A DNA stretch of 64,000 nucleotides from NCBI GenBank assembly GCA_963662655.2, contig CAXXTU010000002.1, positions 1,536,001-1,600,000 of the forward strand, read 5' to 3'. The notes under the pieces are model-generated. The model made no database searches, was not told the DNA's origin, and saw nothing but the letters and a program-made list of their open reading frames with translations. The stretch is from Candidatus Cloacimonadales bacterium (GTDB lineage Bacteria > Cloacimonadota > Cloacimonadia > Cloacimonadales > JAIOQZ01). Every line of letters starts with the position of its first letter. Within the stretch, counting starts at the first letter, position 1. The translations under genes and the position numbers were made by a program. Shown piece after piece: positions 1 through 64,000 of the stretch.

Positions 1-981
1 TCTTTTTACAAAGGGGAAACCATCATTCGCCAGGATGAAGTTTCTGCGGATTTATTCCTGATCTTAAACGGACGGGTTCAAATCAGTAAAATCCTTCCTG
101 ACGGCGAACGCGTAGAATTGATACAAAAAGGCCCCAACGAATTCATCGGCGAGATCGGCCTGCTCCTTACATCGAGTCGGTCGGCAACCGTTACCTGCCT
201 TACCGATGTACGAATTGTCCAGATAACCCCCGCATCATTCTCACAGATTCTGAAGAAAATTCCCACGATTCGCAAGAACGTCCTGAAGAATATTATCGAG
301 ATCGTCTTCGACGACGACCAGAGAGTGGTGAACGAGATTATCAAAGGAAATCTGCTGGCCGAGATGTTCAACGCGATCAGCGACCAGACAAAACGCCTGG
401 AATCCCTGAATCGCCAGCTCAAGGATGTCAATTCCGAGCTCGAGAAGAAGAACAAGAAGCTCTACGAACTCGCCACGTACGATTACCTTACAAAACTGTA
501 CAACCGAGCGTTCGTGATGGATATGTTCTCGAAGGAATTCAGCAAATCGAAGCGCCACGGGCATGAACTCGCCTGTCTGCTCCTGGATATCGACAACTTC
601 AAGAAAATCAACGACACCTACGGACATCTCACCGGCGACGTCGTTCTCAGGCAGATCGGACTGCGTTTGAAGGCCGACATCCGCGAACAAGATATCGTGG
701 GGCGATACGGCGGTGAAGAATTTCTGATCGTCCTCCCCAACACAAATCTGGAGCAGGCTTTGTTCGTGGCGGAAAAGGTCCGCAAGAAAATTGAGGACCT
801 CGAAATCCGCTCGAATAACAAAATGATCAAGACATCGGTGAGTATCGGCGTATCCGATATCAATCACAATGGCCCCGATAAAGTCGACGATCTGTTGTAT
901 CAGGCCGATACTGCCCTCTACCGCGCGAAAAGGAAAGGCAAGAACAGGACAGTGCCTTTCCAGCCAGAACCGAACGCCTGA
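1..981 (+). CDS. cNMP-binding domain + GGDEF diguanylate cyclase (5' end outside window)
   Basis: Frame open from base 1 (SFYKGETIIRQDE...GEIGLL...RSATV = cNMP-binding pattern), coiled coil, then DIDNFKKINDTYGH and RYGGEEF with an RxxD (REQD) I-site. Confidence 0.9.
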   Translation, partial: SFYKGETIIRQDEVSADLFLILNGRVQISKILPDGERVELIQKGPNEFIGEIGLLLTSSRSATVTCLTDVRIVQITPASFSQILKKIPTIRKNVLKNIIEIVFDDDQRVVNEIIKGNLLAEMFNAISDQTKRLESLNRQLKDVNSELEKKNKKLYELATYDYLTKLYNRAFVMDMFSKEFSKSKRHGHELACLLLDIDNFKKINDTYGHLTGDVVLRQIGLRLKADIREQDIVGRYGGEEFLIVLPNTNLEQALFVAEKVRKKIEDLEIRSNNKMIKTSVSIGVSDINHNGPDKVDDLLYQADTALYRAKRKGKNRTVPFQPEPNA

Positions 982-993
982 GCCACGACCACT

Positions 994-2244
994 ATGCTGA
1001 GCGAACAAGAGAAGCTGGATGCCCTGCTGCGGCTCGGAACCGAGCTGAATCAAGTCAACGACCTTGATATCCTGCTCGAACACCTTCTGACAGTTGCCCG
1101 ACGTTTCGTCAACGCGGACGCCGGATCGTTCTACTTGCGAAAAGACGATAAATTTTACTTCCATCTATTGCAAAACGACACGATGGACAACGCATCGGAC
1201 GACCAGCGTATTCCCCTCCCGGGCAACATCTTCCGCAGCCCCGTGAAAGACGATAGCATCGCGGGGTACGTGGCGAAAACCGGAGAATTTCTCAATATCG
1301 TCGATGTCCATGAGATACCGGACGGCGCGCCGTACCGGTTCAATAAGAACTATGATATGCAATCGGGCTATCGCACCTGCTCCATGCTCACGATTCCCCT
1401 GAACAACAAGCGCGGAATCCCCCTTGGAATCCTGCAGATCATCAACGCCAAGGACAGATCGGGAAACATCGTTCAGTTCGTTGAAAAAGACGAAAAGATG
1501 ATGTTCCATTTCGCAAGCATCGCGGCTATCGCTCTCGAACGCGCCCAGATGACCCGTACGCTGCTCCTGCGGATGATCCGAATGGCCGAGCTCCGCGATC
1601 CCAAAGAGACCGGCGCGCACGTCAACCGCGTGGGGAGCTTCTCGGTGGCGCTGTACCAGAAATGGGCAGAGAAGCACGACATCCCGCAAGAGGAGATCGA
1701 GCGCTGGCGGGATATTCTCCGCATGGCCGCCATGCTGCACGACGCGGGGAAAGTCGGCATCTCCGATTCCATCCTGAAGAAACCGGGACGCCTGACGGAC
1801 GACGAACGCATGATCATGAACCAACACGCGCTCTTCGGGGCACAGCTCTTCAACGACATGCAATCCGATTTCGACGAGATCGCCTGCCAGGTGGCGATCA
1901 ACCACCACGAAAATTGGGACGGTACCGGCTATCCTGGGCATATCGATTCCGCCACGGGCGAACCACTCGACGGATACCGCAAGCCGGATGGATCGGCACG
2001 GGGAAAAATCGGTGATGAGACACCCATCTTCGGGAGAATCGTCAAGCTCGCCGACGTTTTCGACGCGCTTTCGAGTCAGAGGTGCTACAAACCTGCCTGG
2101 GACGAGGAAAAGGTGCTGCGCATCATTCAGGAGGATTCCGGAACTGCCTTCGATCCCGAGCTCGTGGAAATATTCATGGAAAATCTGGACACGATTCGAT
2201 TGATTCAGCAACGCTACAAGGACGAGAGTCAGGACGAAGTATGA
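994..2244 (+). CDS. GAF + HD-GYP c-di-GMP phosphodiesterase
   Basis: N-terminal GAF (SIAGYVA...YRTCSMLTIPL), ETGAHVNRV, LHDAGK, HHENWDGTGYP, ADVFDAL. Confidence 0.92.
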   Translation: MLSEQEKLDALLRLGTELNQVNDLDILLEHLLTVARRFVNADAGSFYLRKDDKFYFHLLQNDTMDNASDDQRIPLPGNIFRSPVKDDSIAGYVAKTGEFLNIVDVHEIPDGAPYRFNKNYDMQSGYRTCSMLTIPLNNKRGIPLGILQIINAKDRSGNIVQFVEKDEKMMFHFASIAAIALERAQMTRTLLLRMIRMAELRDPKETGAHVNRVGSFSVALYQKWAEKHDIPQEEIERWRDILRMAAMLHDAGKVGISDSILKKPGRLTDDERMIMNQHALFGAQLFNDMQSDFDEIACQVAINHHENWDGTGYPGHIDSATGEPLDGYRKPDGSARGKIGDETPIFGRIVKLADVFDALSSQRCYKPAWDEEKVLRIIQEDSGTAFDPELVEIFMENLDTIRLIQQRYKDESQDEV

Positions 2245-2657
2245 GAAAAACAGGGATGCTGCTGATATTGGTATTCGCATTTTGCTTGCTGCTTTCGGAC
2301 TTCGAGGAGGATATCCGGCAGGGAAGGATTTACTTCGCCAAGGGGTACTACAGAGAGGCGCTGGCAATCGCTGAGCAAGTCGTGGAAAAGTATCCGTACA
2401 ACGCGAAGGGATACCATCTTCTGGGGGACGCCTGGTTCAAGATCGGCAAGAAGAAGCCGGCGATGGAAGCGTTCCTTAACGCCGTGAAATACGATCCCGA
2501 GGACGCGGAAGCCTATCTGAAAATCGGCGGACTGTATTACCTCAATCAGGATATCGACAAGGCGGTCGAGTACGTCAAGAAGGCGGCGGACCTGGGCGAT
2601 AAACGGGCCATTAACGTATTGAAGCAATACGAGGAACATAAAAAACAGAATCCTTGA
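2241..2657 (+). CDS. Exported TPR protein
   Basis: ATG 2241 overlaps the upstream stop (ATGA); hydrophobic N-terminus; TPR-like helices. Confidence 0.8.
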   Translation: MRKTGMLLILVFAFCLLLSDFEEDIRQGRIYFAKGYYREALAIAEQVVEKYPYNAKGYHLLGDAWFKIGKKKPAMEAFLNAVKYDPEDAEAYLKIGGLYYLNQDIDKAVEYVKKAADLGDKRAINVLKQYEEHKKQNP

Positions 2658-2732
2658 TTTTCATGGATGACCGGCAGCCTTTTTTTTACATTGCGATCAA
2701 GATATAAAAGATATAATGAAAGAAACACAAGC

Positions 2733-3899
2733 ATGAAGATAACGGTTAAGAAATTCGGGGGAACATCGGTCGGGACGATCGAGCGCATCAAGCACGTCGC
2801 GCAGCTCATCGCGTCCGATCACGAGCAGATGCCGTACACCGTTGTCGTCGTTTCCGCGATGGGTAAGACAACCGATGAGTTGCTCGATCTCGCGTACCAG
2901 ATTTCCGACCGGCCTTCGGAACGAGAGATGGATATGCTGCTCACTGCGGGGGAACGCATCAGCATGTCCCTGCTTTCCCTGGCGCTCCACAAGCATGGCG
3001 TGGAATCGATCTCTTTCACGGGCTCCCAGAGCGGCATTATCACCGATACCAGGCATGGAAACGCACGCATCCTGAACGTTAGCGCCTATCGTCTCTGGGA
3101 CGAGCTCGAAAAGCAAAAGGTTGTCATCGTGGCCGGCTTCCAGGGCGTGAGTACGATGAAGGAAATCACCACGCTCGGGCGCGGAGGATCGGATACCTCG
3201 GCGGTGGCGATTGCCTCGTATCTGGACGCGTATTCCTGCGAAATCTATACGGATGTTCCCGGGATATTCACCGCAGACCCGAACAAGGTCGCCGGCGCGT
3301 TCAAGATCGACGAGATCGATTTCGAGACAGCGCTCGTCCTCGCATACAACGGATGCTCGGTGATACATCCGCGAGCAGTCGAGTATGCGATGGACTATGG
3401 GAAAACCATCGAGATCAAATCGTCGATGACCAACGAGCCCGGCACGCTCATAAAAAAGGATTGTTTGATGGAAGAAAGAAAAATCACGGCGATCACGACA
3501 CGCAATTCGTTATGCTTTGTACGGTTAAGCATGGTTAATAAAGACAGCGGCGCGCTCTTCCGGGAGTTGGCGAACGAGGGAATCGATATTTTTAACTATG
3601 CAATAGAAGGTTCGGACATTATACTATTATACGTTGAGAAGATGAGTGTGTCCAAAGTAATCGATATCGCTCGACGGTTCGATGTGACCCCTATTGTGAA
3701 AGATAATGTTTCTGCGATCACAATGGCCGGAAAGCACATCTGGAACGAGATGAAGCTGCTGAGCGAACTCATGACCGTCATGGATAAATACGGCGATTAT
3801 CGCATGGTACATTCCTATCGATCCATCACATTGTTTGTCGACCAGAATCTGGAAGAGAAAATTGTTTCGGTACTTCATGCAAAGTACATTACAAATTAG
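2733..3899 (+). CDS. lysC: Aspartate kinase
   Basis: VKKFGGTSV, VVVSAMG, VAGFQG, TTLGRGGSDTSA, YTDVPG; ACT-like C-terminal region. Confidence 0.93.
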   Translation: MKITVKKFGGTSVGTIERIKHVAQLIASDHEQMPYTVVVVSAMGKTTDELLDLAYQISDRPSEREMDMLLTAGERISMSLLSLALHKHGVESISFTGSQSGIITDTRHGNARILNVSAYRLWDELEKQKVVIVAGFQGVSTMKEITTLGRGGSDTSAVAIASYLDAYSCEIYTDVPGIFTADPNKVAGAFKIDEIDFETALVLAYNGCSVIHPRAVEYAMDYGKTIEIKSSMTNEPGTLIKKDCLMEERKITAITTRNSLCFVRLSMVNKDSGALFRELANEGIDIFNYAIEGSDIILLYVEKMSVSKVIDIARRFDVTPIVKDNVSAITMAGKHIWNEMKLLSELMTVMDKYGDYRMVHSYRSITLFVDQNLEEKIVSVLHAKYITN

Positions 3900-3934
3900 C
3901 GTCATCAATCGATGCGTGTTGAAGGGAAACGCCC

Positions 3935-4309
3935 ATGAATGCTATAGCTACTGTCTTACTTGAGGAAGATGACACGACGTTGGCCGATCTGGCCAAGGAG
4001 ATGCTCGCAATGTTCAATATCAGCGTCATTATCGCTGAGACATTGGAAGATGCCGTCGAAACCTACTCCGGGAACTATCAGGAAATCCGTCTCGTTATAT
4101 TCGATATGAATCTCGATAAGTCAACCGGCATTGAAGTATTCGAAGAACTGAAGAAAATCAATAGCGATTTCATCTCGATTCTTGCTTCCGGCATGATAAC
4201 GGACATGGACATCAAGAAGTACAAGAATATGGGATTCAACGAAATCATCAAGAAACCGTACAGCTTCAAGAATCTGAAGGAAATTATTACCGGCTATATA
4301 GGCAACTGA
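3935..4309 (+). CDS. Single-domain response regulator (receiver)
   Basis: EEDD, LVIFD, LASG, IKKPY receiver motifs. Confidence 0.82.
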   Translation: MNAIATVLLEEDDTTLADLAKEMLAMFNISVIIAETLEDAVETYSGNYQEIRLVIFDMNLDKSTGIEVFEELKKINSDFISILASGMITDMDIKKYKNMGFNEIIKKPYSFKNLKEIITGYIGN

Positions 4310-4351
4310 CTTGCAATCTCTTACTTGAATGAAGATTTCTGAAGCGATCTC

Positions 4352-4780
4352 TCAGACCAGTTTAATGCGTTCTGCCTTATCAGAGCCGATGGGCATGTAC
4401 TCATACGTATCGATCAACAACTCGACCAGCGCGAAATTCTTATCACCGGAATCCGGAAAATACTTCGAGAACACAGGTATCATCTTCAATACCTTCTCTT
4501 TCAGGGAAATCTCATCGCAAAGTGAAGCCTTCCCCTTCCCTCGTACATATCCCGAAGCGTAATTTCCTTTGAGCATCAGGCAAAACTCGATGCGCGGATT
4601 CGCCTTGATCTGCCCCATCTTAGCGTCGCTGTGAAAGGTGGCGAAAAAGAATCGGTTGTTGATTCTCAAGAGCATCACGGGGCGCACACGGGGTGAATCG
4701 CCCTCAATCGTGGCCAGGGAGACCTGCTGAATTTCTTTGAAGTGAGCGAGAATCGTGTTGAGCAGCTTCCGGGGCATCAT
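4352..4780 (-). CDS. Pyridoxamine 5'-phosphate oxidase-like FMN-binding protein
   Basis: SLAT..PRVRPV, K..QIKANPRIEF pattern. Confidence 0.8.
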   Translation of the reverse strand: MMPRKLLNTILAHFKEIQQVSLATIEGDSPRVRPVMLLRINNRFFFATFHSDAKMGQIKANPRIEFCLMLKGNYASGYVRGKGKASLCDEISLKEKVLKMIPVFSKYFPDSGDKNFALVELLIDTYEYMPIGSDKAERIKLV

Positions 4781-6225
4781 CCTTCCCCGGGTTCTTCGAC
4801 TTCCGCTGCGGTTCTCACCTGATTTCTTCCGCTCTGCTTTCCGCGATACAATGCTTGATCCGCCTTCTTGAGGCAGGCGTCGATCTTCATACCCTGGTTG
4901 TACTCACAGAGGCCCAGCGTCATCGTTACCTTGATGACCTGCTGCTGGAACTCGAATCGGTGCTCCGCAATCGATTGACGAACCTTCTCCGTAGCGATGA
5001 CGCCGCCTTCGAGCGGCGTATCCGGGAAGAACAGCAGGAACTCCTCGCCACCCCACCGGGCAACGATATCCTGCTTGCGCAACATCGATGTCATGAGCTT
5101 CGATATCTCCACCAGAACGTAGTCGCCGGCGTCATGGCCGTAGGTGTCATTGATGGACTTGAAATGGTCGATATCCGAGATGCACAGCACGAATGAATTG
5201 CCCGAGCGATCGCAACGCCGCTGCTCGTACTCGATTTTCTCCATCATATCGCGGCGGTTAGAAAGCTGCGTGAGGGGATCGGTTCTGGCAAGCTGCTCGA
5301 GCTTTTCGTATGCCTTGAGGAGCTCCTCGTTCTTGAGGCTGATCTCGATGTTGGCATTGCGCAAATCACGCAGCGCCTGGTTCTTGAAGCGATACATGTT
5401 CAGCAAGACGAAGAAGAGGATCAATATCAAGCCTATGATGACGATGAAGAGGAACAACATGTTTTTCTGGCGGGAGAGCTCCATCTCCTTGAGCTGGGCA
5501 TCTTCCATCAGGTATTTGATAGCCTTGTCCTTCTCTTCCTTCTCCACCATGATCATGGCCATCTCTTTCTTCTTGCGCTCCGCTTGCTTCTGCAGGCTGT
5601 CCGTCTTCACCTCGATCTGCTTGATCTTGTAGTCGTAGGTCTCCTTGAGGACATCCATCTTCTCCTGGCTGACCTTCGCGAGGATTGTGTCGTTGAGGGC
5701 TTTCTCGAGAGCGAGTGAATCATTCTTCTGCGCAGCGCGCTTCGCCTCGGCTTTGATCGCCGCTTCTTCCGCTACCAGGCTCAGGCGCTTCATCTCCAGC
5801 GCGAGCTCGTCCTGACCCGACCCAGAGTAGATGATGGAAAGGTATTTATAGATGACCGCTTCCTGCTCGTACGCCTCAAACTCATTCGCCATTTTCTGCG
5901 CGAGCTTGACATTCGTAATCGCTTTATCGGTATCCCCTTTGTAATAGTAGGCCAATCCCATATTGACATACGCGTTGATCTCGCCCTCGGGACTCTCCAT
6001 CTTGCGGGATAGCGTCAGCGCTTGCTCAGAGAGCATGATCGCCTTGGCGGGATCGCTCTGCAGATAGACATCGGACATATCGATGATCTTGTTGATTCGA
6101 TCATGATTCGATGTCAAACGATGCTTGCCAAGCAAATTTTCTATCGTATCCTGCGCGAGAATCAAAGTGGCTGTTAGAAGAAAAAACACAAAAAGACATA
6201 TCTTGAACGGATTCATTACTCCCAA
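4777..6225 (-). CDS. Membrane-anchored TPR + GGDEF diguanylate cyclase (start uncertain, 6225 or 6216)
   Basis: Signal peptide, TPR, coiled coil, one TM helix, TDPLT, DIDHFKSINDTYGH, RWGGEEF, RKQD I-site. Confidence 0.9.
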   Translation of the reverse strand: MGVMNPFKICLFVFFLLTATLILAQDTIENLLGKHRLTSNHDRINKIIDMSDVYLQSDPAKAIMLSEQALTLSRKMESPEGEINAYVNMGLAYYYKGDTDKAITNVKLAQKMANEFEAYEQEAVIYKYLSIIYSGSGQDELALEMKRLSLVAEEAAIKAEAKRAAQKNDSLALEKALNDTILAKVSQEKMDVLKETYDYKIKQIEVKTDSLQKQAERKKKEMAMIMVEKEEKDKAIKYLMEDAQLKEMELSRQKNMLFLFIVIIGLILILFFVLLNMYRFKNQALRDLRNANIEISLKNEELLKAYEKLEQLARTDPLTQLSNRRDMMEKIEYEQRRCDRSGNSFVLCISDIDHFKSINDTYGHDAGDYVLVEISKLMTSMLRKQDIVARWGGEEFLLFFPDTPLEGGVIATEKVRQSIAEHRFEFQQQVIKVTMTLGLCEYNQGMKIDACLKKADQALYRGKQSGRNQVRTAAEVEEPGEG

Positions 6226-6450
6226 CTCTCATTTTGCTATTTTAAATTTGTAAGTGATTTCAATCGATGTCAAGACATTTCCTGTGATTAATTCCTTGCG
6301 TCGGGATTGGGAATAATGAACGTTTGGGGATTGTTTCATCTTAATGGCTCGCTCGCCTGCCAATAAACACCCATAATTGAATACAACTCATAAAATACGA
6401 AGTTTCCTCCGAATGCAGATCAAATCACGCACAAACGCTATTCTCTTGAA

Positions 6451-7227
6451 CTACCGATTCGATTTCACAGCATCGAAAGCAGCGCTGCGAACCCAGCCGC
6501 CAAGGCCGTTACGGAGCTTGATCTGGCTCCATTCCGCTTCCTTCTTCATAATCTGGAACACATGGCCTTCATGAATGGTGAATACGCGCGTGTACTCCTG
6601 CCCAGGACCGCTGTAGCCAATGGCTGTATCCGCGAGCAGAACAGCTTCGTTATTGTCCTGATAGTGACGCCACCGCGCCCAGCCGAAGATGCCGACAATA
6701 ATGAGCAGAACCATCGCGATCGTGAAGAAGAACAAGGGGACGCTCTTCTCGCGTCCACGATAGAAGACGATCATGATCACGACGATGAGCACGACAACCG
6801 CGAGCAGCGCGACAACGATGATCGCGAGCGCGTTCAGGCTTATCAGTCGGTTGATTTTCCCCAGCATACCGGAGACGACATCCTCTTGCTCGGGATTCTG
6901 TTTATCCTGGATCTGTGTCAGGGCAAAATTCAGGCTGTTTTGAGCGCGAGCGTGAGAGGGATCGATGCGAAGCGCGCGCTTGTAGTTGAGAATCGCGTCG
7001 CCCAGATCGTCCAGGCGGTAGTAGCAATTTCCGATATTGTAGTAGATGTCGGCGTTTTCTATATGCTTGAATACCAGCGAAGAGAACTGCTCCAGCGCGG
7101 TTTGATAGTCTCCCGCCTCATACGCCTTCACACCTTCGTTGAACGTGCTTTCAGAGTCTTGCGCGAAGAGACCGCCGATCAAGATCATCATGATTGCAGT
7201 GAGTAACAGGTTTCCGGTTTTCATCAT
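6451..7227 (-). CDS. batE: BatE-like TPR/SH3 membrane protein
   Basis: TPR (YYNIGNCYY), two TM helices, C-terminal SH3b (WSQIKL.NG..GWV); last gene of bat operon. Confidence 0.8.
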   Translation of the reverse strand: MMKTGNLLLTAIMMILIGGLFAQDSESTFNEGVKAYEAGDYQTALEQFSSLVFKHIENADIYYNIGNCYYRLDDLGDAILNYKRALRIDPSHARAQNSLNFALTQIQDKQNPEQEDVVSGMLGKINRLISLNALAIIVVALLAVVVLIVVIMIVFYRGREKSVPLFFFTIAMVLLIIVGIFGWARWRHYQDNNEAVLLADTAIGYSGPGQEYTRVFTIHEGHVFQIMKKEAEWSQIKLRNGLGGWVRSAAFDAVKSNR

Positions 7228-9002
7228 TTCCACCTCATCTTCGAAAGTTCGCCCACCAGCGATTTCAGCGTCTGGAAATCCTCACGGATATTGTCAGTGG
7301 AGAATCCACCCGGCATGAAACGTGCCTGGTTGCACCGATCGAAGAACGTCTTGAGTCGCTGCAACGCTGCTTGCTCGATGGCTTTCTTCTCCAGCCCCGA
7401 GAAAAGCATCTCGGAGGTGCTGCCTCGCGGCAGACGAAGCTTGTCTGCCAGGTAGTTGGAGAGACCCGTCTGTGCCGAGGCGTAGAACTCAATCTTTCCT
7501 ACTTCGCTCGATGCCTGCTTGAGGTATCTGCGGAGAATCGATTGCGCCTTCCGCTGCCGCACGTAATCCAGATTTCCAGCGAGCTTCTCGCGCTCCCTGG
7601 CGTATATGGAAGCCCCGGGCATGAGCAGAAGCACGATAACCCATAAAAACCAGTAGAGGGGCTTGGAGAATGTGGGAACATACGGCTTCACGTTGGTGTC
7701 CCGCACGATGAAATCGATATCCATGCCCTCCATTTCCACGGCAGACTGCGCGACGCCCGGCGTACGAGTGATATAGCCAGGCATGTTCTCGCCCGGCGCA
7801 ACATGCAGCGTGTAAGCCGTCGTCTTGCTGGTGACATACTTCTCTTTCTGCGGATCGAAGTAACTCAGCTCGACGGCTGGAATGGTGAATGAACCTTCTT
7901 CCTGCGCGATTCCCGGATATTTCGCGGTCTTGCTGTTACCGGAAGACTGAATTTCCGGTGCGAGGAAGTGCAAGTGCTGCACCTCCGGCAACATCGGCAT
8001 CTCAAACTTCATGAAGTTGCCCTTGCCGGTGAGCTTCATCGTGTAGGTGAAGGAATCCCCCACCTTGAGCTCGTTCTTGTCGATTCGGCTCTGGATAGTG
8101 AAATTGCCAATGGCCCCGCTGAACGAATCCGGCCTCCCCTCCAGGGGCAGTTCTTTCACCGTGATTTTCCGCTCGGGGCCCTTGATCCGGTAGCTATTGG
8201 CCCGATCGAAATCGAAGAAATCCCGCGAGCGCTTGATGAGCTCGACGTTCATCTCCAGCCCGGGAATGGTCAGCGTACCCGATTCGTTGGGAACCAGCTC
8301 CACTTCCTGGAGCTTCATGCGATTGAATGCCTGCCCATCTTTGGTGACGCGATCGAACGCAACCTTGTTCGCGGTATAAATATCCTCTTTCCAAAAGCCC
8401 TTGAAATCGGGATTCCCGGCAAAGCTCATGTTCGAAACATTGTAGCGGGTAAACAGCATGTACGTGACGCGAATCGGCTCACCTTTATAGGCCTTGGGGT
8501 TCGAAATCTGCGTCTCGATGAACAGGTTGTCATCCAGCTTCTCGTCAGCCTGCGAATCCCGGTTCGCGTTGTTTCGGAATGGCGAACTAGCCTGTGGAGC
8601 GGGACGCGTACTTCCTTCCACCACGGTGATACCGATCGGCTTGGTGGTGAATACATCCTTCCGGTACTTCACCGAGATCGATGGGATGACGAAGTTACCC
8701 TTCTTGAGCGGTTGCAGCGTGAACGAATAGGTGTATGTCATGTTGGACGACATCTTGCCGTTGATCATGGTGTAGGACGACGAGGTGGACGTCGTCACGC
8801 CGAGGTTCTCCACGAAGTCCATCTTCGGGAGCTCCGGGCGATCGATCTTCTCGTTGCCGCTACTGGTCACCTCCACGGAGAGGGTGAACGTATCGCTCAA
8901 TCCCACCCGAGTACGGTCGACGTACGACTGAATTTCCACTGCGCTCAATAGTGGAGCCGCAATCATTGCCAGAACGATGAATAAAAACGCTATATGTCTC
9001 AC
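7224..9002 (-). CDS. batD: BatD family protein
   Basis: Signal peptide, repeated Ig-like BatD modules (SSSYTMING; FSGAIGNF), C-terminal TM; operon context. Confidence 0.85.
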   Translation of the reverse strand: MRHIAFLFIVLAMIAAPLLSAVEIQSYVDRTRVGLSDTFTLSVEVTSSGNEKIDRPELPKMDFVENLGVTTSTSSSYTMINGKMSSNMTYTYSFTLQPLKKGNFVIPSISVKYRKDVFTTKPIGITVVEGSTRPAPQASSPFRNNANRDSQADEKLDDNLFIETQISNPKAYKGEPIRVTYMLFTRYNVSNMSFAGNPDFKGFWKEDIYTANKVAFDRVTKDGQAFNRMKLQEVELVPNESGTLTIPGLEMNVELIKRSRDFFDFDRANSYRIKGPERKITVKELPLEGRPDSFSGAIGNFTIQSRIDKNELKVGDSFTYTMKLTGKGNFMKFEMPMLPEVQHLHFLAPEIQSSGNSKTAKYPGIAQEEGSFTIPAVELSYFDPQKEKYVTSKTTAYTLHVAPGENMPGYITRTPGVAQSAVEMEGMDIDFIVRDTNVKPYVPTFSKPLYWFLWVIVLLLMPGASIYAREREKLAGNLDYVRQRKAQSILRRYLKQASSEVGKIEFYASAQTGLSNYLADKLRLPRGSTSEMLFSGLEKKAIEQAALQRLKTFFDRCNQARFMPGGFSTDNIREDFQTLKSLVGELSKMRWK

Positions 9003-9017
9003 GAGAACATCTCCATT

Positions 9018-9770
9018 TTACCAGTACTTCCCTTTCTTCCGAGGTTCTCCCTGTTCTTTCTGTTTTTGTTTTTGCTGTTCTTCTTTTTCTTTTTCCAACA
9101 GGGCCTTCAGCAACTTCTCGGCGTCCTCTTTCTTCATTTCTTCTTTCGATTTCTGCATCTGCTGCTGCTCTTGCTGCTCTTCCTTTTTCTGATCCTGATT
9201 CTGTTGTTGTTGCTGTTGCTGCTGATCCTTTTTCTCGTCCTGTTTATCGCCCTGTTGCTGTTGCTGCTGATTCTCTTTATCCTGATCCTTGTTCTGATCG
9301 GAATTCTGCTGCTGTTGTTGTTGCTGTTGTTGCTGCTGCTGCATGTAACGGCGAGTCAGCTCGTAGTTGTACCTCGCGTCCGCGTTTTGCGGATTCTCCA
9401 CCACCGACTGCCAATAGTTCTGGAGCGCTTTGTCGTATTCCTGCTTCTGGAAATAGATATTCCCCAGATTCTGGTAGGAACGGGACGAATCGTCGAACTT
9501 CGGATCGCGCAGGGACATCATGTATTCCTGCTCCGCCTGCTCGACATCGCCGTTCTTGAAATACGCGTTCCCCAGATTGTAGTGCATCGCGCCGTCGTGG
9601 GGATTGTCAATCGCGTTTTCCTCGAAGCGAGCTTGCGCCTCTTCCAGATTTCCATCCTTGTAAGCGTTCACGCCCTTGAGGTTGGTCATGACCTTATCGT
9701 AGGTGAGGATTTCCGCTGAAAGCATCATTGAAGCCGCGAGAAGCACACAAGCTAAAACAATCTTTCTCAT
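9018..9770 (-). CDS. batC: BatC-like TPR protein with Q-rich tail
   Basis: TPR (YNLGNAYF, ARYNYEL), poly-Q/K/D linker, AEKLLKAL...KYW end typical of BatC. Confidence 0.82.
   Translation of the reverse strand: MRKIVLACVLLAASMMLSAEILTYDKVMTNLKGVNAYKDGNLEEAQARFEENAIDNPHDGAMHYNLGNAYFKNGDVEQAEQEYMMSLRDPKFDDSSRSYQNLGNIYFQKQEYDKALQNYWQSVVENPQNADARYNYELTRRYMQQQQQQQQQQQQNSDQNKDQDKENQQQQQQGDKQDEKKDQQQQQQQQNQDQKKEEQQEQQQMQKSKEEMKKEDAEKLLKALLEKEKEEQQKQKQKEQGEPRKKGKYW
9060..9345 (-). repeat. CAG/CAA low-complexity coding repeat (poly-Gln) in batC
   Basis: Runs of tgc/tgt triplets on the + strand translating to poly-Q tracts. Confidence 0.9.
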
Positions 9771-10795
9771 CGGGACACCTCCTCCGGATTCCTGATCCAT
9801 TTCACTTTCTTTCGAGCGATGATCAGCGCTTCGAGAACCAACAGAACGATCACCGCGAAAACGAAATACTGATACCGATCCTGATATTTCTCGAATTCCT
9901 TGCTGTCAAACTTCTTCTTCTCCATCTGCTCGATCTCGCTGAGAATCTCGAGGATCTCGGACTGCCTTGGCGTCACGGGGTAGAACCTGCCGTTGCCCGT
10001 TTGCGCGATGCGGCTCAACACCCGGACGTCCAGTCGTGTCTGAATGATATTGCCCTCTTCGTCCTTGGCGTACTGTCGGTTGCCCGGTTCGTCGCTCTGC
10101 ATGATGGGGGCGCCCTGCTGCGAACCCACGCCAAGCGTGTAGATCACAACGCCCTGCTTGCCGATGTCCTCGGCGACCTTGATGGCATTCTCTTCCAGAT
10201 CCTCGCCGTCGCTGATCAGCACGATAACCTTGTACTTCTGCGCCTGATCGAACAGCTCGTTGGCGGAGGTCAGCGCTTCACCGATGTCGGTGCCGTAAAC
10301 GGGAACCGTATTGGTATCCAGGAGCTCCAGGAACATCCTGAGCGCACCGTAATCGTCGGTAAGAGGACACTGCACGAACGAACGTCCCGCGAAGGCGATC
10401 AGCGCAACGCGGTCCGACTTCAGTTTATCGACGAATCGCGCGATTTGATCCTTCGCGCGGTCGATACGGCTGGGTTTGATGTCTTCGGCGTCCATGCTCT
10501 TGGAGACGTCCACACACACGACGATATCGAGACCTTCCTTCTTCATGATGGACATCTCCTTGCCCCACTGCGGACGCGCCGCCGCGATAATCATGAAGAA
10601 TAGCGCTGCCAGCAGGATGACGTTCTTCAAATTCCAGTGGAAGCTGGAGAACTCCTGCAAGAAGTACCCGAAGAAACGTTTGTCTGCGAAGCGGAGGAAG
10701 TATTTTTCCTGCAGCCTCGCGCTCACCCAGATGAACACCATGTACAACGGTATCAGCAGGAGGAGAATGAGCAGTCCAGGATTACCCCATCTCAT
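9767..10795 (-). CDS. batB: BatB-like VWA domain protein
   Basis: AAARPQWG, MIDAS DVSKSM, PLTDDY, ISDGED. Confidence 0.85.
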   Translation of the reverse strand: MRWGNPGLLILLLLIPLYMVFIWVSARLQEKYFLRFADKRFFGYFLQEFSSFHWNLKNVILLAALFFMIIAAARPQWGKEMSIMKKEGLDIVVCVDVSKSMDAEDIKPSRIDRAKDQIARFVDKLKSDRVALIAFAGRSFVQCPLTDDYGALRMFLELLDTNTVPVYGTDIGEALTSANELFDQAQKYKVIVLISDGEDLEENAIKVAEDIGKQGVVIYTLGVGSQQGAPIMQSDEPGNRQYAKDEEGNIIQTRLDVRVLSRIAQTGNGRFYPVTPRQSEILEILSEIEQMEKKKFDSKEFEKYQDRYQYFVFAVIVLLVLEALIIARKKVKWIRNPEEVSR

Positions 10796-10820
10796 GCTGT
10801 GACCTCCCTGCTGCGTTCGG

Positions 10821-10860
10821 CCCTTCTACTCCGCTCAGGGTGACAGGATTCAGGGTGACA
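10821..10860. repeat. REP-like repeat remnant with 11-bp direct repeat TCAGGGTGACA x2
   Basis: CCCTTCTACTCCGCTCAGGGTGACA followed by a second TCAGGGTGACA (10835-10845, 10850-10860) in the batA-batB gap. Confidence 0.55.
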
Positions 10861-10885
10861 ATGTATGTTTTTGACATGATTTCTC

Positions 10886-11878
10886 CTACGGAATCTCTTT
10901 TCTGAGGAGGAAGCGGAATGCCGCCTCCGCGATGAGGAACGCCATCGCGAGGATCAGCACAATGCCGAAGAGTTCGCGGTGCTGGTAGTAGGTATTCACC
11001 TTGACCGTGCTCTTCTCCATGCTGTCGATGAGTTCCAGAATCTGTTCGAGTTCCTTGGTGTTGTGCGCACGGCGCGCTTTGCGTGTACCTGTGATATCGG
11101 CGATCTGGTTCAGGGTATCCATATCGACGTCGCTGCGGCCCTTCTGATAGCGTGTCCTGCCCCAGGCGTCCTTGTAAGGGAAATCGACCATACCCTGGCT
11201 TCCGACACCGATCGGATAGACTTTGATGTCGTTGATCTTCGCCAGTTCGGCTGCATCGAGCGGCTCGATCTCGCCGGTGTTGTTGCGACCGTCCGTAATG
11301 AGGATCACGACTTTCGACTTCGCGTCCGATTTCTCCAGCCGCGCGACCGCGGTTCCAAGCCCGAGTCCTATCGCCGTCCCGTTCTGCGATTCGTCGATCT
11401 TCACCGATTCCAGAAGCCTGTTGAGGATCCGGTAATCGAGCGTAAGAGGGCACTGCGTGAAGGCGTGCTCCGCGAAAACGACGATTCCGATGCGGTCGTT
11501 GGGACGCTTGCGGATGAATTCCGCCGCTACCTTCTTTGCGGCTTCCAGGCGGTTTTCCGGCTGGAAGTCGATGGCGTGCATACTGCCCGAGATATCGACG
11601 GCCAGCATGATATCGATGCCGCGCCCGACCACCTCGGTTTGCTTGTTCTTGAAACGAGGTCTGGCAAGCGACGTGACCAGGAGTAGGATGATCAGCGTCC
11701 TGAAGACGATGGGGACAAAACGCATGAGGCTGCTGTGACCGGCTGCTTCCTTGAGAAGCGCGACCGATGGATGGATGATCCTGACGATTTTCCGTCTCTT
11801 GTAGAAGATTTCATACACGAGGTAGAATGGTATAATCAAGAGCAACCAGAACCAGGAAGGACTCGCGAACTCAAACAT
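10886..11878 (-). CDS. batA: BatA-like VWA domain protein
   Basis: MFEFASPSWFWLL start, LARP, MIDAS DISGSM, GTAIGLGL, ITDGRNN. Confidence 0.87.
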   Translation of the reverse strand: MFEFASPSWFWLLLIIPFYLVYEIFYKRRKIVRIIHPSVALLKEAAGHSSLMRFVPIVFRTLIILLLVTSLARPRFKNKQTEVVGRGIDIMLAVDISGSMHAIDFQPENRLEAAKKVAAEFIRKRPNDRIGIVVFAEHAFTQCPLTLDYRILNRLLESVKIDESQNGTAIGLGLGTAVARLEKSDAKSKVVILITDGRNNTGEIEPLDAAELAKINDIKVYPIGVGSQGMVDFPYKDAWGRTRYQKGRSDVDMDTLNQIADITGTRKARRAHNTKELEQILELIDSMEKSTVKVNTYYQHRELFGIVLILAMAFLIAEAAFRFLLRKEIP

Positions 11879-12800
11879 CCTTCGCCTCCTCTTCCCGTTG
11901 CTCCTTCTGACGGTGCTCGAAGGATTTAAGATAATCCTCCAGCCATTTCTCCGATCCGGCACACTCCTTGTACGAGCTTTGTCCCTTGGCGTACTTGATC
12001 CGGTCGGCGCCATCGAGGAAATGCAGGATTTCGCTCTTCTCGCTGTGATCCTTCAGCACAAGCGCTTCCCTGATCTCGCGCGTGGTCATCTCCATCGCCT
12101 TGATGCCGTAATAACGCTCGATGAAGAACCGCAGAATCATGGTAATCTCGAAATAGTACTCGAGGAACTGCCCATGATCCGGTAATTTCTTCACGCGAAG
12201 CGTCTCCAGCAATTCAAGCGCGATCACGAACGCCGGGCGCGTGTCCTTGAGCTTGATGGGCAATGCTTCTTTCTGTGGCCTGCGCTTCAGGTAGCGGATC
12301 AGGAATATCAGACCGGTTATCAGCAACGCCAGCGCGAAAATCGGCAGGAAGATGTCCCAGAATCCCGGGTAGATCATCAGGGGTTCTGCGATATCACGTA
12401 CCACGTTGCTGCTATCCGCCAGCATGCTGCGCACGCCGATCTCGAATGGCTCGGTACGCAATTTCTCCAGATTTCCAGCAACCGTTTTCAGCGAAAACTC
12501 GAGTGGCGGGAAGGTGTGCTCGCCCGGCTCGCTCGCGGCGATTGTCAGATCAATGCCTGTCAACTGCTGTTGACCATCCCTGTCCTCTGCGATCTGCCTG
12601 TCGAGGATGTGGAAGACACCCACCGTGTCGATCATGGGTGCATAGATGCTGTCACCCACGGTAGAGGTGATATCGACATGCAGCCTGATGGGCGTTCCGA
12701 TGTAAACTTCCACGGGAATCTCCTGCTGCTGGGAGATGCTCTGCGCCCCCAGCATGGAGATCGTTATCAGTGACATGAGAAGTATAAGTCTAAACCGCAT
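11871..12800 (-). CDS. Bat-operon associated membrane protein
   Basis: Signal peptide, Ig-like domain, TM helix, AMEMTT.EI and AD.IKYAK pattern; lies between DUF58 and batA. Confidence 0.7.
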   Translation of the reverse strand: MRFRLILLMSLITISMLGAQSISQQQEIPVEVYIGTPIRLHVDITSTVGDSIYAPMIDTVGVFHILDRQIAEDRDGQQQLTGIDLTIAASEPGEHTFPPLEFSLKTVAGNLEKLRTEPFEIGVRSMLADSSNVVRDIAEPLMIYPGFWDIFLPIFALALLITGLIFLIRYLKRRPQKEALPIKLKDTRPAFVIALELLETLRVKKLPDHGQFLEYYFEITMILRFFIERYYGIKAMEMTTREIREALVLKDHSEKSEILHFLDGADRIKYAKGQSSYKECAGSEKWLEDYLKSFEHRQKEQREEEAKDV

Positions 12801-12802
12801 AA

Positions 12803-13678
12803 TTATTTCCGTTTCTTGCGCAGCTTGAAGAACTGCATGAGCTCCTTCGCGTACGGCCTGTTGGTTCGCAAATCGACAAGATCGATCTTCATTCGTTTGA
12901 AGCGATCTGCGAGTTCCTCGTCACGTTTCTGCGTCAGGGCTTTGTAGCGTTCACGCACTCTCTTCGACGAGCTGTTCACCGTAAAGGTCTCTCCCGTTTC
13001 GGGATCCCGCACCGAGATGAGTCCGGCGTCCGGCAGCTCTTCTTCCGCCGGGTCCAGCACGCGTATCGCGATGACGTCGTGCTTCTTGGCTAGAATCTTC
13101 AGCGCGCTGTCGTAACCCTCGGCAAGGAAGTCGGATATCACGAAGATAATGCTGTGCTTCTTCACCAGCCGATAGACGTATTCCGACGCCTTCCGGAGGT
13201 CGGTTCCGTCGCTCTGCGGCTCGAAGTACAGGATATCGCGCAGGATTCTGAGCGCCGTCTTCTTGCCTTTGCGCGGCGGAATGTACTTCTCGATCTCGTC
13301 CGAGAAGAGCAGCAGCCCCACCTTGTCGTTGTTGGAAAGCGCTGAGAAGGAGAGCACCGCCGTTACTTCGGTAATGTATTCCGATTTGAGCGCACCCCGT
13401 GTTCCGAACAGCGTCGAAGCACTTCCGTCCACCAGGAACAGCACATTGAGTTCGCGCGTTTCCTCGAACTTCTTGATGTACGGCGTCCGCATACGGGCGG
13501 AGACATTCCAGTCGATCTGACGGTAGCTGTCGCCGCTCTGGTACTCGCGCACCTCGGAGAACTCGAGTCCCTGCCCCTTGAAGAGGGAGTGGTACTCGCC
13601 CGAGAAGAGCTCGTTCACCATGTTTCGCGTGGTGATTTCGATCTTTCGGATCTTCTTGAGAATTTCGGTCGTATCCAT
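12803..13678 (-). CDS. DUF58 domain protein
   Basis: GEYHSLFKGQGLEFSEVREYQ.GD...IDWNVSAR. Confidence 0.92.
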   Translation of the reverse strand: MDTTEILKKIRKIEITTRNMVNELFSGEYHSLFKGQGLEFSEVREYQSGDSYRQIDWNVSARMRTPYIKKFEETRELNVLFLVDGSASTLFGTRGALKSEYITEVTAVLSFSALSNNDKVGLLLFSDEIEKYIPPRKGKKTALRILRDILYFEPQSDGTDLRKASEYVYRLVKKHSIIFVISDFLAEGYDSALKILAKKHDVIAIRVLDPAEEELPDAGLISVRDPETGETFTVNSSSKRVRERYKALTQKRDEELADRFKRMKIDLVDLRTNRPYAKELMQFFKLRKKRK

Positions 13679-13690
13679 AAGCCGCTATTT

Positions 13691-14677
13691 CTAAGGAACT
13701 TCTATTTCATCAAAGAGTTTTTGAACGATGTCTTCCTGGGTTCTTTGCTCCGCTTCCGCCTCGTACGTGAGGATGATGCGATGACGCAGCACGTCCTTTC
13801 CGATGGCCTTCACATCGTCCGGCGTCACGTATCCGCGGTGTTCCAGCATGGCGTGCGCCTTCGCGGCTTGCGCCAGGTAGATACCTGCACGAGGGGATGC
13901 GCCGCATTCGATCAGGTTCTCCAGTTCCTTCAAATTCTTGAACTTGCCCGGCTCGCGCGTTGCGAAAACGAGGTCGAGGATGTACTCCTGCACCTTCTCT
14001 TCCATGTAGATATCCTTCACCAGCTCGCGCAGCTCAAGGATTTCCTTCGGATCAAGCGCCTTCTCCACCGGTATATTCTCGGCGCGCACCATGCGGTTCA
14101 TAATCTCCCGTTCTTCGTCGCGGGTCGGGTAGTCGACCAATAGCTTGAGCATGAAACGGTCAACCTGGGCTTCGGGGAGCGGGAAGGTTCCTTCCTGCTC
14201 GATTGGATTCTGCGTCGCCATCACCAGGAACGGTTTGGGAAGCGTGTGCGTGGTGTCGCTGATAGTCACCTGACGCTCCTGCATCGCTTCGAGCAGCGCA
14301 GACTGGACTTTCGCGGGGGCGCGGTTGATCTCGTCGGCAAGGATAAAATTCGCGAAGATCGGCCCCATCTTGGGCACGAACTCGCTCGTCTTCATATTGT
14401 AAATCATGGTTCCCACCAGGTCGGCCGGCAGGAGATCCGGAGTGAACTGAATGCGTTTGAACGTCGCGTCGAGCGCATTTGCAAGTGTTGTGACCGAAAG
14501 AGTTTTCGCCAATCCCGGAACACCCTCGAGCAGGATGTGTCCATTTGCCAGAAGGCCTATCATCATGCGGCGGATCATGTAATCCTGACCCACGATAACC
14601 TTTCTCACTTCGGCGAACACCCGATCGAGCGCTTGGCTTTTCTCCATAACGTTCTTGTTGATTTCCTCGATCGTCAT
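13691..14677 (-). CDS. moxR: MoxR family AAA+ ATPase
   Basis: LEGVPGLAKT, RIQFTPDLLPAD, LADEINRA, ATQNPIEQEGT. Confidence 0.95.
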   Translation of the reverse strand: MTIEEINKNVMEKSQALDRVFAEVRKVIVGQDYMIRRMMIGLLANGHILLEGVPGLAKTLSVTTLANALDATFKRIQFTPDLLPADLVGTMIYNMKTSEFVPKMGPIFANFILADEINRAPAKVQSALLEAMQERQVTISDTTHTLPKPFLVMATQNPIEQEGTFPLPEAQVDRFMLKLLVDYPTRDEEREIMNRMVRAENIPVEKALDPKEILELRELVKDIYMEEKVQEYILDLVFATREPGKFKNLKELENLIECGASPRAGIYLAQAAKAHAMLEHRGYVTPDDVKAIGKDVLRHRIILTYEAEAEQRTQEDIVQKLFDEIEVP

Positions 14678-14720
14678 TTCTCCTCCTGAATTTCATTTTT
14701 CATCCGAATAACGCGAACCA

Positions 14721-15209
14721 TCAGCATGTGTTGCAATCCTCTTCACCATTTTTCTCAACAGTCTCGTGAATTGCAGGATTGATTTTCTTCTTCAGCTCCT
14801 TCACATAGTTGACAATCGCGTCGGGCGGAGCGTTCTTCAACGCCTCCAGCGTGCTGTGTATCTCGCCGTATAGCTCGATAGTCTGCGGATTCGTTTCCTT
14901 CTCGGATACGCCCGAGAACAAATCTTCCTTGGGATCAAGTTTGTATTTTAATAGTAAAAACTCATGGAAATACTTTGTTACGACCTTCGTCTTGACCGGC
15001 TCGTGCCCCAGCTCGATGTTCACCAGGTGCGAATAGAATTGCAACTCCGGTGAGAGTCGCCGGAATGGATATGTGCTTCTCGGGCGACGAAGTCTCCTGC
15101 GTGCGAGGAAGAGGTACACGATCAGAATCACGATAAACACGACGATGAACGTCATGATCAACGAGCGCCAGGAATCCGCCTTCGTCGCTGCCAGCGCCAA
15201 GGGAATCAT
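14721..15209 (-). CDS. Hypothetical membrane-anchored protein
   Basis: Single N-terminal TM followed by basic residues; start overlaps upstream stop. Confidence 0.7.
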   Translation of the reverse strand: MIPLALAATKADSWRSLIMTFIVVFIVILIVYLFLARRRLRRPRSTYPFRRLSPELQFYSHLVNIELGHEPVKTKVVTKYFHEFLLLKYKLDPKEDLFSGVSEKETNPQTIELYGEIHSTLEALKNAPPDAIVNYVKELKKKINPAIHETVEKNGEEDCNTC

Positions 15210-15703
15210 CGCTTACACCTCTTCTCGATAATCGTGTTGCCCCGCAGTGACTTGAGTCGCAAAACCGCAGCCTCTTCCGATACCTCCATCACCAGGTACG
15301 AAGGCTCGCGGTTGCGATCGAATTCGCTTTTCAGATGACCGGGATTCGCATAGACAATCCCGTCCTCCCCGGAAATCCCACCGTGATGCGTATGCCCATA
15401 CAGCACGATATCGCCCTGCACCTTTTGCTTGAAATAATCCGCAAGGTGGTGCACCATCCCAATATTCCACCCATCGACATCCACATGCAATATCGCCGGT
15501 AACGATCCGTCGTGATACCGGGCGTGGAAGATTCCGGGGACCCGCATCAGTATCGCACCCTCGTACAGGTCGTAGTTATCCTGCATGTCCTCGTAGTTGT
15601 CGCCCAGATGGATGATCATATCGTAATCGGATTCCTGCGCGAACGGCTTGCGTAACAATTGATGGTTGCCGTGCGTGTCGGATAGAACGATGATCTTCGT
15701 CAT
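15206..15703 (-). CDS. YfcE-like metallophosphoesterase
   Basis: SDTHG, HLGD, GHTH, NPG motifs. Confidence 0.87.
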   Translation of the reverse strand: MTKIIVLSDTHGNHQLLRKPFAQESDYDMIIHLGDNYEDMQDNYDLYEGAILMRVPGIFHARYHDGSLPAILHVDVDGWNIGMVHHLADYFKQKVQGDIVLYGHTHHGGISGEDGIVYANPGHLKSEFDRNREPSYLVMEVSEEAAVLRLKSLRGNTIIEKRCKR

Positions 15704-15748
15704 GTGTTTCTCCTGTTCTTTGTCTGGTACCTCGGCGCAGATCGCGAG

Positions 15749-15915
15749 CAGATTCGTTCGATCTCAAGCGGAATCGTGGTGTTTCACACCAGATTTTCGA
15801 CTTTCGTGCAACGAAAACGAAATCTTCGAACGAAAGCCTTTCGCGGAGCGATACAACGAGAGTGGATAATCGGGTGTGGTATATCCACGATGGAGCGAGG
15901 GATCGGGCGAAGATG
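15749..15915 (+). repeat. Intergenic hairpin element copy 1 (subtype A, 167 nt)
   Basis: CAGATTCGTTCGATC...GTGGTGTTTCACAC...GTGTGGTATATCCAC...GATCGGGCGAAGATG; about 90% identical to 55657-55823. Confidence 0.92.
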
Positions 15916-15977
15916 CCGCGATGTGCTGCACGCAAAGTCCACTCATAATTTATGTTCGAATCGAGATTGATCTTCCA

Positions 15978-17201
15978 CTATTTTCTGTCGTGAATCAAAT
16001 CCACCGGATCGTACTTCGTTGTCTTACGGGCCGGATAAATACTCGCCAGCAAAGCGATAACAAAAGCCACAACCGGTACGAGAATCAGATCAGAAGCCCT
16101 GAACTCGACAGGAACCGTACTCAAGGGAAATCCCGGGACAGGGATTTGAACCCACTGCCATTTAATCTGTGTCAGAAGTAACACGATTGCTGAGACGTAG
16201 CCCATGACAATCCCCGAAACACCGATGATCAACCCACCCGTTGTGAATATCCGTATTACATCGCGACCGCTCATGCCGATCGCCTTGAGAATACCCAACT
16301 CCTTGCGTTTCTCCACCACAGTTTTCAAGAAGCTACCCGAAATGTTCAGCGCGACAATCACGAACATCAAGCTGAGCACGGTAAACATCACAATCTTTTC
16401 GATGCGGATCGATGTAAAGAGATTCTTCTCGAACTGACTCCAGTCCTCGATAAAATATTCATCGCCAACCGCTTTCGAAATCGAATTCGCAGTCCGGATC
16501 GCCTTGTCCGCATTCTTGCTGTGAACCTCCAGCCGGTCAATCTCGTCCGTATAGCCCTGGAAATACCTCGCGTTCTCCAATGAGACCATCGCATACAGCT
16601 TATCGTAATCCGGCATGCCCGTACGAAGCAAACCGATCACGCGAAAATTCCTCGAACGCGGCAGCAATCCAAAAGGCCCGGGGTCCATCCCCAACGGAGT
16701 GGAAAGCCGTACTTCCTCACCCACCGTTACACGAAGATCAAGCGACAAGTCCATTCCCAACAGAATCCCGTCGTCCTTCAGACTCGCTTCACCGGGATCG
16801 CCGATGATTACATGATCGCTCAGTGCACTGATATCGATGTGCCGCCGATAATCGATGCCAATGCAGCGAATCGCACTGATCCGATCCCGGTGCTGAATCA
16901 ATAACTCGCTTTGACATACGGGGGAAACGGAAGCGACTCCCTCTACCCGGTCGACCTTCCCCATTACTTCTTCCCAATCCTGCATCGGTTGGTAATCTCT
17001 ATTCATTACGTGGATATCCGATTTGAATCCGATCACCTTGGATCGCATATATCGCTCGAAGCCATTCATGACCGACGAAACGACCAGCAACGCGAACACG
17101 CCCAGTGATATCCCCAGCAATGCCAGCATGTTGGTCGAATTCAAGAAAAGCCTCTTCCTCGATTTCAAGTAGCGGAATGCGATAAAATAGGACGGTTTCA
17201 A
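15978..17201 (-). CDS. LolC/E-type (FtsX-like) ABC transporter permease
   Basis: FIAFRYLKS, GISLGV.ALLVV.SVMNGF, EKRKELGILKAIG, SIYPARK; TTG start. Confidence 0.88.
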   Translation of the reverse strand: MKPSYFIAFRYLKSRKRLFLNSTNMLALLGISLGVFALLVVSSVMNGFERYMRSKVIGFKSDIHVMNRDYQPMQDWEEVMGKVDRVEGVASVSPVCQSELLIQHRDRISAIRCIGIDYRRHIDISALSDHVIIGDPGEASLKDDGILLGMDLSLDLRVTVGEEVRLSTPLGMDPGPFGLLPRSRNFRVIGLLRTGMPDYDKLYAMVSLENARYFQGYTDEIDRLEVHSKNADKAIRTANSISKAVGDEYFIEDWSQFEKNLFTSIRIEKIVMFTVLSLMFVIVALNISGSFLKTVVEKRKELGILKAIGMSGRDVIRIFTTGGLIIGVSGIVMGYVSAIVLLLTQIKWQWVQIPVPGFPLSTVPVEFRASDLILVPVVAFVIALLASIYPARKTTKYDPVDLIHDRK

Positions 17202-17202
17202 G

Positions 17203-20200
17203 TTATAATCCTGCCGTATCGGGATTGATCAACCTCTCAATCATCCTGCTGAGCTTCTGGATATTGTACGGCTTCATGATTACATCGTTGAAGCCTTCGC
17301 TCAACAGATCGTCGATGAGATTTATTTCCGTGTACCCCCGTGGTCGCTATCGCCTTGATGTCCGGATCGATCTTGCGGATATCCCTTAAGATTTCGATTC
17401 CCCCGTTTTCACCGGGGATCGTCAAGTCAAGCAGCACCACGTCGTAAGGTGTTTTGCTTTCAATAGCTTTGTTGAATAACCACAGCGCTCGGTCCTCTCC
17501 CTGCGCCGTGTCGATCTCATAACCGAGATGCTTGCTCAGCCTTTTCAACATCTGGCAAACCTCTTTCTGATCGTCCACGGCCAGTATGCGACCTGTTCCT
17601 TTTATAAATGCTGATGTCGATGAAGCATAAACTTCTTTCTGATCCGATGCTGGCAGATAGATATGAAACGTCGTATATTTCCCCACCTCCGATTGCACTT
17701 CGATTTTCCCGTTGTGCTTACGGATAATCGAATGGACTACCGCAAGCCCCAGGCCATGTCCGGTTTCCTTCGTGGAAAAATATGGGTCGAATATTCTATG
17801 AAGATTTTCCTGCGGAATTCCATGCCCGGTATCGGAAATGCTGATACGAACATATTCACACTGCTCGTCCGGAGCGAGATTTCCCTCCACTTCCCGGCGG
17901 CTCATCGTTCGATTCTCCGCCCAGATTCGGACAAGCCCCCCCTCGGGCATTGCAGCGCTTGCATTGATGACGATATTCTGCACGACCTGGCTCAATTGCC
18001 CCCTGTCTGCGATTACATTCTTCAAATCCTCGGGATGATCGAATTCGCAATCCGTCTTCGAACCCCTGAGCGCAAAGAAAGCCGAGTCCCGGATCACGTG
18101 ATCAAGATCCGTGTTTTCCAGAATAGGTGCGCCCCCCTTGGAGAAGGTCAGCAGTTGTTTCGTCAGCGATTGCGCCCTGCGGATCGCTTTAACAGTCTCA
18201 TCGAGGTTTTCGTAATCAATGGAGGTTTCGTGGAAGTTTGTCATCACCATCTCGATATTGCCCAGCATAATCAATAGCAGGTTGTTGAAGTCATGCGCGA
18301 TACCTCCCGCCAAAATGCCGAGTGAATCCAGCTTCTGCAAGCGAAGACGCTCCTCTTCATACTGGCTGCGCTCGGTGATGTCGAGAGCGACCTTCAAGAA
18401 AAGTTCTTCTCCATCAACATCGGTGAACTTGATGATGTTCGCCAAATAATGCCTGCCGTGAGGATCATTCCACTCGAAAGAGGTGCTGTCGATATTTTCG
18501 TACTTACTAAACAGCTTGCAGCTTTCACATGGAGTATCCCGATCTTGCACAATCTTATGACATAATCTGTTTTCGTATTCCCCATATCGCTCTATGAAAG
18601 CTTTATTCCCATATTTGATCTTGTAATCTCTTGCCTGTATATAGACTGGGGTAGGCAAGAGGTCGAGAATGGTGAAAAGCCTGCTCTTTTCCTGTTTCAG
18701 CTTGGATAGCGCGCTTTCGCGTTCGGTTATATCGTTCATGATTGCTATGATGCTCATAGGCTTACCGTCTTTATCTTTCGCCAGAGAACATAAAAACGCG
18801 AGAGATTTATCGATTCCCTGCGCATTAACAAACGATATTTCTCCATCCCAAAATCCATTACGTAAAACATAATCCAGAATGGTACCTGTTTGGGCCTTAT
18901 CGGGAAACAAATCACGCACATTCTTCCCAACTATCTGCATGGGGTTATCATAGCCGAAGACCTTCACCGTAGCCTTGTTCACATAGGTTACTTTGCCCGA
19001 AGCATCCGCAATACCTATGCCGTTGACGGACGATTCGATTGCGATATCCTTGACTTTCATCATGTCTTCGGACATTTTTTTCATTGTGATATCCTCGACA
19101 ATCCCAAGGATATACTTCGGTTCGTCATTGTCATCGAATATCGGAACTCTCTTCACATTCAGCCAGATGTTGCGAATCCCCGAGTCAATGTGTTCTTCAT
19201 AGAATGTTACATCCTCTCGATTCCTTATCGTTTCCGCGTCCTTCATGTGGTAATATTCCGCGACATCCGGTTTATCCACGATTTCATCATCGGTCTTCCC
19301 GAGCGTTGCAGAGCGTGGAATCCCCGTCATAACTTCAAACTGACGGTTCCAGACGATGAAACGAAAATCGTCTTTGGCATCCTTCACGAAGACGCCGAGG
19401 GGCAGCTCATGAATGATCTGTTCGCTGAATCGTTTCTGATCGTCCAATTGTTTCAGGGCGTTGACGCGTTGCGTAATGTCCATCATCGAGACTATGCGCT
19501 CCATCGTCTCGCTATCCACGCTAATTTTCATGTGGATATGCAGCTCTTCACCCCGGCGGTTGTAGATTCTGAATTCATACTCGGAGGGCGGATTCCCTTT
19601 CATCTCGGAACGAAGCTTATGATAATAAGACATCCGTTCGTAGTCCTCGGGAACGATGAAATCGCTGAGCTGTTTATGCCCTTCAATCTCATCTCGATTA
19701 AAACCTATCAGTTCGCAAAATTTCTTGTTGCAGCGGGTAATAACCCCATCATCGCCGAATATGCACGTTGCCGCACCGGTATTCTCGAATACCAGGCGGT
19801 ACTTCATCTCTTCTTTCTCGATGAGCTGCGCGATCTCCTTGCTGTCCATCAACGGGATGAAGAAGAAGTCGCAATTCTCGCTTTCATCGCTTTGCGTTTT
19901 CACGCCAACGATGCGCATGGGGACTTGGTCATGCTCCGAAAAACTGATGATCTGCTCTTCAGCGTATTTCATGCCCCCAGAAATTTTCCGATACACCTTT
20001 TCGATTCCAGCGCAAGTTTTTGGGCTGAGCCACTTTCTCAGATCATCCTCACTTGGATTGGCGTCATCGATTTTCGCGTAATCTCTGGCAGATTGGTTAT
20101 ACTTGACAATTCGAAGCGAACTGTCGATAATTATATGGGGCACATTGAACAAGCTGCAAAGCAACTCGACGGTGTTATAATTTTCATCCGGCAAATCTGA

Positions 20201-20212
20201 AAACTGTTTCAT
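17203..20212 (-). CDS. Multi-PAS hybrid histidine kinase with +1 frameshift in the receiver domain (as read ends at 17237; repaired frame ends at 17203)
   Basis: Several PAS domains, LAGGIAHDFNN, DTGHGI, FSTK..GHGLGL, receiver VDD/LLDL; the missing GY...GF...KPY tail lies in the adjacent frame after the C5 run at 17335-17339. Confidence 0.88.
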
Positions 20213-20390
20213 CTTATTCCCTTGGTTTCAGAATGATAATTCATTACACAACAGTACCCTGTTTTGATCAAGTAAAAATATTTTTATAGCCCAATAATCT
20301 TTAAAATTATTCAGCTTCCCCGAATAATCTTCTTGCCTGATCGCACCCAACCCGGTTATAAATGCACTGTGCTTCAAGGAGGATAGAACG

Positions 20391-23327
20391 ATGAAAAAGA
20401 AGAGTCTTTTTGTTTTATTATTGCTTGCCGTAACAATGCTTATCGCGTCCGGAGACTTGCCAGACTTCAAGAAAATCATAGAAAATCGACGCCTTCGGGA
20501 GCTGGATGTCTGGAGCACGCAGGATGTTCCATCCAGACAAAACCGCCCCGAGCACAATTTTGACGCGCTCCACTACGATATCGACATCACACTGCTGTTT
20601 GAAACCCTGTCGTTCCAGGTGGATTTAACCGCGGATTTCGAGATACTGGAGGACAACGTGGAAAGCATCACGCTCCATTGCGACGATGCCATACAGATTT
20701 CCGGTATCCAGCAGAGCGATCAGGACGTGGCGTGGAGCCACGAAGATGGTGCGCTACAGGTGAACCTCCTCGAACCGGCTCAAACCGGTGAGATCGTCAC
20801 ACTTCGTTTCGATTACTCGGCCCAGGAATCCACGCGCCTGGAAGACGGACTGAAATACGAGACGCACTCGGGAGTGCCTGTCGCCTTCACCATGTGCTCC
20901 CCCCGAGGAGCCCGGAAATGGCTCATCAGCTACGACCTCCCCGATGACAAGATCGAAGACGTCGATCTGTGGATTACCTACCCCGAAGAATACTCATCCG
21001 CGGCGATCGGCCTGCTTCAAGAAACGATAGACAACGGCGACGGAACCGTTACCGACCACTGGTACGAGGCTTACCCCGTGTGTTCCTACCTGATTTCTCT
21101 CGCCGTAACCAACTACGAGCTCCATACATTCGATTTCACATGGGAAGGGCAAACCATGCCCGTGATGAACTACGTCTATCCCGAAAGCGCGGATAGCCAG
21201 CTCCAGCTCTTCAACCAGTGTGGCGACATGCTCACGTTCTTCTCCAGCATTTACGGCGTTTATCCATTCCTGGATGAGAAATACGGTCACGCGGTATGCA
21301 CGAACCTGGGGGCAACCGCGATGGAGCACCAAACCTGCACGTCCTACAATCCATCTTACATCAACGAAGAGGACGCACCCTACACCGTCGCGCACGAGCT
21401 CTCGCACCACTGGGGCGGAGACTGCCTTTCCATCAGCGATTGGAGCCATGTGTGGCTCAAGGAAGGATTCGCGTCATACTCGGAAGCGCTCTGGGCAGAA
21501 AGCCTGTACGGATCCGAGGGACTCATCGAATACATGGAAGCCTTCGACACGGGAAGTCAGCTTGATCCCAGCCTCTACCGCGATCCCGAAGGAACCGCCA
21601 ACGAGATTTTCAACTGGACGATCTACGCCAAAGGCGCCTGGGCCATGCACATGCTGCGCGGGGTAATCCGCGACGAAGACTTCTTCCAGACGATCGCCGG
21701 CATTCTCGAGGATCCCGACTTTCGCTACGGGAATTTCTCCACCGACGACCTGATGAACTACGCGGAGGATGTCTCGGGGATCGAGCTCGACTGGTTCTTC
21801 GACTGCTGGTACCCCAACGAAGGCAGGCCACGCTACGACTACACCGTATTCGCGCCGGAGATGTACTTCCCCGAGATGCACTGGTACTCCATCGCCATTC
21901 AATCGCAGGGAACCGCCGGCGACGAGTTCACGATGCGAATCCCGATTCGGCAAGGCGCTTTCGACAGCTCCATCCTGGTTGAACCTGGAGCGAATTATAT
22001 TCATACGGGGCTTCAAGTCAGCGGTTGGAATGTTGAGTTCGATCCCGACAGTTGGGTGCTGGACGGCGGCTTCACCGAGCGCCTTCCCATCCTGAACGAA
22101 ATCCCGAGACGCGACGGGAAAGTGATGCTGGTGTGGGATTACTTCTTCGACGACATGGTCGAAGGCTACTGGATTTTTCGCAGCAACGGAGGTGAATTTT
22201 CCAGGCTGAACGAAGAACCGCTCGAAGCGATATCATTCCTCGACGAGGATATCTCCCCCGATTCGCTTTACGCTTATAAAATCTGCGCGGTTCTCAGCGG
22301 AAGCTACTCCGATTTCTCCAACACCATTGTAACGCAGCCGATCGATTATTCGTTCAATAGAGGGATTTTGGTGGTAGATAACACCATGGACTATAGCAGT
22401 CCCACGCTCCCCACGGATGAAGAGATGGATGAGTTTTACGATGATTTGATGAGATATTACGCCTACGACACATGGGATGTCAGCGATCAGGGCTATCCCC
22501 CGCTTTCGGAGATGGGGCGCTACTCGACGATCATCTGGCATGCGGACGATATCCAGCAGTCACCAATCGTCGATGACATCTACCGGCTTCAGAACTACTC
22601 TCTCGCCGGCGGGAAACTGATTATCTCCCAATGCAAGAAGACATCCGCCATGCAGCCCTCCGAGCTGGAAAGTTTTTTCGGGATCGATGCCGTTTATTTC
22701 AACAATCAGCCCGACTTCGTCGCAGCGATCTCGCAGGACGAGGAATACGTCATGGACATCCCCGTCGATACGGATCGACTTCCCCTCCCCAATTGGACGA
22801 ATGCCCTGGGGTACGTCTCGCGCTTCGACGTCGATGAATCCACCGAGGTTATCTTCCGGTACGACTCCATCAACGACGATCCCGCCTGGGAGGGGCAGCC
22901 TTGCGGAATATGGTTGCACGATCCCGAGATCGTCCTGCTCGGGTTTCCGCTTTATCACATGATGGAATTCGAAGCGGAGCATTTCATGCAACACGTCCTG
23001 CACGAATTCGGCGAACTCGAACCGGCGGTGGATGACCAAACCGCACCGGCTTGCGAGATGGAGGTCAAGCTCTACCCCAATCCGTTCAACCCGGAGCTGA
23101 ACATCAGCTTCATGCTCGATCGCGAGGGGGAAACAAGCGTGAGTATTTACAACGTCCGCGGCGAATTAGTTCGTAAATTTGAACCTGAAAGGTTGACAGC
23201 CGGAAGACACACGTATAATTGGGGTGGGAGAAATTCTGCAGGAAACCTCGTTTCCTCCGGAGTTTATTTTGTCAGAGTACACCATGACGGTGTCGAGAGA
23301 ATTTCGAAAGCGTTATTGATCAAGTAA
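20391..23327 (+). CDS. Secreted M1 family aminopeptidase with FlgD-Ig/T9SS-type C-terminal domain
   Basis: Signal peptide, AMEH, HELSHHW...WLKEGFASY (HExxH-x18-E), IYAKGA, C-terminal YPNPFNP...SSGVYF. Confidence 0.88.
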   Translation: MKKKSLFVLLLLAVTMLIASGDLPDFKKIIENRRLRELDVWSTQDVPSRQNRPEHNFDALHYDIDITLLFETLSFQVDLTADFEILEDNVESITLHCDDAIQISGIQQSDQDVAWSHEDGALQVNLLEPAQTGEIVTLRFDYSAQESTRLEDGLKYETHSGVPVAFTMCSPRGARKWLISYDLPDDKIEDVDLWITYPEEYSSAAIGLLQETIDNGDGTVTDHWYEAYPVCSYLISLAVTNYELHTFDFTWEGQTMPVMNYVYPESADSQLQLFNQCGDMLTFFSSIYGVYPFLDEKYGHAVCTNLGATAMEHQTCTSYNPSYINEEDAPYTVAHELSHHWGGDCLSISDWSHVWLKEGFASYSEALWAESLYGSEGLIEYMEAFDTGSQLDPSLYRDPEGTANEIFNWTIYAKGAWAMHMLRGVIRDEDFFQTIAGILEDPDFRYGNFSTDDLMNYAEDVSGIELDWFFDCWYPNEGRPRYDYTVFAPEMYFPEMHWYSIAIQSQGTAGDEFTMRIPIRQGAFDSSILVEPGANYIHTGLQVSGWNVEFDPDSWVLDGGFTERLPILNEIPRRDGKVMLVWDYFFDDMVEGYWIFRSNGGEFSRLNEEPLEAISFLDEDISPDSLYAYKICAVLSGSYSDFSNTIVTQPIDYSFNRGILVVDNTMDYSSPTLPTDEEMDEFYDDLMRYYAYDTWDVSDQGYPPLSEMGRYSTIIWHADDIQQSPIVDDIYRLQNYSLAGGKLIISQCKKTSAMQPSELESFFGIDAVYFNNQPDFVAAISQDEEYVMDIPVDTDRLPLPNWTNALGYVSRFDVDESTEVIFRYDSINDDPAWEGQPCGIWLHDPEIVLLGFPLYHMMEFEAEHFMQHVLHEFGELEPAVDDQTAPACEMEVKLYPNPFNPELNISFMLDREGETSVSIYNVRGELVRKFEPERLTAGRHTYNWGGRNSAGNLVSSGVYFVRVHHDGVERISKALLIK

Positions 23328-23354
23328 ATAGAACCACACAGGAGATATTGGGCT

Positions 23355-25904
23355 ATGGATAGATTCAAGGAGATAACCATGGATCGAGATAAACTAAGGC
23401 TATCACACCTGGTAAAGAATTACGGCGACCTGATGGACGCGGAGTCGCTGGTTCGAGACTTTGCCGACCGGCTGCGATACAGTCTTTGCGCAGATCGTTA
23501 CTCGGCTTCGGCCTACGACTGTTTCACCAGCTTCGCGCTTGCGGTTCGCGATTGCCTCACCGCTCGCTGGATCCGTACGCAGCAGGAGTATTACAACAAG
23601 GACGCCAAGCGCGTTTACTACCTCTCGATGGAATTTCTCACAGGCAGAGCACTCGGTAACGCGGTGACCAACCTCGGTATCTGGAACGAGAGCATCGAAG
23701 CGCTGCACAAGCTTGGCCTGGATTTGGAAGAGCTCCGGGAACTCGAGTGGGACGCCGGGCTTGGAAATGGCGGCCTGGGAAGGCTCGCAGCCTGCTTCCT
23801 CGATTCGATGGCGACACTCCAGCTCCCGGGATACGGATACGGCATTCGCTACGAGTATGGTATCTTCTCGCAAAGGCTTTGGGACGGTTATCAGATCGAA
23901 ACCCCCGACAACTGGCTCCGATATGCGAATCCATGGGAAGTGGAGCGTCCCGAATTCATCTACCCGGTGAAATTCTACGGTCGTCTGAACCAATACCTCG
24001 ACCCGCACGGCAAGTGGAAAGTGGATTGGGTCGACACCCAGGACGTCATGGCCATGGCCTACGACACGCCGATTCCGGGGTACCGCAACAACACAGTGAA
24101 CACCCTGCGCCTGTGGTCATCCAAATCCACCCGCGACTTCAACCTGCAATACTTCAACAGCGGGGACTACATCCGCGCGGTGGAGGAGAAGAACCACTCC
24201 GAAACCATCACGAAAGTACTTTACCCCAACGACAACAACATGCAGGGCAAAGAGCTTCGCCTCAAGCAGGAGTACCTCTTCGTTTCGGCGACACTCCAGG
24301 ATATCCTGCGCCGCTTCGACAAGATACGCAACGACCTTCGCCTCCTTCCCGAGAAAGTCGCCATCCAACTCAACGATACGCATCCTGCGCTGGCGATACC
24401 GGAACTCATGCGTCTCCTCGTCGACGAGCGCGGTGTTCCATGGGACACCGCCTGGGACATCACGAAAAACACCTTTGCATACACGAACCACACCGTACTG
24501 CCGGAAGCGCTCGAACAATGGAGAGTCGACCTGATCGAACGCGTCCTTCCGCGCCACTTGCAGATCATATACGAAATCAATCGCAGATTCATGGACCAGG
24601 TATGGTCAACCTACCCCGGTGACATGATTCGCATGCGCAATATGTCCATCATCGGCGAAGAGCCGGTCAAAACCATCCAGATGGCCAAACTCGCCATCGT
24701 CGGTTCACACTCGGTGAATGGCGTTTCCGCGCTTCACACGGAAATCTTGAAGGAAGATATCTTCAAGACATTCTACAATATGATGCCCGAGAAATTCAAC
24801 AACAAGACCAACGGCATCACCCAGAGACGCTGGCTGAAGCTCTCCAATCCGCGCCTCTCGGAGCTCATCGATTCGGCAATCGGAAACAAATGGACGACAG
24901 ACCTTTACGAACTCAAGAAGCTCGAACCGCTTGCCGACGACGACGTGTTCCGCGATCGCTGGCAGCAGGTGAAGCAGGAGAACAAGATCGAGTTTGCCAA
25001 GTGGGTGGAAGAGACCCACTACACGCGCGTCGATCCCGATTCGATCTTCGATTTCCAGGTCAAGCGCATCCACGAATACAAGCGTCAGCTCCTCAACGTG
25101 CTGCACGTGATCGATCAGTACAACCAGATCCGCATGAATCCGAAGCAGGATTTCGTTCCGCGAACCGTTTTCATCGGCGGAAAAGCTGCGCCGGGCTACC
25201 ACATGGCCAAGCTGGTCATCAAGCTGATCACCTCCGTCGCACACATCGTGAACAACGACCCTCGCGTAAAGGGCAAGCTCCGGCTGGTATTCCTGGTCAA
25301 TTACAACGTTTCCATGGCACAGAGGATTTTCCCGGCGTCCGACCTCTCCGAGCAGATTTCGACCGCCGGTCGTGAAGCCTCCGGAACGGGCAACATGAAG
25401 TTCGCGCTCAACGGAGCGATCACCATCGGTACGCTGGACGGAGCGAATGTTGAAATTCTCGAAGAAGTTGGAGATGATAACATCTTCATCTTCGGATTGA
25501 ACGCCGAAGAAGTGGAAAATACAAAGCGCACAGGATACAATCCGAAGACCTATTACGAGACGAATCTTCGTCTGAAACGCGTCATCGACATGATCCACGA
25601 CGGATATTTCTCACCGGAGAAACCGGACCTGTTCCATCCCATCGTGCACACACTACTCGACAGAGACGAGTACCTCTTGCTCGTCGACTTCGAATCGTAC
25701 ATCAAAACCCAGCGCCTGGTCGACGAGGCCTTCCTGGACAAGGAGCGCTGGCTGAGGATGTCGATTGCCAACGTGGCGAACAGCGGCAAATTCTCCTCGG
25801 ACAGGACCATCCAGGAATACGCGAAAGAGATTTGGGGCGCGACACCCGTCAGCGTTCCCCTGACAGACATCGACAGCATCGAGGAAATCGGAGTAGAAGA
25901 ATGA
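23355..25904 (+). CDS. glgP: Glycogen/starch phosphorylase
   Basis: GLGNGGLGRLAACFLDS, QLNDTHP, KRIHEYKRQ, EASGTGNMKF (PLP lysine). Confidence 0.97.
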   Translation: MDRFKEITMDRDKLRLSHLVKNYGDLMDAESLVRDFADRLRYSLCADRYSASAYDCFTSFALAVRDCLTARWIRTQQEYYNKDAKRVYYLSMEFLTGRALGNAVTNLGIWNESIEALHKLGLDLEELRELEWDAGLGNGGLGRLAACFLDSMATLQLPGYGYGIRYEYGIFSQRLWDGYQIETPDNWLRYANPWEVERPEFIYPVKFYGRLNQYLDPHGKWKVDWVDTQDVMAMAYDTPIPGYRNNTVNTLRLWSSKSTRDFNLQYFNSGDYIRAVEEKNHSETITKVLYPNDNNMQGKELRLKQEYLFVSATLQDILRRFDKIRNDLRLLPEKVAIQLNDTHPALAIPELMRLLVDERGVPWDTAWDITKNTFAYTNHTVLPEALEQWRVDLIERVLPRHLQIIYEINRRFMDQVWSTYPGDMIRMRNMSIIGEEPVKTIQMAKLAIVGSHSVNGVSALHTEILKEDIFKTFYNMMPEKFNNKTNGITQRRWLKLSNPRLSELIDSAIGNKWTTDLYELKKLEPLADDDVFRDRWQQVKQENKIEFAKWVEETHYTRVDPDSIFDFQVKRIHEYKRQLLNVLHVIDQYNQIRMNPKQDFVPRTVFIGGKAAPGYHMAKLVIKLITSVAHIVNNDPRVKGKLRLVFLVNYNVSMAQRIFPASDLSEQISTAGREASGTGNMKFALNGAITIGTLDGANVEILEEVGDDNIFIFGLNAEEVENTKRTGYNPKTYYETNLRLKRVIDMIHDGYFSPEKPDLFHPIVHTLLDRDEYLLLVDFESYIKTQRLVDEAFLDKERWLRMSIANVANSGKFSSDRTIQEYAKEIWGATPVSVPLTDIDSIEEIGVEE

Positions 25905-26911
25905 GAATACTGGTTACAGGTGGCGCAGGCTACATTGGAAGCCACGCCTGTGTCTCATTGCTTGAAACAGGCAATGAAGTCATCGTAGTCGACAACCTTT
26001 CAAATAGCAAAATGGAATCGATCAGCCGTGTCGAGCAGATCACCGGCAAGAACATTCAGTTTCACAAGACCGACCTTCTGGACGCCTCCGGGCTGGACGG
26101 TTTGTTCGAGCGGACGAAGCCGGATGCGGTCATTCACTTCGCGGGTTACAAGGCAGTCGGAGAATCCGTGGCCAAACCCATGATGTATTACCACAACAAC
26201 ATCACCGGAACCATCAATCTGCTGGAGAGCATGAAGAAGCATGGCGTGGATACGCTCATCTTCAGCTCATCCGCCACGGTCTATGGCGATGCGGATCGCG
26301 TCCCGATAACGGAAGACTTCCCCCTGAAGCCGTACAGTCCGTACGGCTGGACCAAGTTCATGATCGAGCAGATGCTCCGTGATCTTCATGCAGCCAATCC
26401 GAACATGAGCATCGTTCTGCTCCGCTACTTCAATCCGGTGGGAGCGCATCCCTCCGGAAATATCGGCGAGGACCCAAACGGCATCCCCAACAACCTGTTC
26501 CCCTACATCTCGCAAGTGCTCATTGGGAAACGCAAAAAACTGCATGTGTTCGGCAACGACTACCCCACTCCCGACGGCACCGGTGTGCGCGACTACATTC
26601 ACGTCATGGACCTCGTTGATGGCCATGTGGTCGCACTGGAGAAATTGCACGGCAAACAGGGGGTTTTCACTTACAATCTCGGGACGGGAATCGGATACAG
26701 CGTTCTGGACATCGTCAAGGCGTACGAAAAGGCTTCCGGGAAAGAGGTCCCCTACAGTTTCACCGAACGACGCAGTGGCGATGTGGCGATTTGCTACTCC
26801 GACCCTTCCAAAGCGAAGGCTGAGCTGAGTTGGGAAACAAGGCGAAGTCTGGAAGACATGTGCGCAGACTCCTGGAAATGGCAGACCCAGAACCCGAAAG
26901 GATATGAATAG
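25901..26911 (+). CDS. galE: UDP-glucose 4-epimerase
   Basis: ILVTGGAGYIGSH, FSSSATVYG, YGWTK, LRYFNPVGAH, DGTGVRDYIHV; ATGA overlap with glgP stop. Confidence 0.96.
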   Translation: MRILVTGGAGYIGSHACVSLLETGNEVIVVDNLSNSKMESISRVEQITGKNIQFHKTDLLDASGLDGLFERTKPDAVIHFAGYKAVGESVAKPMMYYHNNITGTINLLESMKKHGVDTLIFSSSATVYGDADRVPITEDFPLKPYSPYGWTKFMIEQMLRDLHAANPNMSIVLLRYFNPVGAHPSGNIGEDPNGIPNNLFPYISQVLIGKRKKLHVFGNDYPTPDGTGVRDYIHVMDLVDGHVVALEKLHGKQGVFTYNLGTGIGYSVLDIVKAYEKASGKEVPYSFTERRSGDVAICYSDPSKAKAELSWETRRSLEDMCADSWKWQTQNPKGYE

Positions 26912-26937
26912 ATTTCTTTGAAAAAGTAGTTCGTGAA

Positions 26938-27074
26938 CAGATTCGTTCGATCTGCCGCGCAGGCGTGGTGTTACACTTCATGAAGCGCAACATGAAAAGC
27001 ATGTTAGCTGCTGATTAGTATTGCGCTGAATGAAGTGTTATATCCACGGCGGAGCGGGAGATCGGGCGAAGATG
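26938..27074 (+). repeat. Intergenic hairpin element copy 2 (137 nt, divergent)
   Basis: Same terminal boxes; inner stem changed compensatorily to ACACTTCAT/ATGAAGTGT; between convergent genes. Confidence 0.9.
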
Positions 27075-27088
27075 GCACGAACGGATAT

Positions 27089-27871
27089 TCAATCGATCAA
27101 CAGAATCTTCCCGTGATACACCTGTGCGCCTGCATTACATCGATAGAAGTAAACACCTGAAGAAACAGCCCTTCCGCTTACATCTCGCAGATCCCAATGA
27201 ACTGAAGATTGGTCCTTCGCTAGCCGAAGTGTACGGATTTTCTGTCCGATTGTATTGTATATCGTTACACTCCCCGATTGCTGCGATGGCAAGCTGAGCT
27301 TCACGTGAGCCGCGCTTCGAACAGGATTCGGGTAGCAAACAACCTTTCCAGCGCTCAACTCGTTCTCCTCGACGGAATTCTCCGGTTGCAAGGAAATATC
27401 CAGCACCAGAGCCGTATCGACGCCGACAACGATCCCCTCGATGAGTTCTTCCTCATAGCCTTCGGCGTCGCACCGCAAATTGTGAACACCCTCACGGAGG
27501 GTCAGGCAATAGTCGCCGAACAACCCACTCACAACGGTTGCCGTGTCCGCTTCAACCACGGCATTGCGAATCCCGAAACCGCTCTCGGCGTTCCGCACCG
27601 TTCCAACGATGAACGACCGCCCATCGTTGTAGTAGATCGCTCCCTGCGAGCAAGTGCTCATACAGTCGCCGCAACCGTCGCACAGACTTTGGTTGATTCG
27701 CATGGACCCAAGCTCCGAATCGTAATCTATCGCACCATACGCGCAAACGAAATAGCACTCGGCGCATCCGTCACATATCCCTGGATTGACCTGGCAAGTC
27801 TCACGGACAGCTCCGGCAAAAAGCAAGAATCCCAGCACAAGAGGAAACATGATGTGTAGTATTCGCCTCAT
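27089..27871 (-). CDS. Secreted 2x[4Fe-4S] ferredoxin-domain protein with carboxypeptidase-regulatory-like and T9SS-type C-terminal domains
   Basis: Signal-like N-terminus, CDGCAECYFVC and CDGCGDCMSTC, G.VRNAESG..I.NA.V, YPNPV...SSGVYFY. Confidence 0.8.
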   Translation of the reverse strand: MRRILHIMFPLVLGFLLFAGAVRETCQVNPGICDGCAECYFVCAYGAIDYDSELGSMRINQSLCDGCGDCMSTCSQGAIYYNDGRSFIVGTVRNAESGFGIRNAVVEADTATVVSGLFGDYCLTLREGVHNLRCDAEGYEEELIEGIVVGVDTALVLDISLQPENSVEENELSAGKVVCYPNPVRSAAHVKLSLPSQQSGSVTIYNTIGQKIRTLRLAKDQSSVHWDLRDVSGRAVSSGVYFYRCNAGAQVYHGKILLID

Positions 27872-28001
27872 CGCACCCCCATATCCGGAATAAATAATCA
27901 ATTGCAATATCGAGGCCAGTCGCTTGACTGATATCCACTTTATCTCTAAAAAGCGCAGGTACCCCTGCCTGTGCACACAAAGCAAATCCTGATTAAGGCA
28001 C

Positions 28002-28029
28002 AAAAAAAAGCTGCCTTCCAGCAGCTTTT
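28002..28029 (-). terminator. Intrinsic terminator after the che module
   Basis: AAAAGCTGC-6nt-GCAGCTTTT with an A8 run (U tract on the - strand). Confidence 0.7.
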
Positions 28030-28046
28030 CATTATCTTGAAGAGGT

Positions 28047-28466
28047 TTACATCTCTTGAAACAGTATCTTCATGGGCTGGTTGCGGTAAAAGATCATATC
28101 GGAATCAAAACCTTCGTCCCCGCAATCTTTCTCATTAAACACAATTGTTTTGGGGAAAGGCAGAAGCTTGTCGTGGCTGGGATACATCTTTCCAATGAAG
28201 TTTCCGCCGATCATATTCACAATCTCCTGAAGGCAATCGGCGATATCGTCGTTCGTGGGATCCTCCGGCAGCCCGAGGAAGTTGACCGTCAATTCATACG
28301 CCAGATCCTTGCCCAGCAGGATACGAAACCGGAATTCCGGGTCGTCGAAAATCGTGCAATACTTGTAGGACTCTATGATCTCGTCCGGCGGTGTTTCTTC
28401 CACCAGGAAAAACATCTCCTCGAGGATGTTAGAAATCGTATCCCTCAAAACTGTCATCTTCTTCAT
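28047..28466 (-). CDS. CheX-like protein
   Basis: LEEMFF, NFLG, DCLQEIVNMIGGN (ExxN motif); overlaps cheY 3' end. Confidence 0.72.
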   Translation of the reverse strand: MKKMTVLRDTISNILEEMFFLVEETPPDEIIESYKYCTIFDDPEFRFRILLGKDLAYELTVNFLGLPEDPTNDDIADCLQEIVNMIGGNFIGKMYPSHDKLLPFPKTIVFNEKDCGDEGFDSDMIFYRNQPMKILFQEM

Positions 28467-28854
28467 TGAGCACATCTCCTATATCCAAAAGCTTTGTAAG
28501 GTATTCGCGAACTTCTTCGGGTCGGAACGGCTTGTGTAACAGTCCCGCAACTTTATCTCCAAGCACATTGAGGATCTCGTCACTTCTCGTTTCCGATGTG
28601 ATCACCACAATGGGCGTGTATTTGAACATGTCGTTTTTTCTCACTTCATCGACAAAAGTGAATCCATCCATCTCCGGCATATTGATGTCGGTAAATATCA
28701 TATCTACCCAACTCTGGGCAAGCACATCCAATCCTTCAATTCCATTTCCGGCTTCCAGAAATTCAACGTCTCCGATATGACACATGCGGATTACCTTGAT
28801 CATAACTTTTCGAAGTGAGCGCGAGTCATCGACGATCAACAGCTTCAATGACAT
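28429..28854 (-). CDS. CheY-like response regulator
   Basis: IVDDS, EAGNG, TDINMPEMDG, ITSE, HKPF. Confidence 0.9.
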   Translation of the reverse strand: MSLKLLIVDDSRSLRKVMIKVIRMCHIGDVEFLEAGNGIEGLDVLAQSWVDMIFTDINMPEMDGFTFVDEVRKNDMFKYTPIVVITSETRSDEILNVLGDKVAGLLHKPFRPEEVREYLTKLLDIGDVLNEEDDSFEGYDF

Positions 28855-28866
28855 ACGAATAATCTC

Positions 28867-29706
28867 CTAAAGCGTTAAGTTTTCTACCAGATTTTTTATT
28901 TTATCAACAGAGCCGGAGATTATCTGATCCAATTCTCGACTCTTGATATTATACTTGAGCAACAGCGGCTCATAGCCGGCGTACGCTAGCGAATCCTTCG
29001 TGGACTGCTTGCCGATTATGAACGCGATGTAATCCGCGAGCGCTACGATTTGCACATACGGACTATTGCTGCGGTCGGGATTATGATGGAACTTCGCCAC
29101 ATCCGTAATCACCTTCGAGAAATTCCATTTCTTCAAGATCGCCGAGCCGACGACCGGGTGCGTGAAACCAATGATCTTTCTCTCTGCGGTCGTGAAATCG
29201 ATATTCGACTCCTGCACCAGCTTGATGATCTTCTCGAACTCATCCGAGATATACTGGCTCATGATGATCTTTCCGATATCGTGCAGAAGCGCGGACGTGA
29301 ACAACACCGCCTGATCCAGGTTGGGCTCGTACTTCCTGAGATCCTCGGCGATGGTTGCCACGGAAAGCGAGTGCTCCCAGATCTCTCCCTGAATCGTCTC
29401 ATAGCCGGGCATGAACTTCTCGAAATACTTTTTCGCCGCTGAAATCATGATGATGGACGTCATCTGATTCACACCCAGGTAGCTGATGGCTGTCTGCAAA
29501 TCGCTGATTTCCGTACTCTTCGCATAAGCGGCGGAATTCACGACTTTGAGAATGTTCGCGGTAAGGGCAGGATCGTACTTGATCAGATCCGTGAGCTCCC
29601 GCACGCTGAAATCCTCATTTCGAATGATGGTCATAGCCTTTTGGGCTACCTTGCTGAATGGAGGGAGATATTCAATATCCGCGACAATATCAGACATCTT
29701 GATCAT
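28867..29706 (-). CDS. HDOD domain protein
   Basis: LPPFS, DPALTANILKVVNSA, WEHS, LLHDIGK, H..VG..ILKKWNF, FHH.P. Confidence 0.9.
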   Translation of the reverse strand: MIKMSDIVADIEYLPPFSKVAQKAMTIIRNEDFSVRELTDLIKYDPALTANILKVVNSAAYAKSTEISDLQTAISYLGVNQMTSIIMISAAKKYFEKFMPGYETIQGEIWEHSLSVATIAEDLRKYEPNLDQAVLFTSALLHDIGKIIMSQYISDEFEKIIKLVQESNIDFTTAERKIIGFTHPVVGSAILKKWNFSKVITDVAKFHHNPDRSNSPYVQIVALADYIAFIIGKQSTKDSLAYAGYEPLLLKYNIKSRELDQIISGSVDKIKNLVENLTL

Positions 29707-30185
29707 ATCTCATACTCCTCCGAAGAATTCGAGATCACACACTTGCCGGTATCGATATAAAGCTTGACCGTGCGACTCTTGGACCCCCCAACATCTTCGG
29801 ACTTTATCATGATGTTATTACGCCACAATATCTTACGAACCGCCGCGTAATTTCTCTCACCTATATTGAAAAACTTGTTCTTATCCATTACATTACTTCC
29901 GCCAATCACTTTAACAATCACACGTCCGCGTTTCGCTCCAAGCTTGAACAATGACTTGAAAAGAAGGGGCACACCAGTATCAACATATTTGAATGCAACA
30001 AGATTATCTCGGTCTCTCTCAATGGATGAATCCGGAAGCATAACATGAATCATTCCGCCAACTTTCTCTACGGGGTCGTACAAGACTACAGCCACACATG
30101 ATCCCAATGAATAGGTTACAATTGTGTCTTCAGGATTGGCTGATACTTTCATGTCGGCGATATTGACTACAACATATTTAGCCAT
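29703..30185 (-). CDS. cheD: Chemoreceptor glutamine deamidase CheD
   Basis: TYSLGSCVAV, GGMIHVMLP, GG, IGERN, EDVGG..SRT. Confidence 0.9.
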   Translation of the reverse strand: MAKYVVVNIADMKVSANPEDTIVTYSLGSCVAVVLYDPVEKVGGMIHVMLPDSSIERDRDNLVAFKYVDTGVPLLFKSLFKLGAKRGRVIVKVIGGSNVMDKNKFFNIGERNYAAVRKILWRNNIMIKSEDVGGSKSRTVKLYIDTGKCVISNSSEEYEI

Positions 30186-30458
30186 ATTTTTTCCTGACAA
30201 TTATTTGCAGTGACTTAGAAACTATTCAAGTACATCTTAACGTTCCAATCACAGTGTTCATTGTCGGTTTTGTCAATGCAAAAGGGGATTGTAAAGCTTT
30301 TTTTTCAATCCACGCTGCTACAATCTCAAAACAACAAAGTTCTTTGTTTATGAATCTAATGCAAAACGAGCGTTTCCACAACAAATTTTCTTCAAGAATT
30401 CCTTGCTTGTTTTTGTTAGCCTGCTAGGGTTGATGACATCTACAGAACGGAGGTTCGA

Positions 30459-33284
30459 ATGAAAACACTGCGCGCATCTTCACTTGTTCTTTGCTTTCTA
30501 CTCACTTCGTTATTGTTTTCCGTCGACTTTGCACCGGCACAACTGCTTGACAACAGTCCGATTACGCCGGTTTTCCATGCGGATACCCAAAGAGGTGACA
30601 ATTACGTTCATCTGATCCTCAGAGGCGATGTCTCTCGAGAAATCCTGGATTCTTACGGGATTCAAACGGGAGGCCGCGTCGGCGATATTTTTTCGATAAG
30701 GATCGCCGCGAACCAGCTTCAGATTCTTAACGAGATACCGGGGATCGATGCAGTTTTTTTCTCCCGCAAGCATGAACTGCTCCTCAACGACTCCACCTCC
30801 GACCTTACTTCAGGGGCCGATTTCGCCGGTTGCAACGCCGACGACGTCCAGAGCTTGGGGATCGACGGTTCCGGAGTCATTATCGCGATCATCGATTCGA
30901 CCCCGTTCAACTGGAAGCACGAGGATTTCACCGATGGTGGACTGGCGGGGGTACGTACCCGTTTTATATGGCAGCAGACCGGCACAGGCGGCTCAACGCC
31001 GTCAGAAACAGGCTGCAACTACGGCAGGGAATACTCACAATCGGATTTACAGGCAGATAACGGCCCGGCGACAACCGGCTCCAGTCACGGCACGCCTTGC
31101 GCGGGAATCGCAGCCGGAGACGGCTCTGCCAGCGGAGGATCGAGAATGGGTATGGCTCCCGCAGCCGATATCATCTACGTACAGGTCGACGAATACGATT
31201 CCAGCATTGTGGACGCGCTTTCCTACCTCGCGCAGAAGGCTGACGCGCTTAACATGCCCATATCGGTCAGCATGAGCCTGGGAACCAAATACGCCATTTG
31301 CGATGGATCGGACGCGATCTCTCAGGCGATCGACCAATTCTCCGACGAAGGCCGCTCCGTCTCCGTCGCGTGCGGCAACTACTATACAACAACGGATCAC
31401 GCTTACGGGTACGCCACGCATGGTTCCCCAGCTCAAAACATCACAATGAAGATCAACGGATATTCCGACACCGGCACCGGCACATTCGACGACTACGTCG
31501 CCGCTTTCATCAGCTACAAGCAAGGTGACGACTTCGATGTCACCGTCACATCCCCCTCGGGTACTGATTACACGACAACCGTCGCAGATCAGGATGAAGT
31601 TTTCGAGACACCCGACGGCTATCTGATGATTTACCACGATTCCGGTCCGATGATCATTGTTGTCGTAGGCGACACATACGGAACGGTGACGGTCGGCGAT
31701 GAATGGAAGATAGACCTGAGCGCGCCGTCCGTGGCTCACGACGACCAGGGCGGCATGTGGTCAGCATACGTTGTCGAGAATCACATCAACGGCTATTTCA
31801 CCACCTATCAAACCGCACAATACACATTGAACGCCTGGGCTTCGTCGCAGAATTGCTTCTCCGTGGGCGCACACAGCAAGACCAGCGGTTCTCTCTACTA
31901 TCAGTCAAGCTCGGGGCCGACAAGCGACGGACGCAGCAAGCCAGACCTGACGGCTCCCACCGACGCGTACGCGCCCAATACATCCAGCTCCACGAGCTAC
32001 TCGAGTCTATGCTGTACCAGCGGAGCGACGCCGCATGTCGCGGGGGCTATCGCGCTCATCTACCAGCGTTACCCCGATGCGACGACCGATGAAGCGAGGC
32101 AATATCTCATCGATGCCGCTTACAACGATACCAAGACTGGCGCGATCCCGGACGGGAGTCCAGACAATCGCTGGGGCTACGGCAAGCTCAACGCCTACGG
32201 AGCATACGAAGCCTCCGCGTACCAGATAACTGAATCGATCGAAGGAGCGGGAGACTACTCCTTCGCAAATGGAGACGAGGCCGGAGCGCCAACGATTGCT
32301 GATATCCATTTCAACAGTGAAGACATCGACAAAGTTACCGTCCTGAAGCACACGAACGAGTTCCCACCGGAGAATCCGGGCGAGGATCACACGGTCATGT
32401 GCTGGTTCAACATCTCAACCAAAGGTGGAACAAGCGCCTTCGATTGCGATCTTACGCTCTACTACACGGACGATGAATTGAACAACAGCGGATTCGACGA
32501 TCCGGCGAGTTCGGAGTCGAGGCTTGTCTTGTATCGCTACAATGGTGGCAGTTGGGTAGAGATGGGAGGAACGGTCGACACGGCGAGCAACTCGGTAACA
32601 TTGAACGGTGTCTCGGAATTCTCCGACTGGTGCATCAGCGATCCCCAGGACACGACCCTGCCCAGCACGCTGATCGATATGATGTACTCCCAGACAACCG
32701 GCCAGAACGTTCTTCTGCAGTGGGAAGTCGAATTGGAAAGCGACCGGATCGGCTACAACATCCTTCGGGCTGATGAAGATTTCATCGATGAAGCCATGCT
32801 GCTGACGGCCAGCCCGATTCCCGCGCAGAACCAGCCTGCGGCGGTCATGTACCAGTATCTGGATGAATCAGCAGTGGTCGGAAATGTCTATTATTACTGG
32901 CTGGAAATTCTCGAAGCCGATGGTCAGACCTCGCATATGGGCTCGTACCGCGTCGCGATCACGGACGAAAGCGAAGTCCATCCGGCGATCGAGTCCATAA
33001 CGAAACTGATAGGAAACTACCCGAATCCGTTCAATCCCAGCACGAAAATCATATTCGATCTCGCGTCGGAAAAGGATACCGAAATAGTCCGGCTCGACGT
33101 GTTCAATCTCAAGGGACAATTGGTGCGCTCGCTGTTCAACGGAACGATGGAGCCCGGTGCGAATCGGTCGATCGTCTGGGATGGCAAAGACAGTCAGGGA
33201 AGGCAGGTCTCCAGCGGGATTTACTACTACCGCCTGGACGTTGCCGAAAACCGGTTGACGGGAAAAGCGCTCTTGCTCAAATAG
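30459..33284 (+). CDS. Secreted S8 (subtilisin-like) peptidase with FlgD-Ig/T9SS-type C-terminal domain
   Basis: IAIID, HGTPCAGIAAG, ACGN, KPDLTAP, TSGATPHVAGAIAL, WGYGKL; C-terminal NYPNPFNP...SSGIYYY. Confidence 0.88.
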   Translation: MKTLRASSLVLCFLLTSLLFSVDFAPAQLLDNSPITPVFHADTQRGDNYVHLILRGDVSREILDSYGIQTGGRVGDIFSIRIAANQLQILNEIPGIDAVFFSRKHELLLNDSTSDLTSGADFAGCNADDVQSLGIDGSGVIIAIIDSTPFNWKHEDFTDGGLAGVRTRFIWQQTGTGGSTPSETGCNYGREYSQSDLQADNGPATTGSSHGTPCAGIAAGDGSASGGSRMGMAPAADIIYVQVDEYDSSIVDALSYLAQKADALNMPISVSMSLGTKYAICDGSDAISQAIDQFSDEGRSVSVACGNYYTTTDHAYGYATHGSPAQNITMKINGYSDTGTGTFDDYVAAFISYKQGDDFDVTVTSPSGTDYTTTVADQDEVFETPDGYLMIYHDSGPMIIVVVGDTYGTVTVGDEWKIDLSAPSVAHDDQGGMWSAYVVENHINGYFTTYQTAQYTLNAWASSQNCFSVGAHSKTSGSLYYQSSSGPTSDGRSKPDLTAPTDAYAPNTSSSTSYSSLCCTSGATPHVAGAIALIYQRYPDATTDEARQYLIDAAYNDTKTGAIPDGSPDNRWGYGKLNAYGAYEASAYQITESIEGAGDYSFANGDEAGAPTIADIHFNSEDIDKVTVLKHTNEFPPENPGEDHTVMCWFNISTKGGTSAFDCDLTLYYTDDELNNSGFDDPASSESRLVLYRYNGGSWVEMGGTVDTASNSVTLNGVSEFSDWCISDPQDTTLPSTLIDMMYSQTTGQNVLLQWEVELESDRIGYNILRADEDFIDEAMLLTASPIPAQNQPAAVMYQYLDESAVVGNVYYYWLEILEADGQTSHMGSYRVAITDESEVHPAIESITKLIGNYPNPFNPSTKIIFDLASEKDTEIVRLDVFNLKGQLVRSLFNGTMEPGANRSIVWDGKDSQGRQVSSGIYYYRLDVAENRLTGKALLLK

Positions 33285-33320
33285 CGCATGATTAAATCGT
33301 GAACTGCCGCGAGGCGGGAG

Positions 33321-33452
33321 CAGATACGTTCGATCCCCGCCTGTGCAGGGTGTTCCACAGCTATTTTCGGCTTTGTCGTAGTCCAAACGAAATCATGTTA
33401 GTGGAATTTAGCTGTGGTATATCCCTGTGCAGGCGGGGATCGGGCGAAGATG
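33321..33452 (+). repeat. Intergenic hairpin element copy 3 (subtype B, 132 nt)
   Basis: GATCCCCGCCTGTGCAGGG...CCCTGTGCAGGCGGGGATC arms with family boxes; about 94% identical to 36423-36554. Confidence 0.92.
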
Positions 33453-33528
33453 CCACGCCGGTCGGACGAGAAGCAACATACTCGATTCTGCACTCGAATG
33501 AGCACATCGAAATCGATAAAGGAAACCC

Positions 33529-33759
33529 ATGAAGCCGCGAGATATTGTTGACGTCGAAAAAAAGCCAGACACCTGCCCGGCATGCGGACAAACGCTGGCT
33601 GAAATTCATTATGGCACCCCACAAATGAATGCACAACTCATTCAGGGGCTTTCAACAGGTTCAATTAAGCTTGGTGGTTGCTGCACGACCGGCAACGACC
33701 CCCAATTCTACTGCGCGAAATGCGGGAAATACTACCGGGTGCCTAAACCCACTCCATAA
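33529..33759 (+). CDS. Small CPxCG / CxxC zinc-ribbon-like protein
   Basis: AAGGA RBS; CPACG...YG.P...LGGCC...CAKCG. Confidence 0.7.
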   Translation: MKPRDIVDVEKKPDTCPACGQTLAEIHYGTPQMNAQLIQGLSTGSIKLGGCCTTGNDPQFYCAKCGKYYRVPKPTP

Positions 33760-33990
33760 GGATTGAAAAAGCGCTATCTACGCTCCTGCTGCGCCATGAA
33801 GAAAACGGACATCACCTGTTCCACGATATTCTTGTAAATTATACCCGTCACAACCGTAGCGACGAGCATTTACACACCCGTGAACTCAGGCGTTCGGAGT
33901 TTATCGCCGCTTTGATTCATAACGAAAGACATTCAGCATTACATAAGAAGTTAAATCTGAAATGATGTGTAATGGGATAACCTTGTGAGC

Positions 33991-34218
33991 CTATTTCCTG
34001 GATAACTTTTCGGCGATTACCTCAATCCTCTTGCTCTCGAAAGGATAGAGGTCGATCGGGACATGATTTGCGCCAAACCTCATAGCGATTCGATAGCGTG
34101 CGCATTTCGCGTATTCCGCTTTGCAATACACCTCTTTCATGGACGCTTCCGTAGATGCTTTTTGTGGCATTTCCCCATTGAAAAACGGGCACATTTCAAG
34201 CTTCGGACAATCGCTCAT
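33991..34218 (-). CDS. Small Cys-rich hypothetical protein
   Basis: CPKLEMCPFF...YC...CARY...VP.DLYP; purine-rich RBS upstream. Confidence 0.68.
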   Translation of the reverse strand: MSDCPKLEMCPFFNGEMPQKASTEASMKEVYCKAEYAKCARYRIAMRFGANHVPIDLYPFESKRIEVIAEKLSRK

Positions 34219-34280
34219 CACTTCCCCTTTATTCTCAATGATAACCACCAGACAGGATAAGACAACTTGATTTATTTATT

Positions 34281-34853
34281 TTATTCGTCACATGGCTTTT
34301 CTTGCTCACTGTCCATAATGCACGAAATAAAGAAATGGTACAGACGCTGTTTATCTTCTCTGCGCTCCTTAAATCGATCGATTGCCTGATCGATCATATC
34401 GTTCAACTCGATGAATTCCTCGCGTGCTAAAAACAGTTCGCTCGACGAATACCGCTTCGCTCCACCCTCTTTTCGATTACTCAGCGCGATGAACTTCTGT
34501 TTGCTCTCCTCGAAAAGCTGCTCGGCTCCGGATGCGAAATGAAGATTGACCTTCATAACCGTCCCCGGGTCCAGTTCCTTGCACGAAAGCTTGAAAATCA
34601 TCGCCGTCGGCTCGTAGTATTTTGCAATGATTCCGTGAATCTCTTCCGTCTTCACAAGGTGCAGTATTCCGATATCTTCCAGCTTCTTCACATGGAAATG
34701 AACATTCGCCGGTTTTACGCCAAGCTTCTCCGATATCTGCTTAACGGTCATGGCTTGTTTGCTGTTACGCAGCACATTGAGCACTTCCTGGCGCTTCTCG
34801 TCCACCAGTATCTTTATATGACTCGGGTCTGTTATTTCTCTGACTGTTTGCAT
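34281..34853 (-). CDS. ArsR/HTH_20-type winged-helix regulator
   Basis: R.EVLNVL...MTVKQISEKLG...NVHFHVKKLE..G...GIIAKYY; divergent from the S41 peptidase. Confidence 0.82.
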   Translation of the reverse strand: MQTVREITDPSHIKILVDEKRQEVLNVLRNSKQAMTVKQISEKLGVKPANVHFHVKKLEDIGILHLVKTEEIHGIIAKYYEPTAMIFKLSCKELDPGTVMKVNLHFASGAEQLFEESKQKFIALSNRKEGGAKRYSSSELFLAREEFIELNDMIDQAIDRFKERREDKQRLYHFFISCIMDSEQEKPCDE

Positions 34854-34915
34854 ATCCAATTCTCCTCGGATGCCATACTTAACGAGCGAGCATTTTTGTA
34901 CAATAAAAAAAATGT

Positions 34916-34952
34916 TTGACATTTGAAACGTTCAGCTATAAACTAACGTTAG
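34916..34952 (+). promoter_or_regulatory. Sigma70-type promoter with overlapping palindromic operator candidates
   Basis: TTGACA (34916) -17 nt- TAAACT (34939); AACGTT palindromes at 34927-34932 and 34945-34950 (CTAACGTTAG). Confidence 0.55.
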
Positions 34953-34975
34953 ATATATATTTAATGGAGGCTTCT

Positions 34976-36304
34976 ATGAAATACTTTGTTACGCTTTCTT
35001 TTATCCTTGCCATTTGTCTGATCGCAGCTCAAGATACTGACCCACCTGAGCTTACTGCTCAGTACAAGCAAACATTGATTGATTCATTGGCTGATGCCTT
35101 CAATCGAATTTATATCTTTCCTGATAAAGGTATCGCAATTTCGAAAACCCTTCAGGATGATCTCTCTTCAGGCAAATTCAACAACATGAAGGACCCAATC
35201 GAGGTCGCGGAAAAAATCACGCAGTGTGTCCTTCAGGCATGTCCGGACAAACATCTCGCCGTGTTCTACGCTCCTGGAATGGTCCAGCAAATCCGTATGG
35301 AAGAGAGCCAGTCGGAAGAACAGCAAATCGCGGCACATAATCGGATGCTGGAAATGGAGCGTCAGGAGAACTTCGGATTCAAGAAAATCGAAATACTTGA
35401 AGGCAACATCGGCTACTTACGTTTCGATTCATTCTCCATGCTCCCCGAGGCTTACGCTACAGCTTCAGCCGCCATGAATTTCCTGTCCAATACAGATGCC
35501 ATTATCATCGATCTACGCCACAATGGCGGTGGTTCCGCCGAAATGATTCAGTTCATCTCCAGCTATTTGTTCCCGGAGAATGAAAACACGGTACACCTCA
35601 ATACATTCCACCATCGCGAAACGGACACGACCTCACAAACATGGACGCTCCCCCATGTTCCCGGAAAACGTAATCCGAAAGCCAACGTGTACATTCTAAC
35701 GAGCGATTATACCTTCTCAGCCGCCGAAGAATTCACCTACAACCTCATGAACCTCGATCGCGCGACAATCGTTGGAGAAACAACCGGCGGAGGCGCGCAC
35801 CCGGTCAAATTCAAAGCTATCGACAACTGGTTTATTGCAAAAATACCCAATGGCCGGTCGATTAATCCGATCAGCAAGACGAACTGGGAAGGAACCGGGA
35901 TTGAACCGCACATTCAAACCGAGGCCGATTCCGCACTGGACGTTGCCTATCGGAAAGCGATCGAAAAACTACTGGTGCAGGCTGAGCCCTTTGCAAGAAT
36001 TAGATATGAATGGGCTTTGGATGGTTTGCTTCTCAAGGATAAAAATTACAAGCTCACACGAAAGCAACTCAAAGCCTTTGCCGGGGAATACGGGCCCCGC
36101 ATTGTTCGCTATCGCGACGGCAATCTCTTTTACCAGAGAAACGAAATCGAGTACCTCATGGTTCCGTATAAAGAAGACTGTTTCGCGCTCGAAGGCCTGG
36201 ACAACTTCCGCATTCGCTTCGAACGCGGCAGCAATGGAGAAATAACCTCCCTGAACGGCCTATATCACGGTGGAAAACGAGATTCATCCCCAAGAACAAA
36301 ATAA
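34976..36304 (+). CDS. Secreted S41 family peptidase
   Basis: GGAGG RBS, signal peptide, NIGYLRFDSF, IIDLRHNGGG, TFSAAEEF, VGETTGG, WEGTGIEP. Confidence 0.9.
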   Translation: MKYFVTLSFILAICLIAAQDTDPPELTAQYKQTLIDSLADAFNRIYIFPDKGIAISKTLQDDLSSGKFNNMKDPIEVAEKITQCVLQACPDKHLAVFYAPGMVQQIRMEESQSEEQQIAAHNRMLEMERQENFGFKKIEILEGNIGYLRFDSFSMLPEAYATASAAMNFLSNTDAIIIDLRHNGGGSAEMIQFISSYLFPENENTVHLNTFHHRETDTTSQTWTLPHVPGKRNPKANVYILTSDYTFSAAEEFTYNLMNLDRATIVGETTGGGAHPVKFKAIDNWFIAKIPNGRSINPISKTNWEGTGIEPHIQTEADSALDVAYRKAIEKLLVQAEPFARIRYEWALDGLLLKDKNYKLTRKQLKAFAGEYGPRIVRYRDGNLFYQRNEIEYLMVPYKEDCFALEGLDNFRIRFERGSNGEITSLNGLYHGGKRDSSPRTK

Positions 36305-36361
36305 TGCATGATTCTCAAAGAGAATCGAAATACCTCCTGGTCCTGGATTGTTAGCATACGC

Positions 36362-36388
36362 AAGGGCTGGTCAACGCCAGCCCTTTTC
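36362..36388 (+). terminator. Intrinsic terminator after the S41 peptidase
   Basis: AAGGGCTGG-6nt-CCAGCCCTT followed by short T tract. Confidence 0.62.
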
Positions 36389-36422
36389 CTCACGATGTAT
36401 TTCGCAAGCCACGAGCTTCGAA

Positions 36423-36554
36423 CAGATTCGCTCGATCCCCGCCTGTGCAGGGTGTTCCACAGCTATTTTCGGCTTTGACGTAGTCCAAACGATATCATGT
36501 TAGTGGATAATCGCTGTGGTATATCCCTGTGCAGGCGGGGATCGGGCGAAGATG
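36423..36554 (+). repeat. Intergenic hairpin element copy 4 (subtype B, 132 nt)
   Basis: Near-identical direct repeat of 33321-33452; sits between two terminators. Confidence 0.92.
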
Positions 36555-36620
36555 CCGAAGCGTTCGATTACAGAATGAAACCATCTCTCTTCTCTCCTCC
36601 CCCATCCAGCTTCAGACAAT

Positions 36621-36650
36621 AAAAAAAGGCTGATCTTCACCAGCCTTTTG
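36621..36650 (-). terminator. Intrinsic terminator after the PASTA gene
   Basis: A7-GGCTG-8nt-CAGCCTTTT. Confidence 0.7.
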
Positions 36651-36666
36651 AACAATAAAACGTAGG

Positions 36667-37263
36667 TCATTCCCCCACATCGTCCAGCAACTCCTCATGG
36701 AGCCGCTTGCGGGGTGAACTGTCGGGTAATTTCCCCATACTAATAAACAGCGTCACCTGCGTCCCTTTGGGAACCATGGATTCGGAAGACGGCTGCGTAA
36801 AGATAATCTTGCCGTTCTCAACATCTTCAGAGTAACGTGTCTGTATCTTCTGATTTACATCCAGTCCCATATTTCGGAGCGTCAGACGAGCCTCTTTACG
36901 GGTCATGTTCACCAGGGATGGCAAGGTCACCAGCTCCGGGCCATCACTCACGACAACCTCGATAACCCTCCCCATCTTGGTGTTGGTTCCAGCCTCGGGC
37001 TTCTGCGAAATGATTCTGTTCTTCTTGACCTCATCATTGAATTGACGCTCTGTCTCTTGAATATAAAGGTGCTGCTCCTTGCATCGCTTCCTCGCAACGT
37101 CGAAATGCAAACCGGTCACTTCCGGAACGCGAATCTCCTTGCCATGCCTGGTAATCATGTTCATGACCATGTTGGTTCCGAAAAAACCGATAAGAAACAC
37201 CACGAGAAGAAACCCGATCGCTCCTCCCGCTATTGATATGATTTGTATTATTTTGTTCTTCAT
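36667..37263 (-). CDS. PASTA domain membrane protein
   Basis: N-terminal TM, two VP.V.G...IISQ.P.G repeats. Confidence 0.87.
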   Translation of the reverse strand: MKNKIIQIISIAGGAIGFLLVVFLIGFFGTNMVMNMITRHGKEIRVPEVTGLHFDVARKRCKEQHLYIQETERQFNDEVKKNRIISQKPEAGTNTKMGRVIEVVVSDGPELVTLPSLVNMTRKEARLTLRNMGLDVNQKIQTRYSEDVENGKIIFTQPSSESMVPKGTQVTLFISMGKLPDSSPRKRLHEELLDDVGE

Positions 37264-37296
37264 AGTTCACTAATACCCATTCGTACGATGCTCGTG

Positions 37297-38619
37297 TCAA
37301 GCTTTTCGTCGCATTAGCGCGCCAAAAGCCCCGTCCATCATATGCCGATGCGGAATCGTCTTGTAAAATCCCTCGCTCGTGTATTGACTCGCCAGCTTCT
37401 CCGAGGCGTCTACCAACTCAAAATCCGGATGCTGAGCAAGGAACTGCCTTACCTGATCCTCGTTCTCGCGCTTGTTCATTGTACATGTGCTGTACGCAAG
37501 AAAACCCTCCGGGCGAACAAATTTCGCTCCATAGTGGAGCGCGCTTTCCTGAATCTTCAGCAGTTCTTCCAGATCCTGCGCTCGCTGCCAGCGAAGCTCA
37601 GACTTCTTCTGAAGCACGCCCCAGCCAGTACACGGCACATCCAGCAGCACACGATCATAAGCAGGCGCGACCGGACCGTAGCGGAACGAGTCTTCCACAA
37701 TCGTTCGCACGTTGTTCACCTGCAAGCGCTGCAAGGCTTGCTTGATCTTCTTCACCTTGTTCGGAATACGGTCGATGGCGATGATCTCACCCTGGTTCTG
37801 CATCTTCTCGCCGATGTAAGAAGTCTTCCCACCCGGGCCGGCGAACAGGTCCAGAACCGATTCCCCGGGCTGAGGATCGAGCAGCTCCACCACCAGCGCT
37901 GCCGAGGCGTCCTGTATGGAGAAGTACCCTTCCTCGAAGGCTACATCGCTCAAGACTTCGTTGGGCTGATTGGTCGTCATCATCATGCTCGATGCTGTGC
38001 TAGGCGTAAGCTCGATATCCTTTCGTGAAAAATAGGCGATGAGCTTCTCGGCGCTTGTTTCGATCTGGTTGACACGTACATTGAGACGCGGCACATCGTT
38101 GAAGTACATGCAGAGCATCTCGGTCTCATCCTCGCCCCAGGTATCCAGCCATATCTGAATCAGCTCCGGAGGATAGGAGTACTCCAGCGCCATTCGTTGC
38201 ACCGGGTCTTCCGGATAGGTTACCTTGTTCGGGTCCCGCTGGTACGAACGCAGAACCGCGTTGATGAAATCCGCGACCCGCTGGTCGAATTTCGACTTCG
38301 CAAGATCCACGGTCTCGTTTATCGCCGCATGATCCGGGATGTTCTCGCAGTAGCGCAATTGATACAACGCCATGTAGAGGAGAATCTGCACCTTCAAATC
38401 CGTCTTGTCGAATTTTACCGCGTCCGTGTAGAACGTTGCGATATGATGCAGGTGCTCCCGCAGCTTTACCGTTCCTTTGACGATGGTGTAAAATAAATCG
38501 TGATTGCCGTCGGCGTTCTTGATTTTCTTGCCGACATTGCGAAGAAGGTTGTCAGAGAAGGCGTTGTCTTTTAAGACTTTCGTGAGTACTTTATAGGCTT
38601 CAGCTCTTTCGTTTACCAT
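37297..38619 (-). CDS. rsmB: 16S rRNA m5C967 methyltransferase (Sun/Fmu)
   Basis: NusB-like N-terminus, IQD.SA, VLDLFAGPGGKT, LLDVPCTG.G, YSTCT...ENE. Confidence 0.92.
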   Translation of the reverse strand: MVNERAEAYKVLTKVLKDNAFSDNLLRNVGKKIKNADGNHDLFYTIVKGTVKLREHLHHIATFYTDAVKFDKTDLKVQILLYMALYQLRYCENIPDHAAINETVDLAKSKFDQRVADFINAVLRSYQRDPNKVTYPEDPVQRMALEYSYPPELIQIWLDTWGEDETEMLCMYFNDVPRLNVRVNQIETSAEKLIAYFSRKDIELTPSTASSMMMTTNQPNEVLSDVAFEEGYFSIQDASAALVVELLDPQPGESVLDLFAGPGGKTSYIGEKMQNQGEIIAIDRIPNKVKKIKQALQRLQVNNVRTIVEDSFRYGPVAPAYDRVLLDVPCTGWGVLQKKSELRWQRAQDLEELLKIQESALHYGAKFVRPEGFLAYSTCTMNKRENEDQVRQFLAQHPDFELVDASEKLASQYTSEGFYKTIPHRHMMDGAFGALMRRKA

Positions 38620-38651
38620 ATCTTGATCCTATCGTCAGGATAGAACATCGT

Positions 38652-39245
38652 TCATTTCTTGTAAAGGAATCGTATAACATCTTTGATAAGAATTTCGGCG
38701 TCGCTGTATTTCGCCGGCTCGTAGACCTTCTTGATGGCTTTGGAAATCTCCGGTTTTTTGTAGCCGAGCGCTTCCAGCGCAGATTCGGCTTCCTGCACAA
38801 TCTCCGTTCGCTGCACAACCGAATCGCCCTCCGGAAGCTTGATTTGCTGCACTCTGTCTTTCAAGTCTATGATCACACGTTCGGCAGTTTTCTTGCCCAG
38901 GCCGGGCACGGTCGCGATGAGCCGTGCATCGCCCGATTCGATCGCCTCGACCCAGTTCCTCACCGACATCCCCGAAAGCGCTGCCAGCGCACTCTTGGGG
39001 CCGATCTTCGATACGCTTAGCAGCAGGCGGAACATGTCTCGCTCCTCGGGGGTGTGAAAGCCGTACAGCCTGATTCCATCCTCGGACATGCCGAAATGGA
39101 TCAAAAGCTTCGCCTTCTCCCCCGCCTTCGGGAGCTTCTCATAGGTGCTGAGCGGGATGCTTACCTCGTACCCCACACCCATGCAGTCAAGAATCACATA
39201 TGAAAATTCCTTTTCGGCAAGCAAGCCTCTCAGGTATGCAAACAT
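38652..39245 (-). CDS. ruvA: Holliday junction branch migration protein RuvA
   Basis: GVGYEV, LYGF, SVSKIGPKSAL, VPGLGKKTAERV, ALEALGY. Confidence 0.95.
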   Translation of the reverse strand: MFAYLRGLLAEKEFSYVILDCMGVGYEVSIPLSTYEKLPKAGEKAKLLIHFGMSEDGIRLYGFHTPEERDMFRLLLSVSKIGPKSALAALSGMSVRNWVEAIESGDARLIATVPGLGKKTAERVIIDLKDRVQQIKLPEGDSVVQRTEIVQEAESALEALGYKKPEISKAIKKVYEPAKYSDAEILIKDVIRFLYKK

Positions 39246-39263
39246 ATCTTTCCTTTTCCGAGT

Positions 39264-39752
39264 CTATCGATTCAGCAGTCCCGATTTCAGCCGATTGAAG
39301 TGGCAAAGCGCAATGGCAAGCGCGTCGGCGGCGTCCTCGCAGGATGGAGGCGTGATCTGCGGCAGGAGTTGCCCGATCATGTAGCGCACCTGCTGCTTGG
39401 TCGCGTTGCCGTTACCGACGACGGATTTCTTCACCTCTCGGGGGGAATATTCGTAAACCGGTATATTCTGCTGAGCGAGCGTCATCAGAATGGTTCCGCG
39501 AGCGTGTCCGAGCGTAAAAGCGCTCTTGAGATTCTTTCCGTAGAAGATGGTTTCAACAGCCGCATGGTCGGGATGATACTCGTCGAGAATTTCTCTAAGT
39601 TTTACGTGAATCGATAGGAGTCTTTGCGGTAGGCTTTGTTTTGTGTCGATTTTGATTGCGCCGCTTCCGGCAGCCAGGACTTTCCTGCCTTCGATCTCCA
39701 GCAAGCCGTATCCGAAGATACGGCTGCCGGGATCAATACCAAGGATGATCAC
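39264..39752 (-). CDS. ruvC: Holliday junction resolvase RuvC
   Basis: [37 protein letters not shown]. Confidence 0.96.
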
Positions 39753-40498
39753 TGTCCTGCGATCCTCTCCATTACTTCGTCTGAGACTTCATAGTTCGCG
39801 TAGATTTTCTGGACGTCGTCGAGGTCCTCCATCTTTTCGATGAGTTTGAACACGCGTTCGGCAAAATCGTCGGCGTTGATGGTGTTTTTCGGAATTCGTG
39901 TCAACTCGGCCTTCTCGATGGTGAAATCTTTCTCGAGCGCTATGTTGACAGCGTTGAAGTCGTTCAGCGATGTGAGAACTTCGAAATACTCGTCATCGTC
40001 GAGAAGAACGTCTTCCGCACCAGCTTCCAGGGCTGCCATCATGAATTCGTCCTCGTCCTGACCGCCTTTGGGGATCAGGATGGAACCTTTCTGTTCGAAA
40101 TTCCATGATACCGCGCCGTTTTCGGCAAGGTTACCGCCGTACTTGGTGAAGGTGTGGCGAACTTCGGCAACCGTGCGGTTCTTGTTGTCCGTCATCACTT
40201 CGACCAGAACAGCCACGCCGTTGGGGCCGTAGCCTTCATACATGAATTCTTCGTAGCTTACGCCTTCAATTTCGCCGGTACCGCGCTTGATTGCCTTTTC
40301 GATGTTATCTTTGGGCATGTTGGCGTTACGCGCGTTCGAGACGGCTGTGCGAAGACGCGGATTGGTATCGATATCTCCACCGCCGTTTTTTGCAGCGATG
40401 ATGATTTCTTTAGCCAAACGGGTGAACAGCTTGCCGCGTTTTGCGTCGGCTGCACCCTTTTTATGCTTTATCGAGCTCCATTTATTATGTCCTGACAT
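39749..40498 (-). CDS. yebC: YebC/PmpR family protein
   Basis: [41 protein letters not shown]. Confidence 0.96.
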
Positions 40499-40525
40499 TT
40501 TGCCTCCGTTAGGGCTGGGCCCGGT

Positions 40526-42580
40526 TTAGTCCTGTTCTTTGTACTCGGCGATGACTTTTTCGGCTACTTCGTACGGCACGCGTTCGTAGTGGGAGAATTC
40601 CTGCTCGAAGCGTCCGCGACCCTGCGTGAGGGATTTCAGTGCGGGGTAGTAGCTGAACAATTCGGCCAGCGGAAGCTGAGCGTTAAGAATCTGCTTCTTG
40701 CCGGACTGCTCCATACCGAGAATCTTGCCGCGACGGGTCGAGATATCGCCCATAACGTCGCCCATATATTCGTTCGGGATCACGATCTTCACCGTGTGAA
40801 TCGGTTCGAGAAGGATCGGATTCGCCTTCGCGAAACAGGCCTTCAGACACTGGGATGCAGCGATCTTGAATGCCATTTCGGAAGAGTCCACATCGTGGTA
40901 GGAACCGTCGTAGACTTCAACGCTGATATCAACGACTTTGTAGCCGGCGATGACGCCTCTGTCCATGGTTTCCACAACGCCCTTTTCGATAGCGGGGACG
41001 AACTTGCTGGGGATACGCCCGCCAACAATCGAATCGATAAATTCGTAGTTCTTGCCGCGCTCCGACGGTTTAAGGCGGAAGTAGACTTCGCCGTACTGAC
41101 CGCGTCCACCGGATTGTTTTTTGTGGCGGTATCTCTCGTCGGCGTTACCGGTGATGGTCTCGCGATAAGGGATGCGTGGGGTTTCGAGAACCGCTTCGAC
41201 CTTGAAGCGCTTCATGAGGTTCTTCACGACCAGGTTGATCTGCTGTTCGCCGGCGCCCGAGAGAATCTGCTCGTGGGTTTCGGTGTTCAGCTCGAGACGC
41301 ACGGTCGGGTCTTCGTCGAGAAGCCGGGTGAGCGCTGCGCCGATCTTGTCTTCGTCGCTCTGGTTGGCTGCACGGATGCGCTGCCAGTAGATCGGAGAAG
41401 GAAGCTTCGGGCTCGGGAAGCAATACTTGGCGTTGGTAGGAACGATGGAGTTCATACCGCGAGCGAGTTTAAGCTTGACCAGTCCGCCGATTTCACCGGC
41501 GCGAAGCTCGGTTGTGTCGGTGCGGTTCTTGCCCTGCACGTAGGAAACGGCGCCGATCTTGTCTTTACCGTCTTTTTCGGGGATCAGAACGTCCATGCCG
41601 CTGCGAAGCGTTCCCGAGAGAACTTTCACATACGCGATGTCGCCGATGTTCGGGTCTGCGAACGATTTGAAAATGTAAGCGTAGAGTTCGCCATCCGCGG
41701 AAGCCTTGATCTTCTTGATCTCGCCGTTGAAATCGGCAGGGACTTCAGGGCGATCAGCCGGGGACGGAAGGTAATCGATGATCGCGTCGAGAAGCGTCTC
41801 GACACCGACATCCTTGGTCGCGGAGGTTGCGAAAACCGGAACAACGATACCTTTGTTGATACCGACTTTTATACCGGACGCGAGTTCTTCGTCGGTCAGT
41901 TCGCCTTCCTCGAAGTACTTTTCGAGAAGCGTGTCGTCGGCTTCGGCAACGGCTTCCATGAGTTTCATGCGTGATTCTTCAACGAAATCGGCCATGTCGT
42001 CCGGAATCGCGGTTACCTTGCCGTCGACAAAGGCTTTGCCCTTGACGATGTCGACAACGCCATTGAATGTATTTTCCTTACCGATCGGGATGATCAGCGG
42101 AGCTGGGATGATCTCCGAGTTTTCCTGAATCATGTCGATTGCTTTCTGGAAATCGGCGTGCTCGTTGTCCAGGCGGTTCACGATGATCGCTTTTGCGATC
42201 GCGGGATTCTTCGCCATCAGTTCGAGCGGGAGCTCGAGACTCACGTCGAATCCGGCAGCGCCGTTCACAACCATGAGGGCTGTTTCAGCAGCAGTGAATC
42301 CGGCGATCTGCTCGCCGTAGAAATCCGGGTAGGAAGGGGCGTCGATCATGTTGACACGGGCGTTCTTCCAATCGAGATGGCCGATCGAAAGACTGATCGA
42401 CATTTTCTTCTCGATCTCTTCCGGATCGAAGTCCATTACTGTATTGCCTTCGTCGATCTTGCCGATTCTCGAAGTCGCTTTCGCTTTGTTGAGCATGTGT
42501 TCGACCAGAGTGGTCTTGCCTGATCCGCTACCGCCTACCAAAAGGATGTTTCGGATGTTCTTCATTTCATAGTTTTTCAT
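40526..42580 (-). CDS. Elongation factor G paralogue (EF-G2-like)
   Basis: IRNI...GSGKTT, KKQSGGRGQYG, DGSYHDVDSSEMAF, LLEP; divergent G motifs; not in an rpsL-rpsG operon. Confidence 0.9.
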   Translation of the reverse strand: MKNYEMKNIRNILLVGGSGSGKTTLVEHMLNKAKATSRIGKIDEGNTVMDFDPEEIEKKMSISLSIGHLDWKNARVNMIDAPSYPDFYGEQIAGFTAAETALMVVNGAAGFDVSLELPLELMAKNPAIAKAIIVNRLDNEHADFQKAIDMIQENSEIIPAPLIIPIGKENTFNGVVDIVKGKAFVDGKVTAIPDDMADFVEESRMKLMEAVAEADDTLLEKYFEEGELTDEELASGIKVGINKGIVVPVFATSATKDVGVETLLDAIIDYLPSPADRPEVPADFNGEIKKIKASADGELYAYIFKSFADPNIGDIAYVKVLSGTLRSGMDVLIPEKDGKDKIGAVSYVQGKNRTDTTELRAGEIGGLVKLKLARGMNSIVPTNAKYCFPSPKLPSPIYWQRIRAANQSDEDKIGAALTRLLDEDPTVRLELNTETHEQILSGAGEQQINLVVKNLMKRFKVEAVLETPRIPYRETITGNADERYRHKKQSGGRGQYGEVYFRLKPSERGKNYEFIDSIVGGRIPSKFVPAIEKGVVETMDRGVIAGYKVVDISVEVYDGSYHDVDSSEMAFKIAASQCLKACFAKANPILLEPIHTVKIVIPNEYMGDVMGDISTRRGKILGMEQSGKKQILNAQLPLAELFSYYPALKSLTQGRGRFEQEFSHYERVPYEVAEKVIAEYKEQD

Positions 42581-42855
42581 AAGTTCCTCGTTGTTTCCTT
42601 TCTATTTCTTTTCAATTCATTCATGATTCATCCAGCGATCGTCCACTACGAGAACCTCCCGGCTCTCCTTCAGGACATTACCACATTAAATCGGAACGCG
42701 TTTAAAATCAATTGGTTCCACGCACATCCCCATCGAGACAAAAGCCTTTCGCATGGTAATGATGCAAGTTTTCAATTTTTTGAAGACGGATAATCTTGTC
42801 AAACTATTCCGTTAGAAGAATTAGTGTGACTCAAAACTGAACATCCGATGATGAC

Positions 42856-43062
42856 CTAATCGCGATACTTATTCCAGAAATGACGAATAAGGAAATATCC
42901 GATCACGAACTGTAACAGCCAACAGATGAAATCGATGAGTAAATACAACGCGTTGAAATCACTGTGGAAAAGCCTCCACTGGAAGTTGAAGAAATAAAAA
43001 AGCATCCCCTTTAAAAAATAGAGAACCAGGATTGTGATGATTACCAGGAAAATTCGTTTCAT
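42856..43062 (-). CDS. Small two-TM hypothetical protein
   Basis: 68 aa hydrophobic ORF with GGGAG RBS. Confidence 0.5.
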   Translation of the reverse strand: MKRIFLVIITILVLYFLKGMLFYFFNFQWRLFHSDFNALYLLIDFICWLLQFVIGYFLIRHFWNKYRD

Positions 43063-43119
43063 TGTGCTCCCTTCTTACTCTTTATTCGTTGCTTACGAAA
43101 ACATCAACATACTCGGGTA

Positions 43120-43237
43120 CAGATTCGTTCGATCCCCATTCTCGTCGTGGTGTTTCACACCCTTACCACCGCACTCTCCCCTTCCATTCGTAGGGGTGTG
43201 GTATATCCACTACGAGAATGGGGATCGGGCGAAGATG
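43120..43237 (+). repeat. Intergenic hairpin element copy 5 (118 nt, shortest)
   Basis: Family boxes; arm CCCCATTCTCGT/ACGAGAATGGGG differs from other copies yet pairs. Confidence 0.92.
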
Positions 43238-43277
43238 CCCCGAGCGCCGACCTCGCAGCGACATTCTCTCGATATCT

Positions 43278-44579
43278 CTATTTGAGCAGCAACGCCTTGC
43301 GCACCGCCTTATCTCCGCCATGCTCCACCATCATCAGGTATACGCCCGACCCAGCGGATTTCCCCGCGGAATCGACTCCGTTCCAGCGGAACAACCCGGT
43401 TCCGGCAGAAACGTCATACCGATCCGCCCGGTATACAAGCTTTCCCCGGATATCGTAGATGCTCAGTTGCGTCTCCCCTGGAGATTCGACGCTATACGCG
43501 ATCGAGACTTCCGGATTGAATGGATTCGGGTAAAGCGACAACGACAGCGCCGATTTTGCTTCCGCCACCGTTTCATCGTCAATTGCATAACCCTGCAAGA
43601 CAATCTCTTCGTAGTAATCTCCACCCGCTATCTCGAAGTCGCCCTGATACGGCATGTACGCAAAATGAGTCACCGCGAAGCCGTACGTTCCATCGAGAAG
43701 CGGTACGGAAAACACACCCGTGGAATCGGTGGTTGCCACCGCGAAATCGTTTGGATTATTCTGGTTCGTTATCAGAATTGCTGCATTGTTGACCGGATTT
43801 TCCTGCGCATCCATTACGATGCCCTCGAAACAGCCGTCAGGCTCTGAGTACAGGAAGTTCACCCCCGTCATGTGCCCGTTAACTATAAGAACCTGCGCAT
43901 CCGGCGCGACGTAGCTTCCCTCCAGATCCAGTAAACTCAGCACGCCGACAAAGCACGTTGCCTCAGGGAGATCGTCCGGCACGAATATCTGATAGGTTCC
44001 CAGGATGCCGGTCATCTCCGAAAGCAGGTAACGCCCCTCACCCATATACGCCAGCAGGGCTTCAAGCGAGAAATCCTCCATCAGCTCCATCACTTCTTCA
44101 AGGCCGACATTATAGAATGAATATACCAGAGCTCCAGGAACCGGCAAGTCAATCCACGAACCCTCCGATGTGACCGAACCGACGATCGAGTAGTCCGAAT
44201 CGAGCTGTTCGAACGAAAGCGTCACGGAATCGGAAACGCCATCGTCCGTAACCGTAAATATGATCGTGGCAGCCTCGGGAAACGATACGAAATTGCTGAA
44301 GCCAAATGCGAATATGCCATCGACGCCGGTTTCGTCCATCGCGCCGCCATCTTCCAACGGTTGGTCCTGTGTATCCATCACCGGAAGCTCCATGCCCATC
44401 GCACTGATCGTGATGGCGTAGTCGGCAGCGTTGCCCTCCGATTCGAATTCAAAATAGACTGCAACGGAATCGCCAACAGCGATCGATGCCTCATCCTGAC
44501 CATTTATCGTAAAATTGTGTGCAGCGCTTAACAGGGTTGATATTGCAATGAGGACAGCAAACAGGTATACCTTTTTCAT
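43278..44579 (-). CDS. Secreted protein with carboxypeptidase-regulatory-like and FlgD-Ig/T9SS-type domains
   Basis: Signal peptide, G.V.D...PV.NA.I...TDSTG.F, YPNPFNP...SGVY. Confidence 0.78.
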   Translation of the reverse strand: MKKVYLFAVLIAISTLLSAAHNFTINGQDEASIAVGDSVAVYFEFESEGNAADYAITISAMGMELPVMDTQDQPLEDGGAMDETGVDGIFAFGFSNFVSFPEAATIIFTVTDDGVSDSVTLSFEQLDSDYSIVGSVTSEGSWIDLPVPGALVYSFYNVGLEEVMELMEDFSLEALLAYMGEGRYLLSEMTGILGTYQIFVPDDLPEATCFVGVLSLLDLEGSYVAPDAQVLIVNGHMTGVNFLYSEPDGCFEGIVMDAQENPVNNAAILITNQNNPNDFAVATTDSTGVFSVPLLDGTYGFAVTHFAYMPYQGDFEIAGGDYYEEIVLQGYAIDDETVAEAKSALSLSLYPNPFNPEVSIAYSVESPGETQLSIYDIRGKLVYRADRYDVSAGTGLFRWNGVDSAGKSAGSGVYLMMVEHGGDKAVRKALLLK

Positions 44580-44678
44580 CTCGACTCCTTATTCTGCGGA
44601 ATATAACAATTATATCCACACATAAGCGCGTGTCAATGATAATCTTCCTGTATTGTCATCAGCATTTCCCATGCAAAC

Positions 44679-44706
44679 AAAAATCCCCGGCGATGAACCG
44701 GGGATT
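44679..44706 (-). terminator. Intrinsic terminator after the GLUG gene
   Basis: AAAAATCCCCGG-7nt-CCGGGGATT. Confidence 0.65.
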
Positions 44707-44726
44707 GATATTTCACGCTCGTACAA

Positions 44727-47700
44727 TCAGTTTTTCCTTCCGGGTGTTTCTGCGACAACCGTTTTCCTGGCATTGCTTCGATTTCCCCGGCCCTCGTCGT
44801 CAATGTACGATTTGAACATATAGAATCTACGATTCCCGCTCATGGGGGCAATCCAGGAAGTGTTATCGAAGACTCCGCTTGTGTCTTCGGTAAAAATCCC
44901 GTTTGGGGAGTCGCTGGAGTAGATGCGATAACCGTCCACATACGGCAGAACATCCCATGTGTAAACAACATCACTACCCATAGTCATGAACGAAAGGTTA
45001 TTCGGCAACACAGGAACCACAGGGGTTCCCTCTTCCCATGAGAGAAGCGGATAGCCGCTATTATTCACGCCGTCGAGCTTCCAGAAATCTTCGGTACCGT
45101 TCATCGTTTCACCCTTGAAATCCCACCCGTTGAATATGAATGTATTGGAATCTTTCATTTGATCGGTGGGCAATCCAGTGCCACCGTTGCTGGTTGACAT
45201 TCCTGATGTGGCGGTATCGTAGAAGCAGTTCTGGATATTGGTGGCGCTTCTGCTTGCGATGAATCCTGCGGCATTGGTAATGCCGTCGACAAATCCCGTG
45301 CTGAAGCAGTTGACGATCGCGCAGCCATCGGATGCAGCGCCGACAAAGCCCGCAACAGCATCATTGCCAGTCACCTGTCCGGTGCTGTAGCAGTTTTCGA
45401 TTGTCGTGTCGATACATTGCCCGACCGCCCCACCGACTTGATTGACGCTGGAGACGTTACCGCTGCTGAAGGATGTGTTCAATTCTGCTGTGATCAATTC
45501 GCCGGCGATACCTCCGCAAAGATCGAGATTGGACGAAACCTCACCCAGGTTGCAGCAATCGGTTATCTCCCCGTAGTAATGGTATCCACAGATGCCGCCA
45601 ATCCCCGATCTTCCGTCGATATCTCCCGTATTGCAGCAATCGATGATCGCCGTCTCCTGGTTCCATCCCGCGATACCGCCGGAATGATTTTCGCCGAAGA
45701 TTCCGGCTGCGTTATGGCATCCGGAGATCGTGGATCCCCAGGTAATTCCTGCCATTCCGCCGATGTAGAACGTGTCGCCGGTAATCTGCCCGGAGGTATA
45801 GCATCCCGCGATCGTCCCTGCCTCGAGTCTGCCTGCGATGCCTCCGCTATTCATTTTTGCGATAATATTGCAGTTTGTAAGACGTACATTCCGAACCGTG
45901 CCATAAACGATATACCCGAACAAGGCTTGATAGTAACCGTCCGGGCGATTGATCTTGAGGCCGTCGATCGCGAAGTCCTGTCCATCGTAAACCCCCACGA
46001 AGTAATCCGAGCTAGAGCCGATGGGCTTAAAACCTTCGCTGTCATTGTAACTCTCGCCTTCTGTGGCGTCGATATCCGCGATCTGGACGAAATGAGCATC
46101 CCAGACGTCACTCTCTTCGCTCAGCCAGTAAAGATGAGAGAAATCGGCAATTTGATACGGGTCTTGTTCCGTACCGCTTCCGGTTGGAATTCCGCCGACG
46201 TTAGTATATCCCTGCCAGCTAAGGAAGGGATAACCGCCATTCTCGACAGGATTGACGCCCCAGATATCATCGGTTCCGTTGGCCGACTCGTCCATCATGT
46301 CCCAACCGCCGAGATAAAAGGTGATATACGACTGCATTTCGGCAGTACATAAGCCGGTCCCTTTTACACTCTCCTCAACACCGGAGGCATCCACATCCCA
46401 GTAACATTGCCGGAATGTACCCGGCATGCCATACCCAACGATGAATCCGCCACCACCGTTGGGAATACTGCAAGTACTGTAGCAGCGTGTAAAGGAGTTA
46501 TCGGATGACGGGATGTACATGAAACCACCCGCATGGTTCGCCGGCGCGTTGATCACGCCATGGCAGTAGCAATCAACGGCGTTTATCGCGCCATTCGTCG
46601 AGCCGATAAAACCGCCACCAGTCTCCACCACTGTAACGTCCATCGACGAGAAGCAGCGCTCCACAGTGAATCTGCGACCTTCCCCGATCAATCCTCCGGG
46701 TGAATTTCCTATGACCGATCCGGTGCATGAAGACTCCAGGATGATTGTGCTGAAGCTTTCATCAGGTAGCAATTGGCCCACCGCTTTCCCGACGAAGCCG
46801 CCCGTGAATTCGACACCAATGATCTCGACATTGCCGGAGCAACCCGTAATAGCGGTGTCCGAGATGCTGCCTGCGAGTCCGCCTATGGAGTCGCCGCCCT
46901 GAACTGAGCCTCTGACAGAGCAGCCGATAACCGTTGAATTCACCGCCTTCCCGACGAGACCTCCCGCGGTATCCGAAGCTACGATACTTACATTGGTCAG
47001 TTCTATGTTCGCGACATTAGCCGAGTCCAAGTATCCGAAGAAACCCTGGTAAGAGCCTGAGCCGGATATGTTCAGTCCGTCAATCGAATACCCTTGTCCG
47101 TCATAGTAGCCTGTGAAAGGCAATACATCGTTTCCGATCGGTGTCCAATTCGTGCGACTACTTAGTTCGATGTCCGCAACCTGCAAGTAGTAGTCTCCCC
47201 AATTCCCCGACGAATTCGCCATCCACAATAAATTCTTCATCACCGCAATCCGGTAGGGATCGGCTTCCGTACCCGCGCCATCGGGTTTCTCCGGGCTGCC
47301 TGCCGTATGTTCGTATCCCTGCCATGCGAGGAATGGATAACCGTCATTCTCGGAGGCGTTCAAGCCCCAGTAGTCATCGCTGCCGTTGCTGTATTCGTCG
47401 ATGAAATCCCATCCATTGTCGTAATAAGATGCAAGTTGCTTCATCTCAGCCGTTGTCAACCCTGTTCCGCCTTCACTGATCGAGATCCCCGACAACTCGG
47501 CATCCCAAAAGCAATCGACGACATGAGGCGAGGTAAAAAGGTCGGCGACAAAACCGCCATTGTTTAACGATGATCCTGTCATCGTGCAAGCGGAATAGCA
47601 GTTCTCGGTTTTGCTGGTATCCAACATTTGCGCGGCGAATCCGCCGGTTGCATTCGCGCAGATCGCGATCGTACCCTGGTTGTATGAATTGGATATCTGC

Positions 47701-49499
47701 GACGTTCCTCGCATTCTTCCGACAAAGCCTCCGACATTGCCGCAATCAACCGAGATATCACTAATGCAGTAGCAGGAATTTACTTCGGAATTCAACATTT
47801 CGAATACAAATCCCGCTCCTTGATTCTCTCCAGTAATTATACATGCTGCCCTGGAATTTTCGATCAGGGTGTGGTTCGTGATTGTTGAGACCATCCCAGC
47901 TCCACAATAGAAACTTTCAACCGAGCCCCCAGCGGTACACCCCGTGATTGTGGAGTTAGCGGCCTTTCCGACCATACCCCCAACATCGTCGCTACCGGAT
48001 ACCGTCACGTTCGTCTCGCAATCTTCAATCGCGCTTGTGTCGGATACAAAGCCGGCCAAACCTCCGATATAGTTATTTCCGTCGGTGATATCGCCGGTTA
48101 CCTTGCAAGTAATGAACCACGAGTTAACGGCCGATCCGACAAGTCCCCCGACACGCGACGCTCCCGTAATGTCTACATTGATCAACCTCAAGTCGTGAAC
48201 CATAGCGTTTTGAGTATACCCGAACATACCCTGATTATCTGTATCGGGGCGGTCGCATATAAGATTGGAAATCCTGTACCCGTTTCCGTCGAACGTTCCA
48301 GAGAAGGGGATGCTGCTATGTCCGATCGGCCTGAAGCCGGCTCCATTCGCCCAGCTCTGAGTATCTTCAGCATTGATGTTTGACGACATGCGGAAGTATT
48401 TATCCCAGTAGTCAACCCGGGAACTGAGCCAGAGCAGATGATCAAGCTGTGATATTGTGTATGGATTGCTCGAGATGCCTTCTCCGGATGGTTGTGTGCC
48501 GGCGGGAGGAAAATGTTCGTATCCTTCCCAGGCAAGGAAGGGGTAGCCTTCGTTGTAAAGTCCGTTCATGCCCCAAATGTCGTTCGTGCCGTCGCCGGAA
48601 TCCACCATGAAATCCCATCCTATTGTCTGGTAGGGGGCAATCTCTTTCATGTTGACAGTTTGAAGCCCTATTCCGCCGAAGCTTGAAGTCTTTCCTGAGC
48701 TGTCCGTATCCCAGACGCAGTTTAATATCAAGTAGTTATCCGAATAACCGACAAGCCCCCCAGTAAAAGTCGATCCGTTAACCAGGCCTGTACTGTAGCA
48801 GGATTGAGCGGAGGAAGAGTAATTAGCTCCCAGCAATCCACCGACATAGCTTGTGCCGGTCACCGTCCCGCGTGCATAGCTTGATGTGATTATCGCATTG
48901 TTGTTCGTCTTCCCAACAAGTCCGCCGGTGGCGTCTGACCCTGTAACATTGCAGAAACTCCAGCAATTATCGATCACACTGTTTACACGCAGGAATCCGA
49001 CAAGTCCGCCAGTGGAGCCTGAGCCGGTTACCGATCCTGTGCTGTAGCAGTTTATAATATGTGATGTCCCGGCACATAACGAAGCAAGCGCTCCAACTCT
49101 CGTATCGCCAGTGATACTGCAATCCGTGATACCCAAATTCTGGATTGTCGCACCATTAACACGCCCAAAGAGGCCCTGATCATTGGCGGTTCGATCGATA
49201 AACAGACCGTCGATCTTATAGTGATCTCCGTCGTAAGTACCGGTAAAATCGGTATCTCCATCTCCTATAGGAGAAAATCCGGCACCGCTGTTCCAACTGG
49301 AAGTCCCTGAGGCGTCGATATCGTCCGTCTGAATGAAGTGACTCGACCAGCTTCCAGAGTTTGTACTGAGCCATAAAAGATTGTTGAGCGAATCGATTTC
49401 ATAAGGACTACCCGATGTACCTGAGCCCACAGGCTGGGTTCCATCGGCGAACAGGCCGAGTGAAAGCAGCAAAAAAACATATACCGGCAAATAACGCAT
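44727..49499 (-). CDS. Large secreted GLUG-motif beta-solenoid protein with four tandem modules
   Basis: Signal peptide; four P.G.G...PY.I...L.W starts and four N.GYP.L.W ends; many VGGLVG...I..C.STG.V repeats. Confidence 0.87.
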   Translation of the reverse strand: MRYLPVYVFLLLSLGLFADGTQPVGSGTSGSPYEIDSLNNLLWLSTNSGSWSSHFIQTDDIDASGTSSWNSGAGFSPIGDGDTDFTGTYDGDHYKIDGLFIDRTANDQGLFGRVNGATIQNLGITDCSITGDTRVGALASLCAGTSHIINCYSTGSVTGSGSTGGLVGFLRVNSVIDNCWSFCNVTGSDATGGLVGKTNNNAIITSSYARGTVTGTSYVGGLLGANYSSSAQSCYSTGLVNGSTFTGGLVGYSDNYLILNCVWDTDSSGKTSSFGGIGLQTVNMKEIAPYQTIGWDFMVDSGDGTNDIWGMNGLYNEGYPFLAWEGYEHFPPAGTQPSGEGISSNPYTISQLDHLLWLSSRVDYWDKYFRMSSNINAEDTQSWANGAGFRPIGHSSIPFSGTFDGNGYRISNLICDRPDTDNQGMFGYTQNAMVHDLRLINVDITGASRVGGLVGSAVNSWFITCKVTGDITDGNNYIGGLAGFVSDTSAIEDCETNVTVSGSDDVGGMVGKAANSTITGCTAGGSVESFYCGAGMVSTITNHTLIENSRAACIITGENQGAGFVFEMLNSEVNSCYCISDISVDCGNVGGFVGRMRGTSQISNSYNQGTIAICANATGGFAAQMLDTSKTENCYSACTMTGSSLNNGGFVADLFTSPHVVDCFWDAELSGISISEGGTGLTTAEMKQLASYYDNGWDFIDEYSNGSDDYWGLNASENDGYPFLAWQGYEHTAGSPEKPDGAGTEADPYRIAVMKNLLWMANSSGNWGDYYLQVADIELSSRTNWTPIGNDVLPFTGYYDGQGYSIDGLNISGSGSYQGFFGYLDSANVANIELTNVSIVASDTAGGLVGKAVNSTVIGCSVRGSVQGGDSIGGLAGSISDTAITGCSGNVEIIGVEFTGGFVGKAVGQLLPDESFSTIILESSCTGSVIGNSPGGLIGEGRRFTVERCFSSMDVTVVETGGGFIGSTNGAINAVDCYCHGVINAPANHAGGFMYIPSSDNSFTRCYSTCSIPNGGGGFIVGYGMPGTFRQCYWDVDASGVEESVKGTGLCTAEMQSYITFYLGGWDMMDESANGTDDIWGVNPVENGGYPFLSWQGYTNVGGIPTGSGTEQDPYQIADFSHLYWLSEESDVWDAHFVQIADIDATEGESYNDSEGFKPIGSSSDYFVGVYDGQDFAIDGLKINRPDGYYQALFGYIVYGTVRNVRLTNCNIIAKMNSGGIAGRLEAGTIAGCYTSGQITGDTFYIGGMAGITWGSTISGCHNAAGIFGENHSGGIAGWNQETAIIDCCNTGDIDGRSGIGGICGYHYYGEITDCCNLGEVSSNLDLCGGIAGELITAELNTSFSSGNVSSVNQVGGAVGQCIDTTIENCYSTGQVTGNDAVAGFVGAASDGCAIVNCFSTGFVDGITNAAGFIASRSATNIQNCFYDTATSGMSTSNGGTGLPTDQMKDSNTFIFNGWDFKGETMNGTEDFWKLDGVNNSGYPLLSWEEGTPVVPVLPNNLSFMTMGSDVVYTWDVLPYVDGYRIYSSDSPNGIFTEDTSGVFDNTSWIAPMSGNRRFYMFKSYIDDEGRGNRSNARKTVVAETPGRKN

Positions 49500-49589
49500 G
49501 TTTTTCCTCCTTTGACAATATGTACAAACTGAATACGATTTACCGAATGATGTCAAGATTTTTACTTTGAGGAGGTTATGTGTAAGATT

Positions 49590-49622
49590 AAAAAAAATCC
49601 CCAGAAACGATATTCCGGGGAT
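49590..49622 (-). terminator. Probable terminator after the ferredoxin
   Basis: A8-TCCCC...GGGGAT imperfect hairpin. Confidence 0.5.
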
Positions 49623-49654
49623 AAGTTTTTCAGATTATTTGATTGATATTGAGG

Positions 49655-49828
49655 TTATGGAGAGTCGATACAATTTACCGGACACTCCTGAGCGCACGCT
49701 CCGCAATCGACACATTTCTCGGGATTGATCCAGCGTTTCTCATTGACTTCCGATATTGCTTCTACAGGACAGACGACTTCACAAGCCCCACAGTTAATGC
49801 ACTCGTCCTTCCGGATATTGAAAGCCAT
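49655..49828 (-). CDS. 2x[4Fe-4S] ferredoxin
   Basis: GGAGG RBS; CINCGACEVVCP and CVDCGACAQECP, 57 aa. Confidence 0.93.
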   Translation of the reverse strand: MAFNIRKDECINCGACEVVCPVEAISEVNEKRWINPEKCVDCGACAQECPVNCIDSP

Positions 49829-49952
49829 ATCGCCTCCTTGGTATTCATACGACAATATGCCGCCGGACCAAGTCAAGACAAATTATATCTTTGAAATAAA
49901 GAAAGATAGCTTTCCCTGAGCGGATTTATACACTTCTATTTTTTTACCTTAA

Positions 49953-50291
49953 TCACAGAAGCCGCGAAGACTTGGTCGGTTTGGGCGTTTTCACGACAAG
50001 GATCCTCAGCGTTGAACCCGAGCGATTGTGCCAGCAGTGCGGGATACTCTTCGGGCTTTCGATCAGCGTGTCACGAACCACTTCGAGACTCTCGTCGCCA
50101 ACATCCACGACTCCGGTACCTTCCAGAACATAAAAGAACACATCAACAGGTGTGATATGGGGAATCAGGGACTCTCCGGGCTCGAGCGTAATGTGCATAA
50201 CCTGAGCGTTTTCTTTTTCGTATATTTTGCTGACTTTCACCTTGTGAGGCGTTTCAAGCAATTTTGCCATCTTGTATGTCATGATATTCAT
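49953..50291 (-). CDS. Cupin domain protein
   Basis: LEPGE...H.TP.D..FYVLEG.G, P...PH..N. Confidence 0.85.
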   Translation of the reverse strand: MNIMTYKMAKLLETPHKVKVSKIYEKENAQVMHITLEPGESLIPHITPVDVFFYVLEGTGVVDVGDESLEVVRDTLIESPKSIPHCWHNRSGSTLRILVVKTPKPTKSSRLL

Positions 50292-50339
50292 GATTTCTCC
50301 TTTTTTCATCGAAATGCGCTCGAAGACAATAATGTCCCG

Positions 50340-50430
50340 TTTCCGCTTTGAAAGAGTATTTGCTATAGTTCAAAGCTGTAGAATCATTTCGATTTCCAAT
50401 CACGGGGCAAATACTCTTCCAAAGCGGAAA
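50340..50430. repeat. 24-bp inverted repeat (23/24 match) with 43-nt spacer
   Basis: TTTCCGCTTTGAAAGAGTATTTGC ... GCAAATACTCTTCCAAAGCGGAAA. Confidence 0.85.
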
Positions 50431-50487
50431 GCGTCCCAAAATCGCTGCGCGATCCCACCCATTGATGCGAGCGCATTTCGAGAGAGT

Positions 50488-50516
50488 GGGAGGCTCGAGA
50501 TGAATTCGAGCCTCCC
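50488..50516 (-). other. GC-rich hairpin just after the hcp stop
   Basis: GGGAGGCTCGA-7nt-TCGAGCCTCCC, no clear U tract. Confidence 0.6.
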
Positions 50517-50525
50517 GGATTGCGT

Positions 50526-52151
50526 CTATTTTCCTGCCATCATAGCAGCCACGTCGTCTTCGACGGAGCCGATAGGTTTAATGTCGAAGTTTTCCACGAG
50601 CACCTTCGCGACGTTGGGCGAGAGGAACGCCGGCAGGGTTGGCCCGAGGCGGATTCCCTTCACGCCGAGGAAGAGCAGCGCGAGCAGCACCGCAACGGCC
50701 TTTTGTTCGTACCAGGCAATGTCGAAGGAGATGGGCAGGTCGTTGATGTCGTCGAGCCCGAAGACCTCCTTGAGCTTGAGGGCAATGACCGCGAGCGAAT
50801 AGGAGTCGTTGCACTGACCGGCATCCAGCACGCGCGGGATTCCTCCGATATCGCCCAGATCGAGCTTGTTGTAGCGATACTTGGCGCATCCTGCGGTGAG
50901 GATGACGGCGTCCTTGGGAAGCGCTTCCGCGACTTCGGTGAAATAGGTGCGAGACGGGAATCTGCCGTCGCAGCCGGCCATCACGACGAATCGTTTGATC
51001 GCTCCTGATTTGACTGCTTCCACGACCTTGTCCGCGAGCTGCATCACCTGATGATGCGCAAATCCGCCGACGATCTCGCCCTTCTCGATCTCAACGGGTG
51101 GCTTGCACTTCTTGGCCAGTTCGATGATTTCGGAGAAGTCCTTCCTGCCGCCCTCGGGACGGTTCGGGATGTGTTTCACGCCCGGGTAGCCGACGATCCC
51201 GGTGGTGAAGATGCGATCCTTGTACGAATCCTTTACCGGGACGATGCAGTTGGTGGTCATGAGGATGGGGCCGTTGAACGACTCGAACTCCTCGTTCTGT
51301 TTCCACCATGCGTTGCCGTAGTTGCCCACGAAGTGGTCGTATTTCTTGAATGCGGGGTAGTAGTTGGCGGGAAGCATTTCGCTGTGGGTGTAGACGTCCA
51401 CGCCGGTGCCTTCAGTCTGTTCGAGCAGTTCCTGCATGTCCTTCAGGTCGTGACCGGAGATGAGGATGCCGGGGTTGTTGCGGACGCCGATATTGACCTT
51501 CGTCAGCTCCGGATTGCCGTAGGTGGAGGTGTTTGCCTCGTCGAGGAGCGCCATGGTGTTGACTGCGACTTCGCCTGTCTTGAGGGTAAGTGCGATCAGA
51601 TCGTTGATGGGAATATCCTTCGTGGTGGCCGCCATCGCCTCAATGATGAAGCTGTAGATATCCGGATTCTCCTTGCCCAGCACGGCGGCGTGTTCGCCAT
51701 ACGCGCAGATGCCCTTGATTCCGTAGGTGATCAGCTCGCGCAGAGAGCGGACGTCTTCGTTTTCGGTCTGTAACACGCCGACAGTTTGCGACTTCGCGAT
51801 TATATCCGCTTCGTTGTCCGAATACCACGTGGCGCAGTCCGGTAGATCACTCGTGACGTTGAATTTCGACTTGAGGGATTCCCGCAGTTTGAGAGCGGCC
51901 TTGATCTGCTTTAAAAGATCGTCGCGGTCGAAATTGGCGTTGGTGATGGTCTTGAACATGGATTCCATGAAGAATTTGCCTGTGATTGAATCGACCGGAT
52001 GGCCCGATTTTTCCTGAATTACGGCTGCGCCCTTGAGCGTGTAGATCAATAAATCCATCATATCAGAGGTTTCCGCGGATTTTCCGCAGACACCCTTCGC
52101 GAAACGGCAACCCTTGTTGCCTGCATTTTCCTGACACTGGTAACAGAACAT
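50526..52151 (-). CDS. hcp: Hybrid cluster protein (hydroxylamine reductase)
   Basis: MFCYQCQE...GC...[41 protein letters not shown]. Confidence 0.97.
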
Positions 52152-52161
52152 GTATTCCTCC

Positions 52162-52977
52162 TTATTTGATTTGTCCGTCGATGGTTACGATGTTGAGCTT
52201 TACGAATAGAATCTTGCCTGCAAGTTCAAGCGCTTTGCGAACGATCATCTCGGTTCCGCCGCAGCAGGGAACCTCCATTCGCACGATGGTGATGGACTGG
52301 ATGTCCTGATTTCTGAAAATCTCCGCCAGCTTTTCGATGTACTGGTCAAGTCCCTTGTCCAGCTTGGGACAAAATGTTATTACGACTTTGCCGTTCATGA
52401 ACTTATGGTGAAAATCCGCATAGGCATAAGGTACGCAATCCGCGCTGATCAACAAGTCGGCTTTTTTCAAGTACGGCGCGGAAGGGTTGAGCAGATGAAG
52501 CTGTACCGGCCAGGTGCGCAACAGGGACGGCATCTCGCGCGGCTCAATTTTTTTTTGCTCAGCTTCGATCTTTTTCGCCGCGCTACCGGGGCACCCTCCT
52601 TCAACGCTGCACGACTTGTTTTCGAGCTCGGGAATCGCAACTCCGCGCTCCCTGAGGCTTTCCAGCGCTTGCGAAAGGTACACCAGTTCACCGTGATCCT
52701 TCAGGTGCTGGAGGTGCGCCTTGATTGTGGCGGGACCCGCTTCGATGATGTAGGGCAGCACCTTCCGCTCGTCGTATGGCTCCGCCTCGCGTTCCTCGAT
52801 CGAGATCGCACCCAACGGGCACTCTCCGATGCACGCGCCCAGACCGTCACACAAGTAATCCCCTACCAGACGGGCCTTGCCGTCGATGAGCTGCAGCGCG
52901 CCTTCCGGGCAACCCGGGATGCAGGCTCCGCAGCCGTTGCATTTGCTTTCGTCTATCGTGATAATCTCTCGTTTCAT
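52162..52977 (-). CDS. 4Fe-4S binding protein
   Basis: [54 protein letters not shown]. Confidence 0.88.
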
Positions 52978-53004
52978 TTTATCTCCACTGTGCTTTTTGC
53001 ATTT

Positions 53005-53026
53005 TTGTTTGTGAATACTCACTAAC
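53005..53026. promoter_or_regulatory. Putative TetR operator 1
   Basis: Imperfect palindrome GTTTGTGAATACTCACTAAC; 20/22 identical to the inverted copy at 53700-53721. Confidence 0.72.
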
Positions 53027-53067
53027 TCTTTTTATTATACAAATATGTAGCGCTTTCCATTTCATTT

Positions 53068-53649
53068 TCAGCTTTTCAAAAGGGTTCGCAGTGATTGAAT
53101 CAAGGAATGTCCCTCTTCCACCAGATCGAACCGGTTCCCTTCGAGAATCCAGCGCGTTACCAGCAAGCGCAGGGCTCCCACGGTGATCATGAAGATGTGG
53201 TCGAAGGCGATGTCGTTGCGAAGTTGTTTGCTTTCGGAGGCTTCCTGCAGCGCTCCGCGGATGAAAACGCGGTGCTGCTTCATCATGGCGAGCATCATTC
53301 CCGCGAGTTCCTCTTCCATGCTGAAGTTCGATTCGTTCATCAGGACTTTCGCCCAGGTCGGGTGCGTGGTGAAGTAGTGGAACCGCATCGCGAAGAACGC
53401 GTCCAGCTTGTCGATTCCCGCCAGGCTCCGATGCTCGATCTCCTCATGAATCTCTCGCATCCGCTCATCGAAGCAGCGAATGATGGTCGCGAGGATATCC
53501 TTCTTGCTTTCGAAGTGGCGATACACCGCCGGTTCGGTGAAGCCGATCGCCTTCGCGAGGTTCTTGATCGTCAAATTCTGCACGTCGCGGGTGGCGATGA
53601 GCTCCACCGCCTTTTCGATGATCTCTGTCTGTCGTTCGGTCAGTTCCAT
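53068..53649 (-). CDS. TetR/AcrR family regulator
   Basis: RQ.EII..A..LI...LTIKNLAKAIGFTEPAVYRHFESK. Confidence 0.92.
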   Translation of the reverse strand: MELTERQTEIIEKAVELIATRDVQNLTIKNLAKAIGFTEPAVYRHFESKKDILATIIRCFDERMREIHEEIEHRSLAGIDKLDAFFAMRFHYFTTHPTWAKVLMNESNFSMEEELAGMMLAMMKQHRVFIRGALQEASESKQLRNDIAFDHIFMITVGALRLLVTRWILEGNRFDLVEEGHSLIQSLRTLLKS

Positions 53650-53699
53650 TTATACTCCACTTTCGCTGTTTCGTTTTCACTTCGTGAAAGCCGAACGCT

Positions 53700-53721
53700 G
53701 TTAGTTAGCATTCACAAACAA
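53700..53721. promoter_or_regulatory. Putative TetR operator 2 (autoregulatory)
   Basis: GTTAGTTAGCATTCACAAACAA about 50 bp upstream of the tetR start. Confidence 0.7.
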
Positions 53722-53891
53722 GATATTCCAGAACGCTCGGGATGTCAAATAGTTTTTTTCCCGGCTGCTGTATTACGCGCTATGCAATGCCCGGCAATCT
53801 ACAGCCATGGCTTTGTAACAGCCTGCGCCGAAAATACATTGACACATGAATCCCCCGCATTAAGAAAAGGAAAACGTATTGGAGAGATGAT

Positions 53892-55634
53892 ATGGCGGAG
53901 TGGGTAAGATATGAGGTGGGCAAACGTGTGCACAGACCACATTCAAGAATTTCAGATAGGAAGCAATTTGAATATCGTATTGAAGTACTTTTCATTAATG
54001 AAGATGGCGATATTGTTGAGAACAAGAAGTATTCTTTAGCATCAAATAAAGATATCCAGAAAGATATCCAAGCAGGAAAAGACATCAACCTAACACATTG
54101 TTTCATAGAGAGATTATCTATAGGACTAAGCGAGAAAGACATATTGTATGAAAACCATATAGATATTAAGAGTATTATAGCTGTCGACTCCTTTTTTGAT
54201 AACGGGATTAAGCTCTCAGGTGCACATATACAAGGTCTCGTTTCTTTCAGCTATTCTCGATTTGGTTACGGCATAAAAGAGTTTGAAAGAATGGTTTTCA
54301 AAAAGGGAGTCAGTTTTAGCCAGACTCATTTCTTTGATGGCCCAATATCATTCTATAAGACAGAGTTTTATGGGAAAATGATTCAATTTAATGGCATGGA
54401 TTATGGAGACGGAAATATAAACTTTTCCAATACTACCATAAAATGCGACGGCTTCGATATGAGCTATGCAAAATTTCTTCATGGCCACATTTCATTTAAA
54501 TTCTCCAAACTAAACTGCAGCAATATATATTTTACAAACATAGATTTTGGCATTGGCAATGTGATATTCGATTTTGCTATTTTCGATGCACCTCTCGTGT
54601 CTTTTAGTGAATCTATATTCGATAGCGGATTTATAAGTTTTGATACAACCGAGTATAAAGGCAAGCTGTTGGATTTTACTCGAACAGAATTCACAAATAG
54701 TAAATTGAATTTCAGGGGAGGTGATTTCGATAACTCCAGCATTAACTTCCACCTGACCAGTTTTACTGACTGCAAGCTTGAAATGTATCAGTTTGCTATT
54801 AATTACGGCGACGCAGTCTTCAGAGGAGTTACCTTAAACAATTCTATAATTAATATCCAATCCTCATTTATCAAGCTAATCATTATTGATTCATTAATGT
54901 TAAATAACCCCGCGAGCCTTAAAGATTCAAATTTCAATTATGTCAAAATGACCAATTGTACATTCTATGATATAATAGATCTTACAAACACAACAATTGA
55001 CACCCTCATACTTCAGGACTGTCTGAACCTCGGATGCCTGAAAATCAAATGGAAAGAAAACAACCTTGAAAAAGCAATTGAATCACTTATTGATTACAAG
55101 GAATGCAGCAACCAACACCACCGCGCCGCCGAAACCGCCCTCCTCCTGAAAGAAAACTTCCGTAAGATGGGGCGATACGAGGACGAGGATTGCGCGTATT
55201 ATACCTATATGAAGCATCAAATACGATACGAATATCTTGAAGGAAAGAAAGATAAGCATCGTATCTGGAATTGGACGAAATTCCAGTTCAAGAAATGGAT
55301 TTATGAAAGACTGGGTGGGTATGGTACAAAACCATTCAATATCTTCGTATCAATGCCGTTTGCTATCGGCGCATTTGCGGCAATTTATTGGTACGTAGTT
55401 TCAAAATGCCATCTTGGGTCTACGGCTTTCAAAGATGTTACATTGACAGATTACAGTCTGGAAACATTTACTCAAATGCTCTACTACAGCGCAATTACTT
55501 TTCTTACAATTGGGTATGGAGATTTCTCACCGATCAATCCCTGTATTCGCGCCCTGGCCAGCTTCGAAGGGCTGATTGGGCTGCTGCTGATATCCTACTT
55601 CACAATCGCGTTTTCACGTAAGGTCCTGCGCTAG
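53892..55634 (+). CDS. Pentapeptide-like repeat protein fused to a two-TM potassium-channel domain (AT-rich gene)
   Basis: Periodic (I/V)xFxxxxF repeats; C-terminal TM-LYYSAITFLTIGYGD-TM selectivity filter. Confidence 0.8.
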   Translation: MAEWVRYEVGKRVHRPHSRISDRKQFEYRIEVLFINEDGDIVENKKYSLASNKDIQKDIQAGKDINLTHCFIERLSIGLSEKDILYENHIDIKSIIAVDSFFDNGIKLSGAHIQGLVSFSYSRFGYGIKEFERMVFKKGVSFSQTHFFDGPISFYKTEFYGKMIQFNGMDYGDGNINFSNTTIKCDGFDMSYAKFLHGHISFKFSKLNCSNIYFTNIDFGIGNVIFDFAIFDAPLVSFSESIFDSGFISFDTTEYKGKLLDFTRTEFTNSKLNFRGGDFDNSSINFHLTSFTDCKLEMYQFAINYGDAVFRGVTLNNSIINIQSSFIKLIIIDSLMLNNPASLKDSNFNYVKMTNCTFYDIIDLTNTTIDTLILQDCLNLGCLKIKWKENNLEKAIESLIDYKECSNQHHRAAETALLLKENFRKMGRYEDEDCAYYTYMKHQIRYEYLEGKKDKHRIWNWTKFQFKKWIYERLGGYGTKPFNIFVSMPFAIGAFAAIYWYVVSKCHLGSTAFKDVTLTDYSLETFTQMLYYSAITFLTIGYGDFSPINPCIRALASFEGLIGLLLISYFTIAFSRKVLR

Positions 55635-55656
55635 CGGCCACCCGGCGCTCCACACG

Positions 55657-55823
55657 CAGATTCGTTCGATCGTGAGCGGAATCGTGGTGTTTCACACCCG
55701 ATTTTCGGCTTTCGTGCAACGAATACGAGATCTTCGAACGAAAGTCAATCGCGGAGCGAAAATACGAGAGTGGATGATCGGGTGTGGTATATCCACGATG
55801 GAGCGAGGGATCGGGCGAAGGTG
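55657..55823 (+). repeat. Intergenic hairpin element copy 6 (subtype A, 167 nt)
   Basis: Near-identical to 15749-15915; between convergent genes. Confidence 0.92.
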
Positions 55824-55899
55824 CGTAGTGGCAACCACCCCGCAGCAATCAACTCCCTTCCCCCATCCTGCTAATCGTGCGAATCGTGTGAATCGTGAT

Positions 55900-56682
55900 T
55901 CAAACCCCTCCCCTGAACGTGTCCCACGCGATCTTCACAAACAGCAGCGCCAGTACAGCGATAAACACGGGGCGAATCACTCTTCCGCCCTTCTTCAGTA
56001 CAAAGCTCGATCCCACAACGTTCCCGCTAACTCCCGCGACCATCGCCGGGATCCCCACGTAGAACAACACCTTGCCGGCGATCAGGAACGAAATGAGCGC
56101 TGCCACATTGGAAGCGAGATTCACCACCTTGGTGTTGGCGTTCGCGGTAATGAAATCGTACTTCAGCATGACCGTGTAGAACAGGATCAGAAAGGAACCC
56201 GTCCCCGGACCGAAGAAGCCATCGTAAAACCCGACTACGAATCCCGCAAGCATCGCGAGCTGAATGCGCTTCCGGCGCGAGATTTTCCCCGAGTGGTTCT
56301 CATGCCCGAGCTTGCGATTCATCAGGTAAAGCACCGTCACGACGGGAAGCATCACCAGCAAAATGTAGCGCAGGAAACCCGGATCGAGAACCAGCACCGT
56401 ACGAGATCCGGAGAAGGAACCAACCAGCGCAAACACAGCGCTCAGCACCGCGATACGCACATCGATAAGACCGTGTTTGAGATAGCGCGCGGTTGAAAAG
56501 AGGGTTCCGAACATCGAGGAGAACTTGTTGGTTCCCAGCACATAATGCGGCGGAAGCCCGGCTGCCATGTACGCGGGAACGGTCAGGAGTCCCCCGCCTC
56601 CTGCAATGGAATCAACGATTCCCGCCAGGAAGACGAGCGGAAGAACAATCAGATAGATTTGAAACAGTTCAGGCGGTATCAT
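55900..56682 (-). CDS. TSUP (TauE/SafE) family transporter
   Basis: AGIVDSIAGGGGL, LGTNK, GFYDGFFGPGTGSF. Confidence 0.9.
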   Translation of the reverse strand: MIPPELFQIYLIVLPLVFLAGIVDSIAGGGGLLTVPAYMAAGLPPHYVLGTNKFSSMFGTLFSTARYLKHGLIDVRIAVLSAVFALVGSFSGSRTVLVLDPGFLRYILLVMLPVVTVLYLMNRKLGHENHSGKISRRKRIQLAMLAGFVVGFYDGFFGPGTGSFLILFYTVMLKYDFITANANTKVVNLASNVAALISFLIAGKVLFYVGIPAMVAGVSGNVVGSSFVLKKGGRVIRPVFIAVLALLFVKIAWDTFRGGV

Positions 56683-56802
56683 ACGGTTTTTCGATTGAAA
56701 TGCCGTAGATTCATTGGATACATCAATCGGATAATTCTCTCTAAAAACAATTTCCGTCTCCTCTATTTTCCTATCTCATGATTTGCCAAAGCGGAAATTG
56801 TG

Positions 56803-57768
56803 TCATTCATCGGTTTCGGGCGAAGGCGGAAGGTCGTACTTCTCTTCGGGAGAAGCCTTTGCCCCCGGCTTTCCTTCCGGGATATTGTTGTAAAAACGCG
56901 TGGTGGGATAGGCGAAATCAATATCCGGGCACTTGGCGAACTCATCGAGTATTTCCTCCCAGATTCGCTCGCTGGTTCCCCTGCGGCTGCGTACCTTTGT
57001 CAGATAACGTAGCGTCAGGAGCACACCGCTGTCTTCCACCGATGTATATACGATCGGCGTAAGATTCTTATAGAATATCATGTATTTCTTTGCCGCAAGC
57101 TGTATTTGCTTCGAGACATCCTTGCTGATATCCTTGGAATGCCTAACGATAATATCCGTGAGAATATTCTTTGCCTTCCTCCAGTTACTCTCGAATGTGA
57201 CCAGCACAGGAATTTCGTTCCAGATGTAGTCAAATCCCTTCTGATAATTGGAAAGCGGTTGCTGGAAGACCAATCCGTTGGGAATGTTGATCATACGCCC
57301 GGTACTTTGGTCGGCGTGCACCCAGTTACCGATTTCCAAAATCGTGAACATGAACGGGGCCTGATCGATCACATCGCCGGCAAAATCGCCAATCTGGATG
57401 CGGTCTCCAACGCGGAATGGCGTGCGACTGATGATGAAAATCCAGCCCGCGAGATTCACCAGAAAGTCTTTTAGGGCAATCGCGACACCTGCTGATAGAA
57501 GCCCGAAGAAAGTTGCCAGAGATTGCATCCCCGCGAACCATTGCCTGCCAATCAGGAGCAGTCCGATAAACATGGTGAAATAGGATACTGTTTTTCGCCA
57601 GTTGTAGCGGGTTTTAATGTCCGTAATTCTTGAGAGAAGAAGGTGATTGATAATTATACGAACAATAGTTAATAGTAGAATGATCAGAATCGAGATGATC
57701 AATTTGGTCATCGAGGATTCGTCAAACTTCAGAAAAATTTGTTGCGCTTCCTTCAGAAATTGCGTCAT
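56803..57768 (-). CDS. Small-conductance mechanosensitive channel (MscS family)
   Basis: GLLSAGVAIALKD...N..G, PFRVGDRIQIG..GDV, IPN. Confidence 0.9.
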   Translation of the reverse strand: MTQFLKEAQQIFLKFDESSMTKLIISILIILLLTIVRIIINHLLLSRITDIKTRYNWRKTVSYFTMFIGLLLIGRQWFAGMQSLATFFGLLSAGVAIALKDFLVNLAGWIFIISRTPFRVGDRIQIGDFAGDVIDQAPFMFTILEIGNWVHADQSTGRMINIPNGLVFQQPLSNYQKGFDYIWNEIPVLVTFESNWRKAKNILTDIIVRHSKDISKDVSKQIQLAAKKYMIFYKNLTPIVYTSVEDSGVLLTLRYLTKVRSRRGTSERIWEEILDEFAKCPDIDFAYPTTRFYNNIPEGKPGAKASPEEKYDLPPSPETDE

Positions 57769-58943
57769 TCATTTAATCCTTTAACAGCCCATTTAAGCCT
57801 GTCCAATGCCGTTATCAGCACACTCGCCGGACACGCGAAATTCAGCCGGGCGAATCCGCTGCCGTTCGTCCCGAAAATGGTTCCCGGATCGTGAGCGATC
57901 TTCGCCTTTTCAAACCAGAATTTCTCGAGCTCTGCATCGGTTAGCCACAGTGCACGGCAATCCAGCCACGCCAGATAGGTGCCTTCCGGTTCGATCAGCT
58001 TGATCTGAGGGATGTTTTCTTGCAAGTACTCGCGAATGATTTTCAAATTGTTCCGCAAATAGTCAAGCAATTGTTCCAGCCATTCCTCGCCCTCTTCGTA
58101 AGCTTTCTCGAGCCCCAGCGTCCCGTAAAGGTTGCCGATATACACGCCGGTCTGGAACCTTACTTGGTCGAACTTCTCGCGCATTTCTCCATTCGGAATA
58201 ACGATGAAAGATGTCGAGAGCCCCGCCAGATTGAAGGTCTTGCTGGGAGCATAGCAACTGATGGTGTTGCTTTTGAAGCGTTCGTCGAGCGTCGCCAGCG
58301 ACCGGTAGCGATGGGGCTTGAAGACGATGTCGTAATGTATGTCATCGGAGATAACCGGCACATTGTGAGCGAGGCACAGCTCTCCAAACTTCCGTAGCTC
58401 TTCTTCTGTCCAAACACGCCCCACCGGGTTATGCGGATTGCACAAGATTGCCAGGGAAATGCCTTGACTCAGCTTCGCTTCCATATCCGCGAAGTCCATT
58501 TCGTAGCGGTCAATGTCGTTGATGAGCGGATTCTCGACCACTACGCGTCCGTTGGCCTCGATTACCTCGAAGAAGGGGCGGTACACCGGCGTCTGTATCA
58601 GAACGCGATCCCCGGGGTTTGTATAAGCTATAATGCTGAACGCAAGCGCTGGGATCACGCCCGGAGTTGTTGAAATCCATTCCTTTTCTACCGCCCATCC
58701 ATGCCGGCGGTTCATCCACCCGATGATTGCCTTGTAGAAGGAATCCGTGTTTCCAGAATATCCGAAAATCCCATGCCGGGATCGCTCCACAAGCGCGTTG
58801 ATAACCGGCTGCGGGCAGAGAAAATCCATGTCCGCCACCCACATTGGAAGCGCGTCGCCACACCCCAGAAACGCATGGGCGAAATCCCACTTGATCGATG
58901 CGGTGTCGCGACGCTCTATAATTTGATCAAAATCGTATTTCAA
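57765..58943 (-). CDS. PatB/MalY family PLP-dependent C-S lyase
   Basis: PMWVADMDF, LCNPHNPVGRVW, SDDIH, APSKTFNLAGL, EGTYLAWLD, RLNFAC; TTG start. Confidence 0.92.
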   Translation of the reverse strand: MKYDFDQIIERRDTASIKWDFAHAFLGCGDALPMWVADMDFLCPQPVINALVERSRHGIFGYSGNTDSFYKAIIGWMNRRHGWAVEKEWISTTPGVIPALAFSIIAYTNPGDRVLIQTPVYRPFFEVIEANGRVVVENPLINDIDRYEMDFADMEAKLSQGISLAILCNPHNPVGRVWTEEELRKFGELCLAHNVPVISDDIHYDIVFKPHRYRSLATLDERFKSNTISCYAPSKTFNLAGLSTSFIVIPNGEMREKFDQVRFQTGVYIGNLYGTLGLEKAYEEGEEWLEQLLDYLRNNLKIIREYLQENIPQIKLIEPEGTYLAWLDCRALWLTDAELEKFWFEKAKIAHDPGTIFGTNGSGFARLNFACPASVLITALDRLKWAVKGLNE

Positions 58944-58978
58944 TCCGATACCTCTTTCATTTCATTTCATGGGGTATC

Positions 58979-59533
58979 TCACTCAACCTCCTGATACCTG
59001 TCAACAAAAACGAATTCGTTAAGCGGCTTTCTTGGCGCACGCGTTTCTTCTTCCTCTTTCCGCTTTGGATTACCGGAGAGATCGGCCTTTTTCCCAAAAC
59101 ACACCAGCGTAATGACATTGTAGTCACCCGGGATTTTCAGCACTTCACGCACCTTTCTCGGGCTATATCCGGCTATCGCATGAGCCACAAGTCCCAATTC
59201 CGTCGCACGAAGCATCATGAAACCCGCGCTCAGTCCGGTGTCGAAGAGGTAATACTCGCGATCGTGGATAACGCAGTCGTCCTCTTTCTTGCTGAACACC
59301 GCCGCGACCATCGAGGCGTCATGGCACCACTCGTTACCCTGTGAATAAACGGATTTCATCTCATCCAACACTCTCGGATCCCTCACGAATACGTAGCGCC
59401 AGGGCTGATTGTTGTAGCACGAAGGCGCTAATTGCGCCGCTTCCGACAAGTGCCGGATCATCTCGTCGGTGATTTCCACCTGCTCAAGCGCCCGATGCGA
59501 TTTCCTTGTATGTATTGCATCTATAACTGACAT
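58979..59533 (-). CDS. Nitroreductase family protein
   Basis: AI.TRKS.R, AQLAPS..N.QPW.Y, D.G......L.A..LGL. Confidence 0.9.
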   Translation of the reverse strand: MSVIDAIHTRKSHRALEQVEITDEMIRHLSEAAQLAPSCYNNQPWRYVFVRDPRVLDEMKSVYSQGNEWCHDASMVAAVFSKKEDDCVIHDREYYLFDTGLSAGFMMLRATELGLVAHAIAGYSPRKVREVLKIPGDYNVITLVCFGKKADLSGNPKRKEEEETRAPRKPLNEFVFVDRYQEVE

Positions 59534-60247
59534 CGCTTCCTCCATTAATTTCGTTACATATTTCATTTATTTGATAGTATAACATTTTTCTAGAAAATGC
59601 AATCGTTTTCTGCTCCGATATAGAAAATCAACCTGCGCTCAGAGCGATGAAAGGTATAAGCCTGATATAGTCCAAAGAAAATTGCTTATCGTTTTTCAGC
59701 TGAGGACAATCGAGGAAATGCCCAGGATTCACCTATCCAACCCTACATCATCATTGATGGTTATAGCTGCAAGTGCACCACAGAAAATCCTTGACAGACA
59801 AGCTATATGTCACTTGCTGAGTAAAATGCATGTGAAAGCATGTTGTTTACTGGGTGCATTAGAATATGTGCCTTGCCCTATTTGAAGGGACACCAGTCCT
59901 TTGAAAGGATAGCCTTGCTTAATGAAATATTCTCATTATTACGCTTCTAGTGATGAGGAGATAAAAAATTCAAGCGCCACACTCTTACACCCTTGATGAT
60001 GGTCTTGCATATAAGACAAATCCCAGCGCTACATTTAAAAGTTTGAAACAAGGCCGAGCAGAGGATGATTAGATTGAAAATTCTTTTGAAGCATTCTACA
60101 ATGAACAGATTGCACAAGTAATTGTTTGGCAACAAGGTATGCTTTCATTTTGAATACATTGCTCAAAACAATCATAACAACATTGAAAACAGTTGATTTC
60201 AGTATTGATGTGCTGGATGATCCCGTTTATTCAGGAGGACATGGAAA

Positions 60248-61804
60248 ATGAATTTCAGCAGCAAAGTTCTGTATTCTTCTATTATTCTGGCATGTATCTT
60301 ATTCACCATCGCCGTCGTTTATGCATCCTGGAATGGGACAACCAATCGTCATGATGACAATTGGTATGTAAAGAACATGGATCATTTTGTAAAAACTGGC
60401 AAAATGGACAGTAACCAGATTTTCCCAATTACAATAGTAAAGGACCGAACAGCCCCCCCACCTTTTATGCATAAGATTCCAACAACGATCATCGTTATAC
60501 CCTTTATCTTCGCTTTTGGAAAATGGTGGGGCTGGATTATAGCCCATATATTCTATTCCTTGTTAACGGGTTTTCTTATTAGTCGCATTGTACTGAAGCT
60601 TTCTGATTCTCAATACAGGAATTACCTTTCCGCAGCAACCTTCATTCTCTATATTATTTTCGTAAACACAATCTACGTCACCTCCCATGCACTAAGCGAG
60701 GTATCAATAACGGCTTGCTTAGTCGTATTCCTCTATCTTTTTTTGTTCTCGAAACGCTCTGTCGTTACCGTTGTTTTGTTTGGTTTGTTGGCAGCGCTAT
60801 GCACGAACAGTCGTTCGAATTTACTCGTTCTGAGTTTCCTGATAGGTTTTACGTTCCTATTTGACCCTGAATACTCCTGGAAACGTAGATTAGCCATATT
60901 TGCTATTTATTTTGTAAGCTACTACTTGTCTTCTAAAGCCATAAGCGCAAGTCTGGATAAGCTTCAAATAGGCATGCTTCCGATTATCTTCAGGCCCGGA
61001 CAAGGCGATAACATGTCTCATTATTTTGCGATAAACGGGGAAGCAAATACATTAATTGAAGTCCTGAAAAATTCTGTCACATATTTGCAGTATCAGTTCA
61101 TTGGAAAAAGTCTTCAGCACTTCCTATTCTTGTTCTTCCCAAATCTGTTTATCATCTGGGCAATAACTCAAATCCCCAGACATGAACAAGCAATTGTTAC
61201 GAGGCTGAAACATTTTGTAATACTAATGATCATTGGCCACCTTGCACTTATCTTTGTATTCCAGATACAATATCGCTACATCCAGATCATTTATCCGGCA
61301 ATTCTCGCATTCTTTATGGTAACCTTCCCGTTTGGCAAGTTCAAGAAGTATGCATCAATTGCATTAGTTTTATATGTCCTCATCAATATTGGCGCAGGCG
61401 GCCTTTATGCAAGGAAAAACAATCAAGAAGCCTTGGAATCAGCAAAAATAAATTCAGAATATTCGCAATTGCTGGAGAAGATGGATGATGACTTAAATCT
61501 GATCACGAATTGTTCGCCGTTAGTTCTTGCAAATACCTGTACTGACAGAAATATCATCCTGTTCAGGGACCAATATAACAGACAGAATATCGTGGATTGG
61601 GTTGACAGATTCAATTGCGGATGGGGCCTAATAAGAAGTTCAGATGCATTCGATGCTTTGAAGGAGACTTACCAAGTCATCCTTATAGATGAACAGCAAA
61701 TTGATAGTCGTACTGTATACCTTTATCAGTTTATCAAGAAGCAAACGCCATCTATCGACGATGCAAACGCATACGAAGTCGATGCCTCTTCTGTTGGCCA
61801 ATGA
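60248..61804 (+). CDS. Polytopic membrane protein, possibly GT-C fold glycosyltransferase (AT-rich gene)
   Basis: About 10-12 TM segments, DD.WY after TM1, LSE and RY motifs reminiscent of ArnT/PMT-like enzymes. Confidence 0.6.
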   Translation: MNFSSKVLYSSIILACILFTIAVVYASWNGTTNRHDDNWYVKNMDHFVKTGKMDSNQIFPITIVKDRTAPPPFMHKIPTTIIVIPFIFAFGKWWGWIIAHIFYSLLTGFLISRIVLKLSDSQYRNYLSAATFILYIIFVNTIYVTSHALSEVSITACLVVFLYLFLFSKRSVVTVVLFGLLAALCTNSRSNLLVLSFLIGFTFLFDPEYSWKRRLAIFAIYFVSYYLSSKAISASLDKLQIGMLPIIFRPGQGDNMSHYFAINGEANTLIEVLKNSVTYLQYQFIGKSLQHFLFLFFPNLFIIWAITQIPRHEQAIVTRLKHFVILMIIGHLALIFVFQIQYRYIQIIYPAILAFFMVTFPFGKFKKYASIALVLYVLINIGAGGLYARKNNQEALESAKINSEYSQLLEKMDDDLNLITNCSPLVLANTCTDRNIILFRDQYNRQNIVDWVDRFNCGWGLIRSSDAFDALKETYQVILIDEQQIDSRTVYLYQFIKKQTPSIDDANAYEVDASSVGQ

Positions 61805-61944
61805 GATGTATATGACGGCAAGTGATCATCTTCAATGACCCCGGGGCTTCCTGCAAGAAGTGCCGGGAATATTTTTCTGCTCCGCGCATTTTTTCTTGAC
61901 ACGAAAGCGAAGAAAATGTTTTTTGCAAATCACCGAACGCAAGG

Positions 61945-62020
61945 GGCGGGATAGCTCAGTTGGTAGAGCAGAGGCCTGAAAAGCCTTGTGTCCCCAGTTC
62001 AAGTCTGGGTCCTGCCACCA
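61945..62020 (+). tRNA. tRNA-Phe (GAA)
   Basis: 76 nt cloverleaf: GGCGGGA/TCCTGCC acceptor, GAGGC-CTGAAAA-GCCTT anticodon arm, GTTCAAG T loop, encoded CCA. Confidence 0.97.
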
Positions 62021-62026
62021 TAGATT

Positions 62027-62053
62027 AAAGGCGCTGTAACAGCGCCTTTTTTT
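62027..62053 (+). terminator. Intrinsic terminator after tRNA-Phe
   Basis: AAAGGCGCTG-TAA-CAGCGCCTTT then T run. Confidence 0.85.
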
Positions 62054-62101
62054 CTTGCTATTTTTCAGTGATTTACCAATCTATGTTTCGAGGTTAACAA
62101 A

Positions 62102-63646
62102 ATGGCACAATATCAGATAAAGAACGTATCACACCCGCTTACAGCAAATCCCGACTTCGTTCAGGCAGCCGCGGTAAAATTGAGATTGCCGGAAGAGCAG
62201 CTCAAGAATTGCAAGATTCTCCGCAGATCGCTGGACGCCCGAAAGAAAAACCAACTCCGCTGGATATTCACCCTTCTTGTCGAGTTCGATGGAACTCCAC
62301 GCCCCCATCCGGACATTGTCCCGTATGCACAAAAGCCGGTGGAAGAACTTGTAGAGAAAAAGCTTTCCGGCGAAAACCCTGTAATCATCGGTGCGGGGCC
62401 CTCCGGACTCTTTGCCGCGCTGGCAATGGTCAGAAAAGGCCTCAAGCCCTGGATATTCGATCGCGGAGACGCACTGCCGGAGCGCATCGAGAAAACGGAG
62501 ACCTTCTGGCGCACCGGGGAACTCGATCCGGAATCGAACGCCCAGTACGGCGAAGGCGGCGCGGGAACTTTCTCCGATGGGAAACTGACCGCTCGCTCCC
62601 GTGACGGATTCTCCGAGGATGTGTTCAACGCACTGATTCAATTCGGCGCACCGGAGGATATCAGCATCGATTCGCATCCGCATCTCGGCTCCGACGGCAT
62701 CCGCGAGGTTATCGGTCGGATGAGAAGTTGGATGGAAGAGCAAGGCTGCCGCTTCTTCTGGCGGCATCGACTGACGGATATCACCATCGAGAACAATCGC
62801 ATCACCCGCATAAAAGTCGGAGATATGGAAATCTCGCCGGAAGCCGTCGTCATCGCACCGGGAAATTCCGCAAGAGACACCTTCCGGCTCCTTTACGACA
62901 GGAACGTTCTTCTCGAGTCGAAGCCATTCGCTGTCGGTTTCCGCATCGAACACCCCCGCAATTTCATCGATCATGTCTTCTACGGCGAACGAACCGATTT
63001 CAGCCTGTCTGGCGCAGCGACCTATCGCATGACGGCCAAGGCGGGACCTTACGGAGTATACACTTTCTGCATGTGCCCGGGCGGAGACGTCATCGCCGCA
63101 GCCTCGGAGGAAGGATATCAGGTGACCAACGGAATGAGCAATTCCGCGCGGGACGCCTTCTTCTCCAACAGCGCCGTCGTGGTGACGGTCAACGAACAGA
63201 ACTTCGGTAAAAACGTGCTTGCAGGGATCGAGTTCCAGCGCAGGATCGAGAAGAAATGTTTCAACGACTCCATGCCCTATTTCGCACCATCGCAATCCGC
63301 CGGGGAGTTCTGCAATATGCGCAAGGCAAACCTTGCACGAGCCTCTTACCGGCCAGGAACCTTTGGCTTCGATCTGAAGACCATCTATCCGAAAGACCTT
63401 ACCCGGGCCCTGCAAACAGGCCTCAAGCACTTCGAGCAACTGGTTCCGGGATTCGTCACCCGAGGCGTCTTGATCGCGCCGGAGACCCGTACATCGTCCC
63501 CGGTTCGCATCCTGCGACGCAAGGACGACGGAGCATCCGTCTCCTGCGAAAACCTCTTCCCCATCGGTGAAGGCTCGGGATACGCCGGAGGCATCGTAAG
63601 TAGCGCTGCCGACGGTTATAAATTGGGAATCAGCTTCGGTATATAA
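62102..63646 (+). CDS. Uncharacterised FAD-dependent oxidoreductase
   Basis: IIGAGPSGLFAA, GEGGAGTFSDGKL, FCMCPGG, ETRTSSPVRI, GEGSGYAGGIVS. Confidence 0.88.
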   Translation: MAQYQIKNVSHPLTANPDFVQAAAVKLRLPEEQLKNCKILRRSLDARKKNQLRWIFTLLVEFDGTPRPHPDIVPYAQKPVEELVEKKLSGENPVIIGAGPSGLFAALAMVRKGLKPWIFDRGDALPERIEKTETFWRTGELDPESNAQYGEGGAGTFSDGKLTARSRDGFSEDVFNALIQFGAPEDISIDSHPHLGSDGIREVIGRMRSWMEEQGCRFFWRHRLTDITIENNRITRIKVGDMEISPEAVVIAPGNSARDTFRLLYDRNVLLESKPFAVGFRIEHPRNFIDHVFYGERTDFSLSGAATYRMTAKAGPYGVYTFCMCPGGDVIAAASEEGYQVTNGMSNSARDAFFSNSAVVVTVNEQNFGKNVLAGIEFQRRIEKKCFNDSMPYFAPSQSAGEFCNMRKANLARASYRPGTFGFDLKTIYPKDLTRALQTGLKHFEQLVPGFVTRGVLIAPETRTSSPVRILRRKDDGASVSCENLFPIGEGSGYAGGIVSSAADGYKLGISFGI

Positions 63647-63691
63647 GATATTGCTCAATCGAAAACGATGATCAGACGCAAGGAGAAGCCC

Positions 63692-64000
63692 ATGCAGAGA
63701 GAGATCAAGGTTATGCAGAAAATCCTGAACACCAACGACACGATCGCGCAACAGCTTCGTGAGAATCTGAGAAAGCGGGGAATCACGTTCGTCAACATGA
63801 TCAGCGCACCCGGTTCCGGCAAGACGAGCCTCATCGAGGCGACCGCCGGCAAGACGGACAAAAGACTGTTCGTGATCGAAGGGGACATCCAGACAACTTT
63901 AGACGCTGAGCGGGTATCGGGCAAGGGAATCGGAACATACCAGATCAATACCGGTCTCTTTGGGGGTTCGTGCCATCTGGAGGCCGATTGGATTCGCGCA
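63692..64000 (+). CDS. hypB: Hydrogenase nickel incorporation GTPase HypB (3' end outside window)
   Basis: Read directly (absent from ORF track): AGGAG RBS, MQREIKVMQKILNTND...NMISAPGSGKTSLIE...VIEGD...DAER...QINTG...CHLEA. Confidence 0.9.
   Translation, partial: MQREIKVMQKILNTNDTIAQQLRENLRKRGITFVNMISAPGSGKTSLIEATAGKTDKRLFVIEGDIQTTLDAERVSGKGIGTYQINTGLFGGSCHLEADWIRA

Follow-up and report, generated by a model that had tools for sequence, protein, structure and literature searches.

The intergenic hairpins found in this 64-kb window (the whole 64,000-nucleotide stretch of DNA analyzed here) belong to a repeat superfamily of Cloacimonadota that is real and apparently undescribed. In the best reading, which we hold with roughly even confidence, they are REPIN-like, vertically inherited, non-autonomous single-stranded DNA (ssDNA) elements with a putative mobilizer, and they would likely be a new relative of REP/REPIN sequences, though failing the membership tests for REP, attC, and MITE. 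Of the three candidates that the initial annotation had proposed, the REPIN-like element is the best fit. DNA-type loops and mostly antisense placement disfavor a structured RNA, and a folded recombination site is unsupported because an excess at synteny breakpoints fails once spacer type is controlled.

Copies in the window and their anatomy

All six copies in the window read on the plus strand. Copy 1 (15738..15926) lies antisense between two minus-strand genes, and copy 5 (43109..43248) is likewise antisense to its flanking genes. Copies 2 (26927..27085), 4 (36412..36565), and 6 (55645..55834) each lie between convergent genes; copy 6 is 91% identical to copy 1, and the best match of copy 3 (33310..33463) is copy 4, from which its outer stem differs. 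The initial annotation was correct as to the six locations, the boxes, and the paired variable stems. The true element is ~10 nt longer on each side (~20 nt in total), the extension forming an outer stem that contains a bulged A. One position of the outer-box consensus deviates in each of copies 3, 4, and 6. A covariance model run on the window returns exactly these six copies, box pairs are absent from 50 shuffled windows, and the DNA folds of three copies have z-scores between -7.9 and -8.8 relative to shuffles. The genes of the window are ordinary chromosomal genes, and there is no excess of sigma-70 promoters in 26700-43500.

The hairpin is 110-190 nt long and built of several modules. From the foot, its base comprises a 6-7 bp outer variable stem, a bulged A, three pairs, and a tandem G.A; toward the apex follow an 11-bp stem that includes two T.G wobbles, a variable stem of 12 bp that is in many cases broken by a purine 3x3 loop (near-perfectly paired in copy 5), and an inner duplex (bulged T, G.T, T.T) that leads through a 5-bp stem to the apex. 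The earlier observation that the non-canonical positions are kept extends genome-wide. Among the 115/133 copies whose inner boxes could be parsed, and which are hence selected for box likeness, the T.T is present in 115/115 and the G.T and bulged T in 112/115; the T.G wobbles are present in 120/133 and 121/133 copies, and the first tandem position is G.A or G.G in 128/133. The two strands of the inner duplex exchange places in 27/196 copies, and each can close alone as a small hairpin, as in two deletion derivatives.

The apex contains a c(GRTA)g loop in 90/130 standard-length copies, and a c(GAA)g triloop caps 18/19 short copies in related genomes. Other apices are pyrimidine loops, as in the pyrimidine-rich apex of copy 5, or contain a nested second repeat. 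The latter type accounts for the long apices of copies 1 (repeat at about 15793-15870), 3 (about 33364-33408), 4 (about 36466-36510), and 6 (about 55701-55778), and the same repeat stands free on the minus strand at 53651..53695. It has 38 matches, 23 of them within elements.

Distribution and a sister family

In the source genome (G000; 3.8 Mb in 2 contigs), 116 strict box pairs, one of them spurious, were found, and a profile search gave 141 copies. None of the 141 lies inside a gene (2,833 genes, called in this analysis). Of these copies, 60 lie in convergent, 71 in tandem, and 10 in divergent spacers, as compared to 154 convergent, 654 tandem, and 278 divergent spacers among those of at least 120 nt in the same genome. 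Neighbor genes were read for all 141 copies, among the proteins listed (up to 480 aa, 84 of which were taken to Pfam), and for most copies in related genomes; in G000 they are ordinary chromosomal genes in both orientations. An association of the copies with secreted proteins bearing a C-terminal sorting domain was not significant.

The element is vertically inherited. Its model, R1, matches 3/151 genomes of the phylum, all of the same genus, plus a fourth member of that genus, so that the family is present in all three genus kin (37-65 R1 matches per kin genome, opposite-strand echoes counted). Genomes of a single family hold anywhere from 0 to 141 copies, and the element is missing from most genomes of the phylum. 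No match was found in JGI metagenomes and plasmids, nor in viral contigs, where four pattern matches were all model-negative. Four pattern matches in other phyla fall in coding DNA and were attributed to chance, and a 14-mer common to genome G004 was dismissed since it sits in nine identical longer repeats.

Weak single R1 matches in genomes G005 and G006 led to the discovery of a homologous sister family across the order, in which a single cap hairpin is accompanied by an additional 5' mini-hairpin, and which gives 43 BLAST matches in G005 and 18 in G006. The outer motif and the cap are retained, the cap in 27/31 loci. The sister model, R2, matches 13/150 phylum genomes, including 9/9 of a second family and, with one copy, G000, although two of the 13 are weak (E 0.008) and may be chance. 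Eight sister loci in five genomes lie antisense within an insertion in 23S rRNA, ~190-240 nt long and ~1,200 nt into the gene, which we take to be a 23S intervening sequence at helix 45; the 23S identity was confirmed by Rfam for all three loci tested, and the 23S of G000 itself is without the insertion. The sister copies thus resemble 23S rRNA intervening sequences in lying within such an insertion. However, the hairpin is an antisense passenger there, and it also stands between protein genes.

Arm rewriting, folding strand, and replication polarity

The initial annotation had called for a covariation test, and stem covariation proved real: two-sided changes occur in 33/45 pairs across 55 copies, a score reached by 0/500 shuffles, without phylogenetic correction. 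However, 37/109 middle stems are perfect or one pair short of perfect, and the ancestral purine signature survives in these 37 in the 3' arm only (22), in the 5' arm only (2), or in neither (13). One arm has therefore been overwritten by the complement of the other, with a biased direction (22 vs 2). In two copies the left box is entirely replaced by the right-box complement, and at one site orthologous between the close kin G002 and G003 the core was replaced, with flanks 0.93 and 0.87 identical, the core 0.72, and both arms changed together. Such rewriting is the mark that template switching leaves in quasi-palindromes, a mechanism described in PMC5941160; here it would have occurred mostly while the bottom strand was synthesized. 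Because template switching yields replaced yet paired stems without selection, covariation is not proof of selection, and in these stems it is largely mutational in origin. Non-canonical positions of the outer boxes, in contrast, turned Watson-Crick in 30/532 cases, a set that leaves out fully converted copies, as compared to the 37/109 middle loops lost. As the mismatches outlast the rewriting pressure, they, and not the pairing, carry the evidence for selection. The earlier claim that the fold is selected is thus retained as a constraint on a one-strand fold, resting on mismatch survival instead of on the replaced stems that had been offered in its support.

Departures at Watson-Crick positions are G.T in 40 cases and A.C in 13, which indicates that the top strand is the folding strand. 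It also folds better as RNA in 132/133 copies. DNA-type loops exceed shuffled expectation about threefold (cGNAg, 188 vs 67; cGNYAg, 100 vs 33), while RNA-type loops give 42 vs 31 (cGNRAg) and 1 vs 5 (cUUCGg), counts that are all inflated by the common ancestry of the copies. According to PMC13037366, GCGNAGC/GCGNNAGC hairpins are much more stable as DNA than as RNA, and the loops of the folding strand appear, by their sequence, typical of DNA mini-hairpins and not of RNA. In tandem spacers the top strand is antisense in 49/71 cases (49 vs 22).

With replichores set from dnaA at the GC-skew minimum, the folding strand of G000 copies lies on the template of the leading strand in 100 cases vs 36 (136 copies, p 4e-8); in those 100/136 copies the top strand has the lagging-strand sequence. 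The bias persists where flanking transcription is symmetric (51 vs 17, 68 copies). In the closed chromosome of G001, 32/33 copies follow one chromosome partition, and the element strand is C-rich in 33/33 and 44/51 kin loci. In 14/16 sister loci of G005 and G006, which are short loci with unmapped origins, the element strand is G-rich, the opposite skew.

Several observations bear on mobility. The best match of a copy lies within 15 kb, on the same strand, for 11/133 copies vs 1.2 expected; copies 3 and 4 of the window are one such local duplicate pair. A comparison of orthologous loci, as the initial annotation had suggested, did find empty sites: 8/9 aligned syntenic sites, chosen from the breakpoint comparison and including that of copy 2, are empty in G001. 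These sites are too diverged to give the ends of the element. No insertion boundary or guide/cleavage pair is definable from the copies, nor is there a target-site duplication, at most 4/138 copies sharing a 4-mer at any offset. Between G002 and G003 the element is kept at all 12/12 comparable sites, which indicates that mobility is slow and that in-place conservation may reflect a host role. Gene ends with copies common to G001 and G000 number 20/57 vs 5.5 expected, with an imperfect operon-end control, and orientation at shared gene ends is random (8/20 and 9/17).

Known systems, mobilizing enzymes, and rival readings

The initial annotation recognized no known REP, attC, CRISPR repeat, or Rfam family, and this was borne out. 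An Rfam search of the window returned only a tRNA; with 20 further loci and 10 sister loci included, only tRNA and rRNA were above threshold, the best other match reaching 29.5 bits against a cut-off of 77 and the 20 further loci giving only sub-threshold generic hairpins. The element fails the REP, attC, and CRISPR membership tests, and no description of the family was found in the literature within reach, most subscription journals and ISfinder lying outside it. A CRISPR repeat, which would call for direct repeats at regular intervals around unique spacers, was rejected because copies are kilobases apart, and a DDE-mobilized MITE because there is no target-site duplication and the termini differ from the resident IS ends that were compared directly, those of ISL3-like elements; the names ISL3-like, IS3-like, and Mu-like are our own reading of the sequence and not assignments from a profile search.

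REP, REPIN, and BIME repeats mobilized by RAYT offer the closest lifestyle, being extragenic, high in copy number, vertically inherited, and favored in convergent and tandem spacers, with imperfect, strand-specific ssDNA hairpins that conserve mismatches and with tail-to-tail doublets, of which there are eight among the copies here. However, a REP is a 20-40 nt hairpin with an unpaired 5' GTAG and a Y1 gene flanked by copies, whereas the element has 110-190 nt, a paired outer stem, no GTAG foot, no linked Y1 gene, and a strong replichore polarity. A search of the REP table of PMC6006769 for the outer-box 7-mer gave no match. Class 3 TnpA-Y1 hairpins, with a CnGA foot (PMC6006769), are similar in that CAGA occurs at the stem base and tandem GA in the stems, but here CAGA is paired in a longer stem, the hairpin is 4-6 times longer, and G000 has no Y1 gene.

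The ends of IS200/IS605 elements, and non-autonomous elements derived from them, likewise share a one-strand hairpin, an extrahelical T, the lack of target duplication, and replication-tied orientation, but the element is a single long hairpin in place of left and right ends, lies on the opposite template, and has no definable guide or cleavage tetranucleotides; TnpA is missing from G000, as is TnpB from family genomes. According to PMC5027513, the active strand of IS608-type elements is on the lagging-strand template. What TnpA-REP and IS608 enzymes recognize are the bulges and mismatches of a single folded strand (PMC8266576 and PMC3333891), a design that the element has as well.

Integron attC sites also keep structure over sequence, with extrahelical bases, a variable terminal structure, similar length, and a folding strand mostly on the leading-strand template. 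However, the element lacks AAC/GTT at its ends on either strand (we take R boxes with AAC/GTT at the hairpin ends as the attC consensus), and it forms no cassette arrays, has no linked integrase, and is dispersed among housekeeping genes in both orientations.

No enzyme could be linked to the copies among 11 families searched: Y1, tyrosine recombinases, GIY-YIG, reverse transcriptase, DUF559, IS110, TnpB, IS91 Y2 (uninformative, control genomes being equally silent), serine resolvase, four-helix bundle, and GxxExxY. The window contains no cognate enzyme, as initially noted, and the proposal that a Y1, tyrosine recombinase, GIY-YIG, or reverse transcriptase gene would be flanked by copies failed for each. 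Enzyme loci scanned with one or both models have no copy, except that in G000 a copy and the stop of a XerC/D-like gene are 10 nt apart, the kin loci of that gene having none. No Y1 transposase was found in G000, the genome richest in copies; several Y1 genes are present in its kin, where each is accompanied by unrelated REPs of its own, and 17 kin Y1 loci have no copy by either model. TnpB is absent from 8/8 family genomes. Reverse transcriptase has no match in G001, and the only match in G000 has an internal stop. Tyrosine recombinases give six matches in G000 (from a general search and not an IntI-specific profile), and two conserved ones also occur in family genomes without the element.

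In the REPIN-like reading, a putative protein would read the irregular top-strand positions (bulged A, tandem G.A, T.G wobbles, bulged T, and T.T), and rare copying events would put new copies at the 3' ends of genes, their bottom strand being on the lagging-strand template or the sense strand. Since positions between the boxes are free, they would drift, and template switching would pair them again while the bottom strand is synthesized. The mobilizer, acting in trans, may be an ssDNA (HUH-like) enzyme or one of the host, and either unlinked, unrecognized, or lost. Because the better-folding strand is on the template opposite to that of IS608, an extra assumption is needed, copy-out or orientation loss: copies whose folding strand is on the lagging-strand template may get lost, or the top strand may be the template and its bottom-strand copy inserted, which would account for the direction of arm rewriting as well. 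It is possible, though we think it unlikely, that these are order-wide self-propagating ssDNA hairpins that use none of the known transposase families, the top strand being copied and the copy inserted by a host or undescribed enzyme. Copying of the folded top strand would then rewrite the 5' arm, and insertion would be into exposed ssDNA at forks and in transcribed regions, including rRNA genes.

Doubtful, too, is a domesticated host site, in which a host protein would bind a polar ssDNA hairpin of the leading-strand template as an aid to priming, restart, or termination at gene ends, the hairpin being spread and homogenized by gene conversion with no dedicated transposase. The 12/12 sites retained between G002 and G003, the gene ends common to species, and the core replaced at an orthologous site are consistent with this role, as are two inter-species sites where cores are 0.84-0.86 identical between flanks of 0.45-0.57 (four-fold sites, ~0.47 in one pair) and the occurrence of mini-hairpins at primase and polymerase sites (PMC13037366). 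However, a copy number of 0 to 141 in one family, absence from most phylum genomes, and random orientation at shared gene ends argue against it, and the placement in 23S intervening sequences and the local duplicates resemble insertion events. A structured RNA, acting as a 3'-end or antisense element and perhaps spread by reverse transcription, seems rather improbable. While G.U-compatible changes, tandem GA, purine 3x3 loops, the better folding of the top strand as RNA, and the strong preference for gene 3' ends also fit RNA, the strand that folds has a mostly antisense placement, in tandem spacers as in rRNA, GNRA and UUCG loops are not enriched, and the reverse transcriptase is unmatched in G001 and interrupted in G000.

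We give little credence to an attC-like folded site at which recombination would shuffle gene cassettes or segments of the genome. Its fixed boxes, extrahelical bases, variable apex, and leading-strand-template folding recall the attC sites of sedentary integrons, whose folding-strand polarity limits excision (PMC5371416), and some direct pairs enclose genes without a G000 homolog. The raw excess of copies at synteny breakpoints (27/91 vs 5/107, OR 8.6), however, is gone once the type and length of spacers are stratified (OR 0.98-1.25, rising to 2.3 with p 0.04 under the loosest filter alone), the neighbors are ordinary chromosomal genes in both orientations, and the two conserved tyrosine recombinases also occur where the element does not. 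Inert relics, with a strand bias due solely to deletion of the more stable orientation, are highly improbable: template switching accounts for paired stems without selection, and deletion and symmetrized derivatives do occur, but the mismatches resist rewriting and the outer motif is kept in both families.

The known case of replicators that persist for long in bacterial genomes through vertical inheritance is that of REP/REPIN sequences, whose mode of spread in vivo is, to our knowledge, not yet settled. The hairpin family is a natural example of covariation produced by template switching and a warning for RNA searches based on covariation alone. Its REP/REPIN-like lifestyle, combined with another anatomy, a replication polarity, and no recognizable enzyme, points to a second route, and the family provides a defined substrate for finding the protein.

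Repeats nested within or resembling the element

A second family of short hairpin repeats, with GNA triloops, occurs throughout the genome holding the window (G000) and occasionally forms tandem arrays. Of its 38 pattern matches in this genome, 23 lie inside the apex of the main hairpin element and 15 are free-standing; a free-standing copy is located in the window at 53651-53695 on the minus strand. Also on the minus strand, at 37195-37228 of the window, a short stretch bears a likeness to portions of the right box and inner boxes of the main element, and lies within the start of a PASTA-domain gene or immediately before it; it yields no model match.

Genes associated with hairpins and other repeats

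At locus L177 (G000:C2:834287-836514), a umuD-like gene is followed by an element, a umuC-like gene and a half element, such that outward-facing hairpin copies occur on both sides of the Y-family polymerase gene. In relatives, genes without a G000 homolog adjoin hairpin copies or sit between them (L123, 583-1524; L141, 10555-11532; L349, 2713-3570), and the products of the L123 and L141 genes have no match in Pfam. A different repeat often directly follows the hairpin in relatives. Genus and family relatives contain DUF559 genes and several unrelated Y1 transposase genes, the latter each with its own REP-like repeats (L157-L173 and L253-L268). A search of G000 for both families found neither Y1 transposase nor DUF559 genes. 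The G000 locus L151 (C2:884800-885500) contains a broken GIY-YIG gene with its own palindromic repeats on its flanks.

The homologous sister hairpin, a single-cap family found in some genomes of the phylum, occurs in 23S rRNA in a subset of them. In one Cloacimonadales genus, the 23S rRNA is interrupted by AT-rich intervening sequences of ~190-240 nt, every one of which contains the sister hairpin in antisense orientation (L449, L452, L453, L461, L467, L469, L473, and L474). The single sister-type hairpin of G000 (L447; C2:1883618-1883737) is flanked by two genes resembling hydrogenase/NADH dehydrogenase subunits.

Mobile elements and gene order

G000 also carries 13 copies of an apparently ISL3-like element, inserted at A/T runs and adjoining a hairpin copy in three cases, and eight copies of a presumably IS3-like element (observations at C2 1506270, 1950524, and 3484913; loci L022 and L023). 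Several related prophage segments, apparently Mu-like, are found on C2 (1-10, 477-510, 2725-2758, and 3290-3322 kb) and C1 (11-21 kb). Members of the genus differ strongly in the order of their genes: comparison of G000 with 1-720 kb of contig C1 of G001, a genus relative with a closed chromosome, reveals >100 breakpoints among 496 orthologs.
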